64,000 nt of DNA, taken from positions 553,794-617,793 of the forward strand of contig CAVQNG010000003.1 in assembly GCA_963713825.1 (NCBI GenBank), read 5' to 3'. Positions within the stretch are counted from its first letter, which is position 1. Every line of letters starts with the position of its first letter. The notes under the pieces are model-generated. The model ran no database searches. It saw only the letters and a list, made by a program, of their open reading frames with translations, and was not told the DNA's origin. The stretch is from an uncultured Acidobacteriota bacterium. Its GTDB lineage: Bacteria; Acidobacteriota; Thermoanaerobaculia; Multivoradales; JAHEKO01. The translations under genes were made by a program, and so were the position numbers. Shown piece after piece: positions 1-64,000 of this stretch.

Positions 1-850
1 GAATCCCAGTCAAGTTGATCTGGTGGAAACGTGAGCGACCCCGCCGATCGACCTCCTCGATCTCGGCCTCCTCGAGGTCGTAGTCGGACTTCGCGAACCG
101 ATGCAGCTGCTCCAGAACCTGTGGGTCGTCTTTGGGTAGCAGGCGTTCCAGCGTGGCACCCACGAGCTGTGATGGTGACTCCAGTCCGACCATGAAGGAG
201 AGCGCACTGTTGCATTCCGCGAAGTGTCCGTGCTCGTAGAGAAATTCGACCTGCTCGGCCAGGGGCAACGAGACCGGCATCGGCTCGTCGAGCTCCAGGC
301 GCCAGATTCCCTCGGCGCTGTGAGCCAGGAAGTCGCGATAGCGCTCCTCGCTGGCCCTCAACGCGGCTTCCGAGGCTCGGACCTCGGTCACGTCCAAAGC
401 CACCCCTACCGTTCCTATGACCGATCCGTCATCGTCCCGCAGAGGCTCCACCAGAGAGTGGAAGCTCTGTCCGCCCCACTCCAACTCGAAGGCGAGAGAC
501 TCGCCTGCGATCGCTTGGCGGTGGGCCACAATGGCCGGAAACTCCTCGTCATCCGTGCCGAAGTACTCGAAGATCGTTTGGCCGACCGCCTGATCCGGCT
601 GCAACCCGAGGCCCACCAGGGCGGCGCCCCGGCTCGAGGTGAACTCCAATTGGGCATCGGTGGTCCAGACAACGGCTGGGAGCTGCTCGAGCATGACCCG
701 CAGCCGCGCCGCGTCGTGCTGAAGCGTCTGTTCGACCTCCAGCAGTCTGTCCCTCTCGCGGCGCAATCGACGGAACTGCGCGACTGCCCAACCGACGGCG
801 CCCAGGGCGAGAGCCAGGGAAAGAGCCGCCAAAGCGAAGGAGCCTGTCAA
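1..850 (-). CDS. PAS-domain sensor protein, N-terminal part (gene continues beyond the left edge)
   Basis: Manual minus-strand translation gives an open frame from about 850 to position 1. It is missing from the ORF track because it has no stop inside the window. It reads TGSFALAALSLALALGAVGWAVAQF (TM helix), then LEQLPAVVWTTDAQLEFTSSRG...GTVGVALDVTEVRASEAALRASEERYRDFLAHSAEGIWRLE (PAS-like modules). There is no in-frame ATG near the 5' end, so TTG at 850-848 is a best guess. The + ORF 224..955 is its antisense shadow. Confidence 0.6.
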   Translation of the reverse strand, partial: MTGSFALAALSLALALGAVGWAVAQFRRLRRERDRLLEVEQTLQHDAARLRVMLEQLPAVVWTTDAQLEFTSSRGAALVGLGLQPDQAVGQTIFEYFGTDDEEFPAIVAHRQAIAGESLAFELEWGGQSFHSLVEPLRDDDGSVIGTVGVALDVTEVRASEAALRASEERYRDFLAHSAEGIWRLELDEPMPVSLPLAEQVEFLYEHGHFAECNSALSFMVGLESPSQLVGATLERLLPKDDPQVLEQLHRFAKSDYDLEEAEIEEVDRRGRSRFHQINLTGI

Positions 851-924
851 CGATGCCTCCAGAATCTCGAGCGTTTCCCGATCACGGCGATTGAAACTAT
901 CAGCTGGGTCTCCGGTGCGCTATC

Positions 925-1638
925 TCAGCTCTCAATGCCCAAGGCTGCCAACTGAGCTCTCGCCTGACCCTGCCAATCGCGATTGGCCGCCGGGCTCGCC
1001 GGACTTGGATGGAGGATTCCCGCCACCCGCACGTCGAGGCCCTCGAGAGCGCGTCTAGCGCTCGCCTCCGCGAACCGGCCGACGCCGATGACCCATGTCG
1101 GGTCGAGCTCCTGAACGGAGAGCCGCAGCGCTTCGTCACAGGCTTTCAATAGGGGGGCTCGCTCTCTCGCGGGTAATCGATCCGGCGTCCGATTGCGGCC
1201 ACTGGACTCGAGGAACATCAGCGGACAGTAATTGGCGATGAAGAAGCGTTCGAAGAAGCGCTCCGGCGTCTCGAAGCGCTCTTTCGCCCATCCCCAGACT
1301 CGCCGACCACTCACCTCACTCCTCGAACAGGCCAGACCTTCTACCGGTCGTTTCGGGTGCTCGGAGTCGGGGCGACCCACGGAACTTTCGATCGCCAGCC
1401 AGTCCTTGACGAAAGAGATCTCCCCGAAGGGGACTCCCGTCTGTGCCATGCCCCACGGGCCCGGGTTCATCCCCACCAGGACGACTTCCTTCGGACCCTG
1501 CCCGAAGCGCCGCAGGTACTCCCGATGCGCCGGCCAGGCGTAGTCGAGCGGGTCGTAGACGTGAGTCACCGGTGCAGCGAACCGGAGTGGGCGCAAAGCC
1601 GCCGAGAGGTTCTTCGCAACAGCAGGTAGACCAGACAC
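925..1638 (-). CDS. SMUG1-type (family 3) uracil-DNA glycosylase
   Basis: 237-aa ORF with GMNPGPWGMAQTGVPFG and HPSPASPAANRDW, which match the two SMUG1 signature motifs (GMNPGPFGMAQTGVPFG and HPSPRNP). Confidence 0.85.
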   Translation of the reverse strand: MSGLPAVAKNLSAALRPLRFAAPVTHVYDPLDYAWPAHREYLRRFGQGPKEVVLVGMNPGPWGMAQTGVPFGEISFVKDWLAIESSVGRPDSEHPKRPVEGLACSRSEVSGRRVWGWAKERFETPERFFERFFIANYCPLMFLESSGRNRTPDRLPARERAPLLKACDEALRLSVQELDPTWVIGVGRFAEASARRALEGLDVRVAGILHPSPASPAANRDWQGQARAQLAALGIES

Positions 1639-1654
1639 GCGGCGCCCTCTCCGA

Positions 1655-2194
1655 CTACCCGTGCGCGGTCACCATGTTGGCCAGGAGCTCTGCCGGATCG
1701 ACCCCCATGGCCAGAGCGACCTTTTCGAGCACATCGCCGAAGCGTTCCGGGTCGAGTACCACAAAGAGCCCGACCGCTTCGGCCAACGGCTCGCCACCCT
1801 CGTCGAGCAGCCTGCCACGAGTTGTCACCTTTCTACCGGTCGCCTCTTCGACCCACGCTTCCAGGAGGGCGTCCGTTCCCAGGGGAATCATTCTCGAGAA
1901 ATCGACCTCGAGATGTGCCGCCACCGAGGCGTAGCCACTCGACCAGGCTGCGACCCCCATGGCCTCATCGAGGACGGCAGCAATGCTGCCACCGTGCGCA
2001 TGGCTCGGTGGACCGGCCGCTCCCGGTCCAAACCAGGCCCGACCCACGACCGCACGATCGCCCCGTCGTTTGAAGTACTGGACCCGCAAGAGACCGCTCT
2101 TTGGCTTGCCGCTGACGAAGGACCTCTGTCCTCCTTCCAGAGCGAGAGCCACGAACGGCTCCCAATCGGGCTCCGCTACCACTTCGGGTGGCAT
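1655..2194 (-). CDS. PaaI/hotdog-fold thioesterase family protein
   Basis: The segment GPPSHAHGGSIAAVLDEAMGVAAW...AAHLEVDFSRMIPLG...TTRGRLLDEGGEPLAEAVGLFVV resembles the PaaI-type hotdog core. I prefer the internal Met (MPPEVV) as start, because the track start at 2284 overlaps the divergent gene at 2269. Confidence 0.6.
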   Translation of the reverse strand: MPPEVVAEPDWEPFVALALEGGQRSFVSGKPKSGLLRVQYFKRRGDRAVVGRAWFGPGAAGPPSHAHGGSIAAVLDEAMGVAAWSSGYASVAAHLEVDFSRMIPLGTDALLEAWVEEATGRKVTTRGRLLDEGGEPLAEAVGLFVVLDPERFGDVLEKVALAMGVDPAELLANMVTAHG

Positions 2195-2268
2195 CTCGGA
2201 GAGGCCCACTTCACTCTTCGTACCGCGTCGATTTTCCACCGCTATAATCCCTGCAGGATATCGCCGAC

Positions 2269-4722
2269 ATGAGGCCATCTCCACCCCCCTCGCCCTCCCT
2301 GACTCAGGCCGAGCATTGGTTCAGAATCTTAGCTGAAACCATGCCGGTGGCCATCTTCGTCCACCGCGAGAAACTGCTCTATGTAAACCCGGCCGCCGAG
2401 GCGATGACCGGGTACTCGGCCCCCGAGTTGATGGACATGGGCTTGCACGATCTAGCCAAGCCTCTGTCCACCAGCGATAACGGGTCCACGGCACGCTCTC
2501 TTCCCGAAGACGAAGCAGAAATCTGGAAACTCCGCCGCAAGGACGGGCAGGAGCGCTGGATTCGGCTGACCTCCGGATACGTCGAGCTCGACTGGCAGCC
2601 AGCCACCCTGGTCACGGCCTTCGACGTGACCGTCCAGGAGCAGTCGGCCATCGCGCTCCACGACGTTCGGCAGCGGCTTGCATTTGCCCAACAGGCTGCC
2701 CGGTCGGTGACCTGGGAATGGGACCCCGACAACGACGCCCTGACAACGTCTGAGCTCATCGATCAGGTTTTTGGTTTGCCCCTGCACGACCAGATCACCA
2801 GTGGTCGCGGATTCCTGGAGCTCGTTCACCCGGAGGATCAACCGAGTCTGGAACAAGCGCTGCTGCGCCTGATCAAAGGCGAGGACGAGAACCTGTCTGT
2901 CGACATCCGCTGCCTGTCGCCTCGCGGCGAGATCCGTTGGCTGGCCGAGAGAGCGGTCGCGATGCGCCATCCGTCGGGTCGCGTGCAGCGGGTCATTGGC
3001 GTCGCGCACGACATTACCGAGCGAAAGATCGCTGAGAACGCCCTATTCCAGGAAAAGGAACGGGCCTTTGTCACGCTAGCCTCGATCGCCGATGGGGTCA
3101 TTCGGACCGATGCCCGGGGCATCATCGACTACCTCAACCCAGTCGCCCAGAAGCTCACGGGGTGGACCCTCGAGGAGGCGTACGGCCAAGAGGCCGAGGC
3201 GGTCTATCGAGTGGTCGACGAGGCGACCGGTAAGAAGGTCCTCGACCCGGTCCACCACTGCCTGGAAGAGCGCCGGGAGGTCGCCTTCCTCGGCCAACGT
3301 CTCCTGGTCCGCAGGGATGGAAGCACGTTTCCCATCCATGACTCGGCCGCACCGATTCGCAACCAGGAAGGCAAGGTCATCGGCTCGATCCTGGTCTTCA
3401 AAGACCTGACCCAGGTGCGTCGCGTGGAAGACGAAATGGAGCACCTGGCCAGCCACGACCCGCTGACCGGCCTGATCAATCGTCGCGAGTTCGAGCGCCA
3501 GCTCCGTCAGACCTTGCAGGCTCGCGACGGACTGGGTGGCAGACACGCACTGTGTCAGCTGGATCTCGACGCGTTCAAGTTGGTGAACGAGACCTGTGGC
3601 CACACCGCGGGGGACCAGTTGATCCGGAAAATCGCCTCGGTCATCGAGGACCGGGTCCGACAACAGGACGTCCTGGCGCGCCTCGGTGGCGACGAGTTCG
3701 GCATCCTCTTTCGAGACTGTCCCTCGGAGGAAGCTGAGAAGCGCGCCAAGGAGATCGGCGAAGCCATACACAGCTTTCGCTTCCATTGGGGCGGCCGCAC
3801 CTTCACCAACCGGGTCAGCGGCGGTTTGGCACCGCTTTCCACCTCACACTCCGGGGCGGACGCGCTGCTGAGTGCCGCCGATGCTGCCTGTTTCGTGGCT
3901 AAAGACAAAGGCGGTGGAACCATCCACATCTATCAGCCTGGCGACCGCGAGATTGCCGAACGGTATGGCGAGATGCAGTGGATCTCACGCCTCCAAAAGG
4001 CCCTCGACGAGGACCGCTTCAGGCTCTATCACCAGATCATCAAACCGCTTGGCGCGAGCAATAGCGAACCGCCCTTGAGCGAGCTCTTCATTCGATTGAT
4101 CGACGAGGAGGGCAAGCTCGTCTATCCGGGATCTTTCATCCCTGCAGCCGAGCGGTACGGGTTGATTCCAACAATCGACCGCTGGGTCCTGCGCACCGCT
4201 CTGCATCTGCTGGCGGACGGCGGCAAAACCGTCATCGCTGACAACAGCCGCTTTGCCATCAACCTCTCGGGTCTCAGCCTCGGTGCCGAAGGCTTTCTCG
4301 ACTTCGTCGTCGATGAGCTCGACAAGACCAGGATTCCACCCGACCGGGTCTTCTTCGAAATCACGGAGACCTCCGCCATCGCCAATCTGCCAACGGCCAT
4401 GCGCTTCATCTCGGTGTTGAAGGGCATGGGTTGCCGCTTCGTACTGGACGATTTCGGGCAGGGCTTAAGCTCGTTCGGCTATCTGAAGAATCTCCCCCTG
4501 GACTTCCTCAAGATCGACGGCGGCTTCGTGAGAGAAATGGTCGCCGACCCGATCCAGGCGGCGCTCGTGGCTTCGATCCACGAGATTGGCGAAGTGATGG
4601 GCCTTGGCACCATTGCCGAGTCGGTCGAAGACGAAGCTACACTCGAGGCGCTGCGCCAGATCGGAGTCGATTACGTTCAGGGGTACCTTTTCCAGCGGCC
4701 ACGGCCGCTGAGCAAAAGCTAG
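2269..4722 (+). CDS. Multi-PAS diguanylate cyclase/phosphodiesterase (PAS-PAS-PAS-GGDEF-EAL)
   Basis: 817 aa. It has an intact GGDEF (RLGGDEFGILF) with an RxxD I-site five residues upstream (RQQD). The EAL domain has ELFIRL, DDFGQGLSSFGYLKNLPLDFLKIDGGFV and QGYLFQRP. Three PAS-like blocks lie N-terminal. Confidence 0.9.
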   Translation: MRPSPPPSPSLTQAEHWFRILAETMPVAIFVHREKLLYVNPAAEAMTGYSAPELMDMGLHDLAKPLSTSDNGSTARSLPEDEAEIWKLRRKDGQERWIRLTSGYVELDWQPATLVTAFDVTVQEQSAIALHDVRQRLAFAQQAARSVTWEWDPDNDALTTSELIDQVFGLPLHDQITSGRGFLELVHPEDQPSLEQALLRLIKGEDENLSVDIRCLSPRGEIRWLAERAVAMRHPSGRVQRVIGVAHDITERKIAENALFQEKERAFVTLASIADGVIRTDARGIIDYLNPVAQKLTGWTLEEAYGQEAEAVYRVVDEATGKKVLDPVHHCLEERREVAFLGQRLLVRRDGSTFPIHDSAAPIRNQEGKVIGSILVFKDLTQVRRVEDEMEHLASHDPLTGLINRREFERQLRQTLQARDGLGGRHALCQLDLDAFKLVNETCGHTAGDQLIRKIASVIEDRVRQQDVLARLGGDEFGILFRDCPSEEAEKRAKEIGEAIHSFRFHWGGRTFTNRVSGGLAPLSTSHSGADALLSAADAACFVAKDKGGGTIHIYQPGDREIAERYGEMQWISRLQKALDEDRFRLYHQIIKPLGASNSEPPLSELFIRLIDEEGKLVYPGSFIPAAERYGLIPTIDRWVLRTALHLLADGGKTVIADNSRFAINLSGLSLGAEGFLDFVVDELDKTRIPPDRVFFEITETSAIANLPTAMRFISVLKGMGCRFVLDDFGQGLSSFGYLKNLPLDFLKIDGGFVREMVADPIQAALVASIHEIGEVMGLGTIAESVEDEATLEALRQIGVDYVQGYLFQRPRPLSKS

Positions 4723-4870
4723 TGACTCTCGAGCCGACCGACACCCCTGTACCTCGGCCCAGCAGAGGTCTGACCTGCAGTCTTGCTGATATATTGAAAG
4801 TCTCCGAAACGGCGGCCGGTTCGGGCCCCGTGAGCCCGAAGTCCGACCAATAGAAGAAAGGCCAAATCCG

Positions 4871-6718
4871 ATGAGATTTACCTCGCCCCAAAAAGCTCCG
4901 CCTACCTCGAACCCGAAATTGCTGGCCTGGGTCGAGAGAGTCATCGACCTCTGCAACCCGGGCAAGGTCTGGTGGTGTGATGGATCGACCGAGGAGTATG
5001 ACGAGTTGGCCCAGATCATGACCGAGACTGGAACGGCTCGATGGCTGGACCAGGAGTTGCGTCCCAATTCGCTCTATGTGCGCTCAGATCCGGCCGATGT
5101 GGCCCGCGTCGAAGACCGCACATTCATCTGTTCCCAGCGTCATGAGGATGCTGGACCGACGAACAACTGGGGTGATCCTGCGGAGATGAAGGCCCACCTG
5201 CGAGGCCTCTACGACAGCTGTATGGAAGGCAGGACGATGTTTGTCATTCCCTACTCCATGGGCCCCATCGGCAGCCCCATCGCCAGAATCGGCATCGTCA
5301 TTACCGACTCGCCCTACGTCGTCTGCAACATGCACATCATGGCTCGTGTGGGCACGAAGGTCCTGGAGGCACTCGGCGACGGTGAAGACTTCGTTCGCGG
5401 GATCCACTCGGTGGGATACCCCTTGGACAGCCAGAAGAAGCCCGATCAGCCCTGGCCCTGTAACGCCGACAACAAATACATCTGCCACTTTCCCGAGACC
5501 CGGGAGATCTGGTCCTACGGCTCCGGCTACGGCGGCAACGCTCTGCTCGGCAAGAAGTGCCACGCGCTGCGCATCGCCTCGGTCCAAGCGCGCGATGAAG
5601 GTTGGCTGGCCGAGCACATGCTGATTCTCAAGCTCACCAACCCGCAAGGGCAATCCAAGTTCGTCGCGGCGGCCTTCCCATCAGCCTGCGGCAAGACCAA
5701 TCTCGCGATGATGAATCCCACGCTGCCGGGCTGGAAAGTGGAGACCGTGGGCGACGACATCGCCTGGATGAAGTTCGGTGACGACGGCCGGCTCTACGCC
5801 ATCAATCCCGAGGCCGGCTTCTTCGGTGTAGCACCCGGCACCAGCATGCACTCGAACCCGAATGCCATGCTGTCGCTGGCCAAGAACAGCATCTTCACCA
5901 ACTGCGCCCTGACTCGGGAAGGTGACGTCTATTGGGAGGACATGCTAGACGAGAAGCCTGCCTTCCTCGTCGACTGGCTGCGCCGCCCATGGACATCGGA
6001 AAGCAAGCGGTCGGCCGCCCATCCCAACGCCCGTTTCACCGCTCCGGCCAGTCAGTGCCCAGTCATCGCGGACGAGTGGGAGGATCCGGCCGGAGTGCCG
6101 ATCGACGCCATTCTCTTCGGTGGACGCCGGGCAAAGGTCGTGCCACTGGTGACCGAGGCCTTGGGTTGGGAGCACGGCACCTTCCTGGGATCGATCATGG
6201 CGTCGGAAAAGACAGCCGCCGCCTCGGGCAGAGTTGGCGTCGTACGCCGAGATCCCATGGCCATGCTGCCGTTCTGCGGCTACCACATGGGTGACTACTT
6301 CGCCCACTGGCTCGAAGTCGGAGCCAAAGGGGGTGCCGAAGGCAAGAGTGAATGGGGATCGATGCCGCGGATCTTCTACGTCAACTGGTTCCGCAAGGAT
6401 GAGGACGGCAACTTCCTGTGGCCCGGCTTCGGTGAGAACAGTCGCGTTCTCAAGTGGGTCTTCGAGCGCTGCAACGACGAGGGCGATGTCCAGGAGAGCT
6501 TCATCGGCCTCCATCCGACCGCCGGTGGTCTGGACCTGGAAGGTCTCGACATCTCACAGGAGGACCTCGATCAGCTACTCGCAGTCGATGCCGAAGACTG
6601 GCGGCGAGAGGTCACGCTGCTGCACGACCACTACTTCCAGTTCGGTGATCACCTGCCGAAGGCCCTCGCCGATCAGCTGGCCGAGCTCGAGAGCGTGCTC
6701 AAGGCGATGACGGACTGA
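4871..6718 (+). CDS. pckG: Phosphoenolpyruvate carboxykinase (GTP)
   Basis: 615 aa with the GTP-PEPCK kinase-1a loop [13 protein letters not shown], plus [13 protein letters not shown] and [25 protein letters not shown]. Confidence 0.95.
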
Positions 6719-6797
6719 CTCGACGTGGCCTGGCCTCCAGGTCACTTGTGAATCAACGAACGACCCAATTGCGATACGTTGAGCGAGGAGAACCAAC

Positions 6798-8426
6798 GTG
6801 GACATCGAAGGTAGCAAGGTACTCGTCCTGGGCGGCTATGGCCTGGTGGGGATGGCGGTCTGCCGGGAGTTGTTGGAGCACAAGCCGCGAGAGATCCAGA
6901 TCCACAGCCTGCGGCAGGAAGAATCGGCAGAGGCTCGTGAGCTGCTGACGCCGTTTGCGGAAGGCGTCAAGCTCTCGATCTCGAGTGGCGACATCTTCGG
7001 ACTTGCCGAAGAAGCCTCCAGAATAGAGCGCATCGCGGCTCAGCTGAGCCCCCTTCGCGACTCGGATTGGGGAAGGTTCCTGCTGTACCGGTTGCTGGTC
7101 GATGGCAAGCCGGACATCGTGATCGATTCCGTCAACACCGCGACTGGCATCGCTTACAGGGACGTCTATTCGGCCTCGGCAAAGGTGCTGAAAAGCCTGG
7201 AAGCCGGCAGCTCGCAGTGCGATCAGGTCGAGGATCTGCTCGAAGCCCTCTATGTGCCGCGACTGATCCGCCACATGCAGCTCCTGTATGGAGGCATGAT
7301 CGACGCCGGTACTCGTGCCTATTTCAAGGTGGGGACCAGCGGCACGGGTGGCATGGGCCTCAATGTTCCCTACACCCATTCCGAAGAGAAGCCGAGCCGT
7401 GTTCTGCTCTCCAAGAGCGCCATGGCGGGAGCCCAGTCCATGTTGCTGTTTCTCATGGCCCGCACGCCGGGAGCTCCCATCACCAAGGAGATCAAGCCGG
7501 CGGCCGCTATCGCCTGGAAGAAGATCGACCACGGGCCCATCTACCGTGGACGAAAGCCCATCTACATCATGGAGGCCACCCCCCAGACCCTGGGCGAAAC
7601 CTTCTCAACCAACGATCCGACGGCAGCCAAGGCCACCGAGAGCATTCTCGAGACGGCCTACATCGATACCGGTGAGAACGGCATCTTCAGCGTCGAGGAG
7701 TTCGCGATGCTCACCACGTCTCGACAGATGGAGTTCGTGACGCCCGAAGAGATCGCTCAGTACCTCATCTTCGAGATCGGCGGGGGCAACACGGGGCACG
7801 ACGTCATCAACGCACTGGACAACGCGGTACTGGGTCCCACCTATCGGGCCGGTCTCATGCGCCATTGGGCTCTGGAACGAATGATGGAGTTCGAAGCGCA
7901 GGGCAAAACCAAGAGCGTCGCTTTCGAGATGCTGGGGCCGCCACGCAACACCAAGCTGCTCTTCGAGGCTCACCTCCTCCGAGAGGCGTTCGTCACGATG
8001 ACGGCTGTTCGCGAAGCGACCCCGGACGAAGTTGTCGAGAAGATAGAAACGATGCTTCGGGAAGAGCCGCGGCTTGCCAACGAAGTGGTCTCGGTTGGTA
8101 TTCCCATCCTCTTGTCTTCAGGCGAGATCCTGCGGGGCCAGGAGGTCATCGTGCCAGCCGAGGCGGACCACGAGCCGATCACCCCCGAGAAGCTGGAAGC
8201 CTGGGTGCACGACGGGTGGGTCGACTTGCGGCGCGAGAACTGCGCCAGTTGGATCGATCGGATGCAGCGTATCCACGACGACACGGCGGCCATTCCCAAG
8301 GACGACACCTCGAGTCGCCATTTGCGGAATGTCAGGTTCTGGGACGAGGAGAAGAGGATTCAGCCCGGCAAGATCCTGGGGTGGATTCTCTCAGTCGAGG
8401 AGCACGGCGCCCGCTTCAAGCACTGA
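6798..8426 (+). CDS. Hypothetical protein with N-terminal NAD(P)-binding Rossmann-like motif
   Basis: 542-aa ORF with a GTG start seven nt after GAGGAG. The N-terminus KVLVLGGYGLVGMAVCREL is a GxGxxG dinucleotide-binding fingerprint. I cannot assign the remainder (VGTSGTGGMGLNVPYTHSE and onward) to a family. Confidence 0.6.
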   Translation: MDIEGSKVLVLGGYGLVGMAVCRELLEHKPREIQIHSLRQEESAEARELLTPFAEGVKLSISSGDIFGLAEEASRIERIAAQLSPLRDSDWGRFLLYRLLVDGKPDIVIDSVNTATGIAYRDVYSASAKVLKSLEAGSSQCDQVEDLLEALYVPRLIRHMQLLYGGMIDAGTRAYFKVGTSGTGGMGLNVPYTHSEEKPSRVLLSKSAMAGAQSMLLFLMARTPGAPITKEIKPAAAIAWKKIDHGPIYRGRKPIYIMEATPQTLGETFSTNDPTAAKATESILETAYIDTGENGIFSVEEFAMLTTSRQMEFVTPEEIAQYLIFEIGGGNTGHDVINALDNAVLGPTYRAGLMRHWALERMMEFEAQGKTKSVAFEMLGPPRNTKLLFEAHLLREAFVTMTAVREATPDEVVEKIETMLREEPRLANEVVSVGIPILLSSGEILRGQEVIVPAEADHEPITPEKLEAWVHDGWVDLRRENCASWIDRMQRIHDDTAAIPKDDTSSRHLRNVRFWDEEKRIQPGKILGWILSVEEHGARFKH

Positions 8427-8442
8427 TCCCACCCGCCCTCCC

Positions 8443-8592
8443 GAGGGTTGAGGCGGCCGGGCGTACCTTCCGGCCGATCTTTGAGGGCCTGGGGGTTGAA
8501 GCGGCTGGACTTTGTCCGTCCGGTCTCTGGGGCAGTGGGGCGCAGGTGGTGTTGGGCCCGGCCTCCCCTAAGCCCTTAAGCCCTTACCCCCC
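8443..8592. repeat. Intergenic mosaic repeat, family R1 (locus 1)
   Basis: GGGTTGAGGC box, GGCCGG-N9-CCGGCC hairpin (8455-8475), TTGAGGGCCTGGGGGTTGA box, GGCAGTGGGG, then a C-rich CCTAAGCCCTTAAGCCCTTACCCC tract. It lies between convergent genes and overlaps the last codons of the radical SAM ORF. Confidence 0.7.
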
Positions 8593-9692
8593 TCCCGAAA
8601 GTCGCTGAGGCGGACGGGTAGCCGGCGTGCACCCCAATCCCCCGGGCTGCCATCGAAGCGTCCCGCACATGGCGTGCCACAGGCGCGGCAACTGCCGTCT
8701 GCCGTCAGTCGCCAATCGTTCAAGACATACCAGTCACGACCGATGAGCCTCTCGCCACACTCGTGGCAATAGGTACTGCCGCCTTCGTGGTCGTGAACGT
8801 TGCCGGTGTAGACATAGCGAACACCGTTGCCCATCGCGATGCGTCGAGCTCCGCTCAGCGTCTGATGCGGCGTCGGCGCGCGGTCCATCATCTTCCAGTC
8901 GGGGTGAAAAGCGGTGAAATGCATCGGCACGTCTCGGCCCAGTTTGTCCACCACCCAGCGCGACATCGCGTCGATCTCTTCGGGTGAGTCGTTTTCGCCT
9001 GGGATCAGCAGCGTGGTGATCTCGAACCAGACATCCGTTTCGTGCTGCAAGTAGACCAGGGTTTCGAGGACAGGCTGTAGGTGTGAGCCGCAGATCTCCC
9101 GATAGAACGATTCGGTGAAGGCCTTGAGGTCGACATTGGCGGCATCCATGTGGCGGTAGAACTCCTCGCGCGGCTCGGCACAGACCTCTCCTGCCGTTAC
9201 CGCCACGGCCTGGATGTCGAGCTCATGACAGGCCTGGGCAACATCGATCGCGTACTCGTGGAAGATGACCGGGTCGTTGTAGGTGAAGGCGACGCTGCGG
9301 CAGCCCAGTTCTCTTGCTGCTCGGGCGATGGTCTCCGGAGCTGCCTGATCGGCCAGGGTGTCGAACTGCCGGGACTTGGAGATGTCCCAGTTCTGGCAGA
9401 AACGGCAGGCCAAGTTGCAGCCCGCCGTTCCGAACGACAGCACCGGGGTGCCCGGAAAGAAGTGGTTCAGGGGCTTCTTCTCGATGGGATCCACACAGAA
9501 GCCACTCGAGCGACCGTAGGTAGTGAGAACCACCTCTCCGTCCAGGCAGCCACGTACGAAGCACAGCCCACGCTGTCCCTCACGGAGCTTGCAGAAACGG
9601 GGGCACAGATCGCACTGCACCCGGCCATCTTCGAGCTCATGCCAATAGCGAGTCGAAACGACGCTGGCGTCACGAGTGATGGGTACGTCCAT
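8568..9692 (-). CDS. amrS: AmmeMemoRadiSam system radical SAM enzyme
   Basis: 374 aa with the CNLACRFCQNWDIS radical-SAM cluster motif and the N-terminal CDLCPRFCKLREGQRGLCFVR Cys cluster. Overall resemblance to PFL-activase-like AmrS. Confidence 0.8.
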   Translation of the reverse strand: MDVPITRDASVVSTRYWHELEDGRVQCDLCPRFCKLREGQRGLCFVRGCLDGEVVLTTYGRSSGFCVDPIEKKPLNHFFPGTPVLSFGTAGCNLACRFCQNWDISKSRQFDTLADQAAPETIARAARELGCRSVAFTYNDPVIFHEYAIDVAQACHELDIQAVAVTAGEVCAEPREEFYRHMDAANVDLKAFTESFYREICGSHLQPVLETLVYLQHETDVWFEITTLLIPGENDSPEEIDAMSRWVVDKLGRDVPMHFTAFHPDWKMMDRAPTPHQTLSGARRIAMGNGVRYVYTGNVHDHEGGSTYCHECGERLIGRDWYVLNDWRLTADGSCRACGTPCAGRFDGSPGDWGARRLPVRLSDFREGGKGLRA

Positions 9693-9770
9693 GCCTGAGG
9701 CTTCCTCTCAATGCAACCAACCAAGACTGCACCGAATTCCAGTCAATGACGTACTTTCGGAGGTCCGTTG

Positions 9771-9940
9771 CGGGGCGTAGGAGCGTGAGGGATGGGCCCC
9801 CCACTGCTCAGAGAATCAGCCGCCGGAGTCGGAGGCTGATTCAACCCCCAATGCCCAAGAGCCGGCTGGAGGTACGACGGACGGTCCAACCCCCAAGCCC
9901 CCAAAGAGCGCCCGGCGGTGAGCCGGGCGCCTCCTCCCCC
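9771..9940. repeat. Intergenic mosaic repeat, family R1 (locus 2)
   Basis: GGGGCGTAGG tract, CCACTGCTCAGAG, TCAACCCCCAATGCCC and CCAACCCCCAAGCCCCCAAAG boxes. Hairpin CGCCCGGC-GGTGA-GCCGGGCG at 9909-9929. Confidence 0.7.
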
Positions 9941-9943
9941 CGG

Positions 9944-12900
9944 TCAGGGATTCACGAGCTTCACCCAATTGCGCATTGCACCCAAACTGCAGCCGAACTT
10001 CTCGTGGCCTTTGCCCAGATGCTGCGCCTCGATGATCTGCTCGCAAGAGCAGCCCCCTGTGTCACCCACCGTGAAGAAATCGGTGGGGCCACTCTGGAGC
10101 CGCCTCTGGTTACCACGGCCACCGGGGGCCGTCGTATCGAACACCCCGTCCTCATCCACCAGCGCGTACCGATTGACTCCCAGACGATCCGTCGGTACCG
10201 ACTCCGGAATCACCGTCGCCGGACAGACATCCACGTCATCGGGCACCCCGTCGTTGTCAGCATCGCTGGCCACGAAGAGAACAAGCCCGTCGTGATCGGA
10301 TGAGCGCAGGGGCGTCGTGTCGTCGTTGATCAGATCGACGAAGGCGTCGGCGTTGCCACGACCGAACTCCAGACCAGCCAGGAAGTCGTCCAACCCTTCA
10401 CTCGTCAGCGCATGGTCGAGGGCTTGACCGTTCCCAGTGAAGATGTAGGAGTAACGTTCCGCCTGATCCAGTTTCGCTGTCTGATTCGTCAGATCGGGCT
10501 CCACCAGATCAGCGCATGGGTTCGTGTCGCAGACGAGATTGTCGGCTGGCTCGAAGTCACCCACGATCTGGCCGACTGCGTCGACGTACCCGTCGGTGAA
10601 TTCAAAAGCGTTGTAGTCACCGATCACCACCAGGTGCACTTCAGGGTTCGCCGACTGCAGGGCCTGGACCTTCTCGGCAATGGACTGGGCCTGTTCGTAG
10701 CGCTTCTGCCTTACCCTCTCGCCACCGCTTGGATCATCGATCCCACCCAGGGAACGATTGTGGACCGTCATGACCGCAATGGAGAACGACCCAAACTCGA
10801 GCTCGAAAGCACCCTCGAGTAGCAAAGGTGGACGATCGTGCAGTAGCGAGCCGTCATAACTCAAGATCTCGTCCTCGCCGAGTTGGGTGATCTGGTCAAT
10901 CGTCACTGTGTCACGCACCATGAAGCCGACATCGATGCCGCCAACGTCGTTGCCCTCGATCAGGATCGGCGTGTAGATCACAGACGAATCCTCGAAAGCG
11001 ATGTCCACGGCCAGGTCCTCGAGGACCTCGATTTTCTCCGCCTCCTGGACAGCCAAGACATCGGGGGCATCGAGAACGTCGAGGATGTAGTCGACAAACT
11101 TGGCCTTCCGTCCGAAGTACTCGGCATTGTCGAAGAAACGCAACATGTTCAAGCTGCCCACTGTAAATTCTCCTGCCGCGCGCGCTCTGACCGGGCGCAA
11201 CACATCCGGCACCGGCCCCACCGACATCATCTTGGGTACAACCTTGTATCGACCGAAGGTGAAGTTCAGGGGGCCATAGCCCGAAATCGCCTGGCCGGCG
11301 AATACGGGGTCGGAGATGCCATCCAGGCCATCCGTGTCGACGTCGAAGACTTCGGGGTTTCCATCCCAGACGGGAAGATCTGATAGGCCCGGAAAGATGA
11401 TGCCGGGCTCTCGGAAGGGCCGCGGATTATCGACAACGAGACTGACCTCGCCGAACCGATTCGTCGGCCCTGAAGCGATGCCATCGAAGCTGACCAGCAT
11501 ACCCTCGAATCGCTCGAGATCCGGAACCGGAAACGGCTGGTCCGAAGGTGTCGTCGCATCGAACGGAGTTACTGTAGGCAGGGGTTCGCCGCCCCCCAGG
11601 ATGTCCACAGTTGGCGAGTCCGTGATCTCCGTCAGTTCGAAGTACTCCTGCACCCGCCCAATGACTCGTACGCGGTCTCCAATAGAGACCATTGGTGGGT
11701 CCACGCCCGTGTAGACGTAGATACCGTCCGAGGTATAGGGATCATCATCGCTGTCTGCGTCAGGTGTCTGCATGTAAAAGCTGCGAAAGGCCACTGCTGT
11801 GACCACGTTTTCGGTTGTCTTGACTTCCATGCCCTCATAGGGCGAGTAGAGGCCATCGCCCTGGATCTCCCAGATCTCCACCGTCGGGGGTCCCGGCGGT
11901 GGCTCGACTCCAGAGGTGACCATGAGGTTCTGAAAGGCGATGGCCTCCGAGCCACCATCGGTATTCGCCGTCAGGATCAGGGTGAGCGTTGAGCCGGTGC
12001 CCGTGAGCGGCGCGTAGAACGGGGCCATGTCATTGTTCAGCAGGTCTCCGTTCACCAGCATCGGGTCACTTAGGGTGACGATCGCACCGCCCTCCATCGT
12101 GTAGTCCTGCGAGGCATCCTCGTCGATCGAGCTCTGAAACGCCGTCTGTACCGCGCCACCGTCGATGCTGTAGCTCCAGTTAAAGAAATCATTCGCCGCC
12201 TCGAAGTCCCCCATCGCTCCCATGTCGATCGACAGCCCGAGATCCGACGCACCATAGATGTCGAAGACCCAGGTCGCAACTACGTCACGACCCGAGGTGT
12301 CGCCATTATTCGTGTCGACAATCCCGAAGAACTCGTCCGTATTCCCTGTCTTGATGATGCCGAGCGTATCCCCCGGGAAGGAGCCCGCAGAGTCGTCCAC
12401 CACCGCAAAAGGAATCGACGCCGATACTCCCCGCTGGAACTTGTTGAAACCATCCCCGGCAGAGGTGAACGGAATTGCCGGGTCGTCCGTAAACGACAAC
12501 AGGTTCTGCGACGCCGAGCTCACCATGTCAAAAGCGATGACTGTCGGTGGCGGTGGTGGCCCGACTCCCGCGGTGATGACGAGGTTCTGAAAGGCGATCG
12601 CCTCCGAGCCACCATCGGTGTTCGCCGTCAGGACCAACGTCAGCTGCGAACCGGTTCCCGAGAGAGCCGTGAAAAACGGGGTCAGGTTATTCGTCAGCAA
12701 CACCCCATTCATCAACATCGGATCACTTAGGGTGACGATCGCACCGCCCTCCATGGTGTAGTCCTGCGAGGCATCCTCGTCGATCGAGCTCTGAAACGCC
12801 GTCACTGCCGGACTGCCGTCGATGCTGTAGCTCCAGTTGAAGAAATCATTCGCCGCCTCGAAGTCCCCCATCGCTCCCATGTCGATCGACAGCCCGAGAT

Positions 12901-13957
12901 CCGACGCTCCACTGATATCGAAGACCCAGGTCGCAATTACGTCACGACCCGAGGTGTCGCCATTATTCGTGTCGACAATCCCGAAGAACTCGTCCGTATT
13001 ACCTGTCTTGATAATGCCCAGCGTATCCCCTGGGAAGGAGCCCGCAGAGTCGTCCACCACCGCAAAAGGAATCGACGCCGATACTCCCCGCTGGAACTTG
13101 TTGAAACCATCCCCGGCAGAGGTGAACGGAATCGCCGGGTCGTCCGTGAACGACAACAGGTTCTGCGACGTCGAGCCCACCATGTCGTAGGCAACCGCCA
13201 TCGGCACAGCAGTACTGACGATGAGGTTCTGGAAGGCGATCGCCTCCGAACCACCATCGGTGTTCGCCGTCAGGACCAACGTCAGCTGCGAACCGGTTCC
13301 CGAGAGAGCCGTGAAAAACGGGGTCAGGTTATTCGTCAGCAACACCCCATTCATCAACATCGGATCACTTAGGGTGACGATCGCACCGCCCTCCATGGTG
13401 TAGTCCTGCGAGGCATCCTCGTCGATCGAGCTCTGAAACGCCGTCACTGCCGGACTGCCGTCGATGCTGTAGCTCCAGTTGAAGAAATCATTCGCCGCCT
13501 CGAAGTCCCCCATCGCTCCCATGTCGATCGACAGCCCGAGATCCGACGCTCCACTGATATCGAAGACCCAGGTCGCAATTACGTCACGACCCGAGGTGTC
13601 GCCATTATTCGTGTCGACAATCCCGAAGAACTCGTCCGTATTACCTGTCTTGATAATGCCCAGCGTATCCCCTGGGAAGGAGCCCGCAGAGTCGTCCACC
13701 ACCGCAAAAGGAATCGACGCCGATACTCCCCGCTGGAACTTGTTGAAACCATCCCCGGCAGAGGTGAACGGAATCGCCGGGTCGTCCGTGAACGACAACA
13801 GGTTCTGCGACGTCGAGCCCACCATGTCGTAGGCAACGACCTGAGCCTCCGACGCGGTCGGTAGAGCCAGCAGTAATGCCATCAAGGCCAAGAACAGAGT
13901 GGAAACCGAAACAAACCTCGAGGTCTTTGCGAGCATCACCATTCTCCTCCCAGGCAT
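9944..13957 (-). CDS. Secreted ExeM/NucH-family extracellular nuclease with three N-terminal 214-aa repeats
   Basis: 1337 aa with a signal peptide (LFLALMALLLALPTASEAQ). Three tandem repeats are followed by an EIWEIQGDGLYSPYEG...IGDRVRVIGRVQEYFELTEI module typical of ExeM/NucH nucleases. An endonuclease/exonuclease/phosphatase domain follows (FTVGSLNMLRFF, VLAVQEAE, VIGDYNAFEF, LDHALTS, SDHDGLVLF). The C-terminus has a DADNDGVPDDVD calcium-binding-like motif and a Cys-containing tail. The likely true start is the third Met (MLAKT, near 13936), seven nt after GGGAGGAG. Confidence 0.8.
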   Translation of the reverse strand: MPGRRMVMLAKTSRFVSVSTLFLALMALLLALPTASEAQVVAYDMVGSTSQNLLSFTDDPAIPFTSAGDGFNKFQRGVSASIPFAVVDDSAGSFPGDTLGIIKTGNTDEFFGIVDTNNGDTSGRDVIATWVFDISGASDLGLSIDMGAMGDFEAANDFFNWSYSIDGSPAVTAFQSSIDEDASQDYTMEGGAIVTLSDPMLMNGVLLTNNLTPFFTALSGTGSQLTLVLTANTDGGSEAIAFQNLIVSTAVPMAVAYDMVGSTSQNLLSFTDDPAIPFTSAGDGFNKFQRGVSASIPFAVVDDSAGSFPGDTLGIIKTGNTDEFFGIVDTNNGDTSGRDVIATWVFDISGASDLGLSIDMGAMGDFEAANDFFNWSYSIDGSPAVTAFQSSIDEDASQDYTMEGGAIVTLSDPMLMNGVLLTNNLTPFFTALSGTGSQLTLVLTANTDGGSEAIAFQNLVITAGVGPPPPPTVIAFDMVSSASQNLLSFTDDPAIPFTSAGDGFNKFQRGVSASIPFAVVDDSAGSFPGDTLGIIKTGNTDEFFGIVDTNNGDTSGRDVVATWVFDIYGASDLGLSIDMGAMGDFEAANDFFNWSYSIDGGAVQTAFQSSIDEDASQDYTMEGGAIVTLSDPMLVNGDLLNNDMAPFYAPLTGTGSTLTLILTANTDGGSEAIAFQNLMVTSGVEPPPGPPTVEIWEIQGDGLYSPYEGMEVKTTENVVTAVAFRSFYMQTPDADSDDDPYTSDGIYVYTGVDPPMVSIGDRVRVIGRVQEYFELTEITDSPTVDILGGGEPLPTVTPFDATTPSDQPFPVPDLERFEGMLVSFDGIASGPTNRFGEVSLVVDNPRPFREPGIIFPGLSDLPVWDGNPEVFDVDTDGLDGISDPVFAGQAISGYGPLNFTFGRYKVVPKMMSVGPVPDVLRPVRARAAGEFTVGSLNMLRFFDNAEYFGRKAKFVDYILDVLDAPDVLAVQEAEKIEVLEDLAVDIAFEDSSVIYTPILIEGNDVGGIDVGFMVRDTVTIDQITQLGEDEILSYDGSLLHDRPPLLLEGAFELEFGSFSIAVMTVHNRSLGGIDDPSGGERVRQKRYEQAQSIAEKVQALQSANPEVHLVVIGDYNAFEFTDGYVDAVGQIVGDFEPADNLVCDTNPCADLVEPDLTNQTAKLDQAERYSYIFTGNGQALDHALTSEGLDDFLAGLEFGRGNADAFVDLINDDTTPLRSSDHDGLVLFVASDADNDGVPDDVDVCPATVIPESVPTDRLGVNRYALVDEDGVFDTTAPGGRGNQRRLQSGPTDFFTVGDTGGCSCEQIIEAQHLGKGHEKFGCSLGAMRNWVKLVNP
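11930..13856 (-). repeat. Intragenic tandem repeat, 3 x 642 bp (214 aa each)
   Basis: The shadow ORFs 12837..13190 and 13479..13832 have identical 117-aa translations and are offset by exactly 642 nt. The two upstream units are almost identical at nucleotide level, and the few differences I saw lie at the unit junctions near 12585-12610 and 13225-13250. The third unit (about 11930-12570) is clearly diverged. Confidence 0.9.
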
Positions 13958-14197
13958 GCAAATGGATGGATACCAGCCAGAGACACGCCTCCCGTGTACA
14001 TGTCCTCGTACCGGGTGGCCTCCATGCCTGTCTCCCTCCAGACATTGCTCACCTGCGCTGCGGGTGAGCGGATTCCAGGTGTACTACTAACTTAGCCCAC
14101 CCAGCGAAGGAGTCAAGCAGGTATTGACACTTGTCTATGGGTCTTCCTCGCGTCGACACGCCGGCAAGGGAACACTCCCTCCCAATCGTCCAGAGGC

Positions 14198-14349
14198 GTG
14201 GGTCTTGGGGTTGAAGCGTCCGGTCGTCCCACCCGGCCGGTCCTTGAGGGCTTGAGGTTGAAGAGCCCGTCGTCCCTCCGGCCTACCTTTGAGGCAGTGG
14301 GTCTCCCTCCCGTTTTCCTAAGCCCTTAGGCCCCTACGCCCTTATTGCC
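14198..14349. repeat. Intergenic mosaic repeat, family R1 (locus 3)
   Basis: GGGTCTTGGGGTTGAAGCG, CCGG-containing hairpin units, TTGAGGGCTTGAGGTTGAAG, GAGGCAGTGGG, then CCTAAGCCCTTAGGCCCCTACGCCC. It directly abuts an R2 element. Confidence 0.7.
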
Positions 14350-14364
14350 TTCAGCGGTGCCAGA

Positions 14365-14546
14365 GGTTCGTCCCGGGGCCTCTCGACAAGCGCAGCGCAA
14401 GAGCCATGGCAATGCTAGACAGATCCGGTTCGCAGGTGGCGGCCCGCCCTTGAAGTAGGGGAGGGGCTTGCCCCCTCCCACTGGAGCCCTCAAGGGGCTC
14501 CCCTACATTGCCGACGCCGTCCCCCTGCGAGCCACCCGGACGGATC
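14365..14546. repeat. MITE-like element, family R2 (copy 1, partly degenerate left end)
   Basis: Left end GGTTCGTCCCGGGG, right end CGAGCCACCCGGACGGATC. Conserved internal blocks CTCGACAAGCGCAGCGCAAGAGCC, CAGGTGGCGGCC and GCCGACGCCGTCCCC are shared with the copies at 51899 and 63253. Confidence 0.65.
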
Positions 14547-14571
14547 TCAATTCGAGAACGGCCCCGAGACA

Positions 14572-14606
14572 CTGAATAAGAGAACGGCCGGCAGGGGCGC
14601 CGGCCG
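14572..14606 (-). terminator. Rho-independent terminator downstream of the PCD gene
   Basis: On the minus strand, CGGCCGGC-GCCCCT-GCCGGCCG forms an 8-bp GC stem followed by TTCTCTTATT. It starts about 25 nt after the stop at 14632. Confidence 0.6.
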
Positions 14607-14631
14607 CTTGAGGATTCTCACGTATGTGATG

Positions 14632-14976
14632 TCAGTCGCTGGTGCCGCCCTCGAGGCGGTCGGCCTTGGCGGCCCAGACGAAGTCGCTTTCGGTCAGGCC
14701 GTCGATCTTGTGGGTCCAGATCTTCAAGCCTACCTTGCCCCAGGTCAGGAAGATCTCGGGGTGATGGTTCACCTCTTCCGCCAGCTCCCCGACCCGATTC
14801 GTAAAGGCGAGTGCTTCGACGAAGTTACCGAATCGATACTGCTTCTCGAGGTGATGGCTGTCCACCAATTTCCAGTCGTTCCCGAGCCGTTCGTAGAGAC
14901 CCGCCAGTTCTTCGCCTTCGAGAGGAGGTACGCCTCCCCTGCAAGGTACACAAATGCCATCCGCAAGCTCACTCAT
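14632..14976 (-). CDS. phhB: Pterin-4-alpha-carbinolamine dehydratase (PCD/DCoH)
   Basis: 114 aa. FGNFVEALAFTNRVGELAEEVNHHPEIFLTWGKVGLKIWTHKIDGLTESDF matches the PCD core, including the HHP motif. Confidence 0.9.
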   Translation of the reverse strand: MSELADGICVPCRGGVPPLEGEELAGLYERLGNDWKLVDSHHLEKQYRFGNFVEALAFTNRVGELAEEVNHHPEIFLTWGKVGLKIWTHKIDGLTESDFVWAAKADRLEGGTSD

Positions 14977-15023
14977 CCGCAGTCTCCTTCGGCTTGCCTT
15001 CGGTTCGCTGTCGCGTCACCGAT

Positions 15024-15752
15024 CTAGTTGCTGTCACTGTAGTTGACCATGGCCTGCGTCCCGTCGTCGGTAGCAGAGATGATCACCATTACCGTGCGAT
15101 CCTCAGTCTCTTGGGAAGCGATGACCTGGCCACCCTTGCCGTCGGGTCCCGAGTACTCGGTCTTCTGGACGCTCCACTCGTCGTCTTCGAGCTGCTCGAC
15201 GTAGAAAGCCAGCACGTCATCCACCGATTCCGAGGTGGTCAGTTGGAACGATCCACCCACGCCGTCGGGTGTCGACGCCGAGTAGGTGCCTGTCGTCGTG
15301 CCGCCGGGAAAGACCGGCACCCAATCCGGCAGGCTGTCCATGTCGGAGCTGCCGACTCGCATGGTCTCCCCACCATCCGTCGTCACTGTGAACAGACCCT
15401 CTTCGGGGTCGCCCGAGGCACTGAACTCCATCTCTCCCTCGTCCGTCTCGAAGCTCAGCTTGCCCTTTTCGATGTCGGCGTAGTTGACCGTGATGACCTC
15501 GCCACTGTCCTTCTCGCGAATCGTGATCGTGCCCGCATCCCGATCACTGTCCACGAGCTCGAGATCCGGGTTCATCTTGATCAACATCTCGGCCGCCGCC
15601 TCTGGATTCTCCTGAAAGTCCTCAGCGAAGTCACCGACCTTCTTGGCTACGAAGAAGCCGCTCACCGACACGATGATTGCACACACCACCAGCAGGCCAC
15701 CGCAGCCAATCGCCACCCAGGCCCACGGGCTCAGACCTTTCTTTTCGGTCAT
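15024..15752 (-). CDS. Single-pass membrane protein, unknown function
   Basis: I take the start at MTEKKGLSPWAWVAIGCGGLLVVCAIIV (ATG 15752-15750, preceded by GGAAAGGAGA). It has one TM helix followed by an acidic Thr/Gly/Asp-rich extracytoplasmic region. I recognise no family. Confidence 0.6.
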   Translation of the reverse strand: MTEKKGLSPWAWVAIGCGGLLVVCAIIVSVSGFFVAKKVGDFAEDFQENPEAAAEMLIKMNPDLELVDSDRDAGTITIREKDSGEVITVNYADIEKGKLSFETDEGEMEFSASGDPEEGLFTVTTDGGETMRVGSSDMDSLPDWVPVFPGGTTTGTYSASTPDGVGGSFQLTTSESVDDVLAFYVEQLEDDEWSVQKTEYSGPDGKGGQVIASQETEDRTVMVIISATDDGTQAMVNYSDSN

Positions 15753-15889
15753 AGGATCTCCTTTCCGCGCTGTCTCTCGAACAGAGACAAAAACTACCAC
15801 AGCCCCGTCTCGGTCCCGCCTGACGGTGAACTGGGATCGGTGGAACCGCCAGAGGCAACTGGAGCCTTCAACCTGTCGAGGTCAGGCGG

Positions 15890-16690
15890 TCAGCCCGTCG
15901 ATACCTGGTCGAGGATCGACTTTCGAAGGGACTCCGGGAGTCGATCCAAGTCGAGCTGCCGACAGGCATCGAAGGTCAGGTCGAGCGTCGACATCACCGA
16001 CTTGCAGCGCGAGCAAAGCTCATCGGGAGGGACCGGAAACTCGACCCCTCGATCGAGGGCCTCTTGCTTGGCACTCAGAAGATCCAGGCAGACTTTCTGG
16101 GAGTGATCCGGTGGCGGTGCCGCCCGCTGGGGTAGCGAGTCGGCCAATTCCTTGCGCAGCGCCAAGCGGCCACGGTGAACCCTGGTCTTGACCGTCGCCT
16201 CTTTGAGACCCAGGATGTCGGCGATCTGCGACAGAGACAACTCGGTGATGTCCTTGAGAAGCAGCGGTAGCCGCAGATGAATCGGCAGACTGGCAAGCGC
16301 CTCATCGACGCGCTCCTGAGCCTCCCTACGCAGCTGCTCATCGAGTTGGCTCTCCTCGGGAGAGGGTAGCGTCGCGACCATTGGCTGGCCCGAGGGCAAG
16401 AGCTCCGAGAGCGACTCGACCCTGGCCGGCTCGCCCGACCGCAGCCGATTGCGCCGCTGACAGATTCTCGCCGCGATCGTGTAGAGCCAGCTACTCGGCG
16501 CGGAGCGCCCTTCGAACTGATCCCATTTCCGGAAGGCCTGCAGGAAAGTCTCCTGCACCAGGTCCTCGGCTTCCTCGCTGTTGCCGCAGAGCTTCATCCC
16601 GAGGCCGTACATCCGCCCGCCCTCCTCATCCATGAGGCGTTCGAGAGCCAGATCGCGGGGCTCAGCAGCGAGTGAATCAGTATCCGTCAT
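15890..16690 (-). CDS. ECF (sigma-70 family) sigma factor with Cys/His-containing C-terminal extension
   Basis: Region 2 is EDLVQETFLQAFRKWDQFEGRSAPSSWLYTIAARICQRR. Region 4 is LLLKDITELSLSQIADILGLKEATVKTRVHRGRLALRKEL. About 75 further residues contain H-x4-C ... C-x2-C ... C. I take the start at MTDTDS (16690) because the track start at 16726 sits inside the tRNA-Asn terminator. Confidence 0.8.
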   Translation of the reverse strand: MTDTDSLAAEPRDLALERLMDEEGGRMYGLGMKLCGNSEEAEDLVQETFLQAFRKWDQFEGRSAPSSWLYTIAARICQRRNRLRSGEPARVESLSELLPSGQPMVATLPSPEESQLDEQLRREAQERVDEALASLPIHLRLPLLLKDITELSLSQIADILGLKEATVKTRVHRGRLALRKELADSLPQRAAPPPDHSQKVCLDLLSAKQEALDRGVEFPVPPDELCSRCKSVMSTLDLTFDACRQLDLDRLPESLRKSILDQVSTG

Positions 16691-16715
16691 GGGATTGGAA
16701 TCAGTCGGCCCAGGT

Positions 16716-16755
16716 CGAAAAAGCAACTGGCCGCCGGAGATAGCCCGGCGGCCAG
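16716..16755 (-). terminator. Rho-independent terminator after tRNA-Asn
   Basis: On the minus strand, CTGGCCGCCGG-GCTATCT-CCGGCGGCCAG forms a perfect 11-bp stem followed by TTGCTTTTTCG. Confidence 0.8.
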
Positions 16756-16765
16756 AAATTTGAAG

Positions 16766-16840
16766 TGGCTCCCCGGGAGGGAGTCGAACCCCCGACCAAT
16801 CGGTTAACAGCCGACCGCTCTACCACTGAGCTACCGAGGA
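16766..16840 (-). tRNA. tRNA-Asn (GTT)
   Basis: The minus strand reads TCCTCGGTAGCTCAGTGGTAGAGCGGTCGGCTGTTAACCGATTGGTCGGGGGTTCGACTCCCTCCCGGGGAGCCA. It has a 7-bp acceptor stem (one G-U), a GTT anticodon in a CT-GTT-AA loop, a TTCGA T-loop and an encoded CCA. Confidence 0.9.
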
Positions 16841-16873
16841 ATATGGGGCCTTTGAGAGGCCTTCAAAGGCGAG

Positions 16874-16902
16874 ATATTAGGAGCCGAAGTCCTCTTTGTC
16901 AA
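16874..16902 (-). promoter_or_regulatory. Sigma-70-type promoter for tRNA-Asn
   Basis: The minus strand has TTGACA (16902-16897), a 17-nt spacer, then TAATAT (16879-16874). A short hairpin CCTTTGA-N7-TCAAAGG follows before the tRNA 5' end. Confidence 0.6.
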
Positions 16903-16932
16903 TCGCTGCCTGGTGCGCAATATCCAGTCGAA

Positions 16933-18648
<1,716 letters not shown>

Positions 18649-18652
18649 GATT

Positions 18653-20425
18653 TCATTCCTCCGGGCCGCGATGCAAGGCTCTACTGAGAGCAGTCTTCTC
18701 CTCGAGCAGGGTCCGCAGACGATCATCGTCACCGGCTCGTTGCGCTTCGGAGATCTCGCCCGAGAGAACTCGCAAGCGGTGCTGCACCCAACGCCGATTC
18801 AGCTGGCCCAATGCCACACCCAGGCCGTTCGCCCCTTCAGCGATCGAACCTTCTAGCAGAAGCCGAGCCACTTGGTCAACTTCTTCGCTGTCGAGGGGCA
18901 CGCTGGCCACGACCTCTTTCACTGCTGGCCGACGACCCTCTCCGTCCCTATATAGATCACAAAAAGTGCTGTAAATATTCCTGCAAGCAGGGATCAGGAA
19001 CGCCTCCGGAGGAGGTAAGTCGTCGAACGAAGGGAGCTCTTCGTCCCCAGCCAGTAGGAGTTGCAGCGTCTGTTCTTCCAGACTTCGCACCAACTTGGGG
19101 CTTTTCTGGACATCGTCGGACGGGGCCTTCGCGTCCAGGTCCGGCTTGCCGCCGACCCTGCGCCAGAGGATCTCGACTGGCACGCCGAGCCGTTCCGAGG
19201 CCTTTTGACTGTAGCTGTATCGCAGAATGCTGTCGCGAACCGACTGCAAAAGCTCGCTCACCTGCTTTCCTGCTTGGGCTTGCAGGCGGGGGTTCTGGTG
19301 AACGGCCGGCGGAATCAAGCGCTCGAGCTCCATCAGCACAGCATCCTCTGCCTCGGTCACCGCCCCGAGGACCGCTTCCGGTCCGTCCAAAGTGCGCAGA
19401 GAATCCGGATCCTGGTCTTGGCCAAACCGCGCACGCCTTACGGTCAGCCCCTGAGAAAGGAGGAGTGGAAGAACGCGTTGAAAAGCCTGCTCGCCCGCTT
19501 CGTCCCCGTCATAGCCCACCACCACCTCGCTGGCGAAGCGACTCAGCAGCCGCGCCTGATCTTCGGTGAGAGCCGTACCCATGGTAGCCACGGTGGCATC
19601 TACCCCGGAAGCCACGGCGCCCATGACATCAAAGTAGCCCTCGACTACCAGGGCCGTGCTGCTCTCCCGAATCGCCCTCTTCGCGAGGTCCAGCCCGTAC
19701 AAGACATATCCTTTGCGGAAGGCCGCGGTCTCGTGACTGTTGATGTACTTCGCCCGATCGTCGGCCAGAGTGCGCCCGCCAAATCCCAATAGCCGACCCG
19801 AAGCCGCCCGGATCGGGAACATCAGCCGCTGACGAAAGCGATCGTAGTACTTGCCGGATTTCTGCGAGATGCCGACCAGGCCCGCTGCCTTGAGGTCGGC
19901 CAGCGGAATCCGGGGATGCAGTGCTTCGAGAAGATGAGTCCACCCATCGGGCGCATAGCCGACACCGAAACGCTCCACCAGCTCCTGCGGCATCTGTCGC
20001 TTCTCGAGATAGGCCAGCGTTTCGGGCGACCGCTTCAAGGCGTCGATGAAGAACTGCGCGGCCGCCTCGAGTGCCGGCTCGAGATCCGGCTCCCGCGGGC
20101 CCCCTCTCTGCTGGCGCGGCGGCGGCAAAGGAACACCATAGCGACGAGCCAGCGTCTCGATGGCAGCGGGGAAGTCGTCGCCACTGAGTAGCATGTGGAG
20201 CTTGATGGCGTCACCACCACGGCCACAGCCGAAGCAATAGAACAGCCCCTGGACCGGGTCGACGCTGAACGAAGGGGTCTTCTCCCGATGCAACGGGCAA
20301 CGACCCATGTGCCGTCGCCCGCTCTTGCGGAGACGGGTGTGCTCGCCGGCGATATCGACGATATCCACCACGTCGCGCACCGCCTGCACGAACTGCGGCG
20401 TGAGTTGGATGTTGCTCAACGCCAT
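18653..20425 (-). CDS. dnaG: DNA primase
   Basis: 590 aa with the zinc-ribbon [34 protein letters not shown] and a Toprim core VVEGYFDV...VGYDGDEAG. Confidence 0.95.
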
Positions 20426-22834
20426 TTACGATCTCCTCATGGTGACCACGGTGGCCCCATCCCCTCCCTCGTTACCGCGCCCAGGTCTGGATCCCGACAC
20501 CGCCGGGTGGTCCCGAAGCGACTCGCGCACCGCCCGTCGCAGTCGGCCAGAGCCAAAACCATGAACGACTCGGACCTCGCGATGAGGGCTCAGCAGCGCA
20601 CGATCCAGATAGCTGTCCAACTCATCGAGGGCCGGCTCCACACGCCACCCAATGAGGTTCAGCTCCTTGTCCAGCTCGGCCTCGTCTTCAGCCTCGCGTT
20701 GTAGTCGCACGGCCGGCTTCGAATCGGCGGGACTCACATCAGAGCTGCCGGCCGGCGCCAGATCCTCCAGCTCACAGCGAAATCGCTTGCCCCGCACCAG
20801 AACCTGGGCTCTAGTATCCCGAATCTCCTGCAGGGTTCCTACCCAACCGAGGCTCGAGTGCCTCACCTCGTCTCCGACTTCGATCGACCCTGCCGTGAAT
20901 TCTTCCGCCAGCTCGACCCTCGGCGCTGCTTGAAAAAGGCGCTCCACCGCGGCCTCCGGCACTCTCTTCTTTCTGCCGGCCTCGAGCTGCTGCCGCATGG
21001 TCTCGAACTCGGCCTGGAGCTGCCCTCTCACTTTGCGCCGAAAGGAATCCAACTCCTCCTTGAGCTTGGTGCCCAGCTGGCGGCGCTCGTCTTCGAGGGC
21101 CTCCCGCTGTTCCGACAAGGTCTCCAGCTCGTCCTCGAGAGCGAGTCTGGTGCGCTCCTGGAGAGTCTGTTCGTCCGCCAACTGCCGACGCACGACCTCG
21201 ACCTCTTGAAGGAGCCGCTGCAAGTTGCGGTGCTCTGGGCCCAGGAGCTCTTCGGCCCGTTCGAGGAGACTGTCGGGCAGCCCCAGCCTGCCGGCCAGGG
21301 CCAAGGCTTCGCTACTGCCTGGAGCGCCGGGACGCAAACGATAGGTCGGTCGCCCGGTCTCTGAATCGAACTCCATAGCGGCGCAGGAGGCACCTGGACG
21401 CTCCAATGCCATGGCGGCCAATTGCGACAGGTGCGTCGTCAAGACCGCCAGAGGCTCTTTCTCCAGAAGCTCCTCGACCAGAGCAACGGCAAGGGCGGCG
21501 CCCTCGTCCGGGTCGGTTCCCGAGCCCAACTCGTCGAGCAGGATCAGGCTGTCGGGGCCGGCCAACTCCCAGGCCTCTTTCAATCGCAGCAACCGACCAC
21601 TGAAGGTCGAGCGATCAGCCAGCAGGTCCTGCTCATCGCCAACCGTGGCCACGACAGAAGAGAAGAAAGGAAACCGGGTACCGCTGTCTGCGGGAACCGG
21701 CAATCCACACTGATGGGCCAAGGCCAGCAGCCCGACTGTCTTCAGAGCCACGGTCTTGCCGCCAGCGTTGGGACCGGTAATGACCAACAGGCGGCGCTGC
21801 TCGTCGAGCTCGACATCCAGTGGCACAACAGGCTCGACATGGCCCGATTGCCCCAGAGCCAACTGCCTCAGCTCCGCCAAGGCTGGGTCGAGAAGCGGAT
21901 GCCTGGCGCCGATCAGCCGCAGCGAGTGACCCTCGGAGATCTCGGCCAAACGGCCCGAGCACAGGTCGGCAAAACGATCCATGCTCTGCAGCAGATCGAG
22001 CTCAGCCACGAACTCTACCGTCGCCTCCAGATCGACCAGGGACTCCCGCACCTCCGCCAAGAGCTCGATGAAAATCCTGCGGCGTTCAGCCTCCTCTTCC
22101 TCCAGGGTCTCCTGCAAGCCGTTGTTGGCTTCCACGACACTCAGGGGCTCGAAGTAGAGGCTCTGACCGGTCCCTGATCGACCATGCACCAAGCCCTTGA
22201 TACGACCGCGGGATCCGGCGTGGAGCAAGAGCATCAGCCGTCCCTCTTTCAGGGAGACGGTCTTCTCACTCAAATGCTCCTCGTGCTGGGAGACGGTTTC
22301 CTGCAGATTCTTGTAGAGGTCGTCCCTGATGCGGCGTGACCGCCGACGCAGAGCCGACAATTCCGGGCTGGCATCGTCTCGCACTACGCCTCGCTGGTTC
22401 AGTGTTTTGCTGATCCTGCGGCGCAGTGGTTCGAGATCCGGCAGGCTCGCCCTCAAGTCCTCCAGGGCGGGGCACTCCGACGCGCTGACCGCGATCCGAT
22501 GCCGCGCCTCGTGCGTCATCTTGAGCACCTGGGCCAGTTGCACCAGTTCTCGCCCCGTGACGGCGGCATCACCCTGTTCCAGATTCTCCAGCAGTGGCAG
22601 GATCGGCTCATCCTGGCTCTGCACCAGTCTGCCGTCATGCAGCAGCACTGCCACCTCCGACAGTCGCTGTCGATGGCCTTCCAGCTCCACTGACGACTCG
22701 ACCGGGCGTAGGGCTTCGGCGCGAAGGCGGCCCACATCTGTGACCGCCAACTCTGCCACCAGAGATAGGAGAACGGGCAACTCGAGGGCCGACTCGGAGA
22801 CTGCGGAGGTCACCCGCAATGGGCTCATTTCCAT
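20426..22834 (-). CDS. mutS2: Endonuclease MutS2 (MutS domain plus C-terminal Smr)
   Basis: 802 aa with Walker A ITGPNAGGKTVALKTVGL, LLDELGSGTDPDEGAAL, a long coiled-coil and a C-terminal Smr (LNLIGWRVEPALDELDSYLD...VRVVHGFGSGRLR). Its TAA stop abuts the dnaG ATG. Confidence 0.9.
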   Translation of the reverse strand: MEMSPLRVTSAVSESALELPVLLSLVAELAVTDVGRLRAEALRPVESSVELEGHRQRLSEVAVLLHDGRLVQSQDEPILPLLENLEQGDAAVTGRELVQLAQVLKMTHEARHRIAVSASECPALEDLRASLPDLEPLRRRISKTLNQRGVVRDDASPELSALRRRSRRIRDDLYKNLQETVSQHEEHLSEKTVSLKEGRLMLLLHAGSRGRIKGLVHGRSGTGQSLYFEPLSVVEANNGLQETLEEEEAERRRIFIELLAEVRESLVDLEATVEFVAELDLLQSMDRFADLCSGRLAEISEGHSLRLIGARHPLLDPALAELRQLALGQSGHVEPVVPLDVELDEQRRLLVITGPNAGGKTVALKTVGLLALAHQCGLPVPADSGTRFPFFSSVVATVGDEQDLLADRSTFSGRLLRLKEAWELAGPDSLILLDELGSGTDPDEGAALAVALVEELLEKEPLAVLTTHLSQLAAMALERPGASCAAMEFDSETGRPTYRLRPGAPGSSEALALAGRLGLPDSLLERAEELLGPEHRNLQRLLQEVEVVRRQLADEQTLQERTRLALEDELETLSEQREALEDERRQLGTKLKEELDSFRRKVRGQLQAEFETMRQQLEAGRKKRVPEAAVERLFQAAPRVELAEEFTAGSIEVGDEVRHSSLGWVGTLQEIRDTRAQVLVRGKRFRCELEDLAPAGSSDVSPADSKPAVRLQREAEDEAELDKELNLIGWRVEPALDELDSYLDRALLSPHREVRVVHGFGSGRLRRAVRESLRDHPAVSGSRPGRGNEGGDGATVVTMRRS

Positions 22835-22861
22835 TCACCCAAGTCTACTATCGAGCTTTCT

Positions 22862-22900
22862 ACAAAAAGCAAAGAGAGCGGGGATCCCTCCCCGCTCTCT
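22862..22900 (-). terminator. Rho-independent terminator after rpsU
   Basis: On the minus strand, AGAGAGCGGGG-AGGGAT-CCCCGCTCTCT forms an 11-bp stem followed by TTGCTTTTTGT. It lies between the rpsU stop (22928) and the mutS2 start (22834). Confidence 0.8.
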
Positions 22901-22927
22901 GGATCTTGCGAAGTTCGAAGAGCTTGC

Positions 22928-23137
22928 TCAGCTCAAACCGAGCCGACGCTCTTCCGACAGTTTGCGCATCATCTTCTTGCGCGCCTGGACTTCCTTGCGC
23001 TTGCGCTTGACCGAGGGCTTTTCGAAGTGTTGCCTCTTCTTGAGCTCAGTGAGAATTCCCGACTTCTCACACTTGCGCTTGAAGCGGCGCAATGCACCCT
23101 CGAAACTCTCGTCCTCTCGCACTGTAACCAACGGCAC
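22928..23137 (-). CDS. rpsU: 30S ribosomal protein S21
   Basis: 69 aa, [47 protein letters not shown], closely resembling bacterial S21. GTG start after GGTGAGGTGA. Confidence 0.9.
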
Positions 23138-23282
23138 TATTCAATCACCTCACCTTCTCTGCGACTCAAATTCGGCGCGGCCGCCGCCGCGAGGCGGAAG
23201 TCTCGCTGATCCGGCAGTCCTTGTCAATCGACCCGGGTATTTCGTCTCTGCTGGCCCAGGGCCTCTTCAGGCCCGGAAGGCT

Positions 23283-24098
23283 CTACTCTTCGGCGGCCTG
23301 TCCCGGCTTAACCGCCTCGAACTTCACCTGATAGACCGTCATGACGCTGGTCTTCTTGTCAGGCTGAAACCAGACCGCTGCGGCCTCTCCCGTCTCGCTA
23401 GTCGGGTAGAACCAGGCAGTGACGCCCTTGTCTTCGTACTTCCGAACGTTGTGCAGGTTGGCCTGACCGAGCAGCTGACGAATGTCGGCTTCCGTCATTC
23501 CCTTCTTCACCTGCGAGAAGCGCTCCGCTGACATGTAGCGGTTGGTCTCTGCCTCTGCCAGGGCGGCCTGCAGATTGGCGTTGTCCGGATCGAACATCAG
23601 GGCGGTGTTGTAGATCTCGATCGCTCGCTTGTAGTCGCCACCCTTCACGATCCACTCTTGAGCGAGAACGATGTCCTCGTCACTCTTCATCGCCAGCAGC
23701 GCCAATTGCCTTTCGGACGGGGGCTCGCCTTCGATCATGGGATCGGCGTTCAGAAGGCCGACCAGCCGCCCTGTGTACTCTTCCGTCAGGGCCGCTACCT
23801 CGTCCTCCAACTCTGCCAGCCGAGCCACCGGATCTTCGACAGGCTCCATTGCCTCACCCTCGACCTCTTCCGCCGCTTCCTCTTCGGCCACTTCCTGCGT
23901 CGCCGCCAGGGCCACGGCCTCTTGCAGATCGGCAAGCTCCTGCCGCTTGGCGCTGAGCTCCTGCTGTGTCTCTTGCAACCAGGTCCATTCTGCCTCGTTT
24001 GCCAACTCCTGCTCTGAAGGACCGCCGCCGCCACAACCGGTGGCTACGAGTGCGAGCAGAACTGCGGCAATCAGCAGGCCGTTACGGGTCCCAAACAT
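23283..24098 (-). CDS. Lipoprotein with coiled-coil, TPR-like and BamE/SmpA-OmlA-like regions
   Basis: I take the start at MFGTRNGLLIAAVLLALVATGCGG (lipobox LVATGC), with AGGAGG upstream of the ATG at 24098. The C-terminal GMTEADIRQLLGQANLHNVRKYEDKGVTAWFY resembles the BamE fold signature. Confidence 0.6.
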   Translation of the reverse strand: MFGTRNGLLIAAVLLALVATGCGGGGPSEQELANEAEWTWLQETQQELSAKRQELADLQEAVALAATQEVAEEEAAEEVEGEAMEPVEDPVARLAELEDEVAALTEEYTGRLVGLLNADPMIEGEPPSERQLALLAMKSDEDIVLAQEWIVKGGDYKRAIEIYNTALMFDPDNANLQAALAEAETNRYMSAERFSQVKKGMTEADIRQLLGQANLHNVRKYEDKGVTAWFYPTSETGEAAAVWFQPDKKTSVMTVYQVKFEAVKPGQAAEE

Positions 24099-24341
24099 GA
24101 TCCGTCCTCCTATCGAGTGCACTCGAGTGCACGGAATTCGAAGGTACCACAGGCCCCTGGCTCCCACAAGCTCGAAACAGCCTGAAGCAAGCCACGCGAC
24201 CACTGCGTTACGACTATCCTAAACCTCTCATCCTCAAGGAGTTTGGTGGTGTGTTACCTTGACACCGCCAACACGGCCAAGCATACAATAGGCGTCTACG
24301 AAAAAACCGTTTTCGACTTCGAAATTTGCTGGAGGATCCGC

Positions 24342-26192
24342 ATGTCTTCGCAGGAGTCTTTTGACGAACTCGAGCCCAAGATCATGGGCCTCGTAGAAGA
24401 GGCTATCCGAGAGGTCAAAGAGGAGTACCTGCGGCGCCTGCAGGACACTCGAAACGTGATCGATGAACTCCTCGGCGAGGCGGAGGAGGCCATGGAAGCG
24501 GGCGCCGTAGCTGAGGCCGATATCGCCGCTGTCGTCGCACCCGAGCCGGTCGAGCTTCCGGAACCCCCGAAACACTACCTGCCCGACCTGCATACAGCGG
24601 TGACCAATCTGGACCGTTGTCGGACCCAGGACGAGATTCTCTCGAGCCTGGTGGCGAGCGCCGGTTCCTTTGCGTCCCGTGCCGCCCTGTTCCTGACTCG
24701 CGAAGACGGGCTCCAAGGTTGGAGCAGTCACGGTTTTGCAGCGGGAGACGAGGCTTTCGAGTCTCTCATCCTCGAATACGACGAAGGTTCCCCTTGGGGT
24801 CGCCTTTCCGAAGGACGCGGGGTCATCGAACTCGATGCTGACGAATGCACGGAGCTCTGTAGCCGCATCGACAACAGTAGTCCTGTCAATGGCGCCCTCG
24901 TTCCAATCGTTCTCAGAGATCACCTTGCAGTGGCTCTCTACGCCGACCAGGACGAAGAGGACGACACGATCGGTCTCTTTGCACTGCAGCTGCTGGCCTA
25001 TGTAGCAGCCCAGGCGCTGGAGACTCTGCCACTTCGCGAGCGTTCTTCCACCGCGACCCTTCGACTCGCGACTGAAGCGCCGTACGGAGAGCCTGTCCTC
25101 TCCCTGTGGCAGTTCGTCGCTCCGCAGGCGGACGTCTCGATCGTGGAAGAGATCGAGGCGGCAGCGGAACCTGCCATCGAGGAAGAGGCCGAAGATCTCT
25201 ATGCCGCAGAACCGGTCGAGGAGGTCGAGGAAGCCTACGAAGAAGAAGTCGCTGAGGTCGTCGATTTCGACGCAGTCGAGGACGAGGTCGAGGTGACCGA
25301 AGAGGCGCCTGAGGAGACCGCAGAAGCTGTCGCCTTCGAAGAGGTCGAGGAAGCTTACGAGGAAGACGTCGAGGAGGCCGTCGACTTCGAAGAAGCCGCG
25401 GTGGCCGCAGAAGCACCGGAGGTGACCGCAGAGGCTGTCGCCTTCGAAGAGGTCGAGGAAGCTTACGAGGAAGAGGTCGCTGAGGAGGAGGCGGAAGCGG
25501 CTGAAGCCACTGACCTCGAAGAGGCGGAGGAGGCAGAAGCCGAGACGGCCGAGGAAGCGCTCGAAGAAGCGGTGGCCGAAGACGAAGCGGAATTGGCAGA
25601 GGCTGTCGACCTCGAAGAGGCGGAGCAAGCCTACGAAGAAGAGGTCGCTCGAGACGAGGTGGAGATTGCTACCGAAGCCGACCTACAGCCTGCCGAGGAC
25701 ACCGGATTCGAAGTCGAGCCGGCGGCCGAGCAGGAATGGGACACGCCCGCAGAGCACGAAGAAGTGCCTGCCATGGAAACCGCCAGCGATGAGATCGAGG
25801 CGCCACCCATGGAACCTGAGGTCGCAACCGAACCAGCCCCGGCAGTCGCCATCGACGGGGCTGAGATCAGTCCTCCCGAAGACGCTCAGGGACCGGGCTG
25901 GGCCTTCACCACCAACCGATTCAGCGCTGACAATGCCGGTGAGGCTGTGCATGAGGAAGCACGTCGACTGGCCCGCCTGCTAGTGACCGAGATCAAGCTC
26001 TACAACGAAGAGCAGGTGGAAGCTGGAAGGCGCAATCGCAACATCTACGAGGTCCTTCGCGAAGACATCGACCGGTCGCGTCAGATCTATGAAGAGAGAA
26101 TCGACGACACCGTCCGCACTGAAGCCGACTACTTCCACGACGAGTTGGTGAGGATTCTCGCTGCCGGCGAGTCGGAAATCCTGGGCCTGTGA
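24342..26192 (+). CDS. GAF-like domain protein with hyperacidic repeat region and conserved basic/acidic C-terminal helix domain
   Basis: Start at ATG 24342, five nt after GGAGGA. The N-terminal part (ILSSLVASAGSFASRAALFLTREDGLQGWSSHGF) looks GAF-like. About 190 residues are almost pure E/A/V/D with internal repeats (AEAVAFEEVEEAYEE occurs twice). The C-terminus is EARRLARLLVTEIKLYNEEQVEAGRRNRNIYEVLREDIDRSRQIYEERI. Confidence 0.65.
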   Translation: MSSQESFDELEPKIMGLVEEAIREVKEEYLRRLQDTRNVIDELLGEAEEAMEAGAVAEADIAAVVAPEPVELPEPPKHYLPDLHTAVTNLDRCRTQDEILSSLVASAGSFASRAALFLTREDGLQGWSSHGFAAGDEAFESLILEYDEGSPWGRLSEGRGVIELDADECTELCSRIDNSSPVNGALVPIVLRDHLAVALYADQDEEDDTIGLFALQLLAYVAAQALETLPLRERSSTATLRLATEAPYGEPVLSLWQFVAPQADVSIVEEIEAAAEPAIEEEAEDLYAAEPVEEVEEAYEEEVAEVVDFDAVEDEVEVTEEAPEETAEAVAFEEVEEAYEEDVEEAVDFEEAAVAAEAPEVTAEAVAFEEVEEAYEEEVAEEEAEAAEATDLEEAEEAEAETAEEALEEAVAEDEAELAEAVDLEEAEQAYEEEVARDEVEIATEADLQPAEDTGFEVEPAAEQEWDTPAEHEEVPAMETASDEIEAPPMEPEVATEPAPAVAIDGAEISPPEDAQGPGWAFTTNRFSADNAGEAVHEEARRLARLLVTEIKLYNEEQVEAGRRNRNIYEVLREDIDRSRQIYEERIDDTVRTEADYFHDELVRILAAGESEILGL

Positions 26193-26289
26193 GGCGAGGG
26201 TCCGCCCCAGCAGCACGACCCTCGTCACTCTGCGCCTGTCTCGAACTTCACATTCTGCGCCCTGGGTGTAGGCGTACAATTCAGCTGAA

Positions 26290-28524
26290 GTGAAGCTCCG
26301 CGCTCAGCTGCGGTGGGTGCTTCTGCTCGCCGCCATCTCTGTTTCGGCCGCCCTGGTCCGGGAGTCCCCTCGCGCCTCCACCGGGACAATCAAGCCGACC
26401 CCTCCCAAGCGGCTGGAGCTTCGCATCGACCCCCTCTCTCCAGCTTATGAAGCAGCGGCGGAAGCGCATCGACAGCAAGACTTCAACGCTGCTAGTCAGA
26501 TCCTCTCGCCCCTCCTCGAGGGCCAATCTTCCACCAAGCTCGCCAGTCTCGTTCTCGGTTTCTATGCCTATACCAGCGATGAGATACAACTGGCGCGTCA
26601 GTACCTCGACACCGCCAGAGACCCTGATGGGATCTTCGAGGATTGGCGCCTTCTCGTCGTGGCGGACACGGCGCTGGCCAATGAAGACTGGTCTGTGGCG
26701 GATACGGCGCTCGAAACGCTACTGAGCCGGCATCCAGCCTCGCCCATCCGAGCTCACGCCGCCGTTCGGTGGGTCGAACTGGCTCGAGCGCAAGAGGAAT
26801 GGACAACCGCGCTCGAGCGCATCGAGCTTCTTCGTCGGCAAACCCTCCCTCCCAGCGCACTGCGAGAGATCGAGATCGCAGCCTGGGAGATCGGCGAGAC
26901 TGCCGGACAAACCAAGCTGCGTTCGAGCGCGGCGCGCCGACTTCTCGTCGCCTTTCCCATCGACGCCTCCAAGCTCGAAGTCATTGAAGTCTTCCGCTAT
27001 CCGAACGGCGACCTCCACTGGGAGGAGATCCTCTCCGACAACGAGCTCATGCAGCGGGCCAGGAACCTGCTGGCTGTCCGCTTGGAGGAGTCGGCGCTAG
27101 AGATGATCAACCAGGTCTCCGAGGAGGGTCGAACCGACGCCTGGACCCTGCTCCGAGCGGAAGCTCTCACCGCGAATCACCAGGGAGTCGAGGCGCTCTC
27201 CGCGCTCAAAGAGCTGAACCCGGCGGAGGCGGCATTCAAAGCCGAAGTCGCTTGGCAAAGGGCACTCGCCGCCCTGGATGGCGCCGCCGCCAGGCGCGGC
27301 AGAACCAACTTGCCCCAGTCGCAGCGGCAGCAGCTGCACAGTCTGGCTCTCGGCTACCTCGAGCTGGTCGTCGAGTTGGACCACGACCGCGACCAGGCCG
27401 TGGCGGCCCTCAACCGGATCTTCCGAGAGCTGGCGGATGAAGAAGAGAACTTCGACGAAACACTCCTGACCCTCCGGCGCCTGCGCCAGATGGTACCGAC
27501 CGACACCTCTGGTGCCAAGCATCTCTGGCAACTTGGTTGGAGAGACTTCGAAGACAGGAACTACAGCGGTGCCATCGGCCTGTGGGGCGAGCTTGCCGGC
27601 CTCTATCCGGAGAGCCGCTACTCTCGAAGCGGGCACTACTGGTCCGGCCGCTCCTATGAAGCTCTCGGGCAGGCTCAACGCGCCACCTCCATTTATCAGC
27701 AGATCACCGCTGCGGCCAGTACCGACTACTATCGGCAGCATGCTCTGGCCCGGCTGGAGAAGACCGGCTACGAGCCCGATCCAGCTCCTGCGCTGCCGAT
27801 CTCGGCCTGGCCCCAGGATCCGATCCTGGCCAGGGCCGGCTGGCTTCACGAACTCGGCCTCGACGACTTTGCACTCCTGGAGCTCGAAGGGCTGGAAGGC
27901 AAGGCCGAAAGACGAGCGCACTGTGGTCTCGAAGCCAAAGTCCTGGCTGGCCTGGGTCGCCGACGAGACAGCATCCAATCGCTCGCCTGCGCGTTTCCTG
28001 CCCTCGGTAAGTCCCACCAGTCGTCGGTACCCGAAGATGCTCTTCGGCTCTACTATCCGCTGGATTTCAGTGAGGTGATCACGCGGCGGGCACAAGAGCG
28101 GGATCTTGCTCCCCACCTGGTGTTCGCCATGATTCGACAGGAAAGCGCCTTCGACATGTCTGCCAGGAGCTGGGCGGGAGCCCGCGGTCTGATGCAAATG
28201 ATGCCGGCCACCGGCCGCGAGCTGGCTGGCCGCCTGGGCCTGAGTTACTCGAGTGACCGACTCTCCGACCCGGACTACAACATCCGCCTCGGGACCCTCT
28301 ACATCCGCCAGGTCCTGGATATGTTCGACGGCAACGTGGAGCTGGCACTGGCCGGATACAACGGCGGTCCATATCGCATCAAGCGCCTGTGGCGCCAGGC
28401 TGGCACCAACCCGGAGCTCGACCGCTTCGTGGAGGGTCTCTCACTCGAGGAAACCAAGACCTACGTCAAGCGAATCGTGCTGTTCAGCAACAGCTACCGA
28501 CATCTCTACCATCAGCCTGGTTGA
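26290..28524 (+). CDS. slt: Soluble lytic murein transglycosylase (Slt70-like)
   Basis: 744 aa with a signal peptide and a long superhelical alpha-repeat region. The C-terminal SLT domain has LVFAMIRQESAFDMSARSWAGARGLMQMMPATG and AGYNGGPYRI. Confidence 0.85.
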   Translation: MKLRAQLRWVLLLAAISVSAALVRESPRASTGTIKPTPPKRLELRIDPLSPAYEAAAEAHRQQDFNAASQILSPLLEGQSSTKLASLVLGFYAYTSDEIQLARQYLDTARDPDGIFEDWRLLVVADTALANEDWSVADTALETLLSRHPASPIRAHAAVRWVELARAQEEWTTALERIELLRRQTLPPSALREIEIAAWEIGETAGQTKLRSSAARRLLVAFPIDASKLEVIEVFRYPNGDLHWEEILSDNELMQRARNLLAVRLEESALEMINQVSEEGRTDAWTLLRAEALTANHQGVEALSALKELNPAEAAFKAEVAWQRALAALDGAAARRGRTNLPQSQRQQLHSLALGYLELVVELDHDRDQAVAALNRIFRELADEEENFDETLLTLRRLRQMVPTDTSGAKHLWQLGWRDFEDRNYSGAIGLWGELAGLYPESRYSRSGHYWSGRSYEALGQAQRATSIYQQITAAASTDYYRQHALARLEKTGYEPDPAPALPISAWPQDPILARAGWLHELGLDDFALLELEGLEGKAERRAHCGLEAKVLAGLGRRRDSIQSLACAFPALGKSHQSSVPEDALRLYYPLDFSEVITRRAQERDLAPHLVFAMIRQESAFDMSARSWAGARGLMQMMPATGRELAGRLGLSYSSDRLSDPDYNIRLGTLYIRQVLDMFDGNVELALAGYNGGPYRIKRLWRQAGTNPELDRFVEGLSLEETKTYVKRIVLFSNSYRHLYHQPG

Positions 28525-28629
28525 GCCCTCCGTTCAGGCGAGATTCTCGCCTCCACAGCCCCTCCTACGACTCGGTTCTAGCCCCGGCAGGAGTGCTATA
28601 CTTTTCCTCCCCAGCTTCTGGGGAAATGG

Positions 28630-28702
28630 GGGTCCATAGCTCAGCGGTTAGAGCATCCGGCTCATAACCGGCAGGTCCCTGGTTCGAATCCAGGTGGGCC
28701 CA
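28630..28702 (+). tRNA. tRNA with CAT anticodon (elongator Met or Ile2; not initiator-like)
   Basis: GGGTCCATAGCTCAGCGGTTAGAGCATCCGGCTCATAACCGGCAGGTCCCTGGTTCGAATCCAGGTGGGCCCA. It has a paired 1-72 position and no GGG/CCC anticodon stem, so it is not fMet-like. CCA is not encoded. Confidence 0.85.
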
Positions 28703-28811
28703 TGAAGTGTGGAAACCGAGGTTTCATTGCAGGGAGATCAACAGCTGACGCGGTGCCGTAGCGACCGCTTGCCCACCGCCAGACGATCTTCAATGCCATC
28801 AGGCATGCGCA

Positions 28812-28850
28812 GGGGGTGTCCTTCGGAGGGACACCCCTTTTCTTATCTTC
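28812..28850 (+). terminator. Rho-independent terminator about 110 nt downstream of tRNA-CAT
   Basis: GGGGTGTCC-TTCGGAG-GGACACCCC forms a 9-bp stem followed by TTTTCTTATCTT. Confidence 0.8.
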
Positions 28851-28931
28851 CACCCGAACGGCCCCGAAAGGTCTGCGCCGACTGGGCGGTGGAAGAGTCT
28901 CTTTTCGAATTCGTGGGGGAAACAAGGGTCC

Positions 28932-29666
28932 ATGGGTGACGAGCTCAAGATCATCGTCGAGCTGCAAGGTGCGATCGACGAACTGAAGGCGGCGGAAGAC
29001 CTCCTCGCCGGCATCCCGGACTGGATGCAGGAGTTGCACGAGGAGCACAGTCGGCAGCAGGCCGAAATGGACGGACTCCGGGCTGCACTGGAGGAGGCCG
29101 AGCAGGCCAAACGGCTAGCCGACACAGAGATCAGTGACCTGCAGACCAAGGTCAAGCATTTCCAAGAGCAGATCGGCATGGTCCGTAACCAGCGTGAGTA
29201 CGGTGCCCTGCTGCAGGAAATCGACACTGCCAAGGAACAGATCAGCGGCACTGAGGAGCGGGACCTGGCGGCTATGGAGCAGGGCGACGAAGCCCAACGG
29301 TTGCTGGACGAGCGCAAAGACGCATTTCAGGAGCTCGATGATCGCTACCAGCAGGAGCTCCAGAAATGGGAGGGGCAAAAGCCCGAGGTGGCCCGCAGAG
29401 CGGAAGAGCTCCGCCAGCAAGTGGCAGAGCTCGAGGGGAAGGTGCCGAAGGCAATCCTCGCCGTCTTCGAGCGCACTCGCCTGCGCTTTGGCGGCAACGC
29501 GATGGCCCTGGTCATGGAAGTGGAACGTAAGGGACCCCGCATCTGGCACTGCGGCGCCTGCAACTACCGTGTCCGCCCCCAGACCGTCGTCTCGATCCAG
29601 GCTGAGAACATCGAGACCTGTGACAGCTGCAGACGCATTCTCCACATCGAAGGTGATGTCGGTTGA
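28932..29666 (+). CDS. COG1579-type coiled-coil protein with C-terminal C4 zinc ribbon
   Basis: 244 aa. Long coiled coil with VRNQREYGALLQEIDTAKEQ and a C-terminal CGACNYRV...CDSCRRILH. Confidence 0.75.
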   Translation: MGDELKIIVELQGAIDELKAAEDLLAGIPDWMQELHEEHSRQQAEMDGLRAALEEAEQAKRLADTEISDLQTKVKHFQEQIGMVRNQREYGALLQEIDTAKEQISGTEERDLAAMEQGDEAQRLLDERKDAFQELDDRYQQELQKWEGQKPEVARRAEELRQQVAELEGKVPKAILAVFERTRLRFGGNAMALVMEVERKGPRIWHCGACNYRVRPQTVVSIQAENIETCDSCRRILHIEGDVG

Positions 29667-30115
29667 CCTCTCCTGCAACGCCGAGTGGCCGTGCCTGGAT
29701 CGATGGCGCGTCCCGGGGGAATCCTGGCGACGCCGGATTCGGAGTCTTCCTCGAGACGGATCGAACGCCTGAGGAGATCGTTGGATATCTAGGCAAAGCC
29801 ACGAACAATGTGGCCGAGTATGCGGCGCTGATCGCCGTCCTCACACTGGCCGCTGATCGGGGGATGAAGAAGCTCGTCGTCTACAGCGATAGCCAACTTC
29901 TCGTGCGGCAGGTCAGCGGTGCCTATCGAGTCAAGGCACCTCACCTGGTGCCCATTTTTCTGCAGGCGCTGAAGCTTCGACAGACGATCCCCGATTTCAC
30001 CATCGAGCACGTGGCCCGCGAAGAAAACAAAGAGGCCGACCGCTTGGCCAATCAGGCGATCGATCAGCGAGCCGAGCTGCCTTCCTGGTTGGAGTTTGAA
30101 GTTCCGATCCAATGA
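29663..30115 (+). CDS. rnhA: Ribonuclease HI family protein
   Basis: AWIDGASRGNPGDAGFGV, NNVAEYAALIAVL, VVYSDSQLLVRQ and EENKEADRLAN supply the DEDD-type RNase H residues. The TTG start overlaps the upstream stop (TTGA). Confidence 0.8.
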   Translation: MTSPATPSGRAWIDGASRGNPGDAGFGVFLETDRTPEEIVGYLGKATNNVAEYAALIAVLTLAADRGMKKLVVYSDSQLLVRQVSGAYRVKAPHLVPIFLQALKLRQTIPDFTIEHVAREENKEADRLANQAIDQRAELPSWLEFEVPIQ

Positions 30116-30819
30116 CAACTGTACCCACCGTCGCCGACCGTGTCCGTGGCATTCGCCAGCGCATCGCTGCAGCCTGCGATCGCTGTGGCCGAGACCCCGC
30201 GGAAGTGACTCTGCTGGGCGCCAGCAAGAGCCAGCCTCTAGAACGCATGCAAGAGGCCTGGGCCGCGGGAGTCGAGGTCTTTGGAGAGAACCGGGTCCAG
30301 GAGGCCCTGGCCAAGATGCCCAGTCTCCCAGCCGGAATCGATTGGCATCTGATCGGACCGCTGCAGACCAACAAGGTCAAGAAAGTCGTGCCGCGATTCT
30401 CGACTGTCCACGCCATCGACCGGATCAAGCTGGCCCATGCCCTCGACAAGGAGGCCCAAAGGTCAGAGCGCACCATCGACGGTTTCCTCGAAGTGAATCT
30501 CGGTGGTGAAGAGACCAAGCACGGCTTTCAGCCCGACGATGTGGTGAACGCAGCCGAGCAACTCGCCGCCTTGCAGTCCGTGCGCCTGGTCGGTCTCATG
30601 GCAATTCCGCCAGTCGAGAGCGAAGAAGCGGCGATTCGCGGCTGGTTTCGACAATTGCGAAGTCTTCGCGACGCTCTGCGCCCAGGGCTCGGCTGGCAGG
30701 AATCGGACGGCTACCTCTCCATGGGCATGAGTCAGGACTTCGAGGTCGCCATCGAAGAAGGTGCGACCCATGTGAGAATCGGCACGGCCCTGTTCGGTCC
30801 TCGCGAGATGCGACCGTAG
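30112..30819 (+). CDS. yggS: YggS-family pyridoxal-phosphate-binding protein
   Basis: 235 aa with LLGASKSQP, FGENRVQEA, WHLIGPLQTNKVKKV, GLMAIPP and LSMGMSQDFEVAIEEGATHVRIGTALFG. ATGA overlap with rnhA. Confidence 0.9.
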   Translation: MTTVPTVADRVRGIRQRIAAACDRCGRDPAEVTLLGASKSQPLERMQEAWAAGVEVFGENRVQEALAKMPSLPAGIDWHLIGPLQTNKVKKVVPRFSTVHAIDRIKLAHALDKEAQRSERTIDGFLEVNLGGEETKHGFQPDDVVNAAEQLAALQSVRLVGLMAIPPVESEEAAIRGWFRQLRSLRDALRPGLGWQESDGYLSMGMSQDFEVAIEEGATHVRIGTALFGPREMRP

Positions 30820-30861
30820 CCGCCCGCAGATCCCCGGAGTTCATCGACCCCTCTGGACCTC

Positions 30862-31164
30862 ATGCCGAAGTCAGTTCCGCTCGCTGCAACGACCCGCAGA
30901 CTCCTGGCGCACTACAGCGAGAGCAGCGTAGAGCTCCCACAACACCAGGCCTTCTTGATCGGCCGTCTCTTCGAGGAAGGCGATACTCCAGATCTCCGTT
31001 GGCTGACAGACAACGTCAGCGAAGAGGAGCTCTCGGGCTGGCTTCGGACGTACGGAGGTCGCTCCCTCTCGCAACGCTCGCTGGCCTTCTGGGCGACCCT
31101 GCTGAGAGATCCACAAGCCATCGCCGACCGGCCCGCAGCCAATGAGGACCTATGGCCCCTTTGA
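30862..31164 (+). CDS. Hypothetical small protein, probable partner of the downstream nucleotidyltransferase
   Basis: 100-aa ORF that overlaps the next gene by 13 nt. I recognise no family, and partner status is inferred from the overlap. Confidence 0.45.
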   Translation: MPKSVPLAATTRRLLAHYSESSVELPQHQAFLIGRLFEEGDTPDLRWLTDNVSEEELSGWLRTYGGRSLSQRSLAFWATLLRDPQAIADRPAANEDLWPL

Positions 31165-31829
31165 CAATTCGCCATCCCGAGAGCCTGTCACCCAAGAGCA
31201 CGGCTCTTCTTTCTGAACTGGCAAGTCTCGAGTGGGCCACGGAGACTTATCTGGCAGGCTCGGCAGCCCTCGCTCTCTACTTGGGACATCGTCCCGTTCG
31301 CGACCTCGATCTCATGAGCCCTGTGCTGCGGCTGCGCGCCGTCGACCGGCGCGACATCCTGCAGGACCTGCTGAGTGTGGATCAAGCCTGCCGAGTGGAA
31401 ACGGCTCGCGATGGGTTCCTCTACGCCCGGATGAGCGGAGAAGTCGCCCTCAGGCTCTTCTACTACCCCTACCCACAAGTCGACGCCGTAACCGAGCACC
31501 AGGGACTCACGGTGGCTTCACCCATCGATCTCGGACTCATGAAGCTGGGGGCCATCATCAGTCGCGGCACTTGTCGGGATTTCGTCGACCTTTATCTACT
31601 CTGCCAGAACCTTCCCTTGGCAGAGCTGCTGGAGGCGTCGGTCCACAAATTCGGACATGTGAGGGATTTCCCCATCCAGGCCCTCAAAGGACTCAGTGAC
31701 CTCTCGCAGACGACAGGTGAGCCCATGCCTATCCTGTCCAGGCCTGTTGATTGGGAGGATGTGGTTGCCTGGACGAGAGAGCAAGTCGAGACCCTGGGCC
31801 GCGAACGCATAGGATTGGAACTGCCATGA
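31152..31829 (+). CDS. AbiEii/AbiGii-like nucleotidyltransferase family protein
   Basis: 225 aa. YLAGSAALALYLGHRPVRDLDLMSP resembles the GG(T/S)AL...R.S.DLD nucleotidyltransferase motif of DUF1814/AbiEii proteins. The later IDLGLMKLGAIISRGTCRDFVDLYLL block is also typical. Confidence 0.6.
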   Translation: MAPLTIRHPESLSPKSTALLSELASLEWATETYLAGSAALALYLGHRPVRDLDLMSPVLRLRAVDRRDILQDLLSVDQACRVETARDGFLYARMSGEVALRLFYYPYPQVDAVTEHQGLTVASPIDLGLMKLGAIISRGTCRDFVDLYLLCQNLPLAELLEASVHKFGHVRDFPIQALKGLSDLSQTTGEPMPILSRPVDWEDVVAWTREQVETLGRERIGLELP

Positions 31830-33097
31830 GCGAACTGTTGATCACCAACCTGTCCGAAATCGCCACACCGATTGGTAACGAGGCTCTGACCGGAGTCGAT
31901 CAAGGCAAGGTTCGTCGCTTGTCAGGGGTCGAAGTCTTGTGCCGAGACGAAGAGATCGCAGGCGTCGGGACGAGGGACGAGATCGAGCGCCAAATGGGCT
32001 CCCTGGAGGCGGTCGAGCGACTCGATGCCGATGGCGGCACCCTGGTGCCGGGGTTCGTGGACCCGCACACCCACCTGCCCTGGGCGGGCAGTCGCGAGGC
32101 AGAGTTCGCTCAGCGCCTGGCGGGTAAGACCTACATGGAGATCGCCGCCGAGGGCGGGGGAATACTGTCCACCGTGCGCGCCACGCGTGAGGCTTCGGAA
32201 CCGGACCTCGCCGAGAGAGTCCTGGATCGCCTCGACCTGATGCTCACCCATGGCACGACTACCGCCGAGGCCAAGAGTGGCTACGGTCTGACCCTCGACG
32301 ACGAGTTGAAGCAACTGCGGGCAATCCGCCACGCCTCCGAGGAGCATCCGGTCGACCTGATACCGACGCTTCTCGCGGCTCATGAGACTCCGCCCGAGTA
32401 TCGCCAACAGAGGGACCGCTATCTCGACATCGTCTGCCAGGAGATCATCCCCGCCACCTCCGAGGCTGGGCTCGCCCAGTTCTGCGATGTCTTCTGTGAG
32501 GAGGGCGTCTTCACGGCCGAGGAATCCCACCGCGTGCTGACAGCCGGTGCAGAGAATGGCCTGGCCCCGAGACTTCACGCCGACGAGTTTGTCGACTCAG
32601 GCGGCGCCGAGTTGGCGGCCGAGCTCAAGGCCCTGTCGGCCGATCACCTCACCGCAGTCTCTCCGGCCGGCGTCGAGGCGATGGCAGCCACCGGCGTTAC
32701 GGCGGTTCTGCTGCCGGGAACCAGCTTCTTCCTCATGAAGCACAAATACGCACCGGCTCGTAGACTCCTCGAGGCGGGCGTGCCGATTGCCCTGGCCACC
32801 GACTGTAATCCGGGATCCTCCTTCACCGAGTCGGTGCCGATGGTCTTCGTACTGGCGGTTTACGAGTTGGGGCTATCGATCGAAGAGGCCTTGACCGCGG
32901 CGACACTGAATGCCGCCTGCTGCCTGGACCTCGGTGAGCGCATCGGATCGATCGAAGTCGGCAAGCAGGCCGACCTGGTAGTTCTCGCCGCACCGAACCT
33001 GCTGCACCTCGCCTACCACTACGGCATCAACCTGGTGAGCGCCGTCGTCAAGAGCGGCAAAGTCGTGCATCAGGCCAGCAACTACAAGCACCTATAA
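31826..33097 (+). CDS. hutI: Imidazolonepropionase
   Basis: I take the start at MSELLITNL (ATG 31826, ATGA overlap with the upstream stop). GFVDPHTHLPWAGSREAEF, EAKSGYGL, RLHADEF, LSADHL and ALATDCNPGSS fit the amidohydrolase HutI pattern. Confidence 0.9.
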   Translation: MSELLITNLSEIATPIGNEALTGVDQGKVRRLSGVEVLCRDEEIAGVGTRDEIERQMGSLEAVERLDADGGTLVPGFVDPHTHLPWAGSREAEFAQRLAGKTYMEIAAEGGGILSTVRATREASEPDLAERVLDRLDLMLTHGTTTAEAKSGYGLTLDDELKQLRAIRHASEEHPVDLIPTLLAAHETPPEYRQQRDRYLDIVCQEIIPATSEAGLAQFCDVFCEEGVFTAEESHRVLTAGAENGLAPRLHADEFVDSGGAELAAELKALSADHLTAVSPAGVEAMAATGVTAVLLPGTSFFLMKHKYAPARRLLEAGVPIALATDCNPGSSFTESVPMVFVLAVYELGLSIEEALTAATLNAACCLDLGERIGSIEVGKQADLVVLAAPNLLHLAYHYGINLVSAVVKSGKVVHQASNYKHL

Positions 33098-33099
33098 AG

Positions 33100-33246
33100 A
33101 GGGGGCATAGGGGCGTAGGGGCTTAAGGGCTTAGGGGCGCGGGAGGGGGGGGGGCCACTGCCCTAAAGGTCAGCCGGAGCGAGCGACGGCTGCCTCAACC
33201 CCCAAGCCCTCGAGGATCGGCCGGAGGTACGACCGGCCGCCTCAAC
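33100..33246. repeat. Intergenic mosaic repeat, family R1 (locus 4)
   Basis: GGGGGCATAGGGGCGTAGGGGCTTAAGGGCTTAGGGGCG G-tract, CCACTGCCCTAAAGG, CCTCAACCCCCAAGCCCTCGAGG box and a GGCCGG-N8-CCGGCC hairpin. It lies between convergent genes. Confidence 0.75.
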
Positions 33247-33249
33247 TCT

Positions 33250-34923
33250 CTAGGCCTGCGGATAGCTCGGGCGAATGTCCACCGGCACGTCGTCCAGGCG
33301 TCCGATCGCTTCCAGTAGCGGCGCCGATGCCTGGCCGTAGGTCTCGAGGAACTTCGCGGTTCCCTCGTAGTCGCCAGTCGCCTGCAACATCAGCATCTCG
33401 TTCAGCAGGACCTCGATCGCGGCGGGGAACTTCTCCGACACCGCGTGGAATCGCCCTTCGGCATCGACTTCCAGAGCACCCTTTTCCAGCAGATAATTGA
33501 ACTGCGAGACCACGCCTTGCCCGTGCGCCTCGTGGACACCGAAGCGCGCTGCCCGGAACAACCCCGCCACATACGTCGCTTCCAGGGTCTCGCGCAGCTC
33601 CTTCGGCATCACACCCTTGTCGACCAAGGCGAGGATGTTATAGACGCCCATGACGTCGGCCTTGGCCTCCTCCATCGTGGAGTAGAGCTCCTTGAGCTCC
33701 AGTCGAACCTCGGTGTCGCGTCCGTCGAGTTGGATGAGACCCGGCCCCAAGCCGTGGCTCAACTCGTGATGCAGACTCTCGCTGAAGAACGCATCGAAGG
33801 AGACGCGGGACAGATCTTCCGGCGCCAGGACACGCTCGGCGATCGGCATCAGGATCTTGTCGAACTTGGCTCGCAGAATGTTGCGCAGCATCACCTTCTT
33901 CGATCCCTTCGCCTCGCGCACCCGCTCGTCGTTGGGAAGATTGAAGGCCAGGGTCTGGACTCCGGCCTTGGTGTCTCCACCAGCGAACAGCACATCGACG
34001 ACTCGGATCGGGCTTTCCGTGCCGCGGTCCAGGTTCTTGTGCTCCTCCGGAATGGGCAGGTTCATCTCCAACCACGGCAATTCCTGTTTGAAGCCATCAA
34101 GGGCCGCCGACTCCGCGGGCAAAGCCACGGTGACGAAGGCCTCGTAGGCAGCTTTGTAGCCGAAGAGGCTGTCCTCGTAGGTCTCATAGGGACCGATCGT
34201 CACCTCGACGGGCGAGTCCAGATCCATCCAAGCCACGTCACTGTCGTAGTAATCGTCGGTCTCGAAAGCGTCAGCCCGTAGGGATAGAAAGCTCTGAAGT
34301 GAGGCGTTGTCGGTTGCCGCGGCCGCCTCCCGCAGGTTGGCGATCGCCGGCTCCAGCCACTGGTGGTACTCCTGAGCGTAGGGCACTGCGACCAGTCCGC
34401 CGTCCTGCCGGCGAATCACCGTGAACTCAGAGGTAAAGGCCTCTTCATCCTCTGGGTGCTCGGCGAGCCAGGTCTCGAACTCACTCTGCGTCATATCTTC
34501 TGGGTAGTAGCCGGCCCCTGGTGGGTGCGGCTTGGCCCCGATAAAAGGCGCCATCTCTTCCAGGCGGTCCCACGGACCGAAGTTGACGCTGAAGTAGGCG
34601 CGGCCTGCATCCATCTCGGCACCCTGGGCGTCCTCGAGCTCCGCTTGCAGCGCCGGGTTACCCTGCCAAACCTGACGCAGAAAGATTTCGTCCATCGAGC
34701 GGGCCGCCTGGACCAGGATCTCCAGGACTCGAAGCTCGTCCTCGGACAAGCTCGAAACGTCGGCGACCAACTCGGTCGGCTCGAAACGGGCCAGCCTTTC
34801 GGCGACGTTGGCAGCCACCTCCAGGCCCTCTCCGGCTGCAGGACCAGGCCCCTGCTCGGCCTTCGGGGCGCACCCAGCGAGAACCGCGACGATCAAGACT
34901 CCACTGATTAGCCTCATGTTCAT
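33250..34923 (-). CDS. Lipoprotein, probable M49 (DPP III)-like zinc hydrolase
   Basis: 557 aa with lipobox LAGC. HHELSHGLG and the downstream EEAKADV resemble the HExxGH / EExxAE motifs of family M49. Confidence 0.55.
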   Translation of the reverse strand: MNMRLISGVLIVAVLAGCAPKAEQGPGPAAGEGLEVAANVAERLARFEPTELVADVSSLSEDELRVLEILVQAARSMDEIFLRQVWQGNPALQAELEDAQGAEMDAGRAYFSVNFGPWDRLEEMAPFIGAKPHPPGAGYYPEDMTQSEFETWLAEHPEDEEAFTSEFTVIRRQDGGLVAVPYAQEYHQWLEPAIANLREAAAATDNASLQSFLSLRADAFETDDYYDSDVAWMDLDSPVEVTIGPYETYEDSLFGYKAAYEAFVTVALPAESAALDGFKQELPWLEMNLPIPEEHKNLDRGTESPIRVVDVLFAGGDTKAGVQTLAFNLPNDERVREAKGSKKVMLRNILRAKFDKILMPIAERVLAPEDLSRVSFDAFFSESLHHELSHGLGPGLIQLDGRDTEVRLELKELYSTMEEAKADVMGVYNILALVDKGVMPKELRETLEATYVAGLFRAARFGVHEAHGQGVVSQFNYLLEKGALEVDAEGRFHAVSEKFPAAIEVLLNEMLMLQATGDYEGTAKFLETYGQASAPLLEAIGRLDDVPVDIRPSYPQA

Positions 34924-35147
34924 CCTCCTGTTCAGACCTGTTTCACCGCAGCAGAGAACCCGACTCGAAACATCTCGGGCTGTATATCTTCCTCACTCCA
35001 GAGGCTATGCCTGTTGAGCTCTCCCGGCAAGGGTTTGGGCCTGTAAACCAGGTCATCACGCTCCTCGGACACGCTGAGCTACAATCCGCCCCGTATCTGG
35101 CCCCGGCCTCATTCGAGTCCGATCGTGGCCAGCCAAGGAGAACGGTC

Positions 35148-35639
35148 ATGAACAAACTCAGATGGTGCGGATTGATCACGGGTCTCCTGCTTCTGGTCTC
35201 TTCCTCTCCCTCGATGGCGGAGCTGGGCTACCAGACCTGGGGTCTCCGCGGTGGCGTCGGTGTCGATCCCGATCAGGGAATCATCGGAGTCCAGTGGAAC
35301 CTGGGCAACTTCACCCGCAGAATCCGGCTGCAGCCCAACTTCGAGCTCGGCTTTGGCGACAACGCCGTCATCGGCAACCTGGGGATTCCGATTCACTATC
35401 GGTTCGGGAACAGTCCAAACTACACCCCTTTCGTAGGGGGCGGAGTGTTGCTCGGCTACATCAACTATGACGAGAAAAAGTCCGGCAGCAGCAGCGACTG
35501 GTTCATCGAGCCCCTGGCCTTGGTGGGTATCGAGTGGCCCCTGAGTGGAGGCGGCCAGCTCTTCGTCGAGCTAGACCTGTCCTTCGGAGACGCCCATGAC
35601 GCCAAGTTACTCCTCGGCTGGATGCGGCGAATTCGCTAG
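35148..35639 (+). CDS. Small outer-membrane beta-barrel protein
   Basis: I take the start at MNKLRWCGLITGLLLLVSSSPSMA (ATG 35148 after AAGGAGA). Alternating aromatic/glycine beta-strand pattern. Confidence 0.55.
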   Translation: MNKLRWCGLITGLLLLVSSSPSMAELGYQTWGLRGGVGVDPDQGIIGVQWNLGNFTRRIRLQPNFELGFGDNAVIGNLGIPIHYRFGNSPNYTPFVGGGVLLGYINYDEKKSGSSSDWFIEPLALVGIEWPLSGGGQLFVELDLSFGDAHDAKLLLGWMRRIR

Positions 35640-35686
35640 GCGCTATCGCACAGTCTGTGGGTTCTAGAACCTCGTGTGGCACGAGC

Positions 35687-36322
35687 TCACTCGTCCACTA
35701 CAGCTGAACGGCTTGCCAGATCGAGAAGGCCCTCTCCTTCCATGATCTGCGATCGTCGCCGATCCGTCCGGAAGGTGAGAGTCAGCGCCAACGGATCGTC
35801 GCCACCCTTGGCTTTCGCCAACCAGGCTCGAAGCACCGACGCCGGCAGATCCTCGCGGCGATAGCCCCAGACTTCGACACTCAGGCGCTCGGTCGTGACC
35901 CGTTGCTCGTTCGGGTTCTGTGTTTCCCAGGCTAGTGCCGGACGGGTGGAGATACTCAGATGCGTCGGTGAGCCCAGCAAGATCAGCGCCCGGCCGCGAG
36001 CCGTCAAACTGCCGCGGATACCCTCCTCTGCGTACAGCACATCCGCCGCCGCAACACGCTGCTCGTAGGCCTCATGGTAGGGATTGCCGGGCTCCTCTGG
36101 GCGAGGATCTCGCCGCGACCAGAAAGCCTCGATGAAGGTGGCAGCCTCCTCCGGGTCCTGAATCTGACGGATCTCCCTTCGCTCGCTCGGCAGGAGGAGC
36201 CATCGGACGGGACCCTCTGCCCAGGCGCTCGGATCCTCCGGCCCCGCAGCCCAGGCGCGAGCCGGTGGCCAGCCAACACCAAGAACCACAATCACGGTCA
36301 AGCCGAGAGCCAGGTTCCGCAT
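35687..36322 (-). CDS. GWxTD-domain-like secreted protein (degenerate motif)
   Basis: I take the start at MRNLALGLTVIVVLGV. FIEAFWSRRDPRPEEPGNPYHEAYEQRVAAADVLY...GSLTARGRALILLGSP follows the FW.RRDP...GWxTDRG...G.P pattern, with GSLTAR in place of GWxTDR. Confidence 0.5.
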   Translation of the reverse strand: MRNLALGLTVIVVLGVGWPPARAWAAGPEDPSAWAEGPVRWLLLPSERREIRQIQDPEEAATFIEAFWSRRDPRPEEPGNPYHEAYEQRVAAADVLYAEEGIRGSLTARGRALILLGSPTHLSISTRPALAWETQNPNEQRVTTERLSVEVWGYRREDLPASVLRAWLAKAKGGDDPLALTLTFRTDRRRSQIMEGEGLLDLASRSAVVDE

Positions 36323-36350
36323 GATCAGACCTGCCCCGAGGACGCCAAGG

Positions 36351-37718
36351 TTAGTCCTGATCGTCCTCGTGTGAAGGCAGCTTCCAGTGCACGGCCTCAT
36401 CGAACTCCCAACGGTAACGCGGGAAATAGACTCCCACTCCGCGCTCCGCGGAAATCATCGAGAAGCTCAAGAAACGGCGGTGATAGTCATAGGGGTACCC
36501 ATCTCGGGCATGGACAGCGACATCGAGCAGATACTCGCCGGGGGCCAGACGAAACGCTGGGCAAACGAGTCGCACAAGGGTCCGACCCTCGACTCCTTCC
36601 GAGGCGTATCCGGAGAGGCCCGTGTTGGTGCCCCAGACCTCGACATCCCGAGGCGTGAAGACGCCGATCCCGAAGACGAAGTCCGTCAACTCCTGATGCG
36701 CTTCGACTTCGATCTCGAAGCACACTTCCTCACCGCTCTCCAGGTTGTATTTCTCCTGACCGTTGGCGTCGAGTAACCGGACACCCAGGATCTCTGCCTC
36801 TCCCGAGCCCCATCGCCGCGGCTCCTCCGCGCCCTCGACACCAGCTTCCCCGTGTGATTGACTCCCCTGCTGACCATCGGCGTCGACGGCCTTGGTCGAA
36901 TCTATATCCGAAGCCTCTACGAGCTCTCTCTGGCGCGCCTCCTTGGCAGCCAGATGCGCCTCACCCTCTCGTTCGGCCACCGCCAATCGATAGGCATCCG
37001 CCACCCGCCGCGGTGAGCCGAGCAGTCGGTTGCGCCCCTTCTCGAGCCACAGCACCTCATCCGAAAACCGCTCGATGGTGTCCAGCGAGTGGCTGACCAG
37101 CAAGAGGGTGTTGCCCTTGGCGAGGAACTCCTCGATACGTCTTAGACAACGATGCTGAAAAGCCTCGTCTCCCACGGCCAGCACCTCGTCCACCAGCAGG
37201 ATCTCGGGGTCCGTATGGATCGCCACCGAGAATCCGAGTCTGACGTACATGCCCGAAGAGTAGTTCTTGACCGGCTCCTCGATGAAATCCGCCAACCCAG
37301 AGAACTCCACGATGTCGTCGTATCGGCGATCGATCTCCTTGCGGCTCAAACCCAGAACCGCACCGTTGATGTAGACGTTCTCGCGACCCGAGATCTCGGG
37401 ATGGAAGCCGGCTCCCAACTCGATCAGTGCGGCCACCCGGCCCGTCACGTCGACGCTCCCCTCGGTCGGCTGCAACATGCCCGCGAGGATCTTGAGCAGG
37501 GTCGACTTGCCGGACCCATTGCTGCCGATGACGCCGAACGCGGTTCCTTTCTTGACCGTGAAGGAGACGTCTTCCAGCGCCAGAATGGTGTCTTCCTCAC
37601 GATGACCTCCAACCAGGCTGCGTTGGAGCAGCGCACTCTTGAGCGTCCTCAACCGGAAGCCAGGCGCCATCCGCAGATAGGACTTGTGCAGGTTCTCGAC
37701 CTGGATGGCGACGCTCAT
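36351..37718 (-). CDS. Polysaccharide/O-antigen-type ABC exporter ATP-binding protein (Wzt/TagH-like) with C-terminal substrate-binding-type domain
   Basis: I take the start at MSVAIQVENL (ATG 37718, ATGA overlap with the permease stop). Walker A GSNGSGKST, signature YSSGMYVRL, Walker B ILLVDE. The extra C-terminal roughly 180 aa (EILGVRLLDANGQEKYNLESGEEVCFEIEV) resembles Wzt C-domains. The 192-codon N-terminal extension in the track ORF overlaps the permease gene and I discount it. Confidence 0.85.
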   Translation of the reverse strand: MSVAIQVENLHKSYLRMAPGFRLRTLKSALLQRSLVGGHREEDTILALEDVSFTVKKGTAFGVIGSNGSGKSTLLKILAGMLQPTEGSVDVTGRVAALIELGAGFHPEISGRENVYINGAVLGLSRKEIDRRYDDIVEFSGLADFIEEPVKNYSSGMYVRLGFSVAIHTDPEILLVDEVLAVGDEAFQHRCLRRIEEFLAKGNTLLLVSHSLDTIERFSDEVLWLEKGRNRLLGSPRRVADAYRLAVAEREGEAHLAAKEARQRELVEASDIDSTKAVDADGQQGSQSHGEAGVEGAEEPRRWGSGEAEILGVRLLDANGQEKYNLESGEEVCFEIEVEAHQELTDFVFGIGVFTPRDVEVWGTNTGLSGYASEGVEGRTLVRLVCPAFRLAPGEYLLDVAVHARDGYPYDYHRRFLSFSMISAERGVGVYFPRYRWEFDEAVHWKLPSHEDDQD

Positions 37719-38521
37719 ACCGCCTCCACCAGGCTGTCGCTGAGTCGGCCGAAGAGCCAGCAGCCCGCGACCCACAGAAGGGCACCCCAACCGACCATTT
37801 GAATCCAGATCTGCAATGACGGCACCACGCCCTGGAACAGAACAGCTTGGTAGGCCCGAGCGTACGGGGTGAAGGGATTGAGCCACTCGATCGCCCATAT
37901 CAGAGGAGGGTAGGCCTTGAGAAAATCGAGAGGGTAGATGATCGGCGTCAAGTAGAAAAGAAGCGCCAGCAGATTGCCGACAATGTCCTTGACGTCCTTG
38001 AAGTGGACATTGAGAGCCGACAGGCCCAGAGTCAAGCCGCCCAGAGCCGGTAGCTGTAGCGCCACGACGATTGGAAACAACACCACCGTCCATCCGCCGA
38101 TGGGATCGCCGAGGATCCGACCGATGATCAATCCGGCTACCAGAATCGGTATCGCGAAGACGAAGTGAACCAGGTTTGAGAGCACCGAGACCATGGGCAA
38201 GACCTCGGCGGGAAAGACAGCCTTGCGGATCAGCCCGGAGTTGGCCGTCAACGACTGGGTGCCCTCCATCAAGGAGGTGGCAACCCAGGTCCATGGAAAC
38301 AGACCGGTCATCAAGAAAAGTACGTACGGGTCCGTGCCTTCGAAGCGAGGCTTGAAGACCACGCTGAAGACGAAGGTGTAGACCCCAAGCAGCAACAGCG
38401 GAGTGACGAGTGACCAGAAGAACCCGAGCACGGAGCCCCGGTAGCGCGCCTTGAGCTCCCTCGACACCAGGGTGGCCAGCAGGCCGCGGAATCGGAACAG
38501 TCTGTCCGCAACTTTGGTCAT
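37715..38521 (-). CDS. ABC-2 type exporter permease (Wzm/TagG-like)
   Basis: I take the start at MTKVADRLFRFRGLLATLVSRELKARYRGSVLGFFW, the typical ABC-2 N-terminal motif. Six hydrophobic segments follow. Confidence 0.85.
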   Translation of the reverse strand: MTKVADRLFRFRGLLATLVSRELKARYRGSVLGFFWSLVTPLLLLGVYTFVFSVVFKPRFEGTDPYVLFLMTGLFPWTWVATSLMEGTQSLTANSGLIRKAVFPAEVLPMVSVLSNLVHFVFAIPILVAGLIIGRILGDPIGGWTVVLFPIVVALQLPALGGLTLGLSALNVHFKDVKDIVGNLLALLFYLTPIIYPLDFLKAYPPLIWAIEWLNPFTPYARAYQAVLFQGVVPSLQIWIQMVGWGALLWVAGCWLFGRLSDSLVEAV

Positions 38522-38718
38522 TCTGAGAATCGGACTTTCACTCGGTCGCCCTGACGAGCCGGCATCGCCAACCCTGCCAAAGGCCTGTCCCGCTTGGCGC
38601 CAACGCAAAGAGTACAGCAACGCGACGCAACCATGGTGAACTCAAGCGGAGGCGATGAGAAACACCCCTCCAGATTAGCGCGAAAGGCTGCTATTCAGGT
38701 GACGTGCCGAGGACTGGA

Positions 38719-39906
38719 TCAACCACCCGTCTCGGCGCGGGTCCGCCGCTGATCTTCTTCCAGCCGTCGCAGGCGATCGAGCAGCTCCTGACGACGATGC
38801 TCCACCTCCGCCTCGTAGTCGATCAGCTTGCCGTTGTTGACGACATAGACCCGAGGATATTTCTGGACGTCGCCCCTCTCGTCGAACTGGATGGTACCGG
38901 CGGCACCCGTGAAGTCACGCAGCGATCGCACGGCGCTCCAGAATTCGTTTGGTATCGCACCGGATCGGCGCAGCGCCTCGGCCAGAACCATCATGGCGTC
39001 GAAGCCGTGCACGGCGTAGAGATTGGGGTCACTGTTGTACTTGGCTCGGTAGCTCTCCACGAAAGCCTTCGTCTCGGGCTCTTCTGAGTCGAGATCGAAG
39101 GCCGCCTGGGTCAGAAAAACGCCCTCTGCTGGCCGCCCCACCTTGGCAATGATCTCTGGCGCAGCAAAGGCCGAGGTCGTGAAGATGGTCTCCTTGTAAC
39201 CCTGGTCGCGCAGATAGCCGATCATCTGGGCCAGGTCGTCGGCATAGGCCGCCAGATAGACCGCGTCCGGCTGTAGGGTCATCACCCTCTCGATGACGCC
39301 GGACAGATCCGAGGACAGGGATGGAAACTCGATGGTCTCGACCACCTCTCCTCCGTGGCGCTCGAACTCCTTCCGAAAGACCTCCTGAATCCCCATGGCG
39401 TACTCACTTTGCTTGGCCAGGACCACGACCCTTTCGGCATTCATCTTCTGGGTCGCGAAGTTGCCCATCGTGGCACCCTCGCGGGCATCCGAAGGAAAAA
39501 CCCGATAGAAATTCTTCGAGATTCCGGTGAGCTGGGGCGTCGAGGCCGACGGCGACATCAGCACTCGATCGTTCTCGTCAGCCACTGCCACCATCGACAG
39601 AGCTTCGGGCGTCGTGACGCCGCCGATCACGGCCAATGCATCCTGTTCATAGAGATCCGCCAGGAGCTGCTTGGCTTTCTCTGGATCGCTCTCGGAATCG
39701 ACCACGACCAGCTCGAGCTCGTAGGGAAAGTCACCCAGCGTCTGGAGCTGCTCGATGGCCAGCTCCACGCCCTTGCGGATCGGCTCTCCGTAGACCGCAG
39801 CCTCCCCAGTCAAAGGCAGCACGGCCCCGAATTTGACCGGCTTGTCCTTTTGGCAGGCGACAACTGTCGAGAGCAGAACGAGCAGGAGAATGCTTTTCTT
39901 CGTCAT
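38719..39906 (-). CDS. Type I periplasmic binding protein (LivJ/Peripla_BP_6-like) lipoprotein with C-terminal coiled-coil tail
   Basis: 395 aa with lipobox VVAC. KFGAVLPLTGEAAVYGEPIRKGVELAIEQ is typical of branched-chain amino-acid-type binding proteins. The extra C-terminal EAEVEHRRQELLDRLRRLEEDQRRTRAE is charged and helical. Confidence 0.75.
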   Translation of the reverse strand: MTKKSILLLVLLSTVVACQKDKPVKFGAVLPLTGEAAVYGEPIRKGVELAIEQLQTLGDFPYELELVVVDSESDPEKAKQLLADLYEQDALAVIGGVTTPEALSMVAVADENDRVLMSPSASTPQLTGISKNFYRVFPSDAREGATMGNFATQKMNAERVVVLAKQSEYAMGIQEVFRKEFERHGGEVVETIEFPSLSSDLSGVIERVMTLQPDAVYLAAYADDLAQMIGYLRDQGYKETIFTTSAFAAPEIIAKVGRPAEGVFLTQAAFDLDSEEPETKAFVESYRAKYNSDPNLYAVHGFDAMMVLAEALRRSGAIPNEFWSAVRSLRDFTGAAGTIQFDERGDVQKYPRVYVVNNGKLIDYEAEVEHRRQELLDRLRRLEEDQRRTRAETGG

Positions 39907-40070
39907 GGTCGATTCACCGGCTTTCCGTTGATTGAACCAAGAACCTTTCTAACCCACGACCTACACACTATCAAGCCATCGCAACCCTACCTCGAAAGAT
40001 TGCCACAGATCGACCTCATACCGCTAGTCGAGGCACCACAAATGTAGAAGAGCTAGAATAGACACCCGCC

Positions 40071-40379
40071 ATGACAAAGACACGGTCTCTCACCATTCGC
40101 TGCCCCGATTGCGACGCCCACCTGGTCATCGATGCTGCCACGGGTGAGATTCTCGCCCACCGCGCCGCCAAGCAACCCTTGGCCGGTGGCAAGGACTTCG
40201 AAACCCTCCTCGAGGACCTCGATCGAGACAAGGACGCGGCCGAGGAGGTCTTCGCTCAAGAGATGGCCGCGATGAAAGACCGGGACCGGCTCCTCGAGGA
40301 GAAGTTCAAGCAAGCCATGGAGCGGGCCAAAGAAGAGCCTGACGACGTACCTCCCCCGCGGCCCTTCGATCTCGACTGA
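40071..40379 (+). CDS. Small hypothetical protein with N-terminal CxxC
   Basis: 102 aa. LTIRCPDCDAHLVID is followed by a charged helical region. Confidence 0.5.
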   Translation: MTKTRSLTIRCPDCDAHLVIDAATGEILAHRAAKQPLAGGKDFETLLEDLDRDKDAAEEVFAQEMAAMKDRDRLLEEKFKQAMERAKEEPDDVPPPRPFDLD

Positions 40380-40406
40380 TCCCCGCAGGTTTTCTGCCCA
40401 GGCCCC

Positions 40407-40799
40407 CTACTGAACTAGGAAGTCCTCGCTTCTGAGGATCGAGATGGCTCGTTGCAGGCTCGCCTCTTTGACGAGTAGGTAGTCCGTGTCGAAGGTGGAG
40501 ATCGCGAACACGCTGACTCCCGCCGTCGCCAGCGGTCTCGTCAGTGAAGCCAGGATTCCCACCTCCGTGAACGCCAGCGGACCCTCGACCATGAGGCAGC
40601 GCCAACCTGTTTCGGCCTCAATCTCGGCGGGAACATTGCCCGCCTCGCAGACGATGGATAGCTCCAGCAGGGTCCGGGTCACCGACGAGAACGTGCCGCG
40701 TTGCGCCCAGTCCGGTACGGCCTCGCAAGCGGACAGGCGACAGACGGCAAAGCTCGGCTCCAGCAGAACCAGGTCGACCGCAGTTCCAGCCATCACCAA
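40407..40799 (-). CDS. ACT domain-containing protein (ACT_7-like)
   Basis: 130 aa. FAVCRL...FSSVTRTLLELSIVCE...WRCLMVEGPLAFTEVGILASLTRPLATAGVSVFAISTFDTDYLLV matches the stand-alone ACT family pattern. Confidence 0.75.
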   Translation of the reverse strand: MVMAGTAVDLVLLEPSFAVCRLSACEAVPDWAQRGTFSSVTRTLLELSIVCEAGNVPAEIEAETGWRCLMVEGPLAFTEVGILASLTRPLATAGVSVFAISTFDTDYLLVKEASLQRAISILRSEDFLVQ

Positions 40800-40806
40800 G
40801 GGCCCT

Positions 40807-41178
40807 TCAAGCTTCGTCCGGCTCCGCCGGGGAATCTCCTTCGGCCAGCGGTCGCAGCAGCTCTTCGGCTTCCCGGGCGCGCCCTTTCTCGACCCGTATG
40901 GTGGCGGCCAAGCCGCGGCCCGACTGGCTGATTCCGGCCCCCCAGCGACCCACCGGTAGAACGCTCAGCGCCTCCTCGCCCTGCACGACACAGGGGATCT
41001 CGGCGGAGGCCAGGAGTGACTTGACCACCGGCAACAGCGAGACATCAGCGGTCTCGAAAACCGGTACCAGATCCGCATCAGGATCCTCGGGGGGCAAAAC
41101 TGCAACCAATTGGACTTCGCAGTCCGGACAGGACTCGATCTCATCTCGATACTCGGCTCGGCAGTCGGGACAATACAT
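40807..41178 (-). CDS. DUF2007-like protein with N-terminal zinc ribbon
   Basis: 123 aa. MYCPDCRAEYRDEIESCPDCEVQLV is followed by the VPVFETADVSLLPVVKSLLASAEIPCVVQGEE pattern. Confidence 0.65.
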   Translation of the reverse strand: MYCPDCRAEYRDEIESCPDCEVQLVAVLPPEDPDADLVPVFETADVSLLPVVKSLLASAEIPCVVQGEEALSVLPVGRWGAGISQSGRGLAATIRVEKGRAREAEELLRPLAEGDSPAEPDEA

Positions 41179-41391
41179 TCGATTCCTCCATGGCCCACCT
41201 GTGACAATTCTCGAAACCGGTGGTTCTCCGGGTGGGCGTTCCTACTCCCGAGACGATATCCCAGATGAGCTCTGCGATATCATTTCAGAGTCCTTGGCAA
41301 CGCGATCCGATACCGCTCGAAGAAGTCCACGACGCCGTTCCAGCATCGGAGTCGGGCCCACTGTCAATGCTCGACTCTCGAGGAGCCACCC

Positions 41392-41988
41392 ATGACACGC
41401 CCCCATTTCAACAAGAGCCTGCCGATCCTGCTTCTCGTCCTCGGAGCCCCTTGGGTAGCTCTCGGTCTTCCTTCTGCACAAGAAGTGCCGTCGGAGGGCG
41501 AGACCACCGAACTCTCGGGCCCTGGCGATCCACAGAGCCATTTGGCGGCCACGGTCGGAGAGTGGGACATGACCATCCACGTTTGGACCAGTCCCAACAG
41601 TGAGCCGGTGGAGACCCGCGGCTCCGCCACCAGTCGCTGGATCCTGGGCGAGAATTTCGTCGAGACCCGGCTCGAGGGTGAGGTGCTGGACAGTGCTTTC
41701 GAAGGACTGAGGGTCGAGGGCTACGATGTCGCTATCGGCGAGTTCGTCAGCACTTGGCGAGACAGCCGAGGAACCTACACGTTGGTCTTCCAGGGCAAGT
41801 GCGATGCCAATTGTGCCATTCGCACCATGACTGCCGACTTCACCGATCCGGTCTCCAAGACCGCGCTCACCATCAAGAGCGTCACCACCATCGTCGACGA
41901 CGACAGCTATCGGTACGAGTCCTACATCGTCACCCCGAGCGGCACCGAGATCAAGAACATGGAGCTCGTGGCGGCCCGCAAACCCTGA
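41392..41988 (+). CDS. DUF1579-like secreted protein
   Basis: 198 aa with a signal peptide. HLAATVGEWDMTIHVW...TSRWILGENFVETRLEGEV matches my memory of DUF1579. Confidence 0.55.
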   Translation: MTRPHFNKSLPILLLVLGAPWVALGLPSAQEVPSEGETTELSGPGDPQSHLAATVGEWDMTIHVWTSPNSEPVETRGSATSRWILGENFVETRLEGEVLDSAFEGLRVEGYDVAIGEFVSTWRDSRGTYTLVFQGKCDANCAIRTMTADFTDPVSKTALTIKSVTTIVDDDSYRYESYIVTPSGTEIKNMELVAARKP

Positions 41989-42046
41989 ACGCGCGCCGGC
42001 AAGCGAATCGAGCCAGCTGGACTTCAAGGCAATCGACGAGGAGCGA

Positions 42047-43339
42047 GTGAAAGAAACAACTCTCACCGCCGCCGACCATTCCTGGCTTCGCCTGCAAGAG
42101 GCTGCCAATCCGATGGCTTCGCTGGCGGTCCTATTCTTCGCCGATGTGCTACCCATCGACGCCCTGAAGGCCCTGGTCGAAGATCGACTGATGTCCTACG
42201 AGCGTTTCCGCCAGAGCATTCAGCCCTCCAGGCTGCCTCGGGCCCGACCCCGGTGGCACGAGGGAGACGACTTCGCTCTCGATCACCATCTGTACCGCGC
42301 CACCCTGTCACCGCAGGGCACGGAGCGAGACCTGGAGACATTTATCGGCCGGCTCCTTTCCGAACCGATGCCAGAGGACCAACCCCTCTGGCAACTTCAT
42401 CTGGTCGAGGAAGTCGCTGGCGGATCGGTGCTGGTGGTAAAGATCCATCAGAGTGTGGCCGACGGCACCTCAGCTTCCAGGATCGTGCTCGGACTGGGCG
42501 ATGTGGAGTCGAGCGAAGGCGCTCCAGAGATCGTCGACCAGGGGCTGGGGAACCACATCGAGACCGAAGAGATCGTCGAGGCCGCCAACCAACCGGGCTC
42601 CACGGTTCGCTCTCTATGCCGTCTGATCGCTCAGCGTTCGGACACCGATTCCCCACTGATGGGCAAGCCGACAAACCCGCGACAGGTGGCCTGGTCGCAG
42701 GGTTTTCCCATACTCAGGCTCAAGAGCTTCGCAACCCGACTGGAGGCCACCGAAACCGAGCTCCTCATCGTCGCGGTTGCAGCGAGCCTTCGGCAGGAGC
42801 TCACGCGACTCAACCTGCTGCCAGAATCGGCGCTCTTGCGCGCGGTTGTACCGTGCAACCTTCGCAGTCCGGATCAGGAACTTCTCGGCAGCCGGTTCAG
42901 CCTGGCAATGCTGCCTCTGCCCGTCGGCAGAACCACCGTCCACTCCCGCCTCCGGAAGCTCCGCCAAGATCTCGAGGAGCTCGGATCCGCACCAGGGTCG
43001 CTGGCCACCTTCCAAGACCCAGGAGATCCCGGATTCCGGATGTCGGAGGTTGAAGATCAGATCACGCGGCAACTCGCCAAGAAGACCACCCTTCTTCTCT
43101 CCTTTGCGCCTCAACCGACGGAGCCACTCTATTTCTGTGGGCAGAGGCTCGAGCATTGGCTCTTCTGGCCCGCCCAGGCCGGCCCGCAGAGACTTTGTTT
43201 CGGGCTGTCGGCGACCTCCGACCAACTCCGTCTCGGAGTCACCGTCGATGCAGGATCAGCCGCCGATCCTCGTCGCCTGACCCAGGCCTTCGACCAGGCT
43301 CTGGCCGAAATCGCCGCAGCTTCCGGCGAGACAACTTGA
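42047..43339 (+). CDS. WS/DGAT-family acyltransferase with variant active-site motif
   Basis: 430 aa with a GTG start. Overall WS/DGAT layout. The catalytic HHxxxDG position reads HQSVADG. Confidence 0.6.
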   Translation: MKETTLTAADHSWLRLQEAANPMASLAVLFFADVLPIDALKALVEDRLMSYERFRQSIQPSRLPRARPRWHEGDDFALDHHLYRATLSPQGTERDLETFIGRLLSEPMPEDQPLWQLHLVEEVAGGSVLVVKIHQSVADGTSASRIVLGLGDVESSEGAPEIVDQGLGNHIETEEIVEAANQPGSTVRSLCRLIAQRSDTDSPLMGKPTNPRQVAWSQGFPILRLKSFATRLEATETELLIVAVAASLRQELTRLNLLPESALLRAVVPCNLRSPDQELLGSRFSLAMLPLPVGRTTVHSRLRKLRQDLEELGSAPGSLATFQDPGDPGFRMSEVEDQITRQLAKKTTLLLSFAPQPTEPLYFCGQRLEHWLFWPAQAGPQRLCFGLSATSDQLRLGVTVDAGSAADPRRLTQAFDQALAEIAAASGETT

Positions 43340-44080
43340 TCAATCGAACGGGTTGGCTTCCCAGGAGCCGTAGCTCGGATTCGGAAAGATGAAGAATCGG
43401 GAGCCGTAGTCACCAAAAGCCTCTGGAGAAGAGAGTCTCGATTCCTGGCTCATTTCGGGGAAGTCGTTGATGTTGTCACCGAGCCACATGACGATCTCGA
43501 CCGGCGGCACGCCAGGTGATGCCGTGCCCCCCTCGATCTTCTCCCAGCGTGGCTCCTTTTCGCGGTCATCAGTGCGGCAGAGCAGAACGTCGAACGGTAT
43601 GTCGGAGGCTTCCAGGTTGGCTCGGGTGTCGGGGCAATCACGATCCCTCCTGTTGGTCACAACGGCGATGTGCCCACCCAACTCCTGAATGAGACCCAGA
43701 AATTCCAGGGCCCCCGGCAAGGGCTCTGCGGCTTGCTTGGCCACCCAGGCCACCCACAGCTCGTCCGTGGAATCCTGACCGAGTTCTACCAGTTCCTTCT
43801 CGTAGTCCAGATTGCTGATCAGGGTCTCGTCGGCGTCCAGTGCGACCGCCCAGGTCCCTGGCTTCTTCCCCTCCACGCTCTTCCTGAGCTCCTGCCCAGC
43901 GAGAGAGTACGTCTGCAGAACGATGGCCTGGAATTCTGCAGAGTTCCGCATCCAATGTACGGCGCGCTTCAGGTCCGAATTGGTCGGGCTGGTGGATTGC
44001 GCGGGCTGTGGCGGAGCGGTCCCGCCTGATGAGCAGGCAACTACAAAAACGCAGCAGGCGAGAGAGGCGAAATGCTTCAT
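43340..44080 (-). CDS. Class B acid phosphatase / lipoprotein e(P4)-family 5'-nucleotidase (HAD)
   Basis: 246 aa with lipobox VVACS. Has WAVALDADETLISN (DxDxT), VTNRRD and WLGDNINDF. Confidence 0.8.
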   Translation of the reverse strand: MKHFASLACCVFVVACSSGGTAPPQPAQSTSPTNSDLKRAVHWMRNSAEFQAIVLQTYSLAGQELRKSVEGKKPGTWAVALDADETLISNLDYEKELVELGQDSTDELWVAWVAKQAAEPLPGALEFLGLIQELGGHIAVVTNRRDRDCPDTRANLEASDIPFDVLLCRTDDREKEPRWEKIEGGTASPGVPPVEIVMWLGDNINDFPEMSQESRLSSPEAFGDYGSRFFIFPNPSYGSWEANPFD

Positions 44081-44174
44081 TGGGGAGACCCTCCGTTCGA
44101 ATCGAAACGCCGATTCTACTAGCTCGGGCGATCCTACGCTCGACCGACGAACTCACGGTACACTGACGACCATC

Positions 44175-44390
44175 ATGAAGACTTGGCTACTCGAGATCCC
44201 GTGGTCACTGCTCATCCTCGCTTGCCTGACCCTCGGCCTGGCACCCTTTGCTCCTCCCCATATCGTGGAGAAGCTGCGCATGCTCTTTCGCGGCACACTG
44301 GTGCGGCCCATCGACTGGCTCGATCTGGTGTTCCACGGAATTCCCTGGCTGCTCCTCATCCTCAAAGCCTGGGCCACCGCCACGAAATAG
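44175..44390 (+). CDS. Small two-TM membrane protein, unknown function
   Basis: 71 aa, MKTWLLEIPWSLLILACLTLGLAPFAPPHIVEKLRMLF...GIPWLLLILKAW. The upstream part of track ORF 43812..44390 is antisense to the phosphatase gene. Confidence 0.5.
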   Translation: MKTWLLEIPWSLLILACLTLGLAPFAPPHIVEKLRMLFRGTLVRPIDWLDLVFHGIPWLLLILKAWATATK

Positions 44391-44395
44391 AGGAC

Positions 44396-44572
44396 AGGGC
44401 GTAGGGGCGTAGGGGCGTAGGGGCGTAGGGGCGTAGAAGACAATACCCAATAGCTCAAGACCTCAGTGCCCCTCAAGCCCCCAAAGGCAGGCCGTAGGAA
44501 CGCCGGCCTCCTCAACCCCCAAGCCCTCAAAGAACGTCGGGCGGTGAGCCGGACGCCTCAACCCTCAAGGTT
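44396..44572. repeat. Intergenic mosaic repeat, family R1 (locus 5) with (GGGGCGTA)n tract
   Basis: About five tandem GGGGCGTA units at 44396-44435. Then CCTCAAGCCCCCAAAGG and CCTCAACCCCCAAGCCCTCAAAG boxes and the hairpin CGGGCGGTGAGCCGGACG. It lies between convergent genes. Confidence 0.8.
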
Positions 44573-46538
44573 CCGAGTCCTCGAGGGGCCGCAAGAGCCT
44601 GAGCCCGTTGAGGACGACCAGAATCGTGCTGCCTTCATGGCCGATGACACCAACGGGTAGCGCCAGGCCGTGGATCAGGTTTACCACCACGAGAATGGCA
44701 ATGACGGCACAGGCGAATGCCAGATTCTGGCGCACGATTCGCTGCGACTTGCGGGCCAATCGAACGGCATAGGGAAGCAGCTTCAGCTCGTCGCGAACCA
44801 GCACCAAATCGGCCGTCTCCAGAGCGGCATCGGTACCGGAGACGCCCATGGCCACACCGACCGTCGCGGCAGCCAAGGCTGGCGCATCGTTGACCCCGTC
44901 GCCCACCATGGCAACCCGCTGCCCTTCTGCCATCATGGCGCGGACGATCGCCACCTTTTCTTCGGGCATCACCTCGGCGTTCCAGTCGTCCACCCCCACG
45001 GCCTCGGCCACCCTTCGGGCCACAACGGGGTTATCGCCGGTCATCATCACCGTTCGATGGGTGCCCAGCCGCTTCAGCTGCTCGATTGCCGACCGCGCTT
45101 CTGGCCGGACCTGATCTTCGATCGCCAGAGCGCCTGAGACCCCATCGCCGGAGAGAAAGACCACGGTTCGGGCTTGCGCCTGCAGAAGCTCGACCTGCTT
45201 CATCTCCTGAGCATCTGGCGCCTGCCCACCCATCTCGATGATGAAGTCCAGGCGGCCAACGGCGATCTCTCGACCCGAGACCTCGGCCACCGCGCCTCGA
45301 CCCCGATGATTCACCAGACCGTGAGCCAAGGGTACCGAGAGGTTCCTCGCCTCCGCTGATTCGACGATTGCACGCCCCAGATGATGTTCCGAAAGGCGCT
45401 CCACCGCAGCCGCCCACCTCAGAACGTCGTCAGCTGCTGACTTCCCGAATGGCACAACAGAGGTCACCACGGGGTGACCTCCGGTGAGGGTGCCCGTCTT
45501 GTCGAAGGCAAAGCTGTCGATAGAGGCTAACTCCTCCAGGGGCGATCCGCCTTTGAAGAGTAGCCCCTTGCGAGCGGCATGTCCGAGGGCCGCCAGAATC
45601 GTGGCCGGGGTCGAGATGACCACGGCACAAGGTGACGCCACGACCAGGAGTGTCATGGCACGATAGAACGCCGGCCGAAACGCCTCACCGAGGGCAACCG
45701 GCAAGACCACCGCAACAGCCGCCGCGAAGATCACCGTCGCTGCATAACCCTGCTCGAATCGATCGATGAACCTCTGGGTCGGAGCTTTGGCCTCGCGCGC
45801 TTCCTCCACCAACTCGATGATGCGGGCCAACGTCGACTCCGAAGCTCGCCGCTCGACCGAGACTTCGGCCGTCCCACCCACGTTGATGGAGCCGGCAAAG
45901 ACCCGATCTCCTGGCCCCTTGGGCTCCGGTGTGGACTCCCCCGTGATGGCGGCCTGGTCCGCTGCCGTATGGCCCGAGACGACCTGGCCATCGACCGGAA
46001 TGCGCTCGCCCGGCCGAATTCTGACGATCTGTCCAGGCTCGAGCTCCTCTGCCGCCACCTTTTTCTCGCTACCGTCCGGTGCCAGCAGCATGGCCTCGTC
46101 CGGCCGCAACTCCATGAGCGACTCGATCGCGCGCGTGGTGCGCCGCAAGGCTCGCGTCTCTAGTGCGTTGGAGAGCGAGAAGAGAAAGAGCAGCGCCGCT
46201 CCCTCGGCGTACTCACCGATGCTTGCTGCACCGAGCGCGGAAAGCAGCATCAGCAGGTCGATGTCGAGGCGCCTGTCCTTCAAGCTCTGAATCGAGCGCC
46301 CGAGGCTGAAGGCACCACCCGCAGCATAGGCTGCCGCAAAAGCCAACATCTCGGCCCACCGGGGCCACCCAAACAGGTCCGGGCCGAGCCATCCAACGAG
46401 CGCCAACGCGCCGCAGACCACCGGTGTCCAGATGGGTTCTTTGCCGTCCGCCAGGGCCTGAACCCAGGCGGGAAGAGCCTCCTGTTGACCTTGTCTTGGA
46501 GTGCTCATGAATCGAGAAGGGACGCGCCAGCTTGCCAT
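44565..46538 (-). CDS. P1B-type heavy-metal-translocating ATPase with SPC motif and no N-terminal metal-binding domain
   Basis: Has DKTGTLT, TGDN, VGDGVNDAPAL and a TM6 motif ASPCAV (SPC rather than CPC). There is no CxxC ferredoxin-like domain. The start could instead be the second Met at 46508. Confidence 0.85.
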   Translation of the reverse strand: MASWRVPSRFMSTPRQGQQEALPAWVQALADGKEPIWTPVVCGALALVGWLGPDLFGWPRWAEMLAFAAAYAAGGAFSLGRSIQSLKDRRLDIDLLMLLSALGAASIGEYAEGAALLFLFSLSNALETRALRRTTRAIESLMELRPDEAMLLAPDGSEKKVAAEELEPGQIVRIRPGERIPVDGQVVSGHTAADQAAITGESTPEPKGPGDRVFAGSINVGGTAEVSVERRASESTLARIIELVEEAREAKAPTQRFIDRFEQGYAATVIFAAAVAVVLPVALGEAFRPAFYRAMTLLVVASPCAVVISTPATILAALGHAARKGLLFKGGSPLEELASIDSFAFDKTGTLTGGHPVVTSVVPFGKSAADDVLRWAAAVERLSEHHLGRAIVESAEARNLSVPLAHGLVNHRGRGAVAEVSGREIAVGRLDFIIEMGGQAPDAQEMKQVELLQAQARTVVFLSGDGVSGALAIEDQVRPEARSAIEQLKRLGTHRTVMMTGDNPVVARRVAEAVGVDDWNAEVMPEEKVAIVRAMMAEGQRVAMVGDGVNDAPALAAATVGVAMGVSGTDAALETADLVLVRDELKLLPYAVRLARKSQRIVRQNLAFACAVIAILVVVNLIHGLALPVGVIGHEGSTILVVLNGLRLLRPLEDSEP

Positions 46539-46630
46539 TCTAGCTCGCAGGCTCCGATCTGCAGGTCGAACCGACGCCGACTCGACCCGGGGCCCCGAGT
46601 CTGATTAACTCCCATCACGAACTCTCGAGC

Positions 46631-47506
46631 ATGACGACCTACCTCATCGATGCGAGTCCGTACATCTTTCGGGCTCACTTCTCCATGCCTTCGTCCCTTG
46701 TGGACCCGGAAGGCCGGCCGGCGGGTGCCACCTACGGATTCGCCTCCTTCCTTCTCAAGCTCCTCGCCGAAGAGCAACCCAGCCATCTGGCCGTGGCTTT
46801 CGATGGCAGCCTGACCACGAGTTTTCGCAACGAGCTCTACCCGGAGTACAAGGCCAAAAGGGAGACTCCACCAAAAGAGCTGGTGAGCCAACTGGAAGCC
46901 TGCCGCCGTGTGGCGGAGTGCTTGGGGATGGCGACCTTTATTGACCAGTCCTACGAGGCCGACGATCTGATCGGTACCCTGGTGGATCGGGTAACCGGCA
47001 GCGACCAGGCGGCTGTCATCGTGACCTCTGACAAGGACCTGGCGCAGCTCGTCTCCGAGGATGTCACCCTTTTGGACTTCGCTCGGGATGCCCGCTATTC
47101 GATCCCAGCGGTGCAGGAGAAGTTCGGTGTGCGACCCGATCAGATTGTCGATCTTCTGGCCCTGGCCGGCGACGCCGTGGACAACATCCCGGGTGTGCGG
47201 GGAATCGGTGGCAAGACCGCGGTTGCCCTGCTGCAATCGTTCGGCGATTTGGAGACTCTGTACGAGCGCCTGGACGAAGTCGAGGAGCTCCCCATTCGCG
47301 GCGCCGCTTCGGTGCGCGCCAAGCTCGAGGTCGGTCGCAACATGGCCTTTCTCTCGCAGGAGCTCGCCACCGTCGACTGTCGGATCGCCCTCGAAGTGAG
47401 ACTCGAAGACCTGGCCTATGTCGGTGCCGACCGAGATTGTATCGAGACGCTATTCCGGGAGCTCGGCTTCGAACGCATCCGCCAGCGAATCAAGATATGG
47501 GCTTGA
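46631..47506 (+). CDS. Stand-alone 5'-3' exonuclease (FEN / Pol I N-terminal-like)
   Basis: 291 aa with YLIDASPYIFRAHF, VAFDG...FRNELYPEYKAKR, YEADDLIGT, TSDKDLAQL and the H3TH segment GDAVDNIPGVRGIGGKTA. Confidence 0.85.
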   Translation: MTTYLIDASPYIFRAHFSMPSSLVDPEGRPAGATYGFASFLLKLLAEEQPSHLAVAFDGSLTTSFRNELYPEYKAKRETPPKELVSQLEACRRVAECLGMATFIDQSYEADDLIGTLVDRVTGSDQAAVIVTSDKDLAQLVSEDVTLLDFARDARYSIPAVQEKFGVRPDQIVDLLALAGDAVDNIPGVRGIGGKTAVALLQSFGDLETLYERLDEVEELPIRGAASVRAKLEVGRNMAFLSQELATVDCRIALEVRLEDLAYVGADRDCIETLFRELGFERIRQRIKIWA

Positions 47507-47720
47507 GATCACTGCGGCTAGAGCCAAGGGCTCTTGTGCACAGGCTCCTGAGGTAGACTTTCCACCTCTTGTCGAAGAAGCGAGACCGATCCTGCCTCGA
47601 CAAGGTCGGAGCACCTTCTCGAGGGTTGGCAGCGCTGACCGGTGGCGGGTTTCTCTCTCGTTTTCGTAAAGGATGAGTAGAACACCAAGTATCCAGGCCC
47701 TCGAAGGAGAAACAACAGAA

Positions 47721-48629
47721 ATGAGAAACCTCCGAAGATCCGTGTCTCTGTCGACTCTGGCCCTAGTAGTAGCCCTGGTCTTCCCAGGCCTCGCCACGGC
47801 GGGTCACTACTACGAGGCCGTCACCACCAGCGATACCGGCCAAAAGAAGAAGCAGCAGGATGTGATGCAAGTGCGAGCCTGGGTGGACGGTGAGGCCGCC
47901 AAGGTGGAATTCGTGACCGGCGAGAAAGAGGGGCCCTTCTCTGCGGGCTCCTACCTGGTCACCAAGGACGGTGGTGAAACGGTCTACCTCGTCAACCCGA
48001 AAGACGAGACCTACGGCTCCTTCGATATGGAAGCGATGATGGCCGCCGCTGGTCAGGCCATGAACGCTCTGAGCCAAACAGGCGGCATGGTGAAGATGGA
48101 GTTCACCAACGTCTCCAGCGAAATGCTCTCCGAGGAGGCCGGCGGCAACGTGCTCGGCCATGACACAACCCACTACCGCTGGCAGAGCGGCTACACCATG
48201 CGCATGAAGATGATGGGCTTCAAACAGGAGAACCGGGTCGACACGATCCAGGATGTCTGGAGCACCGATGCTCTGGATGCCAGAGGTTTCGGCGTCTGGA
48301 TGCGGCCGGACCGAGCCTTGAGAACCGGCAATGAGGAGTTCGACAAGCTCATCAGCTCCCAGGTCGCAACGGTCAAGGGCTTCCCGCTGAAGACGGTCAA
48401 CGTCTCGACCACGACCGGCAAAAAGGGCAAGTCGATGCAGACCACCTCGACCACCGAGGTGACCACACTGCGTGAGGAGTCCATCCCGGGCTCGACTTTC
48501 GGCTGGCCCGACCACTACACCGAGGTCGAGATCCTCCCCCAGATGCCCCAGGGCTCCGATCAGCAGGGCGAGACCCAGGACGATGGCAAGAAGAAAGGAC
48601 TCAAGGGCCTCTTCAAGCCGGGTGGTTGA
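47721..48629 (+). CDS. Secreted hypothetical protein
   Basis: I take the start at MRNLRRSVSLSTLALVVALVFPGLATA (ATG 47721 after GAAGGAGA). No confident family assignment. Confidence 0.55.
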   Translation: MRNLRRSVSLSTLALVVALVFPGLATAGHYYEAVTTSDTGQKKKQQDVMQVRAWVDGEAAKVEFVTGEKEGPFSAGSYLVTKDGGETVYLVNPKDETYGSFDMEAMMAAAGQAMNALSQTGGMVKMEFTNVSSEMLSEEAGGNVLGHDTTHYRWQSGYTMRMKMMGFKQENRVDTIQDVWSTDALDARGFGVWMRPDRALRTGNEEFDKLISSQVATVKGFPLKTVNVSTTTGKKGKSMQTTSTTEVTTLREESIPGSTFGWPDHYTEVEILPQMPQGSDQQGETQDDGKKKGLKGLFKPGG

Positions 48630-48779
48630 TCGGAAAGGAACCACCTCATGATTCGACGAACTCTGGCCTGTGAGCTCTGCCCCCAGTTCGCCGACGTCAT
48701 CCTGCAAGAGTCAGGGCCGGCTCCGGCTCCAGTGGTAGAGTCTCCGGGCATCTCACGAACTCGAGACAGGAACGAGCCC

Positions 48780-49937
48780 ATGAAGCCGCCGCGCTCCATC
48801 ACTCTGCTTGTCGTTGCCGTGCTTTTCGGCGCGGTGTCGGCCCAGGCCCAGTTCAACCTCAACAAGCTGAAGAAAGCTGCCGAAACAGCGCTCGACGTGG
48901 CTGATACGGTGGACGACTTCACCTTTTCCGAAGCTGAGGAAGTCGAACTGGGACTGGCTATCAGTAACCGGATTCGAGCTCGATATGGTGTGGCCCAGGA
49001 CCCCGAGGTGACGCGCTACATGAGCCTGGTTGGCGCCACGGTAGCGCAGAAGAGTGGACGGCCCTCCATTCCCTGGCAGTGGATCGTCCTCAATTCCAAC
49101 ATCGTCAACGCCTTCGCTGCTCCGGGCGGCTATGTCCACGTCACCCGCGGTGCGTTGGCGGTGATCGAGAGCGAAGCGGAGCTCGCCGGGGTACTGGCCC
49201 ACGAGGCGGCTCATGTCACCCGCAAGCACACGCTGAAAGCCCTGCAGAAGTCCATGGGAATGGATCTGGCCCAGAATCAGGCCTCGTTCACCGTGGGCTC
49301 GGCTCTGTTCGAAGCGGCCGCGGACCAGGCAGCCAAGGCGGTGCTGGCTGGCTTCGGCCAGGCCGAGGAGTTGGAGGCTGACCAGGTAGGCATCGAGATC
49401 GCCGCCCGGGTCGGATATCAGGCAGCTGGCTTGAGCAACTTCCTGGGCTCCTTGAATACGCTAACCTCTGGATCTTCTTCGAGCTCTGCGCTCTTCCGCT
49501 CCCATCCCGAAACCGACGAGCGGATCAAGAAGCTCGACAAGACGATCCGGCAGGATCACCTTGACGGTGGGGTTTGGCTGGCGGAGCGCTACGCTGCCGA
49601 GGTGACCTACGAGGTGGCGACAGCAAGCACAGGCGGACCCGGAGTCGCGGGGGGAAGGGGCGTAGCCGGCGCGAGCGAAGGCGATGCACCCGCAGAGGAC
49701 GAGGTTGCAGAAGAGGAAGAAGAGGATAAGGCTGGGTTCTCGCTCGCCAAGCTCGCCAATCCCTTCGCCATGGGTGAGGAAGAGAGCTCTGCAGAGGTAA
49801 CGGGTGCCGGAGCGGGACGGGCCGTGGGTGAAGAAGCTGGAGAGGCAGAAGGCGGTGTCAAGAACACCGAGATCGTCGAGATCCAGCTGACACCCGAGGA
49901 GCTCGCGACCTTCCAGAAAGAGGGCGGCCTGAAGTAG
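48780..49937 (+). CDS. M48-family zinc metallopeptidase with acidic C-terminal tail
   Basis: I take the start at MKPPRSITLLVVAVLFGAVSAQA. Has HExxH in LAHEAAHVTRKH, a downstream EELEADQVG and FRSHPETDERI. Confidence 0.75.
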   Translation: MKPPRSITLLVVAVLFGAVSAQAQFNLNKLKKAAETALDVADTVDDFTFSEAEEVELGLAISNRIRARYGVAQDPEVTRYMSLVGATVAQKSGRPSIPWQWIVLNSNIVNAFAAPGGYVHVTRGALAVIESEAELAGVLAHEAAHVTRKHTLKALQKSMGMDLAQNQASFTVGSALFEAAADQAAKAVLAGFGQAEELEADQVGIEIAARVGYQAAGLSNFLGSLNTLTSGSSSSSALFRSHPETDERIKKLDKTIRQDHLDGGVWLAERYAAEVTYEVATASTGGPGVAGGRGVAGASEGDAPAEDEVAEEEEEDKAGFSLAKLANPFAMGEEESSAEVTGAGAGRAVGEEAGEAEGGVKNTEIVEIQLTPEELATFQKEGGLK

Positions 49938-49946
49938 GGTCCCTCT

Positions 49947-51872
49947 GTGAAGAGGCCATCCAAGCGGTCCGCTCTCGTAGCTCTCGCACTGACCTGTGCC
50001 CTGCTTGGCCTACTTGCGAGCCAGACCACCTTTCTCCGCACACTGGAGCTCAAGACTCTCGACCTGCGGTTCCGCCTTTTGGGCGATCAGGGCGTGGCTT
50101 CGATCGATATCGTCCTCGTCGCCATTGACGACGCCAGTCTCAAGACTCTCGAGCCGGCGGTGGGTCGGTGGCCATGGCCAAGGGAGGCTCACTCCGTCCT
50201 GCTGAGCTACCTGAATCGTGCAGGCGCTCGCCTGGTGGTCTTCGACCTTCTTTTCCTCGAACGCGATCTGCAGAACCCCGGGAGCGATGAAGCCTTCGGT
50301 GAGGCAACCACACTGTCAGGCAATGTTGTCCATTCCATCCACCTCGGCAATCAACAGACTTCTGAAGCCCCACCAGACCTGTTGACCAGCACTTCGATCC
50401 CCTCTGTCGGCAGCTTCGACCAATTCGCTGGCGCCGACTTTCCTCTGCAGCCGATCGCGCGGGGAGCCCAAGGCCTGGGTCACGTTGCGATGACCTTGGA
50501 CCAGGACGGCCCCTGGCGACGTTACCTGCTGCTCGCGGCTCACAACGGTCGGCTGCTGCCATCCCTCGGACTGAGCAGCGCTCTTGCCAGCGAGGGAACC
50601 GAGCTCGGGTCACTCGCTTTCGATGAGCGTCAGGTCCGCGTCGGCGATGCCGAGATTCCTCTCGACAGAGACTGGCGCCTGCCCATTTGGTTCAACGGCG
50701 GTCCCGGTACCTATGCAAAGTACCCTTACGGCCAGCTCTTCTACTCTGAGCTGCAGCTGCGCGAAGATCAGGAACCAGGCCTCGATCCGTCTCTCTTCGC
50801 CGACAAGATCGTCATTGTCGGGCTCTCCGCAGCGGGCCTGCACGACATCTTCACAACTCCCTACAGCGGAGGCAAAGGTGAGCCGGGCGAGGGTCTCGGG
50901 AAGATGAACGGCTTCGAGATCCACGCCAATGTGATCGACGATCTTCTGCACCAGCGCTTCCTGCGACAGTCCCCTCCTTGGCAACGATTGGGACTGGTCC
51001 TATTGGTGGCCCTGGTGACCGTCGGCCTGACCCTGTACACCGGTCTGGCGCCCGCACTGGCCGGCGCGGTACTGGTGCCCCTGGCCTATCTGGCCTTCGT
51101 GCAGTGGGACTTCGGCTACCGAAACCAGTTGCCAGTGGTGAGCGTGATGCTCTCCTGGGCCCTGGCGCTGACCGCGGGGCTCGTCTACCAGTACTGGGTG
51201 GAGTCGGCCGAGAAGCGCAAGGTCAAGCGGATCTTCTCCCGCTACGTCTCACCCGATGTCTACCGGGAGTTGTTGGACAATCCCGACGCTGCCTCACTCG
51301 GTGGGACTCGGCGCGAAATGAGCGTTCTCTTTTCCGACCTTCGAGGCTTCACCACGTTCTCCGAAGGACGCACACCCGAAGAGGTCATCGACCAGCTCAA
51401 TGAGTATTTCGCCGCCATGGTGGAGGTGGTCTTCGCGCATCGCGGCACGGTGGACAAGTTCGTGGGCGACATGATCATGGCTCTCTTTGGGGCTCCCCTG
51501 GAGGATGCCGAGCACGCCGACAATGCCGTGCTCTGTGCGCTGGCAATGCAACAGCGTCTGCGGGACCTCAACTTGATCTGGAGGAAAGAAGGTCGCCCCG
51601 AGCTTGCCAGCGGCATCGGTATCAATAGCGGCGAGATGGTCGCCGGCAACCTCGGTTCCGAGAGAATCCAGAGCTACACCGTGATTGGCGACAACGTGAA
51701 CCTCGGAGCCCGCATCGAGTCACTGTGCAAGGAGTTCCAGGCCGAGATCCTCACCAGCGAGTACACCGAGACCCGGCTCACCGCTGACTACGCCCTCGAG
51801 GAGCTTGGCGAAGTCACCGTCAAGGGCAAGACCCGGCCGGTACGGATCTTCCGCGTGCCACTTTCTATCTGA
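49947..51872 (+). CDS. CHASE2-sensor class III adenylate/guanylate cyclase
   Basis: 641 aa. The N-terminal CHASE2 pattern is LELKTLDLRFRL, IVLVAIDDASL, WPWPREAHSVLL and VVFDLLF. TM helices follow, then the cyclase domain MSVLFSDLRGFTTFSE...KFVGDMIMALFGAP...GINSGEMVAGNLGS...YTVIGDNVNLGARIE. Confidence 0.9.
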   Translation: MKRPSKRSALVALALTCALLGLLASQTTFLRTLELKTLDLRFRLLGDQGVASIDIVLVAIDDASLKTLEPAVGRWPWPREAHSVLLSYLNRAGARLVVFDLLFLERDLQNPGSDEAFGEATTLSGNVVHSIHLGNQQTSEAPPDLLTSTSIPSVGSFDQFAGADFPLQPIARGAQGLGHVAMTLDQDGPWRRYLLLAAHNGRLLPSLGLSSALASEGTELGSLAFDERQVRVGDAEIPLDRDWRLPIWFNGGPGTYAKYPYGQLFYSELQLREDQEPGLDPSLFADKIVIVGLSAAGLHDIFTTPYSGGKGEPGEGLGKMNGFEIHANVIDDLLHQRFLRQSPPWQRLGLVLLVALVTVGLTLYTGLAPALAGAVLVPLAYLAFVQWDFGYRNQLPVVSVMLSWALALTAGLVYQYWVESAEKRKVKRIFSRYVSPDVYRELLDNPDAASLGGTRREMSVLFSDLRGFTTFSEGRTPEEVIDQLNEYFAAMVEVVFAHRGTVDKFVGDMIMALFGAPLEDAEHADNAVLCALAMQQRLRDLNLIWRKEGRPELASGIGINSGEMVAGNLGSERIQSYTVIGDNVNLGARIESLCKEFQAEILTSEYTETRLTADYALEELGEVTVKGKTRPVRIFRVPLSI

Positions 51873-51898
51873 GCCCTACATAGCCACCAACGAGCGGA

Positions 51899-52058
51899 GG
51901 TCCGTCCGGGTGGTTCGCAGGCGGACGGCGTCGGCTACTCAGACTGCAACGGGCGGGCCGCCACCTTGTCACGTCATCGCGCCTCATCTCTTGTGTTCTG
52001 CGATGGTCCTTGCGCTGCGCTCGACGTGGCACCCCCTGTCGAACCACCCGGACGAACC
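51899..52058. repeat. MITE-like element, family R2 (copy 2, inverted relative to copies 1 and 3)
   Basis: Perfect 19-bp terminal inverted repeats: GGTCCGTCCGGGTGGTTCG (51899-51917) and CGAACCACCCGGACGAACC (52040-52058). The internal blocks are the reverse complement of those in the other copies (GCGTCGGCTACTCAG, CTTGCGCTGCGCTCGAC). Confidence 0.75.
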
Positions 52059-52078
52059 TCTGGCACCGGTGGTCGCAT

Positions 52079-52117
52079 TGAGGCAGTGGGGCACTGAAGG
52101 CGTAGGGGCTTAGGGGA
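52079..52117. repeat. R1 fragment (locus 6) abutting R2 copy 2
   Basis: TTGAGGCAGTGGGGCACTGAAGGCGTAGGGGCTTAGGGG. Confidence 0.55.
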
Positions 52118-52291
52118 CAGAAGACTCGTAGGTACAGAAGTACAAGGCCGTGCCCAGGGTTCGGCGTGGGGACCTCCAGGGGGTTCTTGCAGCGGAAGGG
52201 AGGATAGCCCCCTGGGGGCCCCACGGTGAACGCCTCCTTGGAAGAACGGTTTGGGTTGACGCACAAAAGGGCCGCAGAGGCGCCGGTCGAA

Positions 52292-53809
52292 TCAGGAAAG
52301 CGAGAAGAAGGATTGGATCTTCCGCAGAAAGGTCTTCTCATCTTCCACGGAGACTTCGGCTGCCGCTCGACTGCGGCGATCTTCCAGCGTCTCGAGGGTG
52401 TCAATGCGGCGGGCTGCCAGAGCTCGACTCAGGAGCTCGGCAATACGGGGGTCGGCTTCCAGGGTCAGGGCCAGTGCCTGCTTGGTGAGGACCAGAACAC
52501 CGCACGCATCTCTGGCGATGATCGTTGCGCTACGCGGCTCGCCAGTCAGCAGCGACATCTCGCCGAAGAAGGCTCCCTCTTCCAAGATCGCCAGGTCGAC
52601 GTGCCTGCCCTCTGCCTCGGGATCCGACTTCGTCACCCGAACGGCACCCTTCTCGACCACGAACAGGGAGTCGCCATCCTCGTCCTCTCGTACGAGGACC
52701 TCGCCCGCATCGAAGAGCTTGCGCAGTGAAGATGCGGCGAGCTGCCGTACGATCTCGTCGTCGAGCTCTCGGAAGATATCGACCCTCGAGAACAGCTCGG
52801 ATGCCTTGCGCAGTGCTTTGCTTTGCCGATGCTCCTCCATGTCGGGCGCTTCGTGCATGTGGATCGTGCGGATGGGGAAGGGAATCTCGATGCCGTGCCG
52901 CTTGAGCTGATACCAGATGCGCGAGTTGACACCATCCTTGAAGCGAGAGATGTTCGCCGCTCGCCGCGTCCATACCCGCATGAAGTACGTAATCGCGTGG
53001 TCGTCGAAGCTCTCGAGATGTACCCGCACCGGAGGGCGATCGAGTGCTCCTGGCGCAGACAGCGCCGCCTCCTGTAGGACTTCCTTGATCTCGGCTGGCG
53101 GAACTCCATAGGGAAGACCTATGCGCAGCTCGACTGCGAACGGTCTCTCTCCGGAGCCGTAATTAATCAGCCGAGACACCGAGAGATTGGCGTTCGGCTC
53201 ATAGACGTCGAGGCCCTCCTTGGTGCGCAGGTGAGTACTGCGCCAGGACATGTCCACCACCTGGGCCCGGACGCCCCCTTCGATCACCAACCAGTCACCC
53301 GGACGAAAGGGCTTCTCCAGATCGAGCGCCATGCCCGAGAAGACGTTCTTCAGCGTGTCCTGCAAAGCGAGGCCGATCACGGCGGACAGCACGGTCGAGG
53401 AGACCAGCACCGGCCCGATCGGCTGGTGCAGGATCTCGGTAACCGCGAAGAATCCGACGGCGATCAGGAGGCCCAGTCGTAAGACGTCGCGCGCCAGCTT
53501 CGGCACCAATGGTCCCTGGTCTCTGCCCCAGGGTCGTTGAAGAACCAAGGCATCCATGAAGGCATAGAGAACCAGGGTGGAGAACAACAGTGCAACGGTA
53601 GTAGCAATGCCACCGAAGGCGGATCCGAGCAGGTCGATCCCCAGGGATCGCAGAATTGCCAGCACCGCTAAGCTCAAAGCCCAGAGGTGATAGACGACAT
53701 TGAGGCTGAACCTGGGGACTTTCTTCCTCAACAGGAAGTACAGCGCCTCCAAGAACAGAAAGACTCCCGCACCAACTGCCAACGCCATCACCCACTGTCT
53801 CCAGGCCAT
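52292..53809 (-). CDS. MscS-family mechanosensitive channel fused to a C-terminal cyclic-nucleotide-binding domain (bCNG-type)
   Basis: 505 aa. The MscS core is NVFSGMALDLEKPFRPGDWLVIEGGVRAQVVDMSWRSTHLRTKEGLDVYEPN. The C-terminal cNMP domain is GEVLVREDEDGDSLFVVEKGAVRV...FFGEMSLLTGEPRSATIIA. Confidence 0.85.
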   Translation of the reverse strand: MAWRQWVMALAVGAGVFLFLEALYFLLRKKVPRFSLNVVYHLWALSLAVLAILRSLGIDLLGSAFGGIATTVALLFSTLVLYAFMDALVLQRPWGRDQGPLVPKLARDVLRLGLLIAVGFFAVTEILHQPIGPVLVSSTVLSAVIGLALQDTLKNVFSGMALDLEKPFRPGDWLVIEGGVRAQVVDMSWRSTHLRTKEGLDVYEPNANLSVSRLINYGSGERPFAVELRIGLPYGVPPAEIKEVLQEAALSAPGALDRPPVRVHLESFDDHAITYFMRVWTRRAANISRFKDGVNSRIWYQLKRHGIEIPFPIRTIHMHEAPDMEEHRQSKALRKASELFSRVDIFRELDDEIVRQLAASSLRKLFDAGEVLVREDEDGDSLFVVEKGAVRVTKSDPEAEGRHVDLAILEEGAFFGEMSLLTGEPRSATIIARDACGVLVLTKQALALTLEADPRIAELLSRALAARRIDTLETLEDRRSRAAAEVSVEDEKTFLRKIQSFFSLS

Positions 53810-53939
53810 CGTGGTCTGAGCTTACTAGAAAGGCCGACTCTCACCCGAGAGATGAAAGGCTCTGATCCGGCTGTTCAGAGATAGACTTCCCATTCAAGAG
53901 TTGAACGACCGATCGACCGGATCGAGGAGAGAAAAGCTC

Positions 53940-54344
53940 ATGAGAATCAAGCAGCCTTGGCTGGTGATTGTTCTAGCCGTCGCCCTGTTCAGCCTGACCA
54001 TCGCCTGCTCATCTACCAAGACGGTCAAGGAACGGCCCTACAAAGGCCAGGCGGGACGCACTTTCATCAACGAGGAGTCAGGGCCCGCCTACGGTCTCGT
54101 GGTGGAGCTCTCCGGGAGCGCGATCGTCGTCACGGATCCCCAGACCGGCATGGCGGGACCATTCAAGAACGTCCAGGGTAATGGCACCACGCGCCTCACC
54201 TTGAGCAATTCCTCGGCGCCTATCGCCGTCGGGGGTGAAGGGTTCAAGCTCATCTTCCGGTCTTACCCTTCCGGCCTCAAGATTCGCAGCTGGTGGTGGA
54301 TCAACCAAAAAGGCAAGCGGCTCGGTAAAAAGAAGTCTGGGTAG
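53940..54344 (+). CDS. Small lipoprotein, unknown function
   Basis: I take the start at MRIKQPWLVIVLAVALFSLTIACSS (lipobox), with GAGGAGAG upstream. Confidence 0.55.
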   Translation: MRIKQPWLVIVLAVALFSLTIACSSTKTVKERPYKGQAGRTFINEESGPAYGLVVELSGSAIVVTDPQTGMAGPFKNVQGNGTTRLTLSNSSAPIAVGGEGFKLIFRSYPSGLKIRSWWWINQKGKRLGKKKSG

Positions 54345-54355
54345 ATCATTCCGTG

Positions 54356-54505
54356 ATGTCCGTGGTGCGAGATGAGCTCGCCCGCTGGGTGGGGGCTGCG
54401 ACTGCTGTTGTCTTTCTTCTCTTCGGCAAGGGCTTGACCGACCTCGGTCGAGTGACCTGGTACGGCCTTCTGTGGGCAGCCCCTGTTGTCCTGATCTTCG
54501 CGTGA
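54356..54505 (+). CDS. Candidate 49-aa two-TM membrane peptide upstream of the SLC13 gene
   Basis: Below the ORF-track size cut-off. MSVVRDELARWVGAATAVVFLLFGKGLTDLGRVTWYGLLWAAPVVLIFA. It ends 13 nt before the transporter ATG and has no clear RBS. Confidence 0.35.
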   Translation: MSVVRDELARWVGAATAVVFLLFGKGLTDLGRVTWYGLLWAAPVVLIFA

Positions 54506-54518
54506 GAACACAGGCACC

Positions 54519-56330
54519 ATGAACGAAGTCTTCCTCATCCTGCTGGGCGCAGCGATCCTCTTCGCCAGCAACCGGGTGCGGCCCGATGTCGTGGCGCTGC
54601 TGACGGTGCTGGCGCTCATGCTGACCGAAGTCTTGACCCCGCGCGAGGCCTTGGCCGGATTCGGTGACCCCGTGATCATCGTGATCGCCGGGCTTCTCGT
54701 GGTCGGAGAGGCTCTGACCCGCACCGGAGTCGCACAGGCCATCAGTCGGTGGATCATGCGGTTTGCCGGCAGCAACGAAACTCGGATTCTCATCCTGCTG
54801 ATGGCTTCCGCGGGGCTTCTCGGGGCCGTGATGAGCTCGACAGCCGTCGTCGCGATCTTCATTCCGGTCGCTTTGGCGATTGGGCGCAAGAGCGGTGTCG
54901 CACCCTCTCGGCTGCTCATCCCGCTGAGCTATGCGTCTCTGATCAGCGGCATGCTCACGCTAATTGCCACGACACCCAATCTCGTGGCCAGCTCCGAGCT
55001 CGACAAGGCCGGATTCGAACCCTTCAACTTCTTCGATTTCACCCCGCTTGGCCTGACGGTCTTGGTATTGGGCATCGCCTATATTGTTCTGTTCGGCAGA
55101 CGCTTCCTGCCGGGTCAAGAGAGAACCCCGGTCGAGACTGTGAGGCAGGGAATGCGAGAGCTCCTCGCCGAATTCGACATTCCGGGCCAGGCCGACCGAC
55201 TGCGGATCTCTCCTCTATCGCCGCTCGTCGGCCGGACCCTCGTCGACTCGGAGATCGGGACCCGCTACGACGCCTGGATCGTCCTGCTCGAGCGAGAGGA
55301 GCGCCTGGGACGGGTCACCAAGGCTTCGCCCAGCGGTGATCTGACGCTGCGGGCCGGAGATGTGCTGGTCGTCGGTGGAGCGCAAGAGAGCATCGACCAA
55401 CTCGTCAACGAGACCGAGCTCGAGCGACTGCCCCTGGAGGATCGACATCGGCGGCGCTGGCTGCGGGATGTTGGACTGGCCATCGTTCTCGTTCACCCTG
55501 AATCCCGGATGTTGGGCAAGTCCCTGAAGAAAGGCCGGTTCCGTTCGCGATACTCACTGAATGTGCTGGCCGTCCGTCGAAAAGGCAAGATCTTGGACTC
55601 GTTCCTCGATAAGTCACTCCAAGTCGGCGACGAGCTGTTGCTGCTGGGCTCATGGGATCTCATTGGAAGACTGCAGCGATTCGGTCATGACTTCGTGCTT
55701 CTGGCCCTGCCTGCGGAGCTTCAGGAGATGGCACCAGCGAGACGCCTGGCCCCGGTTGCTCTGCTGATCCTGATCGGAATGGTTCTGCTCACCGCCCTCG
55801 AGATCGTGCCAATCGTCGTGGCGGTGATGTTGGCCGCCCTGGCCGTGGTCGCAACTCGCACACTGACGATGGAAGACGCCTACAGATCCATCCACCTGAG
55901 CAGTCTGGTTCTGGTCGCAGGCATGCTGCCGGTGGCAGATGCCCTACAGAAGACAGGCGGCGTGGATTTGGTCGTTGGTGGTCTGGTTTCGGGCCTCGGT
56001 GACTCAGGCCCCTACCTGATGCTGTCAGCGCTGTTCTGGATGACGGCTGGTCTGGGGGTGTTTCTCTCCAACACCGCTACGGCTGTGCTCATGGCTCCAA
56101 TCGCCATCGGAGCAGCCCAAGCGGTGGGGGTTTCACCCTACGCCTTCGTCATGACCATCGCGATCGCCGCATCAGCGGTCTTCATGAGCCCGTTTTCCAC
56201 GCCCGTAGTGACCCTGGTCGTGGCTCCAGGGGGCTACCGCTTCTCTGATTTTCTCAAGGTGGGGACACCATTGGTAATCCTGACGTGGCTGGTCGCCTTA
56301 CTGCTGATTCCGCTGCTCTTCCCCTTCTAG
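54519..56330 (+). CDS. SLC13/DASS-family permease with two central TrkA-C domains
   Basis: 603 aa. Hydrophobic N- and C-terminal halves flank two RCK_C-like segments (LVGRTLVDSEIGTRYDAWIVLLERE...GDVLVVGG and MLGKSLKKGRFRSRYSLNVLAVRRKG...GDELLLLG). Confidence 0.85.
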   Translation: MNEVFLILLGAAILFASNRVRPDVVALLTVLALMLTEVLTPREALAGFGDPVIIVIAGLLVVGEALTRTGVAQAISRWIMRFAGSNETRILILLMASAGLLGAVMSSTAVVAIFIPVALAIGRKSGVAPSRLLIPLSYASLISGMLTLIATTPNLVASSELDKAGFEPFNFFDFTPLGLTVLVLGIAYIVLFGRRFLPGQERTPVETVRQGMRELLAEFDIPGQADRLRISPLSPLVGRTLVDSEIGTRYDAWIVLLEREERLGRVTKASPSGDLTLRAGDVLVVGGAQESIDQLVNETELERLPLEDRHRRRWLRDVGLAIVLVHPESRMLGKSLKKGRFRSRYSLNVLAVRRKGKILDSFLDKSLQVGDELLLLGSWDLIGRLQRFGHDFVLLALPAELQEMAPARRLAPVALLILIGMVLLTALEIVPIVVAVMLAALAVVATRTLTMEDAYRSIHLSSLVLVAGMLPVADALQKTGGVDLVVGGLVSGLGDSGPYLMLSALFWMTAGLGVFLSNTATAVLMAPIAIGAAQAVGVSPYAFVMTIAIAASAVFMSPFSTPVVTLVVAPGGYRFSDFLKVGTPLVILTWLVALLLIPLLFPF

Positions 56331-56460
56331 CTAGCAACTTCTCGGCGGCCGACTGGGGGGTTCAGGCGGGGTCGGTTGGATTCGAGGAGTCAGCACCGGG
56401 CTCGGCCTCGGTGTCGTTTGGACTACATTCCTTCCGGCGACCTGCCGGATTGGGCACCCC

Positions 56461-56547
56461 TCACGTAGGCACCCCCAGGCGCGGCAGTACCACGTACTGC
56501 AGCAGGATCCAGCCCACGATGATGCCGATGAAAAGGAGATTATCCAT
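56461..56547 (-). CDS. Candidate 28-codon membrane peptide ending in TGA (possible read-through to 56362)
   Basis: Below the ORF-track size cut-off. MDNLLFIGIIVGWILLQYVVLPRLGVPT followed by TGA. AAGGA lies about 18 nt upstream, and a hairpin AACAGGC-N5-GCCTGTT lies further upstream. See the finding on the downstream hairpin. Confidence 0.3.
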   Translation of the reverse strand: MDNLLFIGIIVGWILLQYVVLPRLGVPT

Positions 56548-56710
56548 AGTTCTCGCTCTCGTCCTTCACCTTAACAGGCTGGACGCCTGTTTCATTCCAG
56601 ATACGGTCCTGGGGTCGTGAGGTCTTGGAGTCCTGCAACATGCGGGAGTAGGGACCTAGGTGAGCAGGGGGGCGAATGAGACCGCGGGTTGCTTTGGGGC
56701 AATGGACCGT

Positions 56711-56852
56711 GAGGGAGGGGGTCCCACTGCTCAAGGAAGCGGCCGGCAGAGGCGCCGGCCGCTTCTGTCCTCAAAGATCAGCCGAGGCACGCCGGCTGCC
56801 TCAACCCCAAGCCCTCAGAGAACGCCCGGCGGTGAGCCGGGCGCCTCGACCC
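56711..56852. repeat. Intergenic mosaic repeat, family R1 (locus 7)
   Basis: GAGGGAGGGGGTCCCACTGCTCAAGG, GC hairpin GCGGCCGGC-N6-GCCGGCCGC, CCTCAACCCCAAGCCCTCAGAG box and hairpin CGCCCGGC-GGTGA-GCCGGGCG (56823-56843). Confidence 0.7.
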
Positions 56853-56945
56853 TGACGACCCGAGCCGATAGCAATCGCTAGCGGTGAAATCGAATACACT
56901 TGCGCCGACTCGAAGCAGGGGCATAGCCCTCGAGGGAGGCTGACA

Positions 56946-57811
56946 ATGCAAGAGATGTTCTCGAAGCGATGGTTCCGAATCCTCATTGGCGTTCTGGCCG
57001 TGTTGGCGTCGGTGTTCATGGGCCGCTATCAGCGCCAGACAGGGCCTACGTATCCGGTTCCCGTGAGTGAAGAGCTCGCCGGTTCGAGCATCTCCGGCAA
57101 ACTGATACGCACCCACGGCGGGGCAGGAGATGCCCATGTCACGTTGAGCGTCGCGTCCTCCACAGCCGAGGGTGAGGTTCTCTGGCGACGCTATCCCACC
57201 AACGAGGATTGGGGCCGGCTCCCCATGCAGCGCGAGGGGGGGAGCTCGCGGCAGACCTGCCTCATCAGATCCCAGCAGCGAAGCTCGAATACTCCGTGCG
57301 ACTGACCGACAGTGGGCAGGAGGTAGTCCTCCCGCACGGCGAGACGGCAGTCATCCGCTTCCGTGATGACGTACCGGCCTGGGTTCTCATACCTCACATC
57401 ATTTTCATGTTCGTATCCCTGGCCATCGTCTTCAGGGCAGCGTTTGGTGCTTTGCTGGGGGAGGACAACGTACGCCGCTTCATTCCCTGGGCTCTCGGAT
57501 TCCTGCTGCCGGGGGGATTCCTGCTGGGGCCCCTCGTTCAGAAGTTTGCCTTCGACGCTTACTGGACGGGCTGGCCCTTTGGTGGCGACTGGACCGACAA
57601 CAAGACACTCGCCGCACTGGTAGCCTGGTTGATCGCCTGGTACATCTGCCGGCAATGGCCTCGCTTCGAACGACTCGCCATCCTCTTTGCCTCCGTCGTC
57701 ATGCTGGGGGTCTATCTGATTCCCCACAGCATTCACGGCAGCGAGCTGGATTGGTCCCAAATGGAAGCGGTAGCAACCGAGCCAGCCCCCGAGGCGGCCG
57801 ACGGAGGCTAG
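56946..57811 (+). pseudogene. Membrane protein gene split by a frameshift in a G7 run (or an assembly error)
   Basis: Track ORFs 56946..57305 and 57209..57811 overlap in different frames. Adding one G to the G7 run at 57236-57242 joins ...RLPMQREGG to ELAADLPHQIPAAKLEYSV... into one ORF of about 289 codons, with an N-terminal TM helix and a multi-TM C-terminal half. Confidence 0.65.
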
Positions 57812-57848
57812 ACACAGATTCGCTGTTGCAAGGCGTCAGGATCTCGAG

Positions 57849-57950
57849 ACCCCTACGCCCTGAAGCCCCTGAGCCTCTATTGCCCAGGACCCAAGCCCTC
57901 AAGGACCGGCCGAGACAAAGTCCGGCCGCCTCAACCCCCAAGCCCTCATT
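57849..57950. repeat. Intergenic mosaic repeat, family R1 (locus 8)
   Basis: CCCCTACGCCCTGAAGCCCCTGAGCC tract, CAAGCCCTCAAGG, hairpin CCGGCC-N10-GGCCGG-like (GACCGGCCGAGACAAAGTCCGGCCGC) and CCTCAACCCCCAAGCCCTCA. It lies between convergent genes. Confidence 0.7.
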
Positions 57951-57953
57951 GCC

Positions 57954-59501
57954 TCAGTGCTTGTGCACGTCCTTGTGCATCAGGCGCCGGCTGGCCTTCA
58001 GGCGCTCACCGGCGGGTAGAGCCTTCAATCGGGCATTGAGCCCTTCATCGGACTCACCTTCGAGCTTGCCGATCACGAGATCGATGAGGCGAGGCGACAA
58101 ACCCCGTGCCTCGAAGAACTCCCGATTCTCGCCAAGGCTACGAGCGGCGGCCACGGCGCTTGCCGGTAGCTGGTCCAGAGAGTCTCCTGCTTCCGGTGTC
58201 TCAGCCCTGCCGTCGCTGACTTCGAGCTGGCGAGCCAGATCCTCCGACTCGGCCGATGAAAGTCCCTCTTCGACACAGAGAGTCACGGCAGCCAAAAGGA
58301 GCTGCGAGAAAGCACTTCCATCTGGGCTTCGATACTCCACCGTCGTCCGCGCCAGGCTCTCGGGGTAAGAACCGGTTTCTGCCGAGTTCGTGACCTGATC
58401 CAAGCGACCCTCGGTGGCGAAATCGAGGGGAACTCGGATGAGACTCGTGCGATTCCGCTCTCCCCAGCAGACGTTGGTCGGCGCTTCCTGTCCCGGTACC
58501 AGTCGCAGATAGCTCGCCGCCACGGTGTTACCGAAGGCCGTCAGCGGTGCCGCTCTCTCGAGCAAGCCGCCGATCATGCGGAGAGATTCTCCTGAGAGCT
58601 CGCCACCAGCATCGCGCATGACGCTCTCACCAGACCGCTGTAAGGCCAGGTGAAGGTGCAGACCGCTGCCAGCCATGCCCTGATCCAGTTTCGGCACGTA
58701 GGTCACCGACGCATCGTGGCGATCGGCGATCACCCTGACCAACCAACGCGTGACGGCCAGCCAGCAGGCCAGGTCCTCGACCGGCATGAGGTCGAACTCC
58801 AACTCGTACTGCTCTACTCTGCGGCCATCGAGCTCGGCCTCCTCGGACTCCAAACGATCGATGTAGCCCACCTCGCTGTGGCAGTACTTGACCTTGCCGG
58901 AAACAGCCGACGCCACACGCAGGATCTCGTCGGCCACGGTATGACCATGCAAGTAGGGCGCACTCTGGTGATAGTTGCGCTGCGATTTGCCGGTGAACCT
59001 GTCGTCGGATCGCTCGAGGACCAGGTAGAACTCCAGCTCGGCCAGGGCCTCCAATTCGAGGCCGGTCCTGTTGCGTAGGCGCTCGGCCGCGGTCACCACG
59101 ACATTGTCAGGTGTGCTGACACAGGGTTGCCCCCGATGGTCGACGAAGCGACAGACGATGTCCAGCTCATCGTCGGCGAAGGGGTTCAAGAAGGCCCAGC
59201 GATAGACCGGCACGGCGTAAAGATCACTCTCCCCAGTGGGGAAGAGCCCGGGGAAGAGACTCGACCCATCGACGCGCTCACCACCCGCCAGGATCCGCTC
59301 GAGGTATGCACGGTTGTTCACCGGCAACCTCAACTCCCTCAGCTTGCCGTCGAACGAGGTGTAGCGGAAGTTCACCACCTGAATGCCATCGGCCAGGCAG
59401 AGCTCCAGCAGATCGGAGCGCTGCCATTGCTCCGGAGGCTTACCCAGCCGGCGTACCAGAGGCCGGATATCCCACGTCAGATCCCCTGATTTCGATTCCA
59501 T
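57954..59501 (-). CDS. Glutamine synthetase family protein
   Basis: I take the start at MESKSGDL (ATG 59501, five nt after GGTGGAGA). Has a beta-grasp N-terminal segment (VNFRYTSFDGKLRELRLPV), GSGLHLHLAL and YLRLVPGQEAPTNVCWGERNRTSLIRVP, which fits the GS signature Y.RLVPG.EAP....W...NR...IR.P. Confidence 0.8.
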   Translation of the reverse strand: MESKSGDLTWDIRPLVRRLGKPPEQWQRSDLLELCLADGIQVVNFRYTSFDGKLRELRLPVNNRAYLERILAGGERVDGSSLFPGLFPTGESDLYAVPVYRWAFLNPFADDELDIVCRFVDHRGQPCVSTPDNVVVTAAERLRNRTGLELEALAELEFYLVLERSDDRFTGKSQRNYHQSAPYLHGHTVADEILRVASAVSGKVKYCHSEVGYIDRLESEEAELDGRRVEQYELEFDLMPVEDLACWLAVTRWLVRVIADRHDASVTYVPKLDQGMAGSGLHLHLALQRSGESVMRDAGGELSGESLRMIGGLLERAAPLTAFGNTVAASYLRLVPGQEAPTNVCWGERNRTSLIRVPLDFATEGRLDQVTNSAETGSYPESLARTTVEYRSPDGSAFSQLLLAAVTLCVEEGLSSAESEDLARQLEVSDGRAETPEAGDSLDQLPASAVAAARSLGENREFFEARGLSPRLIDLVIGKLEGESDEGLNARLKALPAGERLKASRRLMHKDVHKH

Positions 59502-59831
59502 TTTTGTCTCCACCCGAGCGAGCTTAGCAGGGTGGTTCATATTTCTGCAGCGCGGCATCCCACATTCTTGAATCTGCACCAGCCCATGAAAGTCACCACC
59601 ATAAGTTGCTTCTTTACAGCTATTTACACTCCCATCTCTCGATGGGCCGGCGACAGGGTCCGTCACTTCGGAGGAGAAATTCTTCAAGATTCTGCACCTG
59701 CACTAGGAAGTTCCAGTCACCTGAATCCCTGGGTACACGCTTCACGAAATTGAATCCGTGTCCCGAATCGTCAATGTTCCTCTTGCTCCTCAGCCAGATG
59801 CGGCCAGTCGTTCGCTCGAGCTTTCGGCGTT

Positions 59832-59846
59832 TGGCACCCTCCTTGC
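59832..59846 (+). promoter_or_regulatory. Sigma-54 (-24/-12) promoter candidate upstream of the giant OMP gene
   Basis: TGGCAC-CCTCC-TTGCT is an exact match to TGGCAC-N5-TTGCW. It sits about 110 nt upstream of the ATG at 59956, in a visibly less GC-rich intergenic region. Confidence 0.55.
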
Positions 59847-59955
59847 TCTAGGCCCACCTGACGAGAGCGATTCACAGCGCGCAGATCCACGTGGAGTTCC
59901 GTTCTCGCGAGCAGCACGCAGCCACATCGATCCAACTACCCAAGGAGGATCACCC

Positions 59956-62900
59956 ATGAGAACAAACAGATGGTTATGGCCGCTAGCGTTGGCATTTGCA
60001 CTACTGCTGAGCACAGCGGCAATCACAAATGCACAAGAGGAGACCGGGAACATTTACGTCCAGGTCACCGACACCGCAGGACAAACTCTGCCAGGCGCCA
60101 GTGTTGAAATGGTGGGTGGCGGAGCGCCCAGACTCGGGATCACCAGCGCGCAGGGTGAAACGCGTTTCCTCGGTCTGGCCCCAGGCAATTACAGCCTGAA
60201 GGCCACCCTGGACGGTTTCTCCACCGTTGAGTACCCGAACGTCAACGTCAGGGTCGGCCGTAACACCACGATCCAGGTGCAGCTCAGTGCTGCCATTGGT
60301 GAGGTGATCACGGTGACTTCTGAGAGCCCACTGTTGGATGAGCGCCGGCTCACCGCCGGTACCACGATCAGTCAGGTCGAGCTCGAGAGCATTCCGAGCG
60401 CGCGTGACCCGTGGGCCATCGTGCAGCAGGCTCCCGGAGTCATGACCGACCGCATCAACGTCGGTGGTAACGAGAGCGGCCAGCAGGCCGTCTTCCGTGG
60501 CCAGGCCAACAACGGCGACGAGAACGACTTTCTTGTCGACGGTGTCCAGATCACGGACATGTCCGCCATCGGCTCCTCACCGACCTACTACGACTTCGAC
60601 CAGTTCTCCGAGATTCAGCTGGCAACCGGTGGTCCCGATGTAAGCAAGGGCGCAGCCGGTGTCTCGGTCAATATGGTCACCAAGCGTGGTACCAACGAGT
60701 TCCGCGGCACGGCACGCTTTCTGCTGACGGATGCCGCTGGTTACTTCGGCGCGCTCGAAGCCGCGGATCCGGGTTACTCGGACAGCGACCTCGGACCGGG
60801 CCAGGACAACTACTCCGGTGACACGGTCGATCGGATTCAGGAATTCGGCTTCGAGGCCGGTGGTCCGGCGTGGCGGGATCGCGTCTGGCTGTGGGCTTCG
60901 TGGGGTCAGAACGACATCAATCGGATCGTCGGTAGTGGCCAGTCCGACCGCACGATCCTCGAGGGCACCGCGGTCAAGTTGAACGCCCAGTTCACCGCGG
61001 CCAACTCCTTCGTTGCCTCCTTCAACAACGGCGACAAGGTCAAGTTCGGCCGTGGTGCGTCGCCGGACAACGATCCGTCGTCGACCCGTAACCAGCGTGG
61101 TCCGACGGGGATCACCAAACTCGAGGACACGCACGTCTTCGGCTCGAACCTGTTCCTGACCGGTCAGTACTCCTTCGTCGATGGCGGTTTCTCGCTGACG
61201 GCGCTGGGCGGCTCAGGCCCAGACCTTCCCGCGATTCCGTTCCCTGGCGGCGAAAAGTACACCAACGGCGACGGTTTCGTGACCAACAACTCTACCGGCG
61301 GCAACAGCCGTCCGACCGAGGAGTTCAAGATCGACGGTTCCTACTTCTTCACCACCTCGAGCTTGAACCACGAGATCAAGTTTGGTGGTCGAACGCGCGA
61401 AGCCTCGACCGAGAGCGCCTGGTCGTATCCTGGCCGCAACATCTTCCACTACGACGGCACCTATGCCGGCGTGGCGGGCGACAGGGAACTCGGTGCCTCG
61501 CTCGGACTGCCTGTGGCCCGTGCGGACGACTACGCTGCGGTCTACGCCTACCGTCAGGGTCCCGTACCTGTCATCACGAACTACGATTCGTTGTGGGTGC
61601 AGGACACGATGACGATGGGCTCCTGGACCTTCAACGTCGGCTTCCGTTGGGACGATCAGTCGGGTGAGAACACGGCTGGCGTCGTGGATGCCAACCTCGG
61701 CTTCCCGAATGAAATGCCGGCCCTCGACTTCGCGGGCAACAACGCCGACGGCCTCAACTGGTCGAGTATCACTCCTCGCCTGGGTGTCACTTACGCCCTC
61801 GGTGAGGAGCGCAAGACACTCATCCGCGGTAGCTTCTCGCAGTTCCCGGATGTCATGTCGTTGACCAACATCAGCCGCGTGAACCCCTTGTCCGGACAGT
61901 TGGCGTACATCGTCTTCGTCGACGATCCGGCTGGTTTCCCGGGCTTTTACGATGACGGCGAACAGTACGCAGTGGCAGCCGGCTACTGGGGCTACAACCC
62001 GAACGACCCGGCGGCTCTGTCGTCCTCGAACAAGAACGATCCGGGCATGGATGCTCCGCTCACCAACGAGTTGATCCTTGGTGCCGAGCATGCCTTCCTG
62101 CCTGAGTTCGTGGTCAGCGGTACCCTCACCTGGCGTAAGGTCACGGATGTACAGGACTTCCAGCGGTTGTTCACGCCGCTCGGCAACGACAACGCGACAC
62201 CGCAGACGATTCCGGCCAGCGAGTACATCACGGACCCGACACCACTCGTGATCACGATCCCGGGTATTGGCGGCCCTGCTGCAACCGAGTCGTATACCAC
62301 CTACTCGGCGGATCCGTCGAAATGGAACTACACAGGTGGTCAGCTGTTCACCAACGGTGATCGTGAGATCGACTACCTCGGTGCAACCATCGGCTTCACG
62401 AAGCGACTGGCGAACCAGTGGATGATGCGTGGCTACGTCCAGTACAACTTCGACGAGTCCTGGAGCGTGCCGGGTAGCTACTTCAACAACAACGATCCCA
62501 ACCGAGTGCTGCCTGGTGTGGCGTCCGGTGCTGTCATCGATGGCTCGACCTACGTCATCCAGTCGACCGGTTCCGGCCGCGACGAGTCCTGGCTGCAATC
62601 GGAATGGGGTTGGAACTTGAACGGCATGTACCAGGTGGCGCCCGACAGGCCCTGGGGCTTCAACGTCGCCGCCAACATGACCGGCCGTCAGGGCTATCCG
62701 ATTCCGTACTACCGGAACAGAACCGGTCTGGACGGAATTTCACGGTCGATTCAGGCTGCACAGAACATCGACGACTATCGCATGGACGATCTGTTCTCGA
62801 TGGATATGCGGCTCGAGAAAGAGTTCAGGACGGCGGGCAACCTCGGCCTGACCTTCTCGATCGACGCCTTCAATATCTTCAACAACGGCGTCGTGCTGGA

Positions 62901-62997
62901 CCGCAACCGCAACACCACCTCCGGCAACGTGGGGTGGATCAGTACCTCGCTGGCACCGCGGGTCTTCCGACTCGGTGTCCGCTTGAACTGGCGGTAA
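59956..62997 (+). CDS. Large outer-membrane beta-barrel protein with N-terminal carboxypeptidase-regulatory-like domain (TonB-dependent-receptor-like)
   Basis: I take the start at MRTNRWLWPLALAFALLLSTAAITNAQ after AAGGAGGA. GNIYVQVTDTAGQTLPGASVEMVGGG...GNYSLKATLDGF is CarboxypepD_reg-like. A plug-like segment follows (VTSESPLLD...GVMTDRINVGGNESGQ), and the C-terminal strand is VFRLGVRLNWR. Confidence 0.8.
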   Translation: MRTNRWLWPLALAFALLLSTAAITNAQEETGNIYVQVTDTAGQTLPGASVEMVGGGAPRLGITSAQGETRFLGLAPGNYSLKATLDGFSTVEYPNVNVRVGRNTTIQVQLSAAIGEVITVTSESPLLDERRLTAGTTISQVELESIPSARDPWAIVQQAPGVMTDRINVGGNESGQQAVFRGQANNGDENDFLVDGVQITDMSAIGSSPTYYDFDQFSEIQLATGGPDVSKGAAGVSVNMVTKRGTNEFRGTARFLLTDAAGYFGALEAADPGYSDSDLGPGQDNYSGDTVDRIQEFGFEAGGPAWRDRVWLWASWGQNDINRIVGSGQSDRTILEGTAVKLNAQFTAANSFVASFNNGDKVKFGRGASPDNDPSSTRNQRGPTGITKLEDTHVFGSNLFLTGQYSFVDGGFSLTALGGSGPDLPAIPFPGGEKYTNGDGFVTNNSTGGNSRPTEEFKIDGSYFFTTSSLNHEIKFGGRTREASTESAWSYPGRNIFHYDGTYAGVAGDRELGASLGLPVARADDYAAVYAYRQGPVPVITNYDSLWVQDTMTMGSWTFNVGFRWDDQSGENTAGVVDANLGFPNEMPALDFAGNNADGLNWSSITPRLGVTYALGEERKTLIRGSFSQFPDVMSLTNISRVNPLSGQLAYIVFVDDPAGFPGFYDDGEQYAVAAGYWGYNPNDPAALSSSNKNDPGMDAPLTNELILGAEHAFLPEFVVSGTLTWRKVTDVQDFQRLFTPLGNDNATPQTIPASEYITDPTPLVITIPGIGGPAATESYTTYSADPSKWNYTGGQLFTNGDREIDYLGATIGFTKRLANQWMMRGYVQYNFDESWSVPGSYFNNNDPNRVLPGVASGAVIDGSTYVIQSTGSGRDESWLQSEWGWNLNGMYQVAPDRPWGFNVAANMTGRQGYPIPYYRNRTGLDGISRSIQAAQNIDDYRMDDLFSMDMRLEKEFRTAGNLGLTFSIDAFNIFNNGVVLDRNRNTTSGNVGWISTSLAPRVFRLGVRLNWR

Positions 62998-63030
62998 GTC
63001 GTCCATTCAAACCAGGCCACACGCTTCACC

Positions 63031-63062
63031 GCCGGGGGGGCAACTCCCCGGCGCTTTTTGTT
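63031..63062 (+). terminator. Rho-independent terminator after the OMP gene
   Basis: GCCGGGG-GGGCAACT-CCCCGGC is followed by GCTTTTTGTT. A second perfect hairpin GCCTAGCC-GAT-GGCTAGGC follows at 63067-63085. Confidence 0.75.
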
Positions 63063-63088
63063 CCCGCCTAGCCGATGGCTAGGCAGTC

Positions 63089-63241
63089 AAGGGTTGAGGC
63101 GTCCGGTCGTTCCTTCCGGACGATCTATGAGGGCTTGGGGGTTGAACCGGCCGCACTCCGTGTCGGCCGGCCTTTGGGGCTTGGGGGAACAGCCGACAAA
63201 CAACCCTCGCGCCCCTACTGTCCTATGCCCTTACGCCCCCC
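63089..63241. repeat. Intergenic mosaic repeat, family R1 (locus 9)
   Basis: Two hairpin units of about 46 bp (GGGTTGAGGCGTCCGG...CCGGACGATCTATGAGGGCTT and GGGGGTTGAACCGGCCG...CGGCCGGCCTTTGGGGCTT), then CCCCTACTGTCCTATGCCCTTACGCCCCCC. It directly abuts R2 copy 3. Confidence 0.75.
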
Positions 63242-63252
63242 TTGGTGCCAAA

Positions 63253-63414
63253 GGTTCGTCCGGGTGGTTCGGCAGGGGGGGCTCGACAAGCGCAGCGCAA
63301 GAGCCGTCGAAGTTCACGGCCCATCCGGCGCGCCGGAGAGCGCAGGTGGCGGCCAAACCCGTCAAAGCCTGAGTAGCCGACGCCGTCCCCCGGCGAACCA
63401 CCTGGGCGCGGACC
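63253..63414. repeat. MITE-like element, family R2 (copy 3)
   Basis: Left end GGTTCGTCCGGGTGGTTCG, right end CGAACCACCTGGGCGCGGACC. Internal blocks are CTCGACAAGCGCAGCGCAAGAGCC, CAGGTGGCGGCC and CTGAGTAGCCGACGCCGTCCCC. Confidence 0.75.
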
Positions 63415-63506
63415 CCCACTACCAGTTTCTCGATAGGATCAAGTGGACCGATCAGCGTCCCAACAGACGCTTTCAGCTCACCAGCATCTGATCGAGGAGT
63501 CACCCC

Positions 63507-64000
63507 ATGTCCGACCCCCGTCACACCAAGCTGTCCGAGATCCTGGTCCACTACTCCTGCGAACTGAAGGAGGGAGACAAGGTCCTCATCGAGGCCGTCG
63601 ACATCCCGCACGCCTTCACCACCGAGCTCATCCGTGCCGCTAGCGAGGCCGGAGCCCAGCCCTTCGTGACGCTCAAGAACCAGTCGGTCTGGCGAGCGTT
63701 GCAGCTGGCTGGCAGCGAGCCGCAGATGCAGCTCATCGCCGAGATCGAAGCCAAACGCATGGCGGAAATGGATGCCTACATCGGTGTGCGGGGCACCGAC
63801 AATGTCTCCGAGTGGTCCGACATCCCGACTGACAAGATGGGTCTCTATGAGTCCAACGTCTGGAAGAAGGTCCACATCGACATCCGCGTACCCGACACCC
63901 GGTGGGTCGTGCTGCGTTGGCCCAGCCCTTCGATGGCGCAGCTGGCTCAGATGTCGACGGAGAGCTTCGAGAACTTCTACTTCGACGTCTGCAACATCGA
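63507..64000 (+). CDS. M29-family aminopeptidase (AmpS/PepS-like), N-terminal part; runs off the right edge
   Basis: Not in the ORF track because it has no stop inside the window. ATG 63507 lies seven nt after GAGGAG. MSDPRHTKLSEILVHYSCELKEGDKVLIEAVDIP...YIGVRGTDNVSEWSDIP...TRWVVLRWPSPSMAQLAQMSTESFENFYFDVC matches the M29 N-terminal pattern. Confidence 0.75.
   Translation, partial: MSDPRHTKLSEILVHYSCELKEGDKVLIEAVDIPHAFTTELIRAASEAGAQPFVTLKNQSVWRALQLAGSEPQMQLIAEIEAKRMAEMDAYIGVRGTDNVSEWSDIPTDKMGLYESNVWKKVHIDIRVPDTRWVVLRWPSPSMAQLAQMSTESFENFYFDVCNI

Follow-up and report, generated by a model that had tools for sequence, protein, structure and literature searches.

R1, a modular mosaic repeat family at gene ends in a Thermoanaerobaculia (Acidobacteriota) clade of uncultured sediment bacteria

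R1 loci and adjoining genes in the window

The window, i.e., the whole 64-kb stretch of DNA that was analysed, carries nine R1 repeat loci. At locus 1, the stop codon (8424–8426) of a plus-strand gene (6798–8426) is directly followed by a G-rich 3′-flank module with a G-quadruplex (G4) motif, GGGAGGGCGGGTGGG (8428–8442, minus strand), of a type that also follows the arrays at related loci. Two hairpin+box units on the minus strand (8444–8532; 8444–8486 with 64.1 bits and 8492–8532 with 29.9 bits in a covariance model of the unit) are separated from this stop codon by 17 nt and have the typical polarity, in which the 3′ end of the C-box strand adjoins the stop of an opposite-strand gene. A minus-strand G-octamer tract (8560–8596, G4 motif at 8573–8596) overlaps the stop codon (8568–8570) of a radical-SAM gene (8568–9692, minus strand). 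Locus 2 (9771–9940, plus strand) consists of short G-octamers (9771–9795), CCACTGCTC at 9801–9809, and three hairpin units, the last of which (9899–9939) scores 44.8 bits, and it ends 4 nt from the stop of a minus-strand gene (9944–13957). Locus 3 (14198–14349, minus strand) comprises hairpin units at 14207–14249 and 14254–14294 and a G-octamer tract at 14317–14349, and its polarity is atypical, the 3′ end pointing to a gene start. An extra partial copy lies at 14583–14609 on the minus strand, after a minus-strand gene (14632–14976), and consists of a lone GC hairpin of the type found at 56740–56765, followed by CTCTTATTCA, a terminator-like arrangement.

Locus 4 (33100–33249, plus strand) occupies the gap between the stop codons at 33097 and 33250, with a G-octamer tract containing two G4 motifs (33101–33154), then CCACTGCCC and hairpin units at 33161–33202 and 33208–33249. 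In locus 5 (44396–44567, plus strand), a tract of five GGGGCGTA repeats, (GGGGCGTA)x5, with a G4 motif at 44397–44423 is followed by a linker and by hairpin units at 44479–44519 and 44525–44565, and the terminal CCTCAACCCTCA provides the TGA stop of an ATPase gene (44565–46538, minus strand). Locus 6 (52079–52117, plus strand) has only G-type octamers (GAGGCAGTGGGG, GGCGTAGGGGCTTAGGGG) and no hairpin+box unit, and is flanked by a 174-bp TIR element on one side and an 85-nt hairpin repeat on the other. Locus 7 (56711–56853, plus strand) is composed of CCCACTGCTC, the lone hairpin (56740–56765), and hairpin units at 56769–56808 and 56813–56853, with an atypical polarity, 93 nt upstream of a plus-strand ORF (56946–57305). 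Locus 8 (57849–57956, plus strand) contains an octamer tract, a hairpin unit (57897–57938), and a terminal box, and adjoins the TGA stop (57954–57956) of a glutamine synthetase gene; its tract is inverted (C-type), as the original prediction had it. Locus 9 (63089–63241, minus strand), with hairpin units at 63090–63132 and 63138–63179 and G-octamers at 63211–63241, is of typical polarity, and a canonical terminator (63030–63053) stands between the array and the gene at 59758–62997.

That the nine loci are built of common modules was confirmed for all nine, and the GC hairpins quoted in the prediction are present at their positions. The 18-nt box TCAACCCCCAAGCCCTCA (≤3 mismatches) has six matches in the window against 0.07 expected, a number attained by none of 100 shuffles, and degenerate box copies are present at loci 3 and 7. 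The covariance model of the hairpin unit detected 14–15 full units in the window, with scores of up to 66 bits, confined to eight of the nine loci; its sole match elsewhere in the window is the lone hairpin at 14585–14609. R1 is a genuine mosaic interspersed repeat family, non-coding and modular.

Unit anatomy and hairpin covariation

The R1 core unit of approximately 46 nt is composed of CCYCAAAGAN, a GC hairpin of 19–24 nt, and then CCTCAACCC(CCAAGCCCTCAAAGA). One to four units are arranged in direct tandem, head to tail, with a period of approximately 46 nt. The C-rich linker CCTCAACCCCCAAGCCCTCAAAGA flanking the hairpin is almost invariant and far more conserved than the stems. The 24-nt box is rich in C (13 positions) and poor in G (2 positions), and most hairpin loops bear GGA or GGAGG on their 5′ side (AAGGAACGC, GGAGGTACGA, CGGAGAG). 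The overall layout is a G-octamer/CCACTGC module, the hairpin+box unit repeated one to four times, and a terminal CCTCAACCC with or without an GGGCGGGTGGG module. The array is typically preceded on the same strand by a slippage-prone (GGGGCKTA)n G-octamer tract. Of 200 arrays, 68 have this tract on their 5′ side and only three on their 3′ side, so the module order, originally described as differing between loci, is not free. A 174-bp MITE-like element with TIRs of approximately 27 nt is sometimes located upstream of this tract.

G-octamer tracts were seen at loci 1–6, 8, and 9, and locus 7 has only GAGGGAGGGGG. The five canonical G4 motifs of the window are all inside R1 loci. The genome has a GC content of 62%, short G/C-rich motifs are common in it, and the background of a 13-mer G-tract search is high, with 34 matches expected. 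CCACTGCYC always lies directly 5′ of the first hairpin, and its four exact matches in the window against 1.9 expected are not significant alone; it was therefore rejected as an independent motif.

The stem sequence differs between R1 copies while the pairing is kept, with 91% of cells paired compared with 15–51% in slid controls. Compensatory double changes occur in all seven stem pairs (99 cells vs. 17 in shuffles). A structure-blind, sequence-anchored test gave 86.5% Watson–Crick pairs vs. 70% with shuffled partners, and 117 distinct hairpins were found among the 142 sequence-anchored units, which were defined by exact degenerate anchors. The compensatory changes could partly stem from several master copies rather than from per-site selection. 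Among hairpin mismatches, G·T is commoner than A·C (21 vs. 5 and 25 vs. 5), and purine–purine mismatches greatly exceed pyrimidine–pyrimidine ones; the C-box strand therefore forms the better hairpin, compared with the mRNA of the abutting gene. A defined global RNA fold, with the G tract and C boxes paired in the MFE structure, was rejected, as whole-element folds were not clearly more stable than those of shuffles (z of −0.8 to −1.9). Rfam scans at the gathering threshold and at E ≤ 1 returned nothing in the R1 loci, and only two tRNAs reached the gathering threshold.

Siting at gene ends and distribution among relatives

In 70 of 86 arrays (p = 3e-9), the C-box strand has its 3′ end next to the stop codon of a gene encoded on the other strand, at a median distance of 26 nt, the gene calls at related loci being heuristic (GC3-based). 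The same polarity was found in 87 of 113 arrays at metagenome loci, with a median of 24 nt from the stop codon. Window loci 1, 2, 4, 5, 8, and 9 obey it; loci 3 and 7 do not, being among the approximately 20–25% of arrays in which the polarity is reversed. With an array end so placed, the mRNA of the gene runs directly into GGGUUGAGG-hairpin-(A/G)UCUUUGAGGGCUUGGGGG-hairpin. The predicted intergenic siting and bias toward gene 3′ ends are borne out by the box clusters, 39 of which lie in convergent, 26 in tandem, and five in divergent gaps (background counts of such gaps: 78, 208, and 82), and only five of 99 arrays fall within called genes. Opposed arrays occur only as separate clusters, one at each end of convergent gaps. 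A replication-strand orientation bias was rejected, since the window has five plus and three minus arrays under a monotonic GC skew.

Five of the loci had been assigned to gaps between convergent genes, which ORF and GC3 calls uphold, and the terminator scan flagged no canonical terminator in these gaps, as had been claimed, while finding strong ones elsewhere in the window. On the mRNA-sense strand the hairpins are followed by the tails ATCTTTGAGG, GTCTTTGAGG, or TTCTTTGAGG. This G strand contains at least five T in 8 nt in 34 of 356 units (~10%) and three to four T in the best 8-nt window in 295 of 356 (83%), and R1 units in general do not conform to a canonical intrinsic terminator (GC-rich hairpin with at least five U in 8 nt). 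The idea that R1-bearing gene ends lack canonical terminators was rejected, as the difference has the opposite sign (27% vs. 5% with terminators by a loose criterion), likely because the ~10% of R1 hairpins with TTCTTTGA tails pass the loose criterion themselves. The result suggests no more than that some R1 units are terminator-like.

R1 is specific to one clade of uncultured sediment Thermoanaerobaculia. It was found in five independent MAGs and many metagenome assemblies, is abundant in sediment metagenomes, and is represented by 230 units in the 608 kb of MAG loci from Thermoanaerobaculia. No R1 units were detected in 26 loci of other taxa, except for one 2.3-kb contig, and viral contigs gave no match. 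The hairpin+box units of loci 7 and 8 are 100% identical in the JBATEX relative, with approximately 80 identical nt at locus 8, at an overall nucleotide identity of ~82% and with the remaining spacer not alignable. At the orthologous sites of loci 4 and 5, by contrast, the hairpin types and modules differ (hairpins swapped). Near-identical metagenome strains have octamer tracts whose lengths are exactly one 8-nt unit apart.

Relation to known repeats, origin, and possible role

R1 is an undescribed family, but the class of bacterial repeat to which it belongs is an ordinary one. In its manner of working it is akin to REP/BIME, BOX, or SPRITE elements, yet it does not belong to REP/BIME. The literature searched yielded neither a published description of R1 nor a paper joining Thermoanaerobaculia and REP elements. 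The REP stem is recognised by a cognate transposase, whose RAYT (Y1/HUH) gene is typically flanked by REPs. As the original prediction advised, such a gene was looked for, and phmmer (E ≤ 10) found no RAYT or IS200-family transposase in ~1.3 Mb of box-flanking DNA (608 kb + 694 kb), using RayT (NF047646, 179 bits) and the TnpA of IS608 and IS200 (PF01797) as single-sequence queries, which distant RAYTs can escape. No multi-copy proteins were found among the genome loci flanking boxes. With regard to MITE features, the R1 core has no clear terminal inverted repeats, G-octamers and C-boxes are only partially complementary, and no empty site was found from which TSDs could be read. CRISPR arrays have many identical repeats, unique non-palindromic spacers, and usually cas genes; this identity was rejected for R1, with one to four units and "spacers" that are palindromic hairpins of few loop classes. 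Integron attC sites, DNA-uptake sequences, and KOPS were likewise rejected on the anatomy of R1.

The resemblance to "BIME/REP-type" elements noted originally is not supported in that form, the units being direct rather than alternating and the stems variable, with no GTAG/CGTC tag next to the hairpins and no RAYT found in ~1.3 Mb. R1 consists, like REP, of short, high-copy extragenic palindromes (19–24 nt; 230 units in 608 kb; five of 99 intragenic). REP palindromes, however, have GTAG or CGTC as a conserved tetranucleotide at one of their ends (PMC3733652), whereas the foot of the R1 hairpin is mostly CGGC, with T at the third position in nine of 144, and GTAG occurs in R1 only within the G-octamer tract, tens of nt off any hairpin. 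The stem is conserved family-wide in REP but not in R1 (117 distinct of 142; all seven pairs vary by double changes). In BIMEs, REPs are regularly spaced and alternate in orientation (PMC2817692), in contrast to the single orientation per R1 array with its ~46-nt period; a conserved linker between palindromes, CCTCAACCCCCAAGCCCTCAAAGA in R1, is a BIME-like trait. R1 shares with REP/BIME/REPIN elements, whose palindromes are 20–40 nt long, the high-copy extragenic GC-rich palindromes, the mosaics with conserved linkers, and a siting mostly 3′ of genes, in gaps whose flanking ORFs are convergent or co-directional, and roles in termination, mRNA stability, and translation have been proposed for REPs near stop codons (PMC2817692, PMC3333891, PMC3733652, PMC3116915).

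Closer analogues of R1 are two pneumococcal repeats, BOX (A-Bn-C) and SPRITE (PMC3049150). The terminator-like SPRITE is enriched near CDS 3′ termini, as R1 is, and its co-option as a Rho-independent terminator has been proposed, but its sequence is AT-rich, its duplex measures 18 bp, and its U-rich tract is long, while R1 has tandem units with 6–8 bp stems and only UCUUUGA tails (PMC3049150). BOX (boxA-(boxB)n-boxC) and R1 are both composite intergenic elements with distinct 5′ and 3′ modules and an internal direct tandem array of ~45-nt units in variable number; in both, the internal module folds alone, the length varies between strains, and clusters with other repeat families are formed (PMC3049150). 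The two have no sequence relationship and the likeness is architectural only, homology having been checked just by the negative Rfam scans. Unlike BOX, R1 has an internal unit of variable covarying stem and invariant linker, a 5′ module that is a G-octamer microsatellite with G4 potential, and a much stronger polarity and stop-codon proximity; neither a clear TIR nor a candidate mobilising IS was identified for its core. MIRUs are intergenic direct tandem units of 40–100 bp that are gene-oriented, abut or overlap stop codons, and vary in copy number between strains; they lie inside operons and carry small ORFs, whereas R1 is hairpin-centred and mostly found at transcription-unit ends.

The fixed orientation directly after stop codons makes it probable that R1 acts on transcript ends. 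The proposed role as a terminator, mRNA stabiliser, or insulator at gene ends thus gains indirect support from the array polarity, while the short U tracts and the separate terminator at locus 9 speak against it; judged from sequence, R1 may serve such a role. With slightly better than even confidence, these lineage-specific modular repeats are considered to spread as non-autonomous DNA, to turn over by slippage and recombination, and to be kept in the genome as 3′-end elements. For the abutting gene, hairpins with short U-containing tails would be weak intrinsic terminators and/or 3′ exonuclease barriers, and for transcription approaching from the opposite side, C-rich boxes separated by hairpins, together with the G tract, would hinder antisense read-through into the neighbour. 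The arrays of reversed polarity, the better pairing on the C-box strand, the whole-element folds close to those of shuffles, and a possible contribution of several master copies to the compensatory changes also weigh against this reading. It is possible, though on the whole doubtful, that R1 is instead nothing but selfish mobile DNA, non-autonomous and MITE- or REPIN-like, without host function, its 3′-end siting reflecting insertion tolerance and its polarity the insertion mechanism or selection against a harmful orientation. Such an origin would agree with the high copy number, the shuffled modules, the differing module content of orthologous sites, the octamer copy-number polymorphism, and the co-clustering with the 174-bp TIR element and another hairpin repeat, as well as with a hairpin that is better on one DNA strand, as expected for transposase recognition of single-stranded DNA; a similar 3′ bias of pneumococcal repeats has been ascribed to tolerance (PMC3049150). 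It is at odds with the finding of no Y1/RAYT transposase or multi-copy protein in box-flanking sequence, with a core devoid of clear terminal inverted repeats, and with the complete conservation of the units at loci 7 and 8 beside spacer diverged beyond alignment, and the compensatory changes in all seven stem pairs argue for constraint after insertion.

A stronger form of the gene-end role, in which R1 is a domesticated strand-asymmetric 3′-end insulator and has largely taken the place of canonical terminators where transcription units end in the clade, is rather unlikely. Short-U-tailed hairpins would end or stabilise the mRNA of the abutting gene in one direction; in the other, the G-quadruplex tract and then the C-rich, G-poor boxes with hairpins between them would load Rho, which would stop antisense or convergent transcription short of the gene, and the better pairing on the C-box strand would reflect a function in this second RNA. 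The boxes and hairpins resemble the rutA-boxB-rutB layout of lambda tR1. An improbable reading is that the invariant 24-nt box is bound as DNA by a nucleoid-associated protein, gyrase, or another protein, with cruciform hairpins organising supercoiling between convergent genes; conservation is far stronger in the linker than in the stems, convergent-gene sites are where positive supercoils accumulate, and BIMEs offer a precedent with IHF and gyrase (PMC2817692, PMC3333891), but a duplex-DNA site has no need of a strong orientation rule relative to the transcription of the abutting gene. More improbable still, the C-box strand may yield a multi-copy regulatory RNA, either a sponge for a CsrA-type protein or a set of Rho-loading (rut-like) sites. 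The GGA/GGAGG of most loops, the wobble and mismatch asymmetry favouring this strand, and the C-rich, G-poor boxes forming single-stranded linkers are compatible with it; no promoter-like sites or Rfam match were found, the mRNA strand in tandem gene contexts is not the C-box strand, and hairpin number and type vary freely. Chance GC-rich low-complexity similarity or an assembly artefact, for which the GC content, the common short G/C motifs, and the G-tract background might be invoked, has a negligible probability and is effectively refuted by the box enrichment, the covariance-model matches of up to 66 bits confined in the window to R1 loci, and the recurrence in five independent MAGs and many metagenome assemblies.

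Small interspersed repeats have received much study in Proteobacteria and Firmicutes but hardly any in Acidobacteriota. R1 probably fragments assemblies, and its presence may give away contigs binned wrongly, as with the 2.3-kb "Gemmatimonadota" contig. The family also provides a test set for the maintenance of hairpins with free stems and fixed flanks, for the function of G-quadruplex tracts at bacterial gene ends, all G4 motifs of the window being repeat-borne, and for repeat-array turnover at orthologous sites. If the proposed role is true, an appreciable fraction of the gene ends of an abundant sediment lineage would rely on an orientation-specific 3′ module carried by a repeat rather than on classical terminators, which would matter for operon and 3′ UTR annotation in MAGs.

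Architecture and lineage range of R1

When every locus was read, the modules of all nine R1 loci (numbered 1–9 along the window) were found where the original prediction had placed them. The 18-nt box TCAACCCCCAAGCCCTCA, with up to three mismatches, has six matches in the window against 0.07 expected, a count attained by none of the shuffles (0), and the G-octamer tract is evident in the repeat-finder output of the window (D6, I9, I15, I23, and I25); chance similarity is an exceedingly improbable origin for the family. The CCACTGCYC motif by itself is not enriched in the window (4 matches vs. 1.9 expected) and always lies immediately 5′ of the first hairpin. A covariance model built from 75 hairpin units (10 nt flank, 7-bp stem, loop, and 10 nt flank) was run on the window and its relatives, as had been proposed. 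With filters off, 14–15 full units were recovered in the window, all within eight of the nine loci; since the sole match outside them is a lone hairpin (14585–14609), the list of loci is complete for the window.

Oriented by the strand bearing the C-rich box (the C-box strand), the loci have a single architecture in common, 5′-(GGGGCKTA)n - spacer - CCCACTGCYC/CCAAGCCC-CAAAG - [GC hairpin - CYTCAACCCCCAAGCCCTCAAAGA]x1-3 - GC hairpin - CCTCAACCC-3′, in which units of hairpin and linker form a tandem array. Loci 2, 4, 5, and 7 lie on the + strand and loci 1, 3, and 9 on the − strand; locus 6 consists of octamers only, and locus 8 carries the inverted, C-type octamer tract already ascribed to it. 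The free module order first proposed does not hold: among 200 arrays, 68 have a G-octamer tract on their own strand in the 250 nt upstream and only 3 have one downstream, and the order is fixed. The linker is nearly invariant and the stems vary from copy to copy, with 114 of 131 hairpins distinct in one census and 117 of 142 in another; loop classes are few (AAGGAACGC, (G)AGGTACG(A), AGCAAGCG, CGGTGAG/CGGAGAG, and CGAAGTCG). At 8568–8596 (− strand), the frame of a radical-SAM gene enters the G-octamer tract and ends at a TAG; because this stop sits inside the tract, the C-terminus of the protein could change with octamer slippage.

In an exact 18-mer scan of one genome per species (596 billion bases), multi-copy occurrence among the matches listed was limited to five Thermoanaerobaculia/Acidobacteriota MAGs (JBATEX01, CAMYLC01, JAUVRX01, JAUWSP01, and JARFQS01). 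Other taxa had single matches among those listed, by rough estimate about as many as chance would give in so large a collection. Synteny links the window to JBATEX01 and CAMYLC01 contigs (roughly 78–87% nucleotide identity), and one window-encoded protein has an exact occurrence in JGI sediment metagenomes. The 18-nt box is plentiful in sediment metagenome contigs and absent from the viral contigs searched. The model found 230 units in the 608 kb of lineage loci and zero in 26 loci of other taxa, save for one 2.3-kb contig, L026 (JBATJK010000232.1, 2347 bp, binned as Gemmatimonadota), which has four units in two opposed arrays and is probably a mis-binned Thermoanaerobaculia contig. Rfam gave nothing at the gathering threshold or at E ≤ 1, and none of the literature searched connects Thermoanaerobaculia to REP-type repeats. 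R1 is a lineage-specific, high-density, modular repeat family.

Position and polarity at gene ends

The main new result is a strong 3′-end and orientation bias of R1. With gene calls from a GC3-based heuristic, 39 box clusters lie in convergent, 26 in tandem, and five in divergent gaps, against 78, 208, and 82 in the background, which upholds the bias toward gene 3′ ends in the original prediction. In the genome loci (608 kb of lineage DNA around boxes), the gene adjoining the 3′ end of the C-box strand turns its own 3′ end to the array in 70 of 86 arrays (p = 3e-9), at a median of 26 nt from the stop codon and within 40 nt in 42 of the 70. The metagenome loci (694 kb of box-flanking DNA) show the same polarity in 87 of 113 arrays (p = 7e-9; median 24 nt). 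The bias on the G-tract side is weaker (49/73 and 61/97), with distances of hundreds of nucleotides. In the window, the polarity is kept at loci 1, 2, 4, 5, 8, and 9 and broken at loci 3 and 7, and at loci 5 and 8 the TGA stop of the gene falls within the terminal motif of the element. Where two arrays share one convergent gap (L064, L066, L087, and L091), each is turned to its own gene. Owing to this polarity, the mRNA of the abutting gene reads stop - GGGUUGAGG - hairpin - (A/G)UCUUUGAGGGCUUGGGGGUUGAGG - hairpin - ... - C-rich octamers. Since roughly one array in four has a stop codon no more than about 10 nt away, the translation effects discussed for REPs near stop codons (PMC12306157) are a possible parallel.

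In the five convergent gaps with R1, a consensus terminator scan flagged nothing, in agreement with the earlier claim that they lack canonical terminators; its strong calls lie elsewhere, at 16755–16727, 14608–14583, and 22900–22873 on the − strand and at 28811–28839 and 63030–63053 on the + strand. These five have 10–13 bp stems and T-rich tails, and two adjoin tRNA genes; the one at 14608–14583 is the same site as the lone hairpin. As strong canonical terminators are present in the genome, the lineage uses classical terminators beside the repeats, and since the one at 63030–63053 lies between the gene at 59758–62997 and the locus 9 array, the array is not required as the main terminator at that locus. 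Hairpin tails on the G strand (the complement of the C-box strand) are ATCTTTGAGG (62 copies), GTCTTTGAGG (36), and TTCTTTGAGG (31); 5 T in 8 nt is reached by 34 of 356 units, and 295 of 356 have 3–4 T. Judged by these tails, R1 hairpins would be weak terminators at best. Under a loose criterion, terminators were called at 27% of gene ends with R1 and 5% without, an excess that probably arises because some R1 hairpins themselves pass it. All five canonical G-quadruplex (G4) motifs in the 64-kb window (G ≥ 3, loops of 1–7 nt) lie inside R1 loci, which make up 2.1% of it, and 26% of 200 arrays have a G4 motif on their own strand in the 250 nt upstream, against a background of about 2.3%. Whole-element RNA folds, with the G tract paired with C boxes, were not clearly better than shuffles (z −0.8 to −1.9).

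Hairpin maintenance and turnover

In a model-derived alignment of 150 hits, which is fitted to the structure, 91% of stem cells form standard pairs, changes on both sides occur at 7 of 7 stem pairs, double-change cells number 99 against 17 in shuffles, and sliding the partner by 1–3 columns lowers pairing to 15–51%. Because of that fitting, the test was repeated on hairpins picked out solely by the sequence on either side; Watson-Crick pairing at the six outer positions was then 86.5% against 70.2% (sd 0.9%) with shuffled partners. The copies being related, several master copies could feed into the figures of both tests. The hairpins are structurally maintained between invariant linkers. Departures from Watson-Crick pairing are unevenly distributed: read on the C-box strand, G.T exceeds A.C 21 to 5 (p = 0.0025) in this set and 25 to 5 in a metagenome set not fully independent of it, and purine-purine mismatches far exceed pyrimidine-pyrimidine ones. 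This asymmetry suggests a somewhat better-formed hairpin on the C-box strand.

At loci 7 and 8, the hairpin and box units match the JBATEX relative exactly for about 80–100 nt, down to departures from the family consensus, while the remaining spacer is unalignable and the neighboring coding sequence shows about 93% identity (alignment read by eye). At loci 4 and 5, the family occupies the same intergenic site in all relatives, with other hairpin types or extra modules and, in CAMYLC, zero hairpin units. Between near-identical strains in sediment metagenomes (44396–44436 compared with L103 and L104), locus 5 differs by one SNP and its (GGGGCGTA)n tract by exactly one 8-nt unit (5 copies vs. 4); the tract behaves as a microsatellite, with rapid octamer slippage. 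These comparisons make R1 elements old residents, of which some parts are under constraint and others turn over through slippage and recombination. Downstream of the locus 7 array, a stretch of ~60 nt (56853–56912) is ~98% identical to the JBATEX relative, its neighboring spacer having diverged; it ends about 35 nt upstream of an ORF (56946–57305) and may be a conserved 5′ UTR or regulatory element.

Mobility, related systems, and proposed role

REP-associated tyrosine transposases (RAYTs) had been suggested as a target for searching. RayT/YafM, IS608 TnpA, and IS200 TnpA queries were validated (RayT/YafM matches NF047646 at 179 bits, both TnpAs match PF01797). Against ORFs of at least 60 aa in the genome and metagenome box-flanking loci, a partial genome sample, phmmer returned nothing at E ≤ 10, and thus no RAYT within that sample. 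The genome-derived loci (JBATEX, CAMYLC, and the window) contain no protein family that is multi-copy within a genome.

Other repeats were observed. A ~174-bp MITE-like element (51897–52070, +; 14345–14550, −; 63244–63410, −) has ~27-nt terminal inverted repeats (GGTCCGTCCGGGTGGTTCGCAGG...), a conserved core CCTTGCGCTGCGCTCGAC, and a predicted fold of −92.5 kcal/mol (z −2.9), with 63 matches, 34 of them full-length, at 80–93% identity in 1.3 Mb of lineage DNA. G-octamers lie within 60 nt of its ...GAACCTCTGGCACC end in 27 of 46 copies by strict count, with related octamers beyond the element in most other copies inspected; given this adjacency, it would be an optional 5′ module of R1 or target the tract. 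A ~85-nt long hairpin (GGTTCGGCGTGGGGACCTCCAGGGGG...CCCCCTGGGGGCCCCACG; 52147–52231, +; −61.8 kcal/mol on the + strand, z −3.7) has no Rfam match and 75 matches in lineage DNA at a median identity of 95%, vs. ~82% for the genomes, and may represent an element active in the recent past or a structured RNA present in many copies. Three tandem ~650-nt repeats, 86–99% identical (11889–13515), in an ORF of 1337 aa (9944–13957, −) with only a weak endonuclease/exonuclease/phosphatase match represent a recent internal domain duplication. Five degenerate, GAG/GAA/GCC-rich 84-nt copies at 72–120-nt spacing (25223–25702) overlap ORFs 24243–26192 (+) and 24234–25628 (−).

R1 appears to resemble REP/BIME elements in its working but fails their defining features. 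In BIMEs, successive REPs alternate in orientation (PMC2817692), but the units of R1 all point the same way. A GTAG or CGTC tag and a stem common to the whole family mark REPs (PMC3733652), and both are absent from R1. No RAYT turned up in the 1.3 Mb searched, and the BIME/REP-type label of the original prediction is unsupported in that form. The closest architecture is that of pneumococcal BOX, with boxA and boxC around a variable tandem boxB array, and the closest in 3′-end proximity is SPRITE, a repeat that looks like a terminator and for which co-option as one has been proposed (PMC3049150).

We propose that R1 elements spread as non-autonomous DNA and would persist as 3′-end modules, where they would weakly terminate the transcript of the abutting gene by the intrinsic route and/or shield it from 3′ exonucleases. 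More speculatively, the G tract (as G4) and the C-rich, G-poor, hairpin-interrupted boxes might hinder antisense read-through into the gene by transcription arriving from the opposite side, a role with which better pairing of the C-box strand would be consistent. That R1 is purely selfish DNA is rather unlikely. A protein-binding array at the DNA level is improbable, and a regulatory RNA from the C-box strand is very improbable.

R1 is a real and undescribed family of a well-known kind of bacterial element. Given L026, it may serve as a lineage marker in bin curation, and its points of interest are its polarity, its free stems with fixed linkers, and its repeat-borne G4 tracts.

Follow-up and report, generated by a model that had tools for sequence, protein, structure and literature searches.

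A structured, non-autonomous intergenic repeat with a strand-specific fold in Thermoanaerobaculia (Acidobacteriota)

The R2 family, represented by 3 copies in the 64,000-nucleotide stretch of DNA analyzed here (the window), is a new structured, non-autonomous intergenic repeat and not an ordinary transposon remnant. On balance, we consider it probable that R2 is a dispersed, non-coding repeat specific to a clade of Thermoanaerobaculia (Acidobacteriota), with a strand-specific fold that is most likely an RNA fold and with a non-autonomous mode of spread. Most of what is known about small structured intergenic repeats (REP, ERIC, Correia, and others) comes from Proteobacteria and a few Firmicutes, and their spread and role are debated; R2 is an undescribed family in a poorly studied lineage of sediment-type metagenomes. 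It is also more structured than a palindrome, combining a long stem and a three-way junction with strand-specific covariation and a fixed-register fusion to an octamer array.

An earlier note on this DNA had placed 3 copies of a MITE-like element in the window, and a covariance model built from the R2 sequences of relatives recovers all 3 at those positions with E values far beyond chance (1e-31 to 7e-9). The top-scoring match in the window is copy 2 (51897-52060, minus strand; 189.7 bits, E = 1e-31), an intact short form of 164 nt whose MFE of −91.7 kcal/mol (z = −4.85) was not reached by any of 200 shuffles. Copy 3 (63251-63416, plus strand; 118.3 bits, E = 5.5e-19) is a short form with a diverged 3′ arm, and copy 1 (14363-14548, alternative start 14354, plus strand; 61.4 bits, E = 7e-9) is a degenerate long form that is missing about 13 nt of its 5′ arm. 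No conserved ORF was found in the window copies or, by inspection, in the aligned copies, and for annotation purposes R2 and its companion repeats account for spurious ORFs.

The supposed terminal inverted repeats (TIRs) pair with each other as a 21-bp closing helix, P1. In copy 2, the right-hand repeat is the 5′ strand of this helix (52040-52060, minus strand) and pairs with the left-hand repeat, the 3′ strand (51897-51917, minus strand), with one U·G pair. These arms were thought to be perfect, but they are complementary at 18 of 19 positions, GGTCCG facing GGTTCG, which gives a G·U in minus-strand RNA. P1 runs on into P2, a G5/C5 helix that opens almost without linker nucleotides into a three-way junction. 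One arm of the junction is P3-P4-P5, with a variable apex, and the other is P6, capped by a 21-nt loop in some copies and by a 44-nt insert with two hairpins in others. R2 accordingly comes in two lengths, a short form of 164 nt (approximately 165) and a long form of approximately 208 nt. The insert was present in 13 of the 31 genome copies, always at the same position, with loops CUUGM and GCAA or GUGA; in copy 1, the 44-nt insert lies at 14455-14506 (plus strand), its two hairpins closed by GUAG/CUAC in place of the P6 apex.

R2 subtypes, which are common to several genomes, differ by swaps of whole helices (GCUCUC/GAGAGC, CACGUC/GACGUG, and CUCGUC/GACGAG). Helix P3 is CACGUC/GACGUG in copy 2 and GCUCUC/GAGAGC in copy 3. 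This bears on the internal blocks that were initially listed as conserved in all copies: CTCGACAAGCGCAGCGCAAGAGCC is indeed common to copies 1 and 3, but it does not occur in copy 2, which has CGTCGAGCGCAGCGCAAGGACC instead, a different subtype of the same helix. The loop called variable is only moderately so, and keeps a semi-conserved AG.GCAC motif. The element as a whole has a G+C content of 63% to 72% and ends in GAGG...CCUC, and neither of its arms, GAGGUUCGUUCGGGUGGUUCG and CGAACCACCCGGACGGACCUC, is a palindrome in itself or carries a GTAG or CGTC head.

The secondary structure is backed by covariation beyond slid-partner and shuffle controls, with the relatedness of the sequences not fully removed. 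Two sets were compared: 31 copies taken from the window and five MAGs, aligned by MAFFT without regard to structure, and 71 distinct sequences from separately retrieved metagenome copies; both retrieval patterns fixed some blocks. About 91% of pair cells were paired in both sets, compared with 36% to 52% when partners were slid. In the first set, the figures were 90.9% and, with partners slid by 1 to 3 columns, 37% to 52%, and none of 500 shuffles came up to the alignment in pairing, in double-change cells, or in covariation score. In the second, 91.3% of cells were paired, 12 pairs had changed on both sides, and again no shuffle of 500 did as well. The P1 and P2 helix was 93% paired across the 31 sequences. 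The first pair of P3 illustrates the pattern, being U-A in 17, C-G in 7, and G-C in 6 copies of the first set with no mismatch, and U-A in 36, C-G in 27, and G-C in 6 of the second. Because many pairs never vary and the sequences are very similar, the evidence for much of the fold (P4 and most of P6) is conservation rather than covariation.

The pairing is also specific to one strand. G·U cells outnumbered A·C cells by 138 to 42 in the first set and by 317 to 96 in the second, and a single conserved C·A contributed 28 and 65 of these A·C cells, respectively. In the set whose retrieval left the arms unfixed, there were 27 variant cells in the 5′ arm versus 86 in the 3′ arm; the 3′ arm is thus three times as variable as the G/U-rich 5′ arm, which indicates a constraint on one strand. 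Changes in the arms were mostly transitions that keep G·U or A-U pairing, and the covariance model scored 110 to 190 bits on the forward strand versus 20 to 50 bits on the reverse. This asymmetric variation, combined with G·U mismatches on one strand only, suggests that the ends act as an RNA or single-strand helix and not as twin protein-binding sites. Details typical of RNA include the loop change from GCAA to GUGA and, in P3, tandem G·A pairs that alternate with Watson-Crick pairs. The constraint most likely acts on R2 as RNA, and a single-stranded DNA intermediate would account for strand-specific pairing equally well. The alternative mentioned in the earlier note, a structured RNA with pairing ends, fits the fold evidence better than its MITE-like reading, but a fixed set of small RNA (sRNA) genes fits less well than a dispersed repeat. 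No family in Rfam 15 matches R2; the only matches in the window above the gathering score were two tRNAs, and a search around copies 2 and 3 at E values up to 10 returned chance-level matches only, the best being sR22 with 18.8 bits (gathering score, 40).

R2 does not stand alone in the window. A leader, GGTGCCA(G/A)AGG, had been reported at the same end of every copy with a C-rich octamer tract (R1) further out, and both were present in 3 of 3 copies. The GGTGCCA lies directly 5′ of R2 at 14356-14362 (plus strand) in copy 1, 52061-52067 (minus strand) in copy 2, and 63244-63250 (plus strand) in copy 3, and the R1 tracts are at 14317-14345 (plus strand), 52078-52116 (minus strand, C-rich on the strand of R2), and 63214-63240 (plus strand), respectively, likewise 5′ of R2. 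Across 96 copies, leader positions −7 to −1 were 74% to 92% conserved, and peaks of C at −23, −31, and −39 reveal that in most copies the octamer tract keeps a fixed 8-nt register, which supports the suggestion that R1 and R2 form one composite element. The leader (GGTGCCA, plus TGCCYYCA at −17 to −10) is kept even where there is no octamer array. An additional hairpin repeat of approximately 80 nt, R3, is often found on the 5′ side of R2, and a weak model match to it occurs at 52155-52235 (strand not assigned); 47 of 66 BLAST copies of R3 were near an R2, 37 of these 47 less than 250 nt 5′ of it. The whole R3-R1-R2 block (51896-52225) recurs with 90% identity at a non-orthologous locus, L006, and R2 clusters with R3 and another hairpin repeat, R0, in mosaic arrays. 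Homology between R2 copies has a sharp 3′ end and a ragged 5′ end. The R1 tract, taken by itself, resembles the STRR of heterocystous cyanobacteria, which Mazel et al. reportedly described in 1990 as short tandem heptamers with many arrays per genome; both consist of short C/G-rich tandem units in intergenic DNA, many arrays per genome. R1 units, however, are octamers and are joined in fixed register to a structured element, and we know of no such link for STRR.

Approximately 160 further R2 copies were found in Thermoanaerobaculia MAGs and sediment-type metagenome contigs, at least 17 of them in one MAG, and R2 is therefore a multi-copy family, as first supposed; a lack of copies elsewhere, which the earlier note had named as grounds for rejecting its reading, is not what is seen. 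Comparison of orthologous sites reveals that individual copies are gained or lost in place. An octamer array at 44389-44441 (minus strand) has no R2, and at the counterpart of this site in a related MAG (L018, 3700-3863), with flanking genes aligning at 78% to 84% identity, a leader, R2, and trailer of approximately 219 nt lie beside the array. At a second site, the octamer-like GGGGCAGTGGGGCGCAGG (approximately 8520-8545, minus strand) is likewise without R2, and syntenic counterparts at 82% to 88% identity are filled with R2 in L089 (1262-1424) and L107. Both of these empty sites in the window retain the octamer array. At the site orthologous to copy 1, L147 has an intact short form of another subtype. 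In this gain or loss of copies, the two filled/empty pairs support the earlier, MITE-like view of R2. Decayed copies, copies with internal deletions, and solo ends were also found, and solo fragments with an exact 3′ end outnumbered solo 5′ fragments by about 13 to 3. At six loci, an inverted solo 3′ arm lies 200 to 290 nt upstream of a full R2, making a unit of approximately 500 bp with true inverted ends. The decayed copies and the filled and empty sites, together with some orthologous copies kept across species, identify R2 as a dispersed repeat, and a fixed set of sRNA genes would agree less well with this pattern. In these MAGs, R2 and its companions mark intergenic turnover and synteny breaks. 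In one orthologue group (L006, L019, L104, and L053), R2 was more conserved than the neighboring coding sequence, with R2 identities of 99.4%, 99.4%, and 95.7% compared with 87% to 97% for adjacent coding sequence and 82% to 96% for the downstream spacer. High identity among R2 copies could be due in part to recent spread or gene conversion and not to purifying selection.

According to a crude gene caller, the gene upstream of R2 ran in the same direction as R2 in 58 cases and against it in 29, with about one third of R2 copies behind a divergent upstream gene, and the downstream gene was convergent in 55 cases and co-directional in 38. R2 would be read in the same sense as the C-rich strand of the octamer tract, mostly within intergenic or 3′-UTR RNA that comes from the upstream gene. 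In this RNA it may serve as a stable module that protects or processes the RNA end or binds a specific protein; the strong conservation of unpaired nucleotides is more than a plain hairpin at an RNA end would call for. The gene downstream of copy 2 is convergent, so that the copy faces its 3′ end. Copy 3 may be outside a 3′ UTR, because a canonical terminator (63030-63053) precedes it, between it and the upstream gene. If the RNA is expressed, R2 is a candidate new RNA class with approximately 160 natural variants ready for structure work. Its non-autonomous spread might depend on an enzyme encoded elsewhere or on recombination among the mosaic repeats.

Signals of conventional transposition were sought in the flanks. 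A scan of 96 copies for target-site duplications of k = 3 to 6, with left boundaries from 0 to −40 and right boundaries from 0 to +30, detected none at any of the 41 × 31 boundary combinations, the maximum of 8 in 96 copies (3-mers) being near that of a mismatched-pair control, and neither filled/empty comparison contained a duplication. Among 749 predicted proteins in approximately 1.1 Mb of R2 flanks, there was no transposase, reverse transcriptase, or recurrent mobility gene; the recurrent neighbors were kinases, hydratases, RND pumps, and similar housekeeping genes.

These results, along with the strand-specific pairing, would also be expected if R2 were a mobile element of single-stranded DNA that moves in the manner of REPINs or IS200/IS605, its fold being recognized by a tyrosine (HUH) transposase whose single gene lies elsewhere in the genome, and RNA having no part in it. 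IS200/IS605-type transposition makes no target-site duplication, and a single-copy RAYT would not be linked to its targets; the compensatory changes, the filled and empty sites, and the mosaic arrays with R0 and R3 are consistent with such an element as well. REPIN/REP elements (RAYT = TnpA-REP) and BIME mosaics resemble R2 in having complementary-end hairpins with compensatory changes, and form these hairpins in single-stranded DNA or mRNA (PMC3116915). They also share with R2, as far as the flanks searched show, the lack of a linked transposase, and further the mosaic intergenic clusters with other short repeats, and a persistence at orthologous sites that is nevertheless accompanied by turnover. 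We still regard this explanation as unlikely. The arms of R2 are not palindromic REPs and do not have the GTAG or CGTC head that is a REP hallmark (PMC3733652), and R2 is twice as long as a REPIN; its complex conserved core is not a pair of inverted REPs with a spacer but a three-way junction, asymmetric and with conserved unpaired bases. The GNRA-preserving change from GCAA to GUGA and the tandem G·A pairs are more typical of RNA. If R2 is mobile via a single-stranded or RNA intermediate, it offers a tractable case of non-coding elements colonizing bacterial intergenic space.

Equally improbable, in our estimate, is that the copies are independent trans-acting sRNA genes of approximately 165 nt with their own promoters, the variable P5 and P6 apices giving different specificities. 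The covariation-supported fold, the subtypes common to several genomes, and the conservation of R2 above flanking coding sequence at orthologous sites would all suit such genes; the leader that is kept without an octamer array could be a non-sigma-70 promoter, and read-through cannot supply transcription to the one third of copies behind a divergent gene. However, consensus scans detected no sigma-70-like promoter 5′ of copies 2 and 3 and no promoter or terminator signals at R2 ends, and the supposedly specificity-giving loop is only moderately variable, with its semi-conserved AG.GCAC motif. Decayed copies, solo ends, and internal deletions also count against sRNA genes, and needed ones would not usually differ in presence or in subtype between the orthologous sites of close relatives.

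A somewhat fainter possibility is that R2 is the RNA of a new kind of non-autonomous mobile element that is copied via its structured transcript, as a bacterial SINE-like retroelement or through another RNA-templated process with the enzyme encoded elsewhere, and landing beside octamer arrays. The RNA-like strand-specific fold, the sharp 3′ and ragged 5′ homology ends, the excess of 3′ solo fragments, the lack of target-site duplications and of transposases in the flanks searched, and the octamers at both empty sites are compatible with this and exclude nothing.

The reading of R2 as a cut-and-paste element or classical MITE is not supported, and we assign very little probability to its being a deletion derivative of an insertion sequence, with a DDE transposase that binds the TIRs and moves it in double-stranded form. 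R2 does share with MITEs complementary 21-nt ends (~20 bp), a short non-coding sequence in many copies, and filled and empty orthologous sites, and the unit with true inverted ends at six loci also speaks for this reading. In addition to the lack of duplications at the boundaries tried and of a transposase in the approximately 1.1 Mb of flanks, however, its arms evolve asymmetrically, with changes that preserve wobble pairing on one strand only, its internal helices covary, and it is G+C-rich without TA termini, whereas most bacterial MITEs are A+T-rich with such termini (PMC2229807). Least credible of these readings is a cis-regulatory role of R2 as a leader of the downstream gene, such as a riboswitch or attenuator. 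R2 is structured and intergenic, and 92 nt separate the end of copy 3 from the start of the co-directional gene at 63508, but the orientation statistics weigh strongly against this role (downstream gene convergent in 55 of 93, as for copy 2) and the neighbors have no function in common (kinases, acyl-CoA dehydrogenase, RND pump, tRNA synthetase, and peptidases).

As a dispersed structured repeat, R2 has several partial counterparts. The ERIC or IRU elements of enterobacteria, 127-bp imperfect palindromes, are likewise intergenic, non-coding, multi-copy, and present or absent at orthologous sites, and a long stem-loop occurs in both the ERIC transcript and the predicted R2 transcript. Wilson and Sharp reportedly described in 2006 longer and shorter ERIC forms that arise via internal insertion or deletion, and R2 has such forms too. 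The two have no sequence relation, and ERIC is a near-palindrome with TA ends and target-site duplications, neither of which R2 has; R2 is instead G+C-rich and fused to octamers, and the three-way junction at its core is asymmetric and keeps conserved unpaired bases. How ERIC affects neighboring mRNA depends on ERIC orientation (PMC2229807). Correia (NEMIS) elements of Neisseria, approximately 100 to 160 bp with ends of approximately 24 bp that pair in RNA, are also non-coding and in transcribed intergenic regions, as R2 is presumed to be, and RNase III acts on the stem-loops of their RNA, with effects on neighboring mRNAs (PMC2229807). R2 differs in its internal covarying helices, and exhibits none of the TA target-site duplications, IHF site, and internal promoters of Correia. 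Similar in size to R2 are YPAL (RU-2, 168 bp, Yersinia) and CIR (Caulobacter and Brucella), which are atypical in being neither A+T-rich nor ended by TA. They differ from R2 in that YPAL makes variable target-site duplications and CIR carries a methyltransferase site, and they are not tied to an octamer array and have no sequence relation to R2. RNA models of CIR have a conserved multi-arm secondary structure (PMC2229807).

On balance, we lean toward reading R2 as a structured, strand-specific, probably RNA-level module of an intergenic repeat mosaic that spreads non-autonomously. Its folding, one-strandedness, scattering over genomes, and turnover are established here, and its transcription, role, and route of spread are inferred. 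Placed in a common orientation, copy 1 (14363-14548, plus strand), copy 2 (51897-52060, minus strand), and copy 3 (63251-63416, plus strand) each show a leader, a 5' arm, internal blocks, and a 3' arm, which bears out the proposal of an earlier note that the three stretches are homologous. Common to all three are the leader GGTGCCA, the 5' arm GAGGTTCGTCCGGGTGGTTCG, the blocks GCGCAGCGCAAG, AGGTGGCGGCC, and GCCGACGCCGTCC, and the 3' arm CGAACCACCCGGACGGACCTC. The terminal inverted repeats (TIRs) described as perfect in copy 2 are complementary at 18 of 19 positions, and its first internal block departs from that of the other copies. In copy 1, a damaged long form, about 13 nt of the 5' arm are gone and a 44-nt insert is present.

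Further copies, whose absence the earlier note would have taken as a refutation, exist. A covariance model trained on the genome-set copies, with flanks trimmed, recognised about 160 full-length copies: 35 forward-strand matches at E below 1e-8 in the window and MAG loci and, among the metagenome loci, 81 in an initial group of 80 and 44 in the remaining 40. A scan of a species-representative genome collection with one exact pattern returned 50 stretches, about 31 of which are true copies, told by a constant 65-nt span; five MAGs, each labelled Thermoanaerobaculia or Acidobacteriota, contain all of these, one MAG having 17 or more, and the remaining stretches are chance matches within coding sequence of unrelated bacteria. 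A second pattern that fixed other blocks (the 5' arm and GCCNNCNCCGTCC) had more than 120 metagenome contigs among the matches listed. The window belongs to this R2-bearing clade, being syntenic with a Thermoanaerobaculia MAG contig (L018) at 78-84% nucleotide identity and 99% identical to several metagenome contigs. IMG/VR viral contigs yielded no true R2 copy, the single chance pattern match scoring 6.8 bits. Rfam at gathering scores returned two tRNAs only from the whole window, and around copies 2 and 3, at E up to 10, gave nothing above chance level. A C/D-box-like match (sR22, 18.8 bits) was dropped because the long forms lack the CUGA box, and resemblances to 5S rRNA, RNase P, SRP, Y RNA, the T-arm, and the hammerhead come down to short words in common; the Rfam models of these families gave no match. 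The searchable literature held no description of R2, nor of Thermoanaerobaculia repeats or ncRNAs.

We propose that R2 folds into a closing helix, P2, a three-way junction, a P3-P4-P5 arm, and P6. In this model, the two supposed TIRs pair together as the 21-bp P1, an A-U pair (U.G instead in five sequences) lies between P1 and P2, P2 pairs G5 with C5, and the linker of the junction is three nucleotides only. P3 spans 9 positions, which include a conserved C.A and, at the centre, two positions occupied by A-U/C-G, U-A/C-G, or tandem G.A/A.G according to subtype; P4 pairs GCGC with GCGC; and P5, a small hairpin, has the most variable of the loops. P6 pairs GGUG.CGGC with GCCG.CGCC and is capped by a 21-nt loop, or in long forms by a pair of hairpins with the loops CUUGM and GCAA or GUGA. 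The C.A occurs in 28 of 29 sequences of the genome-set alignment (A2, columns 46:106) and in 65 of 71 of the metagenome-set alignment (A5), and the tandem G.A/A.G (A2 columns 48:104 and 49:103) is found in the commonest subtype, with Watson-Crick pairs in the other subtypes.

RNAalifold recovered the closing stem and P6 from the genome-set alignment; its pairing of column 44 with 197 was replaced by the perfectly covarying 44:108, which mutual information picked out (U-A 17, C-G 7, G-C 6, mismatches 0) together with 45:107. In a structure-blind MAFFT alignment of the genome set, 90.9% of 1558 pair cells were paired, against 37-52% with partners slid by 1-3 columns, and 0 of 500 shuffles matched the observed pairing, double-change cell count, or covariation score. 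The metagenome set (71 distinct sequences), aligned by fitting to the model and hence biased toward structure, was 91.3% paired; 12 pairs were altered in both partners, and none of its 500 shuffles matched. Pairing thus stands above the slid-partner and shuffle controls in two copy sets, as the structured-RNA alternative in the earlier note had anticipated, within a family whose overall identity is high and in which each retrieval pattern fixed some blocks. P4 and most of P6 are drawn from conservation, because those pairs never vary, and either of two upstream GCGC words could pair with the single downstream GCGC of P4.

The structure is specific to one strand, with covariance model scores of 110-190 bits forward and 20-50 bits in reverse. 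G.U cells outnumber A.C cells by 138 to 42 in the genome set and by 317 to 96 in the metagenome set; the conserved C.A of P3 accounts for 28 of the A.C cells in the former and 65 in the latter. The asymmetry of the arms is a cleaner test than this excess, because the 5' arm is G/U-rich and nearly any 3'-arm transition stays paired. Counted in a set with neither arm fixed by the retrieval pattern, the 5' arm had 27 variant cells in 9 columns and the 3' arm 86 in 15 columns, 72 of them transitions. Such asymmetry is unlike symmetric protein-binding TIRs and would be expected of a helix in one strand. That strand might be the folded single strand of a REPIN- or IS200-like ssDNA element, which we consider improbable; the loop change that preserves GNRA and the tandem G.A pairs point to RNA rather than ssDNA without proving it, and R2 has neither the REP architecture nor a GTAG or CGTC head. 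Independent trans-acting sRNA genes are about as improbable a reading of the one-stranded fold. A consensus scan of copies 2 and 3 found no sigma-70-type promoter or intrinsic terminator at R2, and a candidate sigma-54 promoter checked by eye on the opposite strand of the leader (TGGCAC...GGCAA) was rejected, its spacing being GG-N11-GC rather than N10, with no TTGC. If carried as a module within intergenic RNA, R2 could act in RNA-end protection or processing, or its conserved junction could be bound by a specific protein.

The boundaries of R2 are polar. On the 3' side, homology between non-orthologous copies breaks off 0-5 nt from the end of P1 in roughly half of the pairs, whereas on the 5' side it extends raggedly for 6-250 nt, across the leader and the octamer array and often R3 as well. 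Solo fragments with the exact 3' end number 13-15, against 2-3 solo 5' fragments. That R2 is copied through its RNA in a SINE-like manner is doubtful, a shade more so than the two preceding alternatives.

Copies come and go at individual sites. The window has an empty site at 44389-44441, where an octamer array without R2 stands right after a stop codon; the orthologous spacer of L018 is longer by about 219 nt, having besides the array a leader, an R2, and a trailer of 31 nt. A second empty site (~8520-8545) keeps an octamer-like remnant, and two related loci (L089 and L107) have R2 there. At the copy 1 site, a further locus (L147) has an intact short form of another P3 subtype without an octamer array, between flanks 86-97% identical to the window. 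Alongside these filled, empty, and replaced sites, R2 is retained at the same site within two locus groups (L006/L019/L104/L053 and L030/L036/L124/L130), and in the first group it is 99.4, 99.4, and 95.7% identical, versus 87-97% for adjacent coding sequence and 82-96% for the downstream spacer. Other copies have decayed by internal deletion (e.g., L013 4278-4397).

The classical MITE favoured by the earlier note offers dispersal and complementary ends, and is very unlikely: no target-site duplication was found at any boundary tried, and R2 is neither A+T-rich nor bounded by TA ends. Nhmmer and BLAST with element thirds brought to light no longer, autonomous element with the same arms in the relatives' loci. 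None of 749 predicted proteins around R2 copies is a mobility gene, and the recurrent protein clusters nearby are all ordinary gene families. Mobility genes were also sought between paired R2 copies, where only acyl-CoA dehydrogenase, glyoxalase, tricorn protease, and hydrolase genes lie.

Neighbour orientations, taken from a crude codon-position gene caller, weigh strongly against a cis-regulatory leader or riboswitch, the least credible reading: of the genes 5' of R2, 58 are co-directional and 29 opposite, and of those 3' of it, 55 are convergent and 38 co-directional, usually at 20-130 nt. They fit elements that persist at the 3' ends of genes and are read within intergenic RNA, though not universally, copy 3 being separated from its upstream gene by a canonical terminator.

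A module of this sort would work most like ERIC, Correia, YPAL, CIR, and REPIN elements, a set of small, non-coding repeats that lie between genes and form long stem-loops as transcripts or as single strands (PMC2229807; PMC3116915). Unlike these, R2 has as its core an asymmetric three-way junction with conserved unpaired bases, is fused in register to an octamer array, and has polar boundaries defined at the 3' end.

That register is visible across 96 copies, in which the leader (GGTGCCA, positions -7 to -1) is 74-92% conserved, positions -17 to -10 read TGCCYYCA, and peaks of C stand at -23, -31, and -39, which places the octamers at a constant spacing from R2. At least two tandem octamers lie within 64 nt in 60 of 98 copies by a strict pattern, a higher fraction by eye. 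R1 arrays, (CCCCTACG/CCCCTAAG)n, occur in the window at 8565-8593, 14317-14345, 33095-33147, 44389-44441, 52078-52116, 57850-57879, and 63214-63240; four of the seven are without R2, and both empty sites retain the array. R1 and R2 are therefore composite in most copies, as the earlier note suggested, yet separable. The RNA sense of R1 is C-rich and G-poor and resembles a Rho utilisation site, and its complement, (GGGGCGTA)n, follows the pattern of a G-quadruplex motif. Octamers of a second type, (CCCAGGAC)n, lie 3' of R2 in 29 of 102 relatives (e.g., L056, L091, L115, and L033), after a semi-conserved trailer, yACGAGA-N3-4-GGTC; the three window copies lack these octamers.

R3 is a separate hairpin repeat of ~80 nt (GGGTTCGGCGTGGGG...CCCCACGGTGAACGCC) with 66 copies in the fetched loci, found at window 52155-52235, L006 5912-5993, L019 4401-4480, L018 4065-4154, and elsewhere. 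Forty-seven copies are near R2, 37 of them less than 250 nt away on its 5' side in one relative orientation, and R3 folds better on the strand opposite the R2 sense (-58 versus -43 kcal/mol). An R3-R1-R2 block of ~330 nt shares 90% identity across non-orthologous loci and can therefore be copied as a whole. The last 22-35 nt of R2, with the trailer, recur as inverted solo copies 200-290 nt 5' of a full R2, beyond R3 (L164 1673-1696, L066 4369-4391, L056 1763-1784, L108 4815-4848, L036 2424-2458, and L069 212-236), and together with the full R2 make a ~500-bp unit with true inverted ends. Between MAGs 97-98% identical, a synteny break or 124-nt indel falls exactly at the repeat cluster 5' of R2 (L030 6530 versus L036 2422; L006 5750-5914 versus L019 4362-4402), and the mosaic repeats thus mark rearrangement sites.

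R0 modules are G+C-rich hairpins without a T-run, separated by the spacer GAGGGCTTGGGGGTTGA, at window 8444-8544, 9800-9938, 14207-14294, 33154-33257, 44467-44564, 56723-56852, 57890-57949, and 63090-63187, and at L049 1590-1830. Tandem runs of them are common (L049 has five repeats of a 46-nt period) and resemble the REP clusters of BIMEs. A canonical intrinsic terminator at 63030-63053, a 10-bp stem followed by CTTTTTGTT, stands directly after the gene at 59758-62997 and before the R0/R1/R2 cluster of copy 3; T-run terminators are thus in use in this organism, which makes the T-less R0 hairpins something different.

Two further repeats of the window lie in open reading frames. Three tandem units of ~650 bp (11889-13515), 80-99% identical over the 300 nt compared, fall inside a 1337-aa ORF (9944-13957, minus strand), which points to a repeat-domain protein. 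Degenerate 72-120-nt repeats rich in GAG/GAA/GCC (25223-25702) coincide with an ORF pair (24234-25628, minus strand; 24243-26192, plus strand) and on the plus strand would encode an acidic Glu/Ala-rich repeat region.
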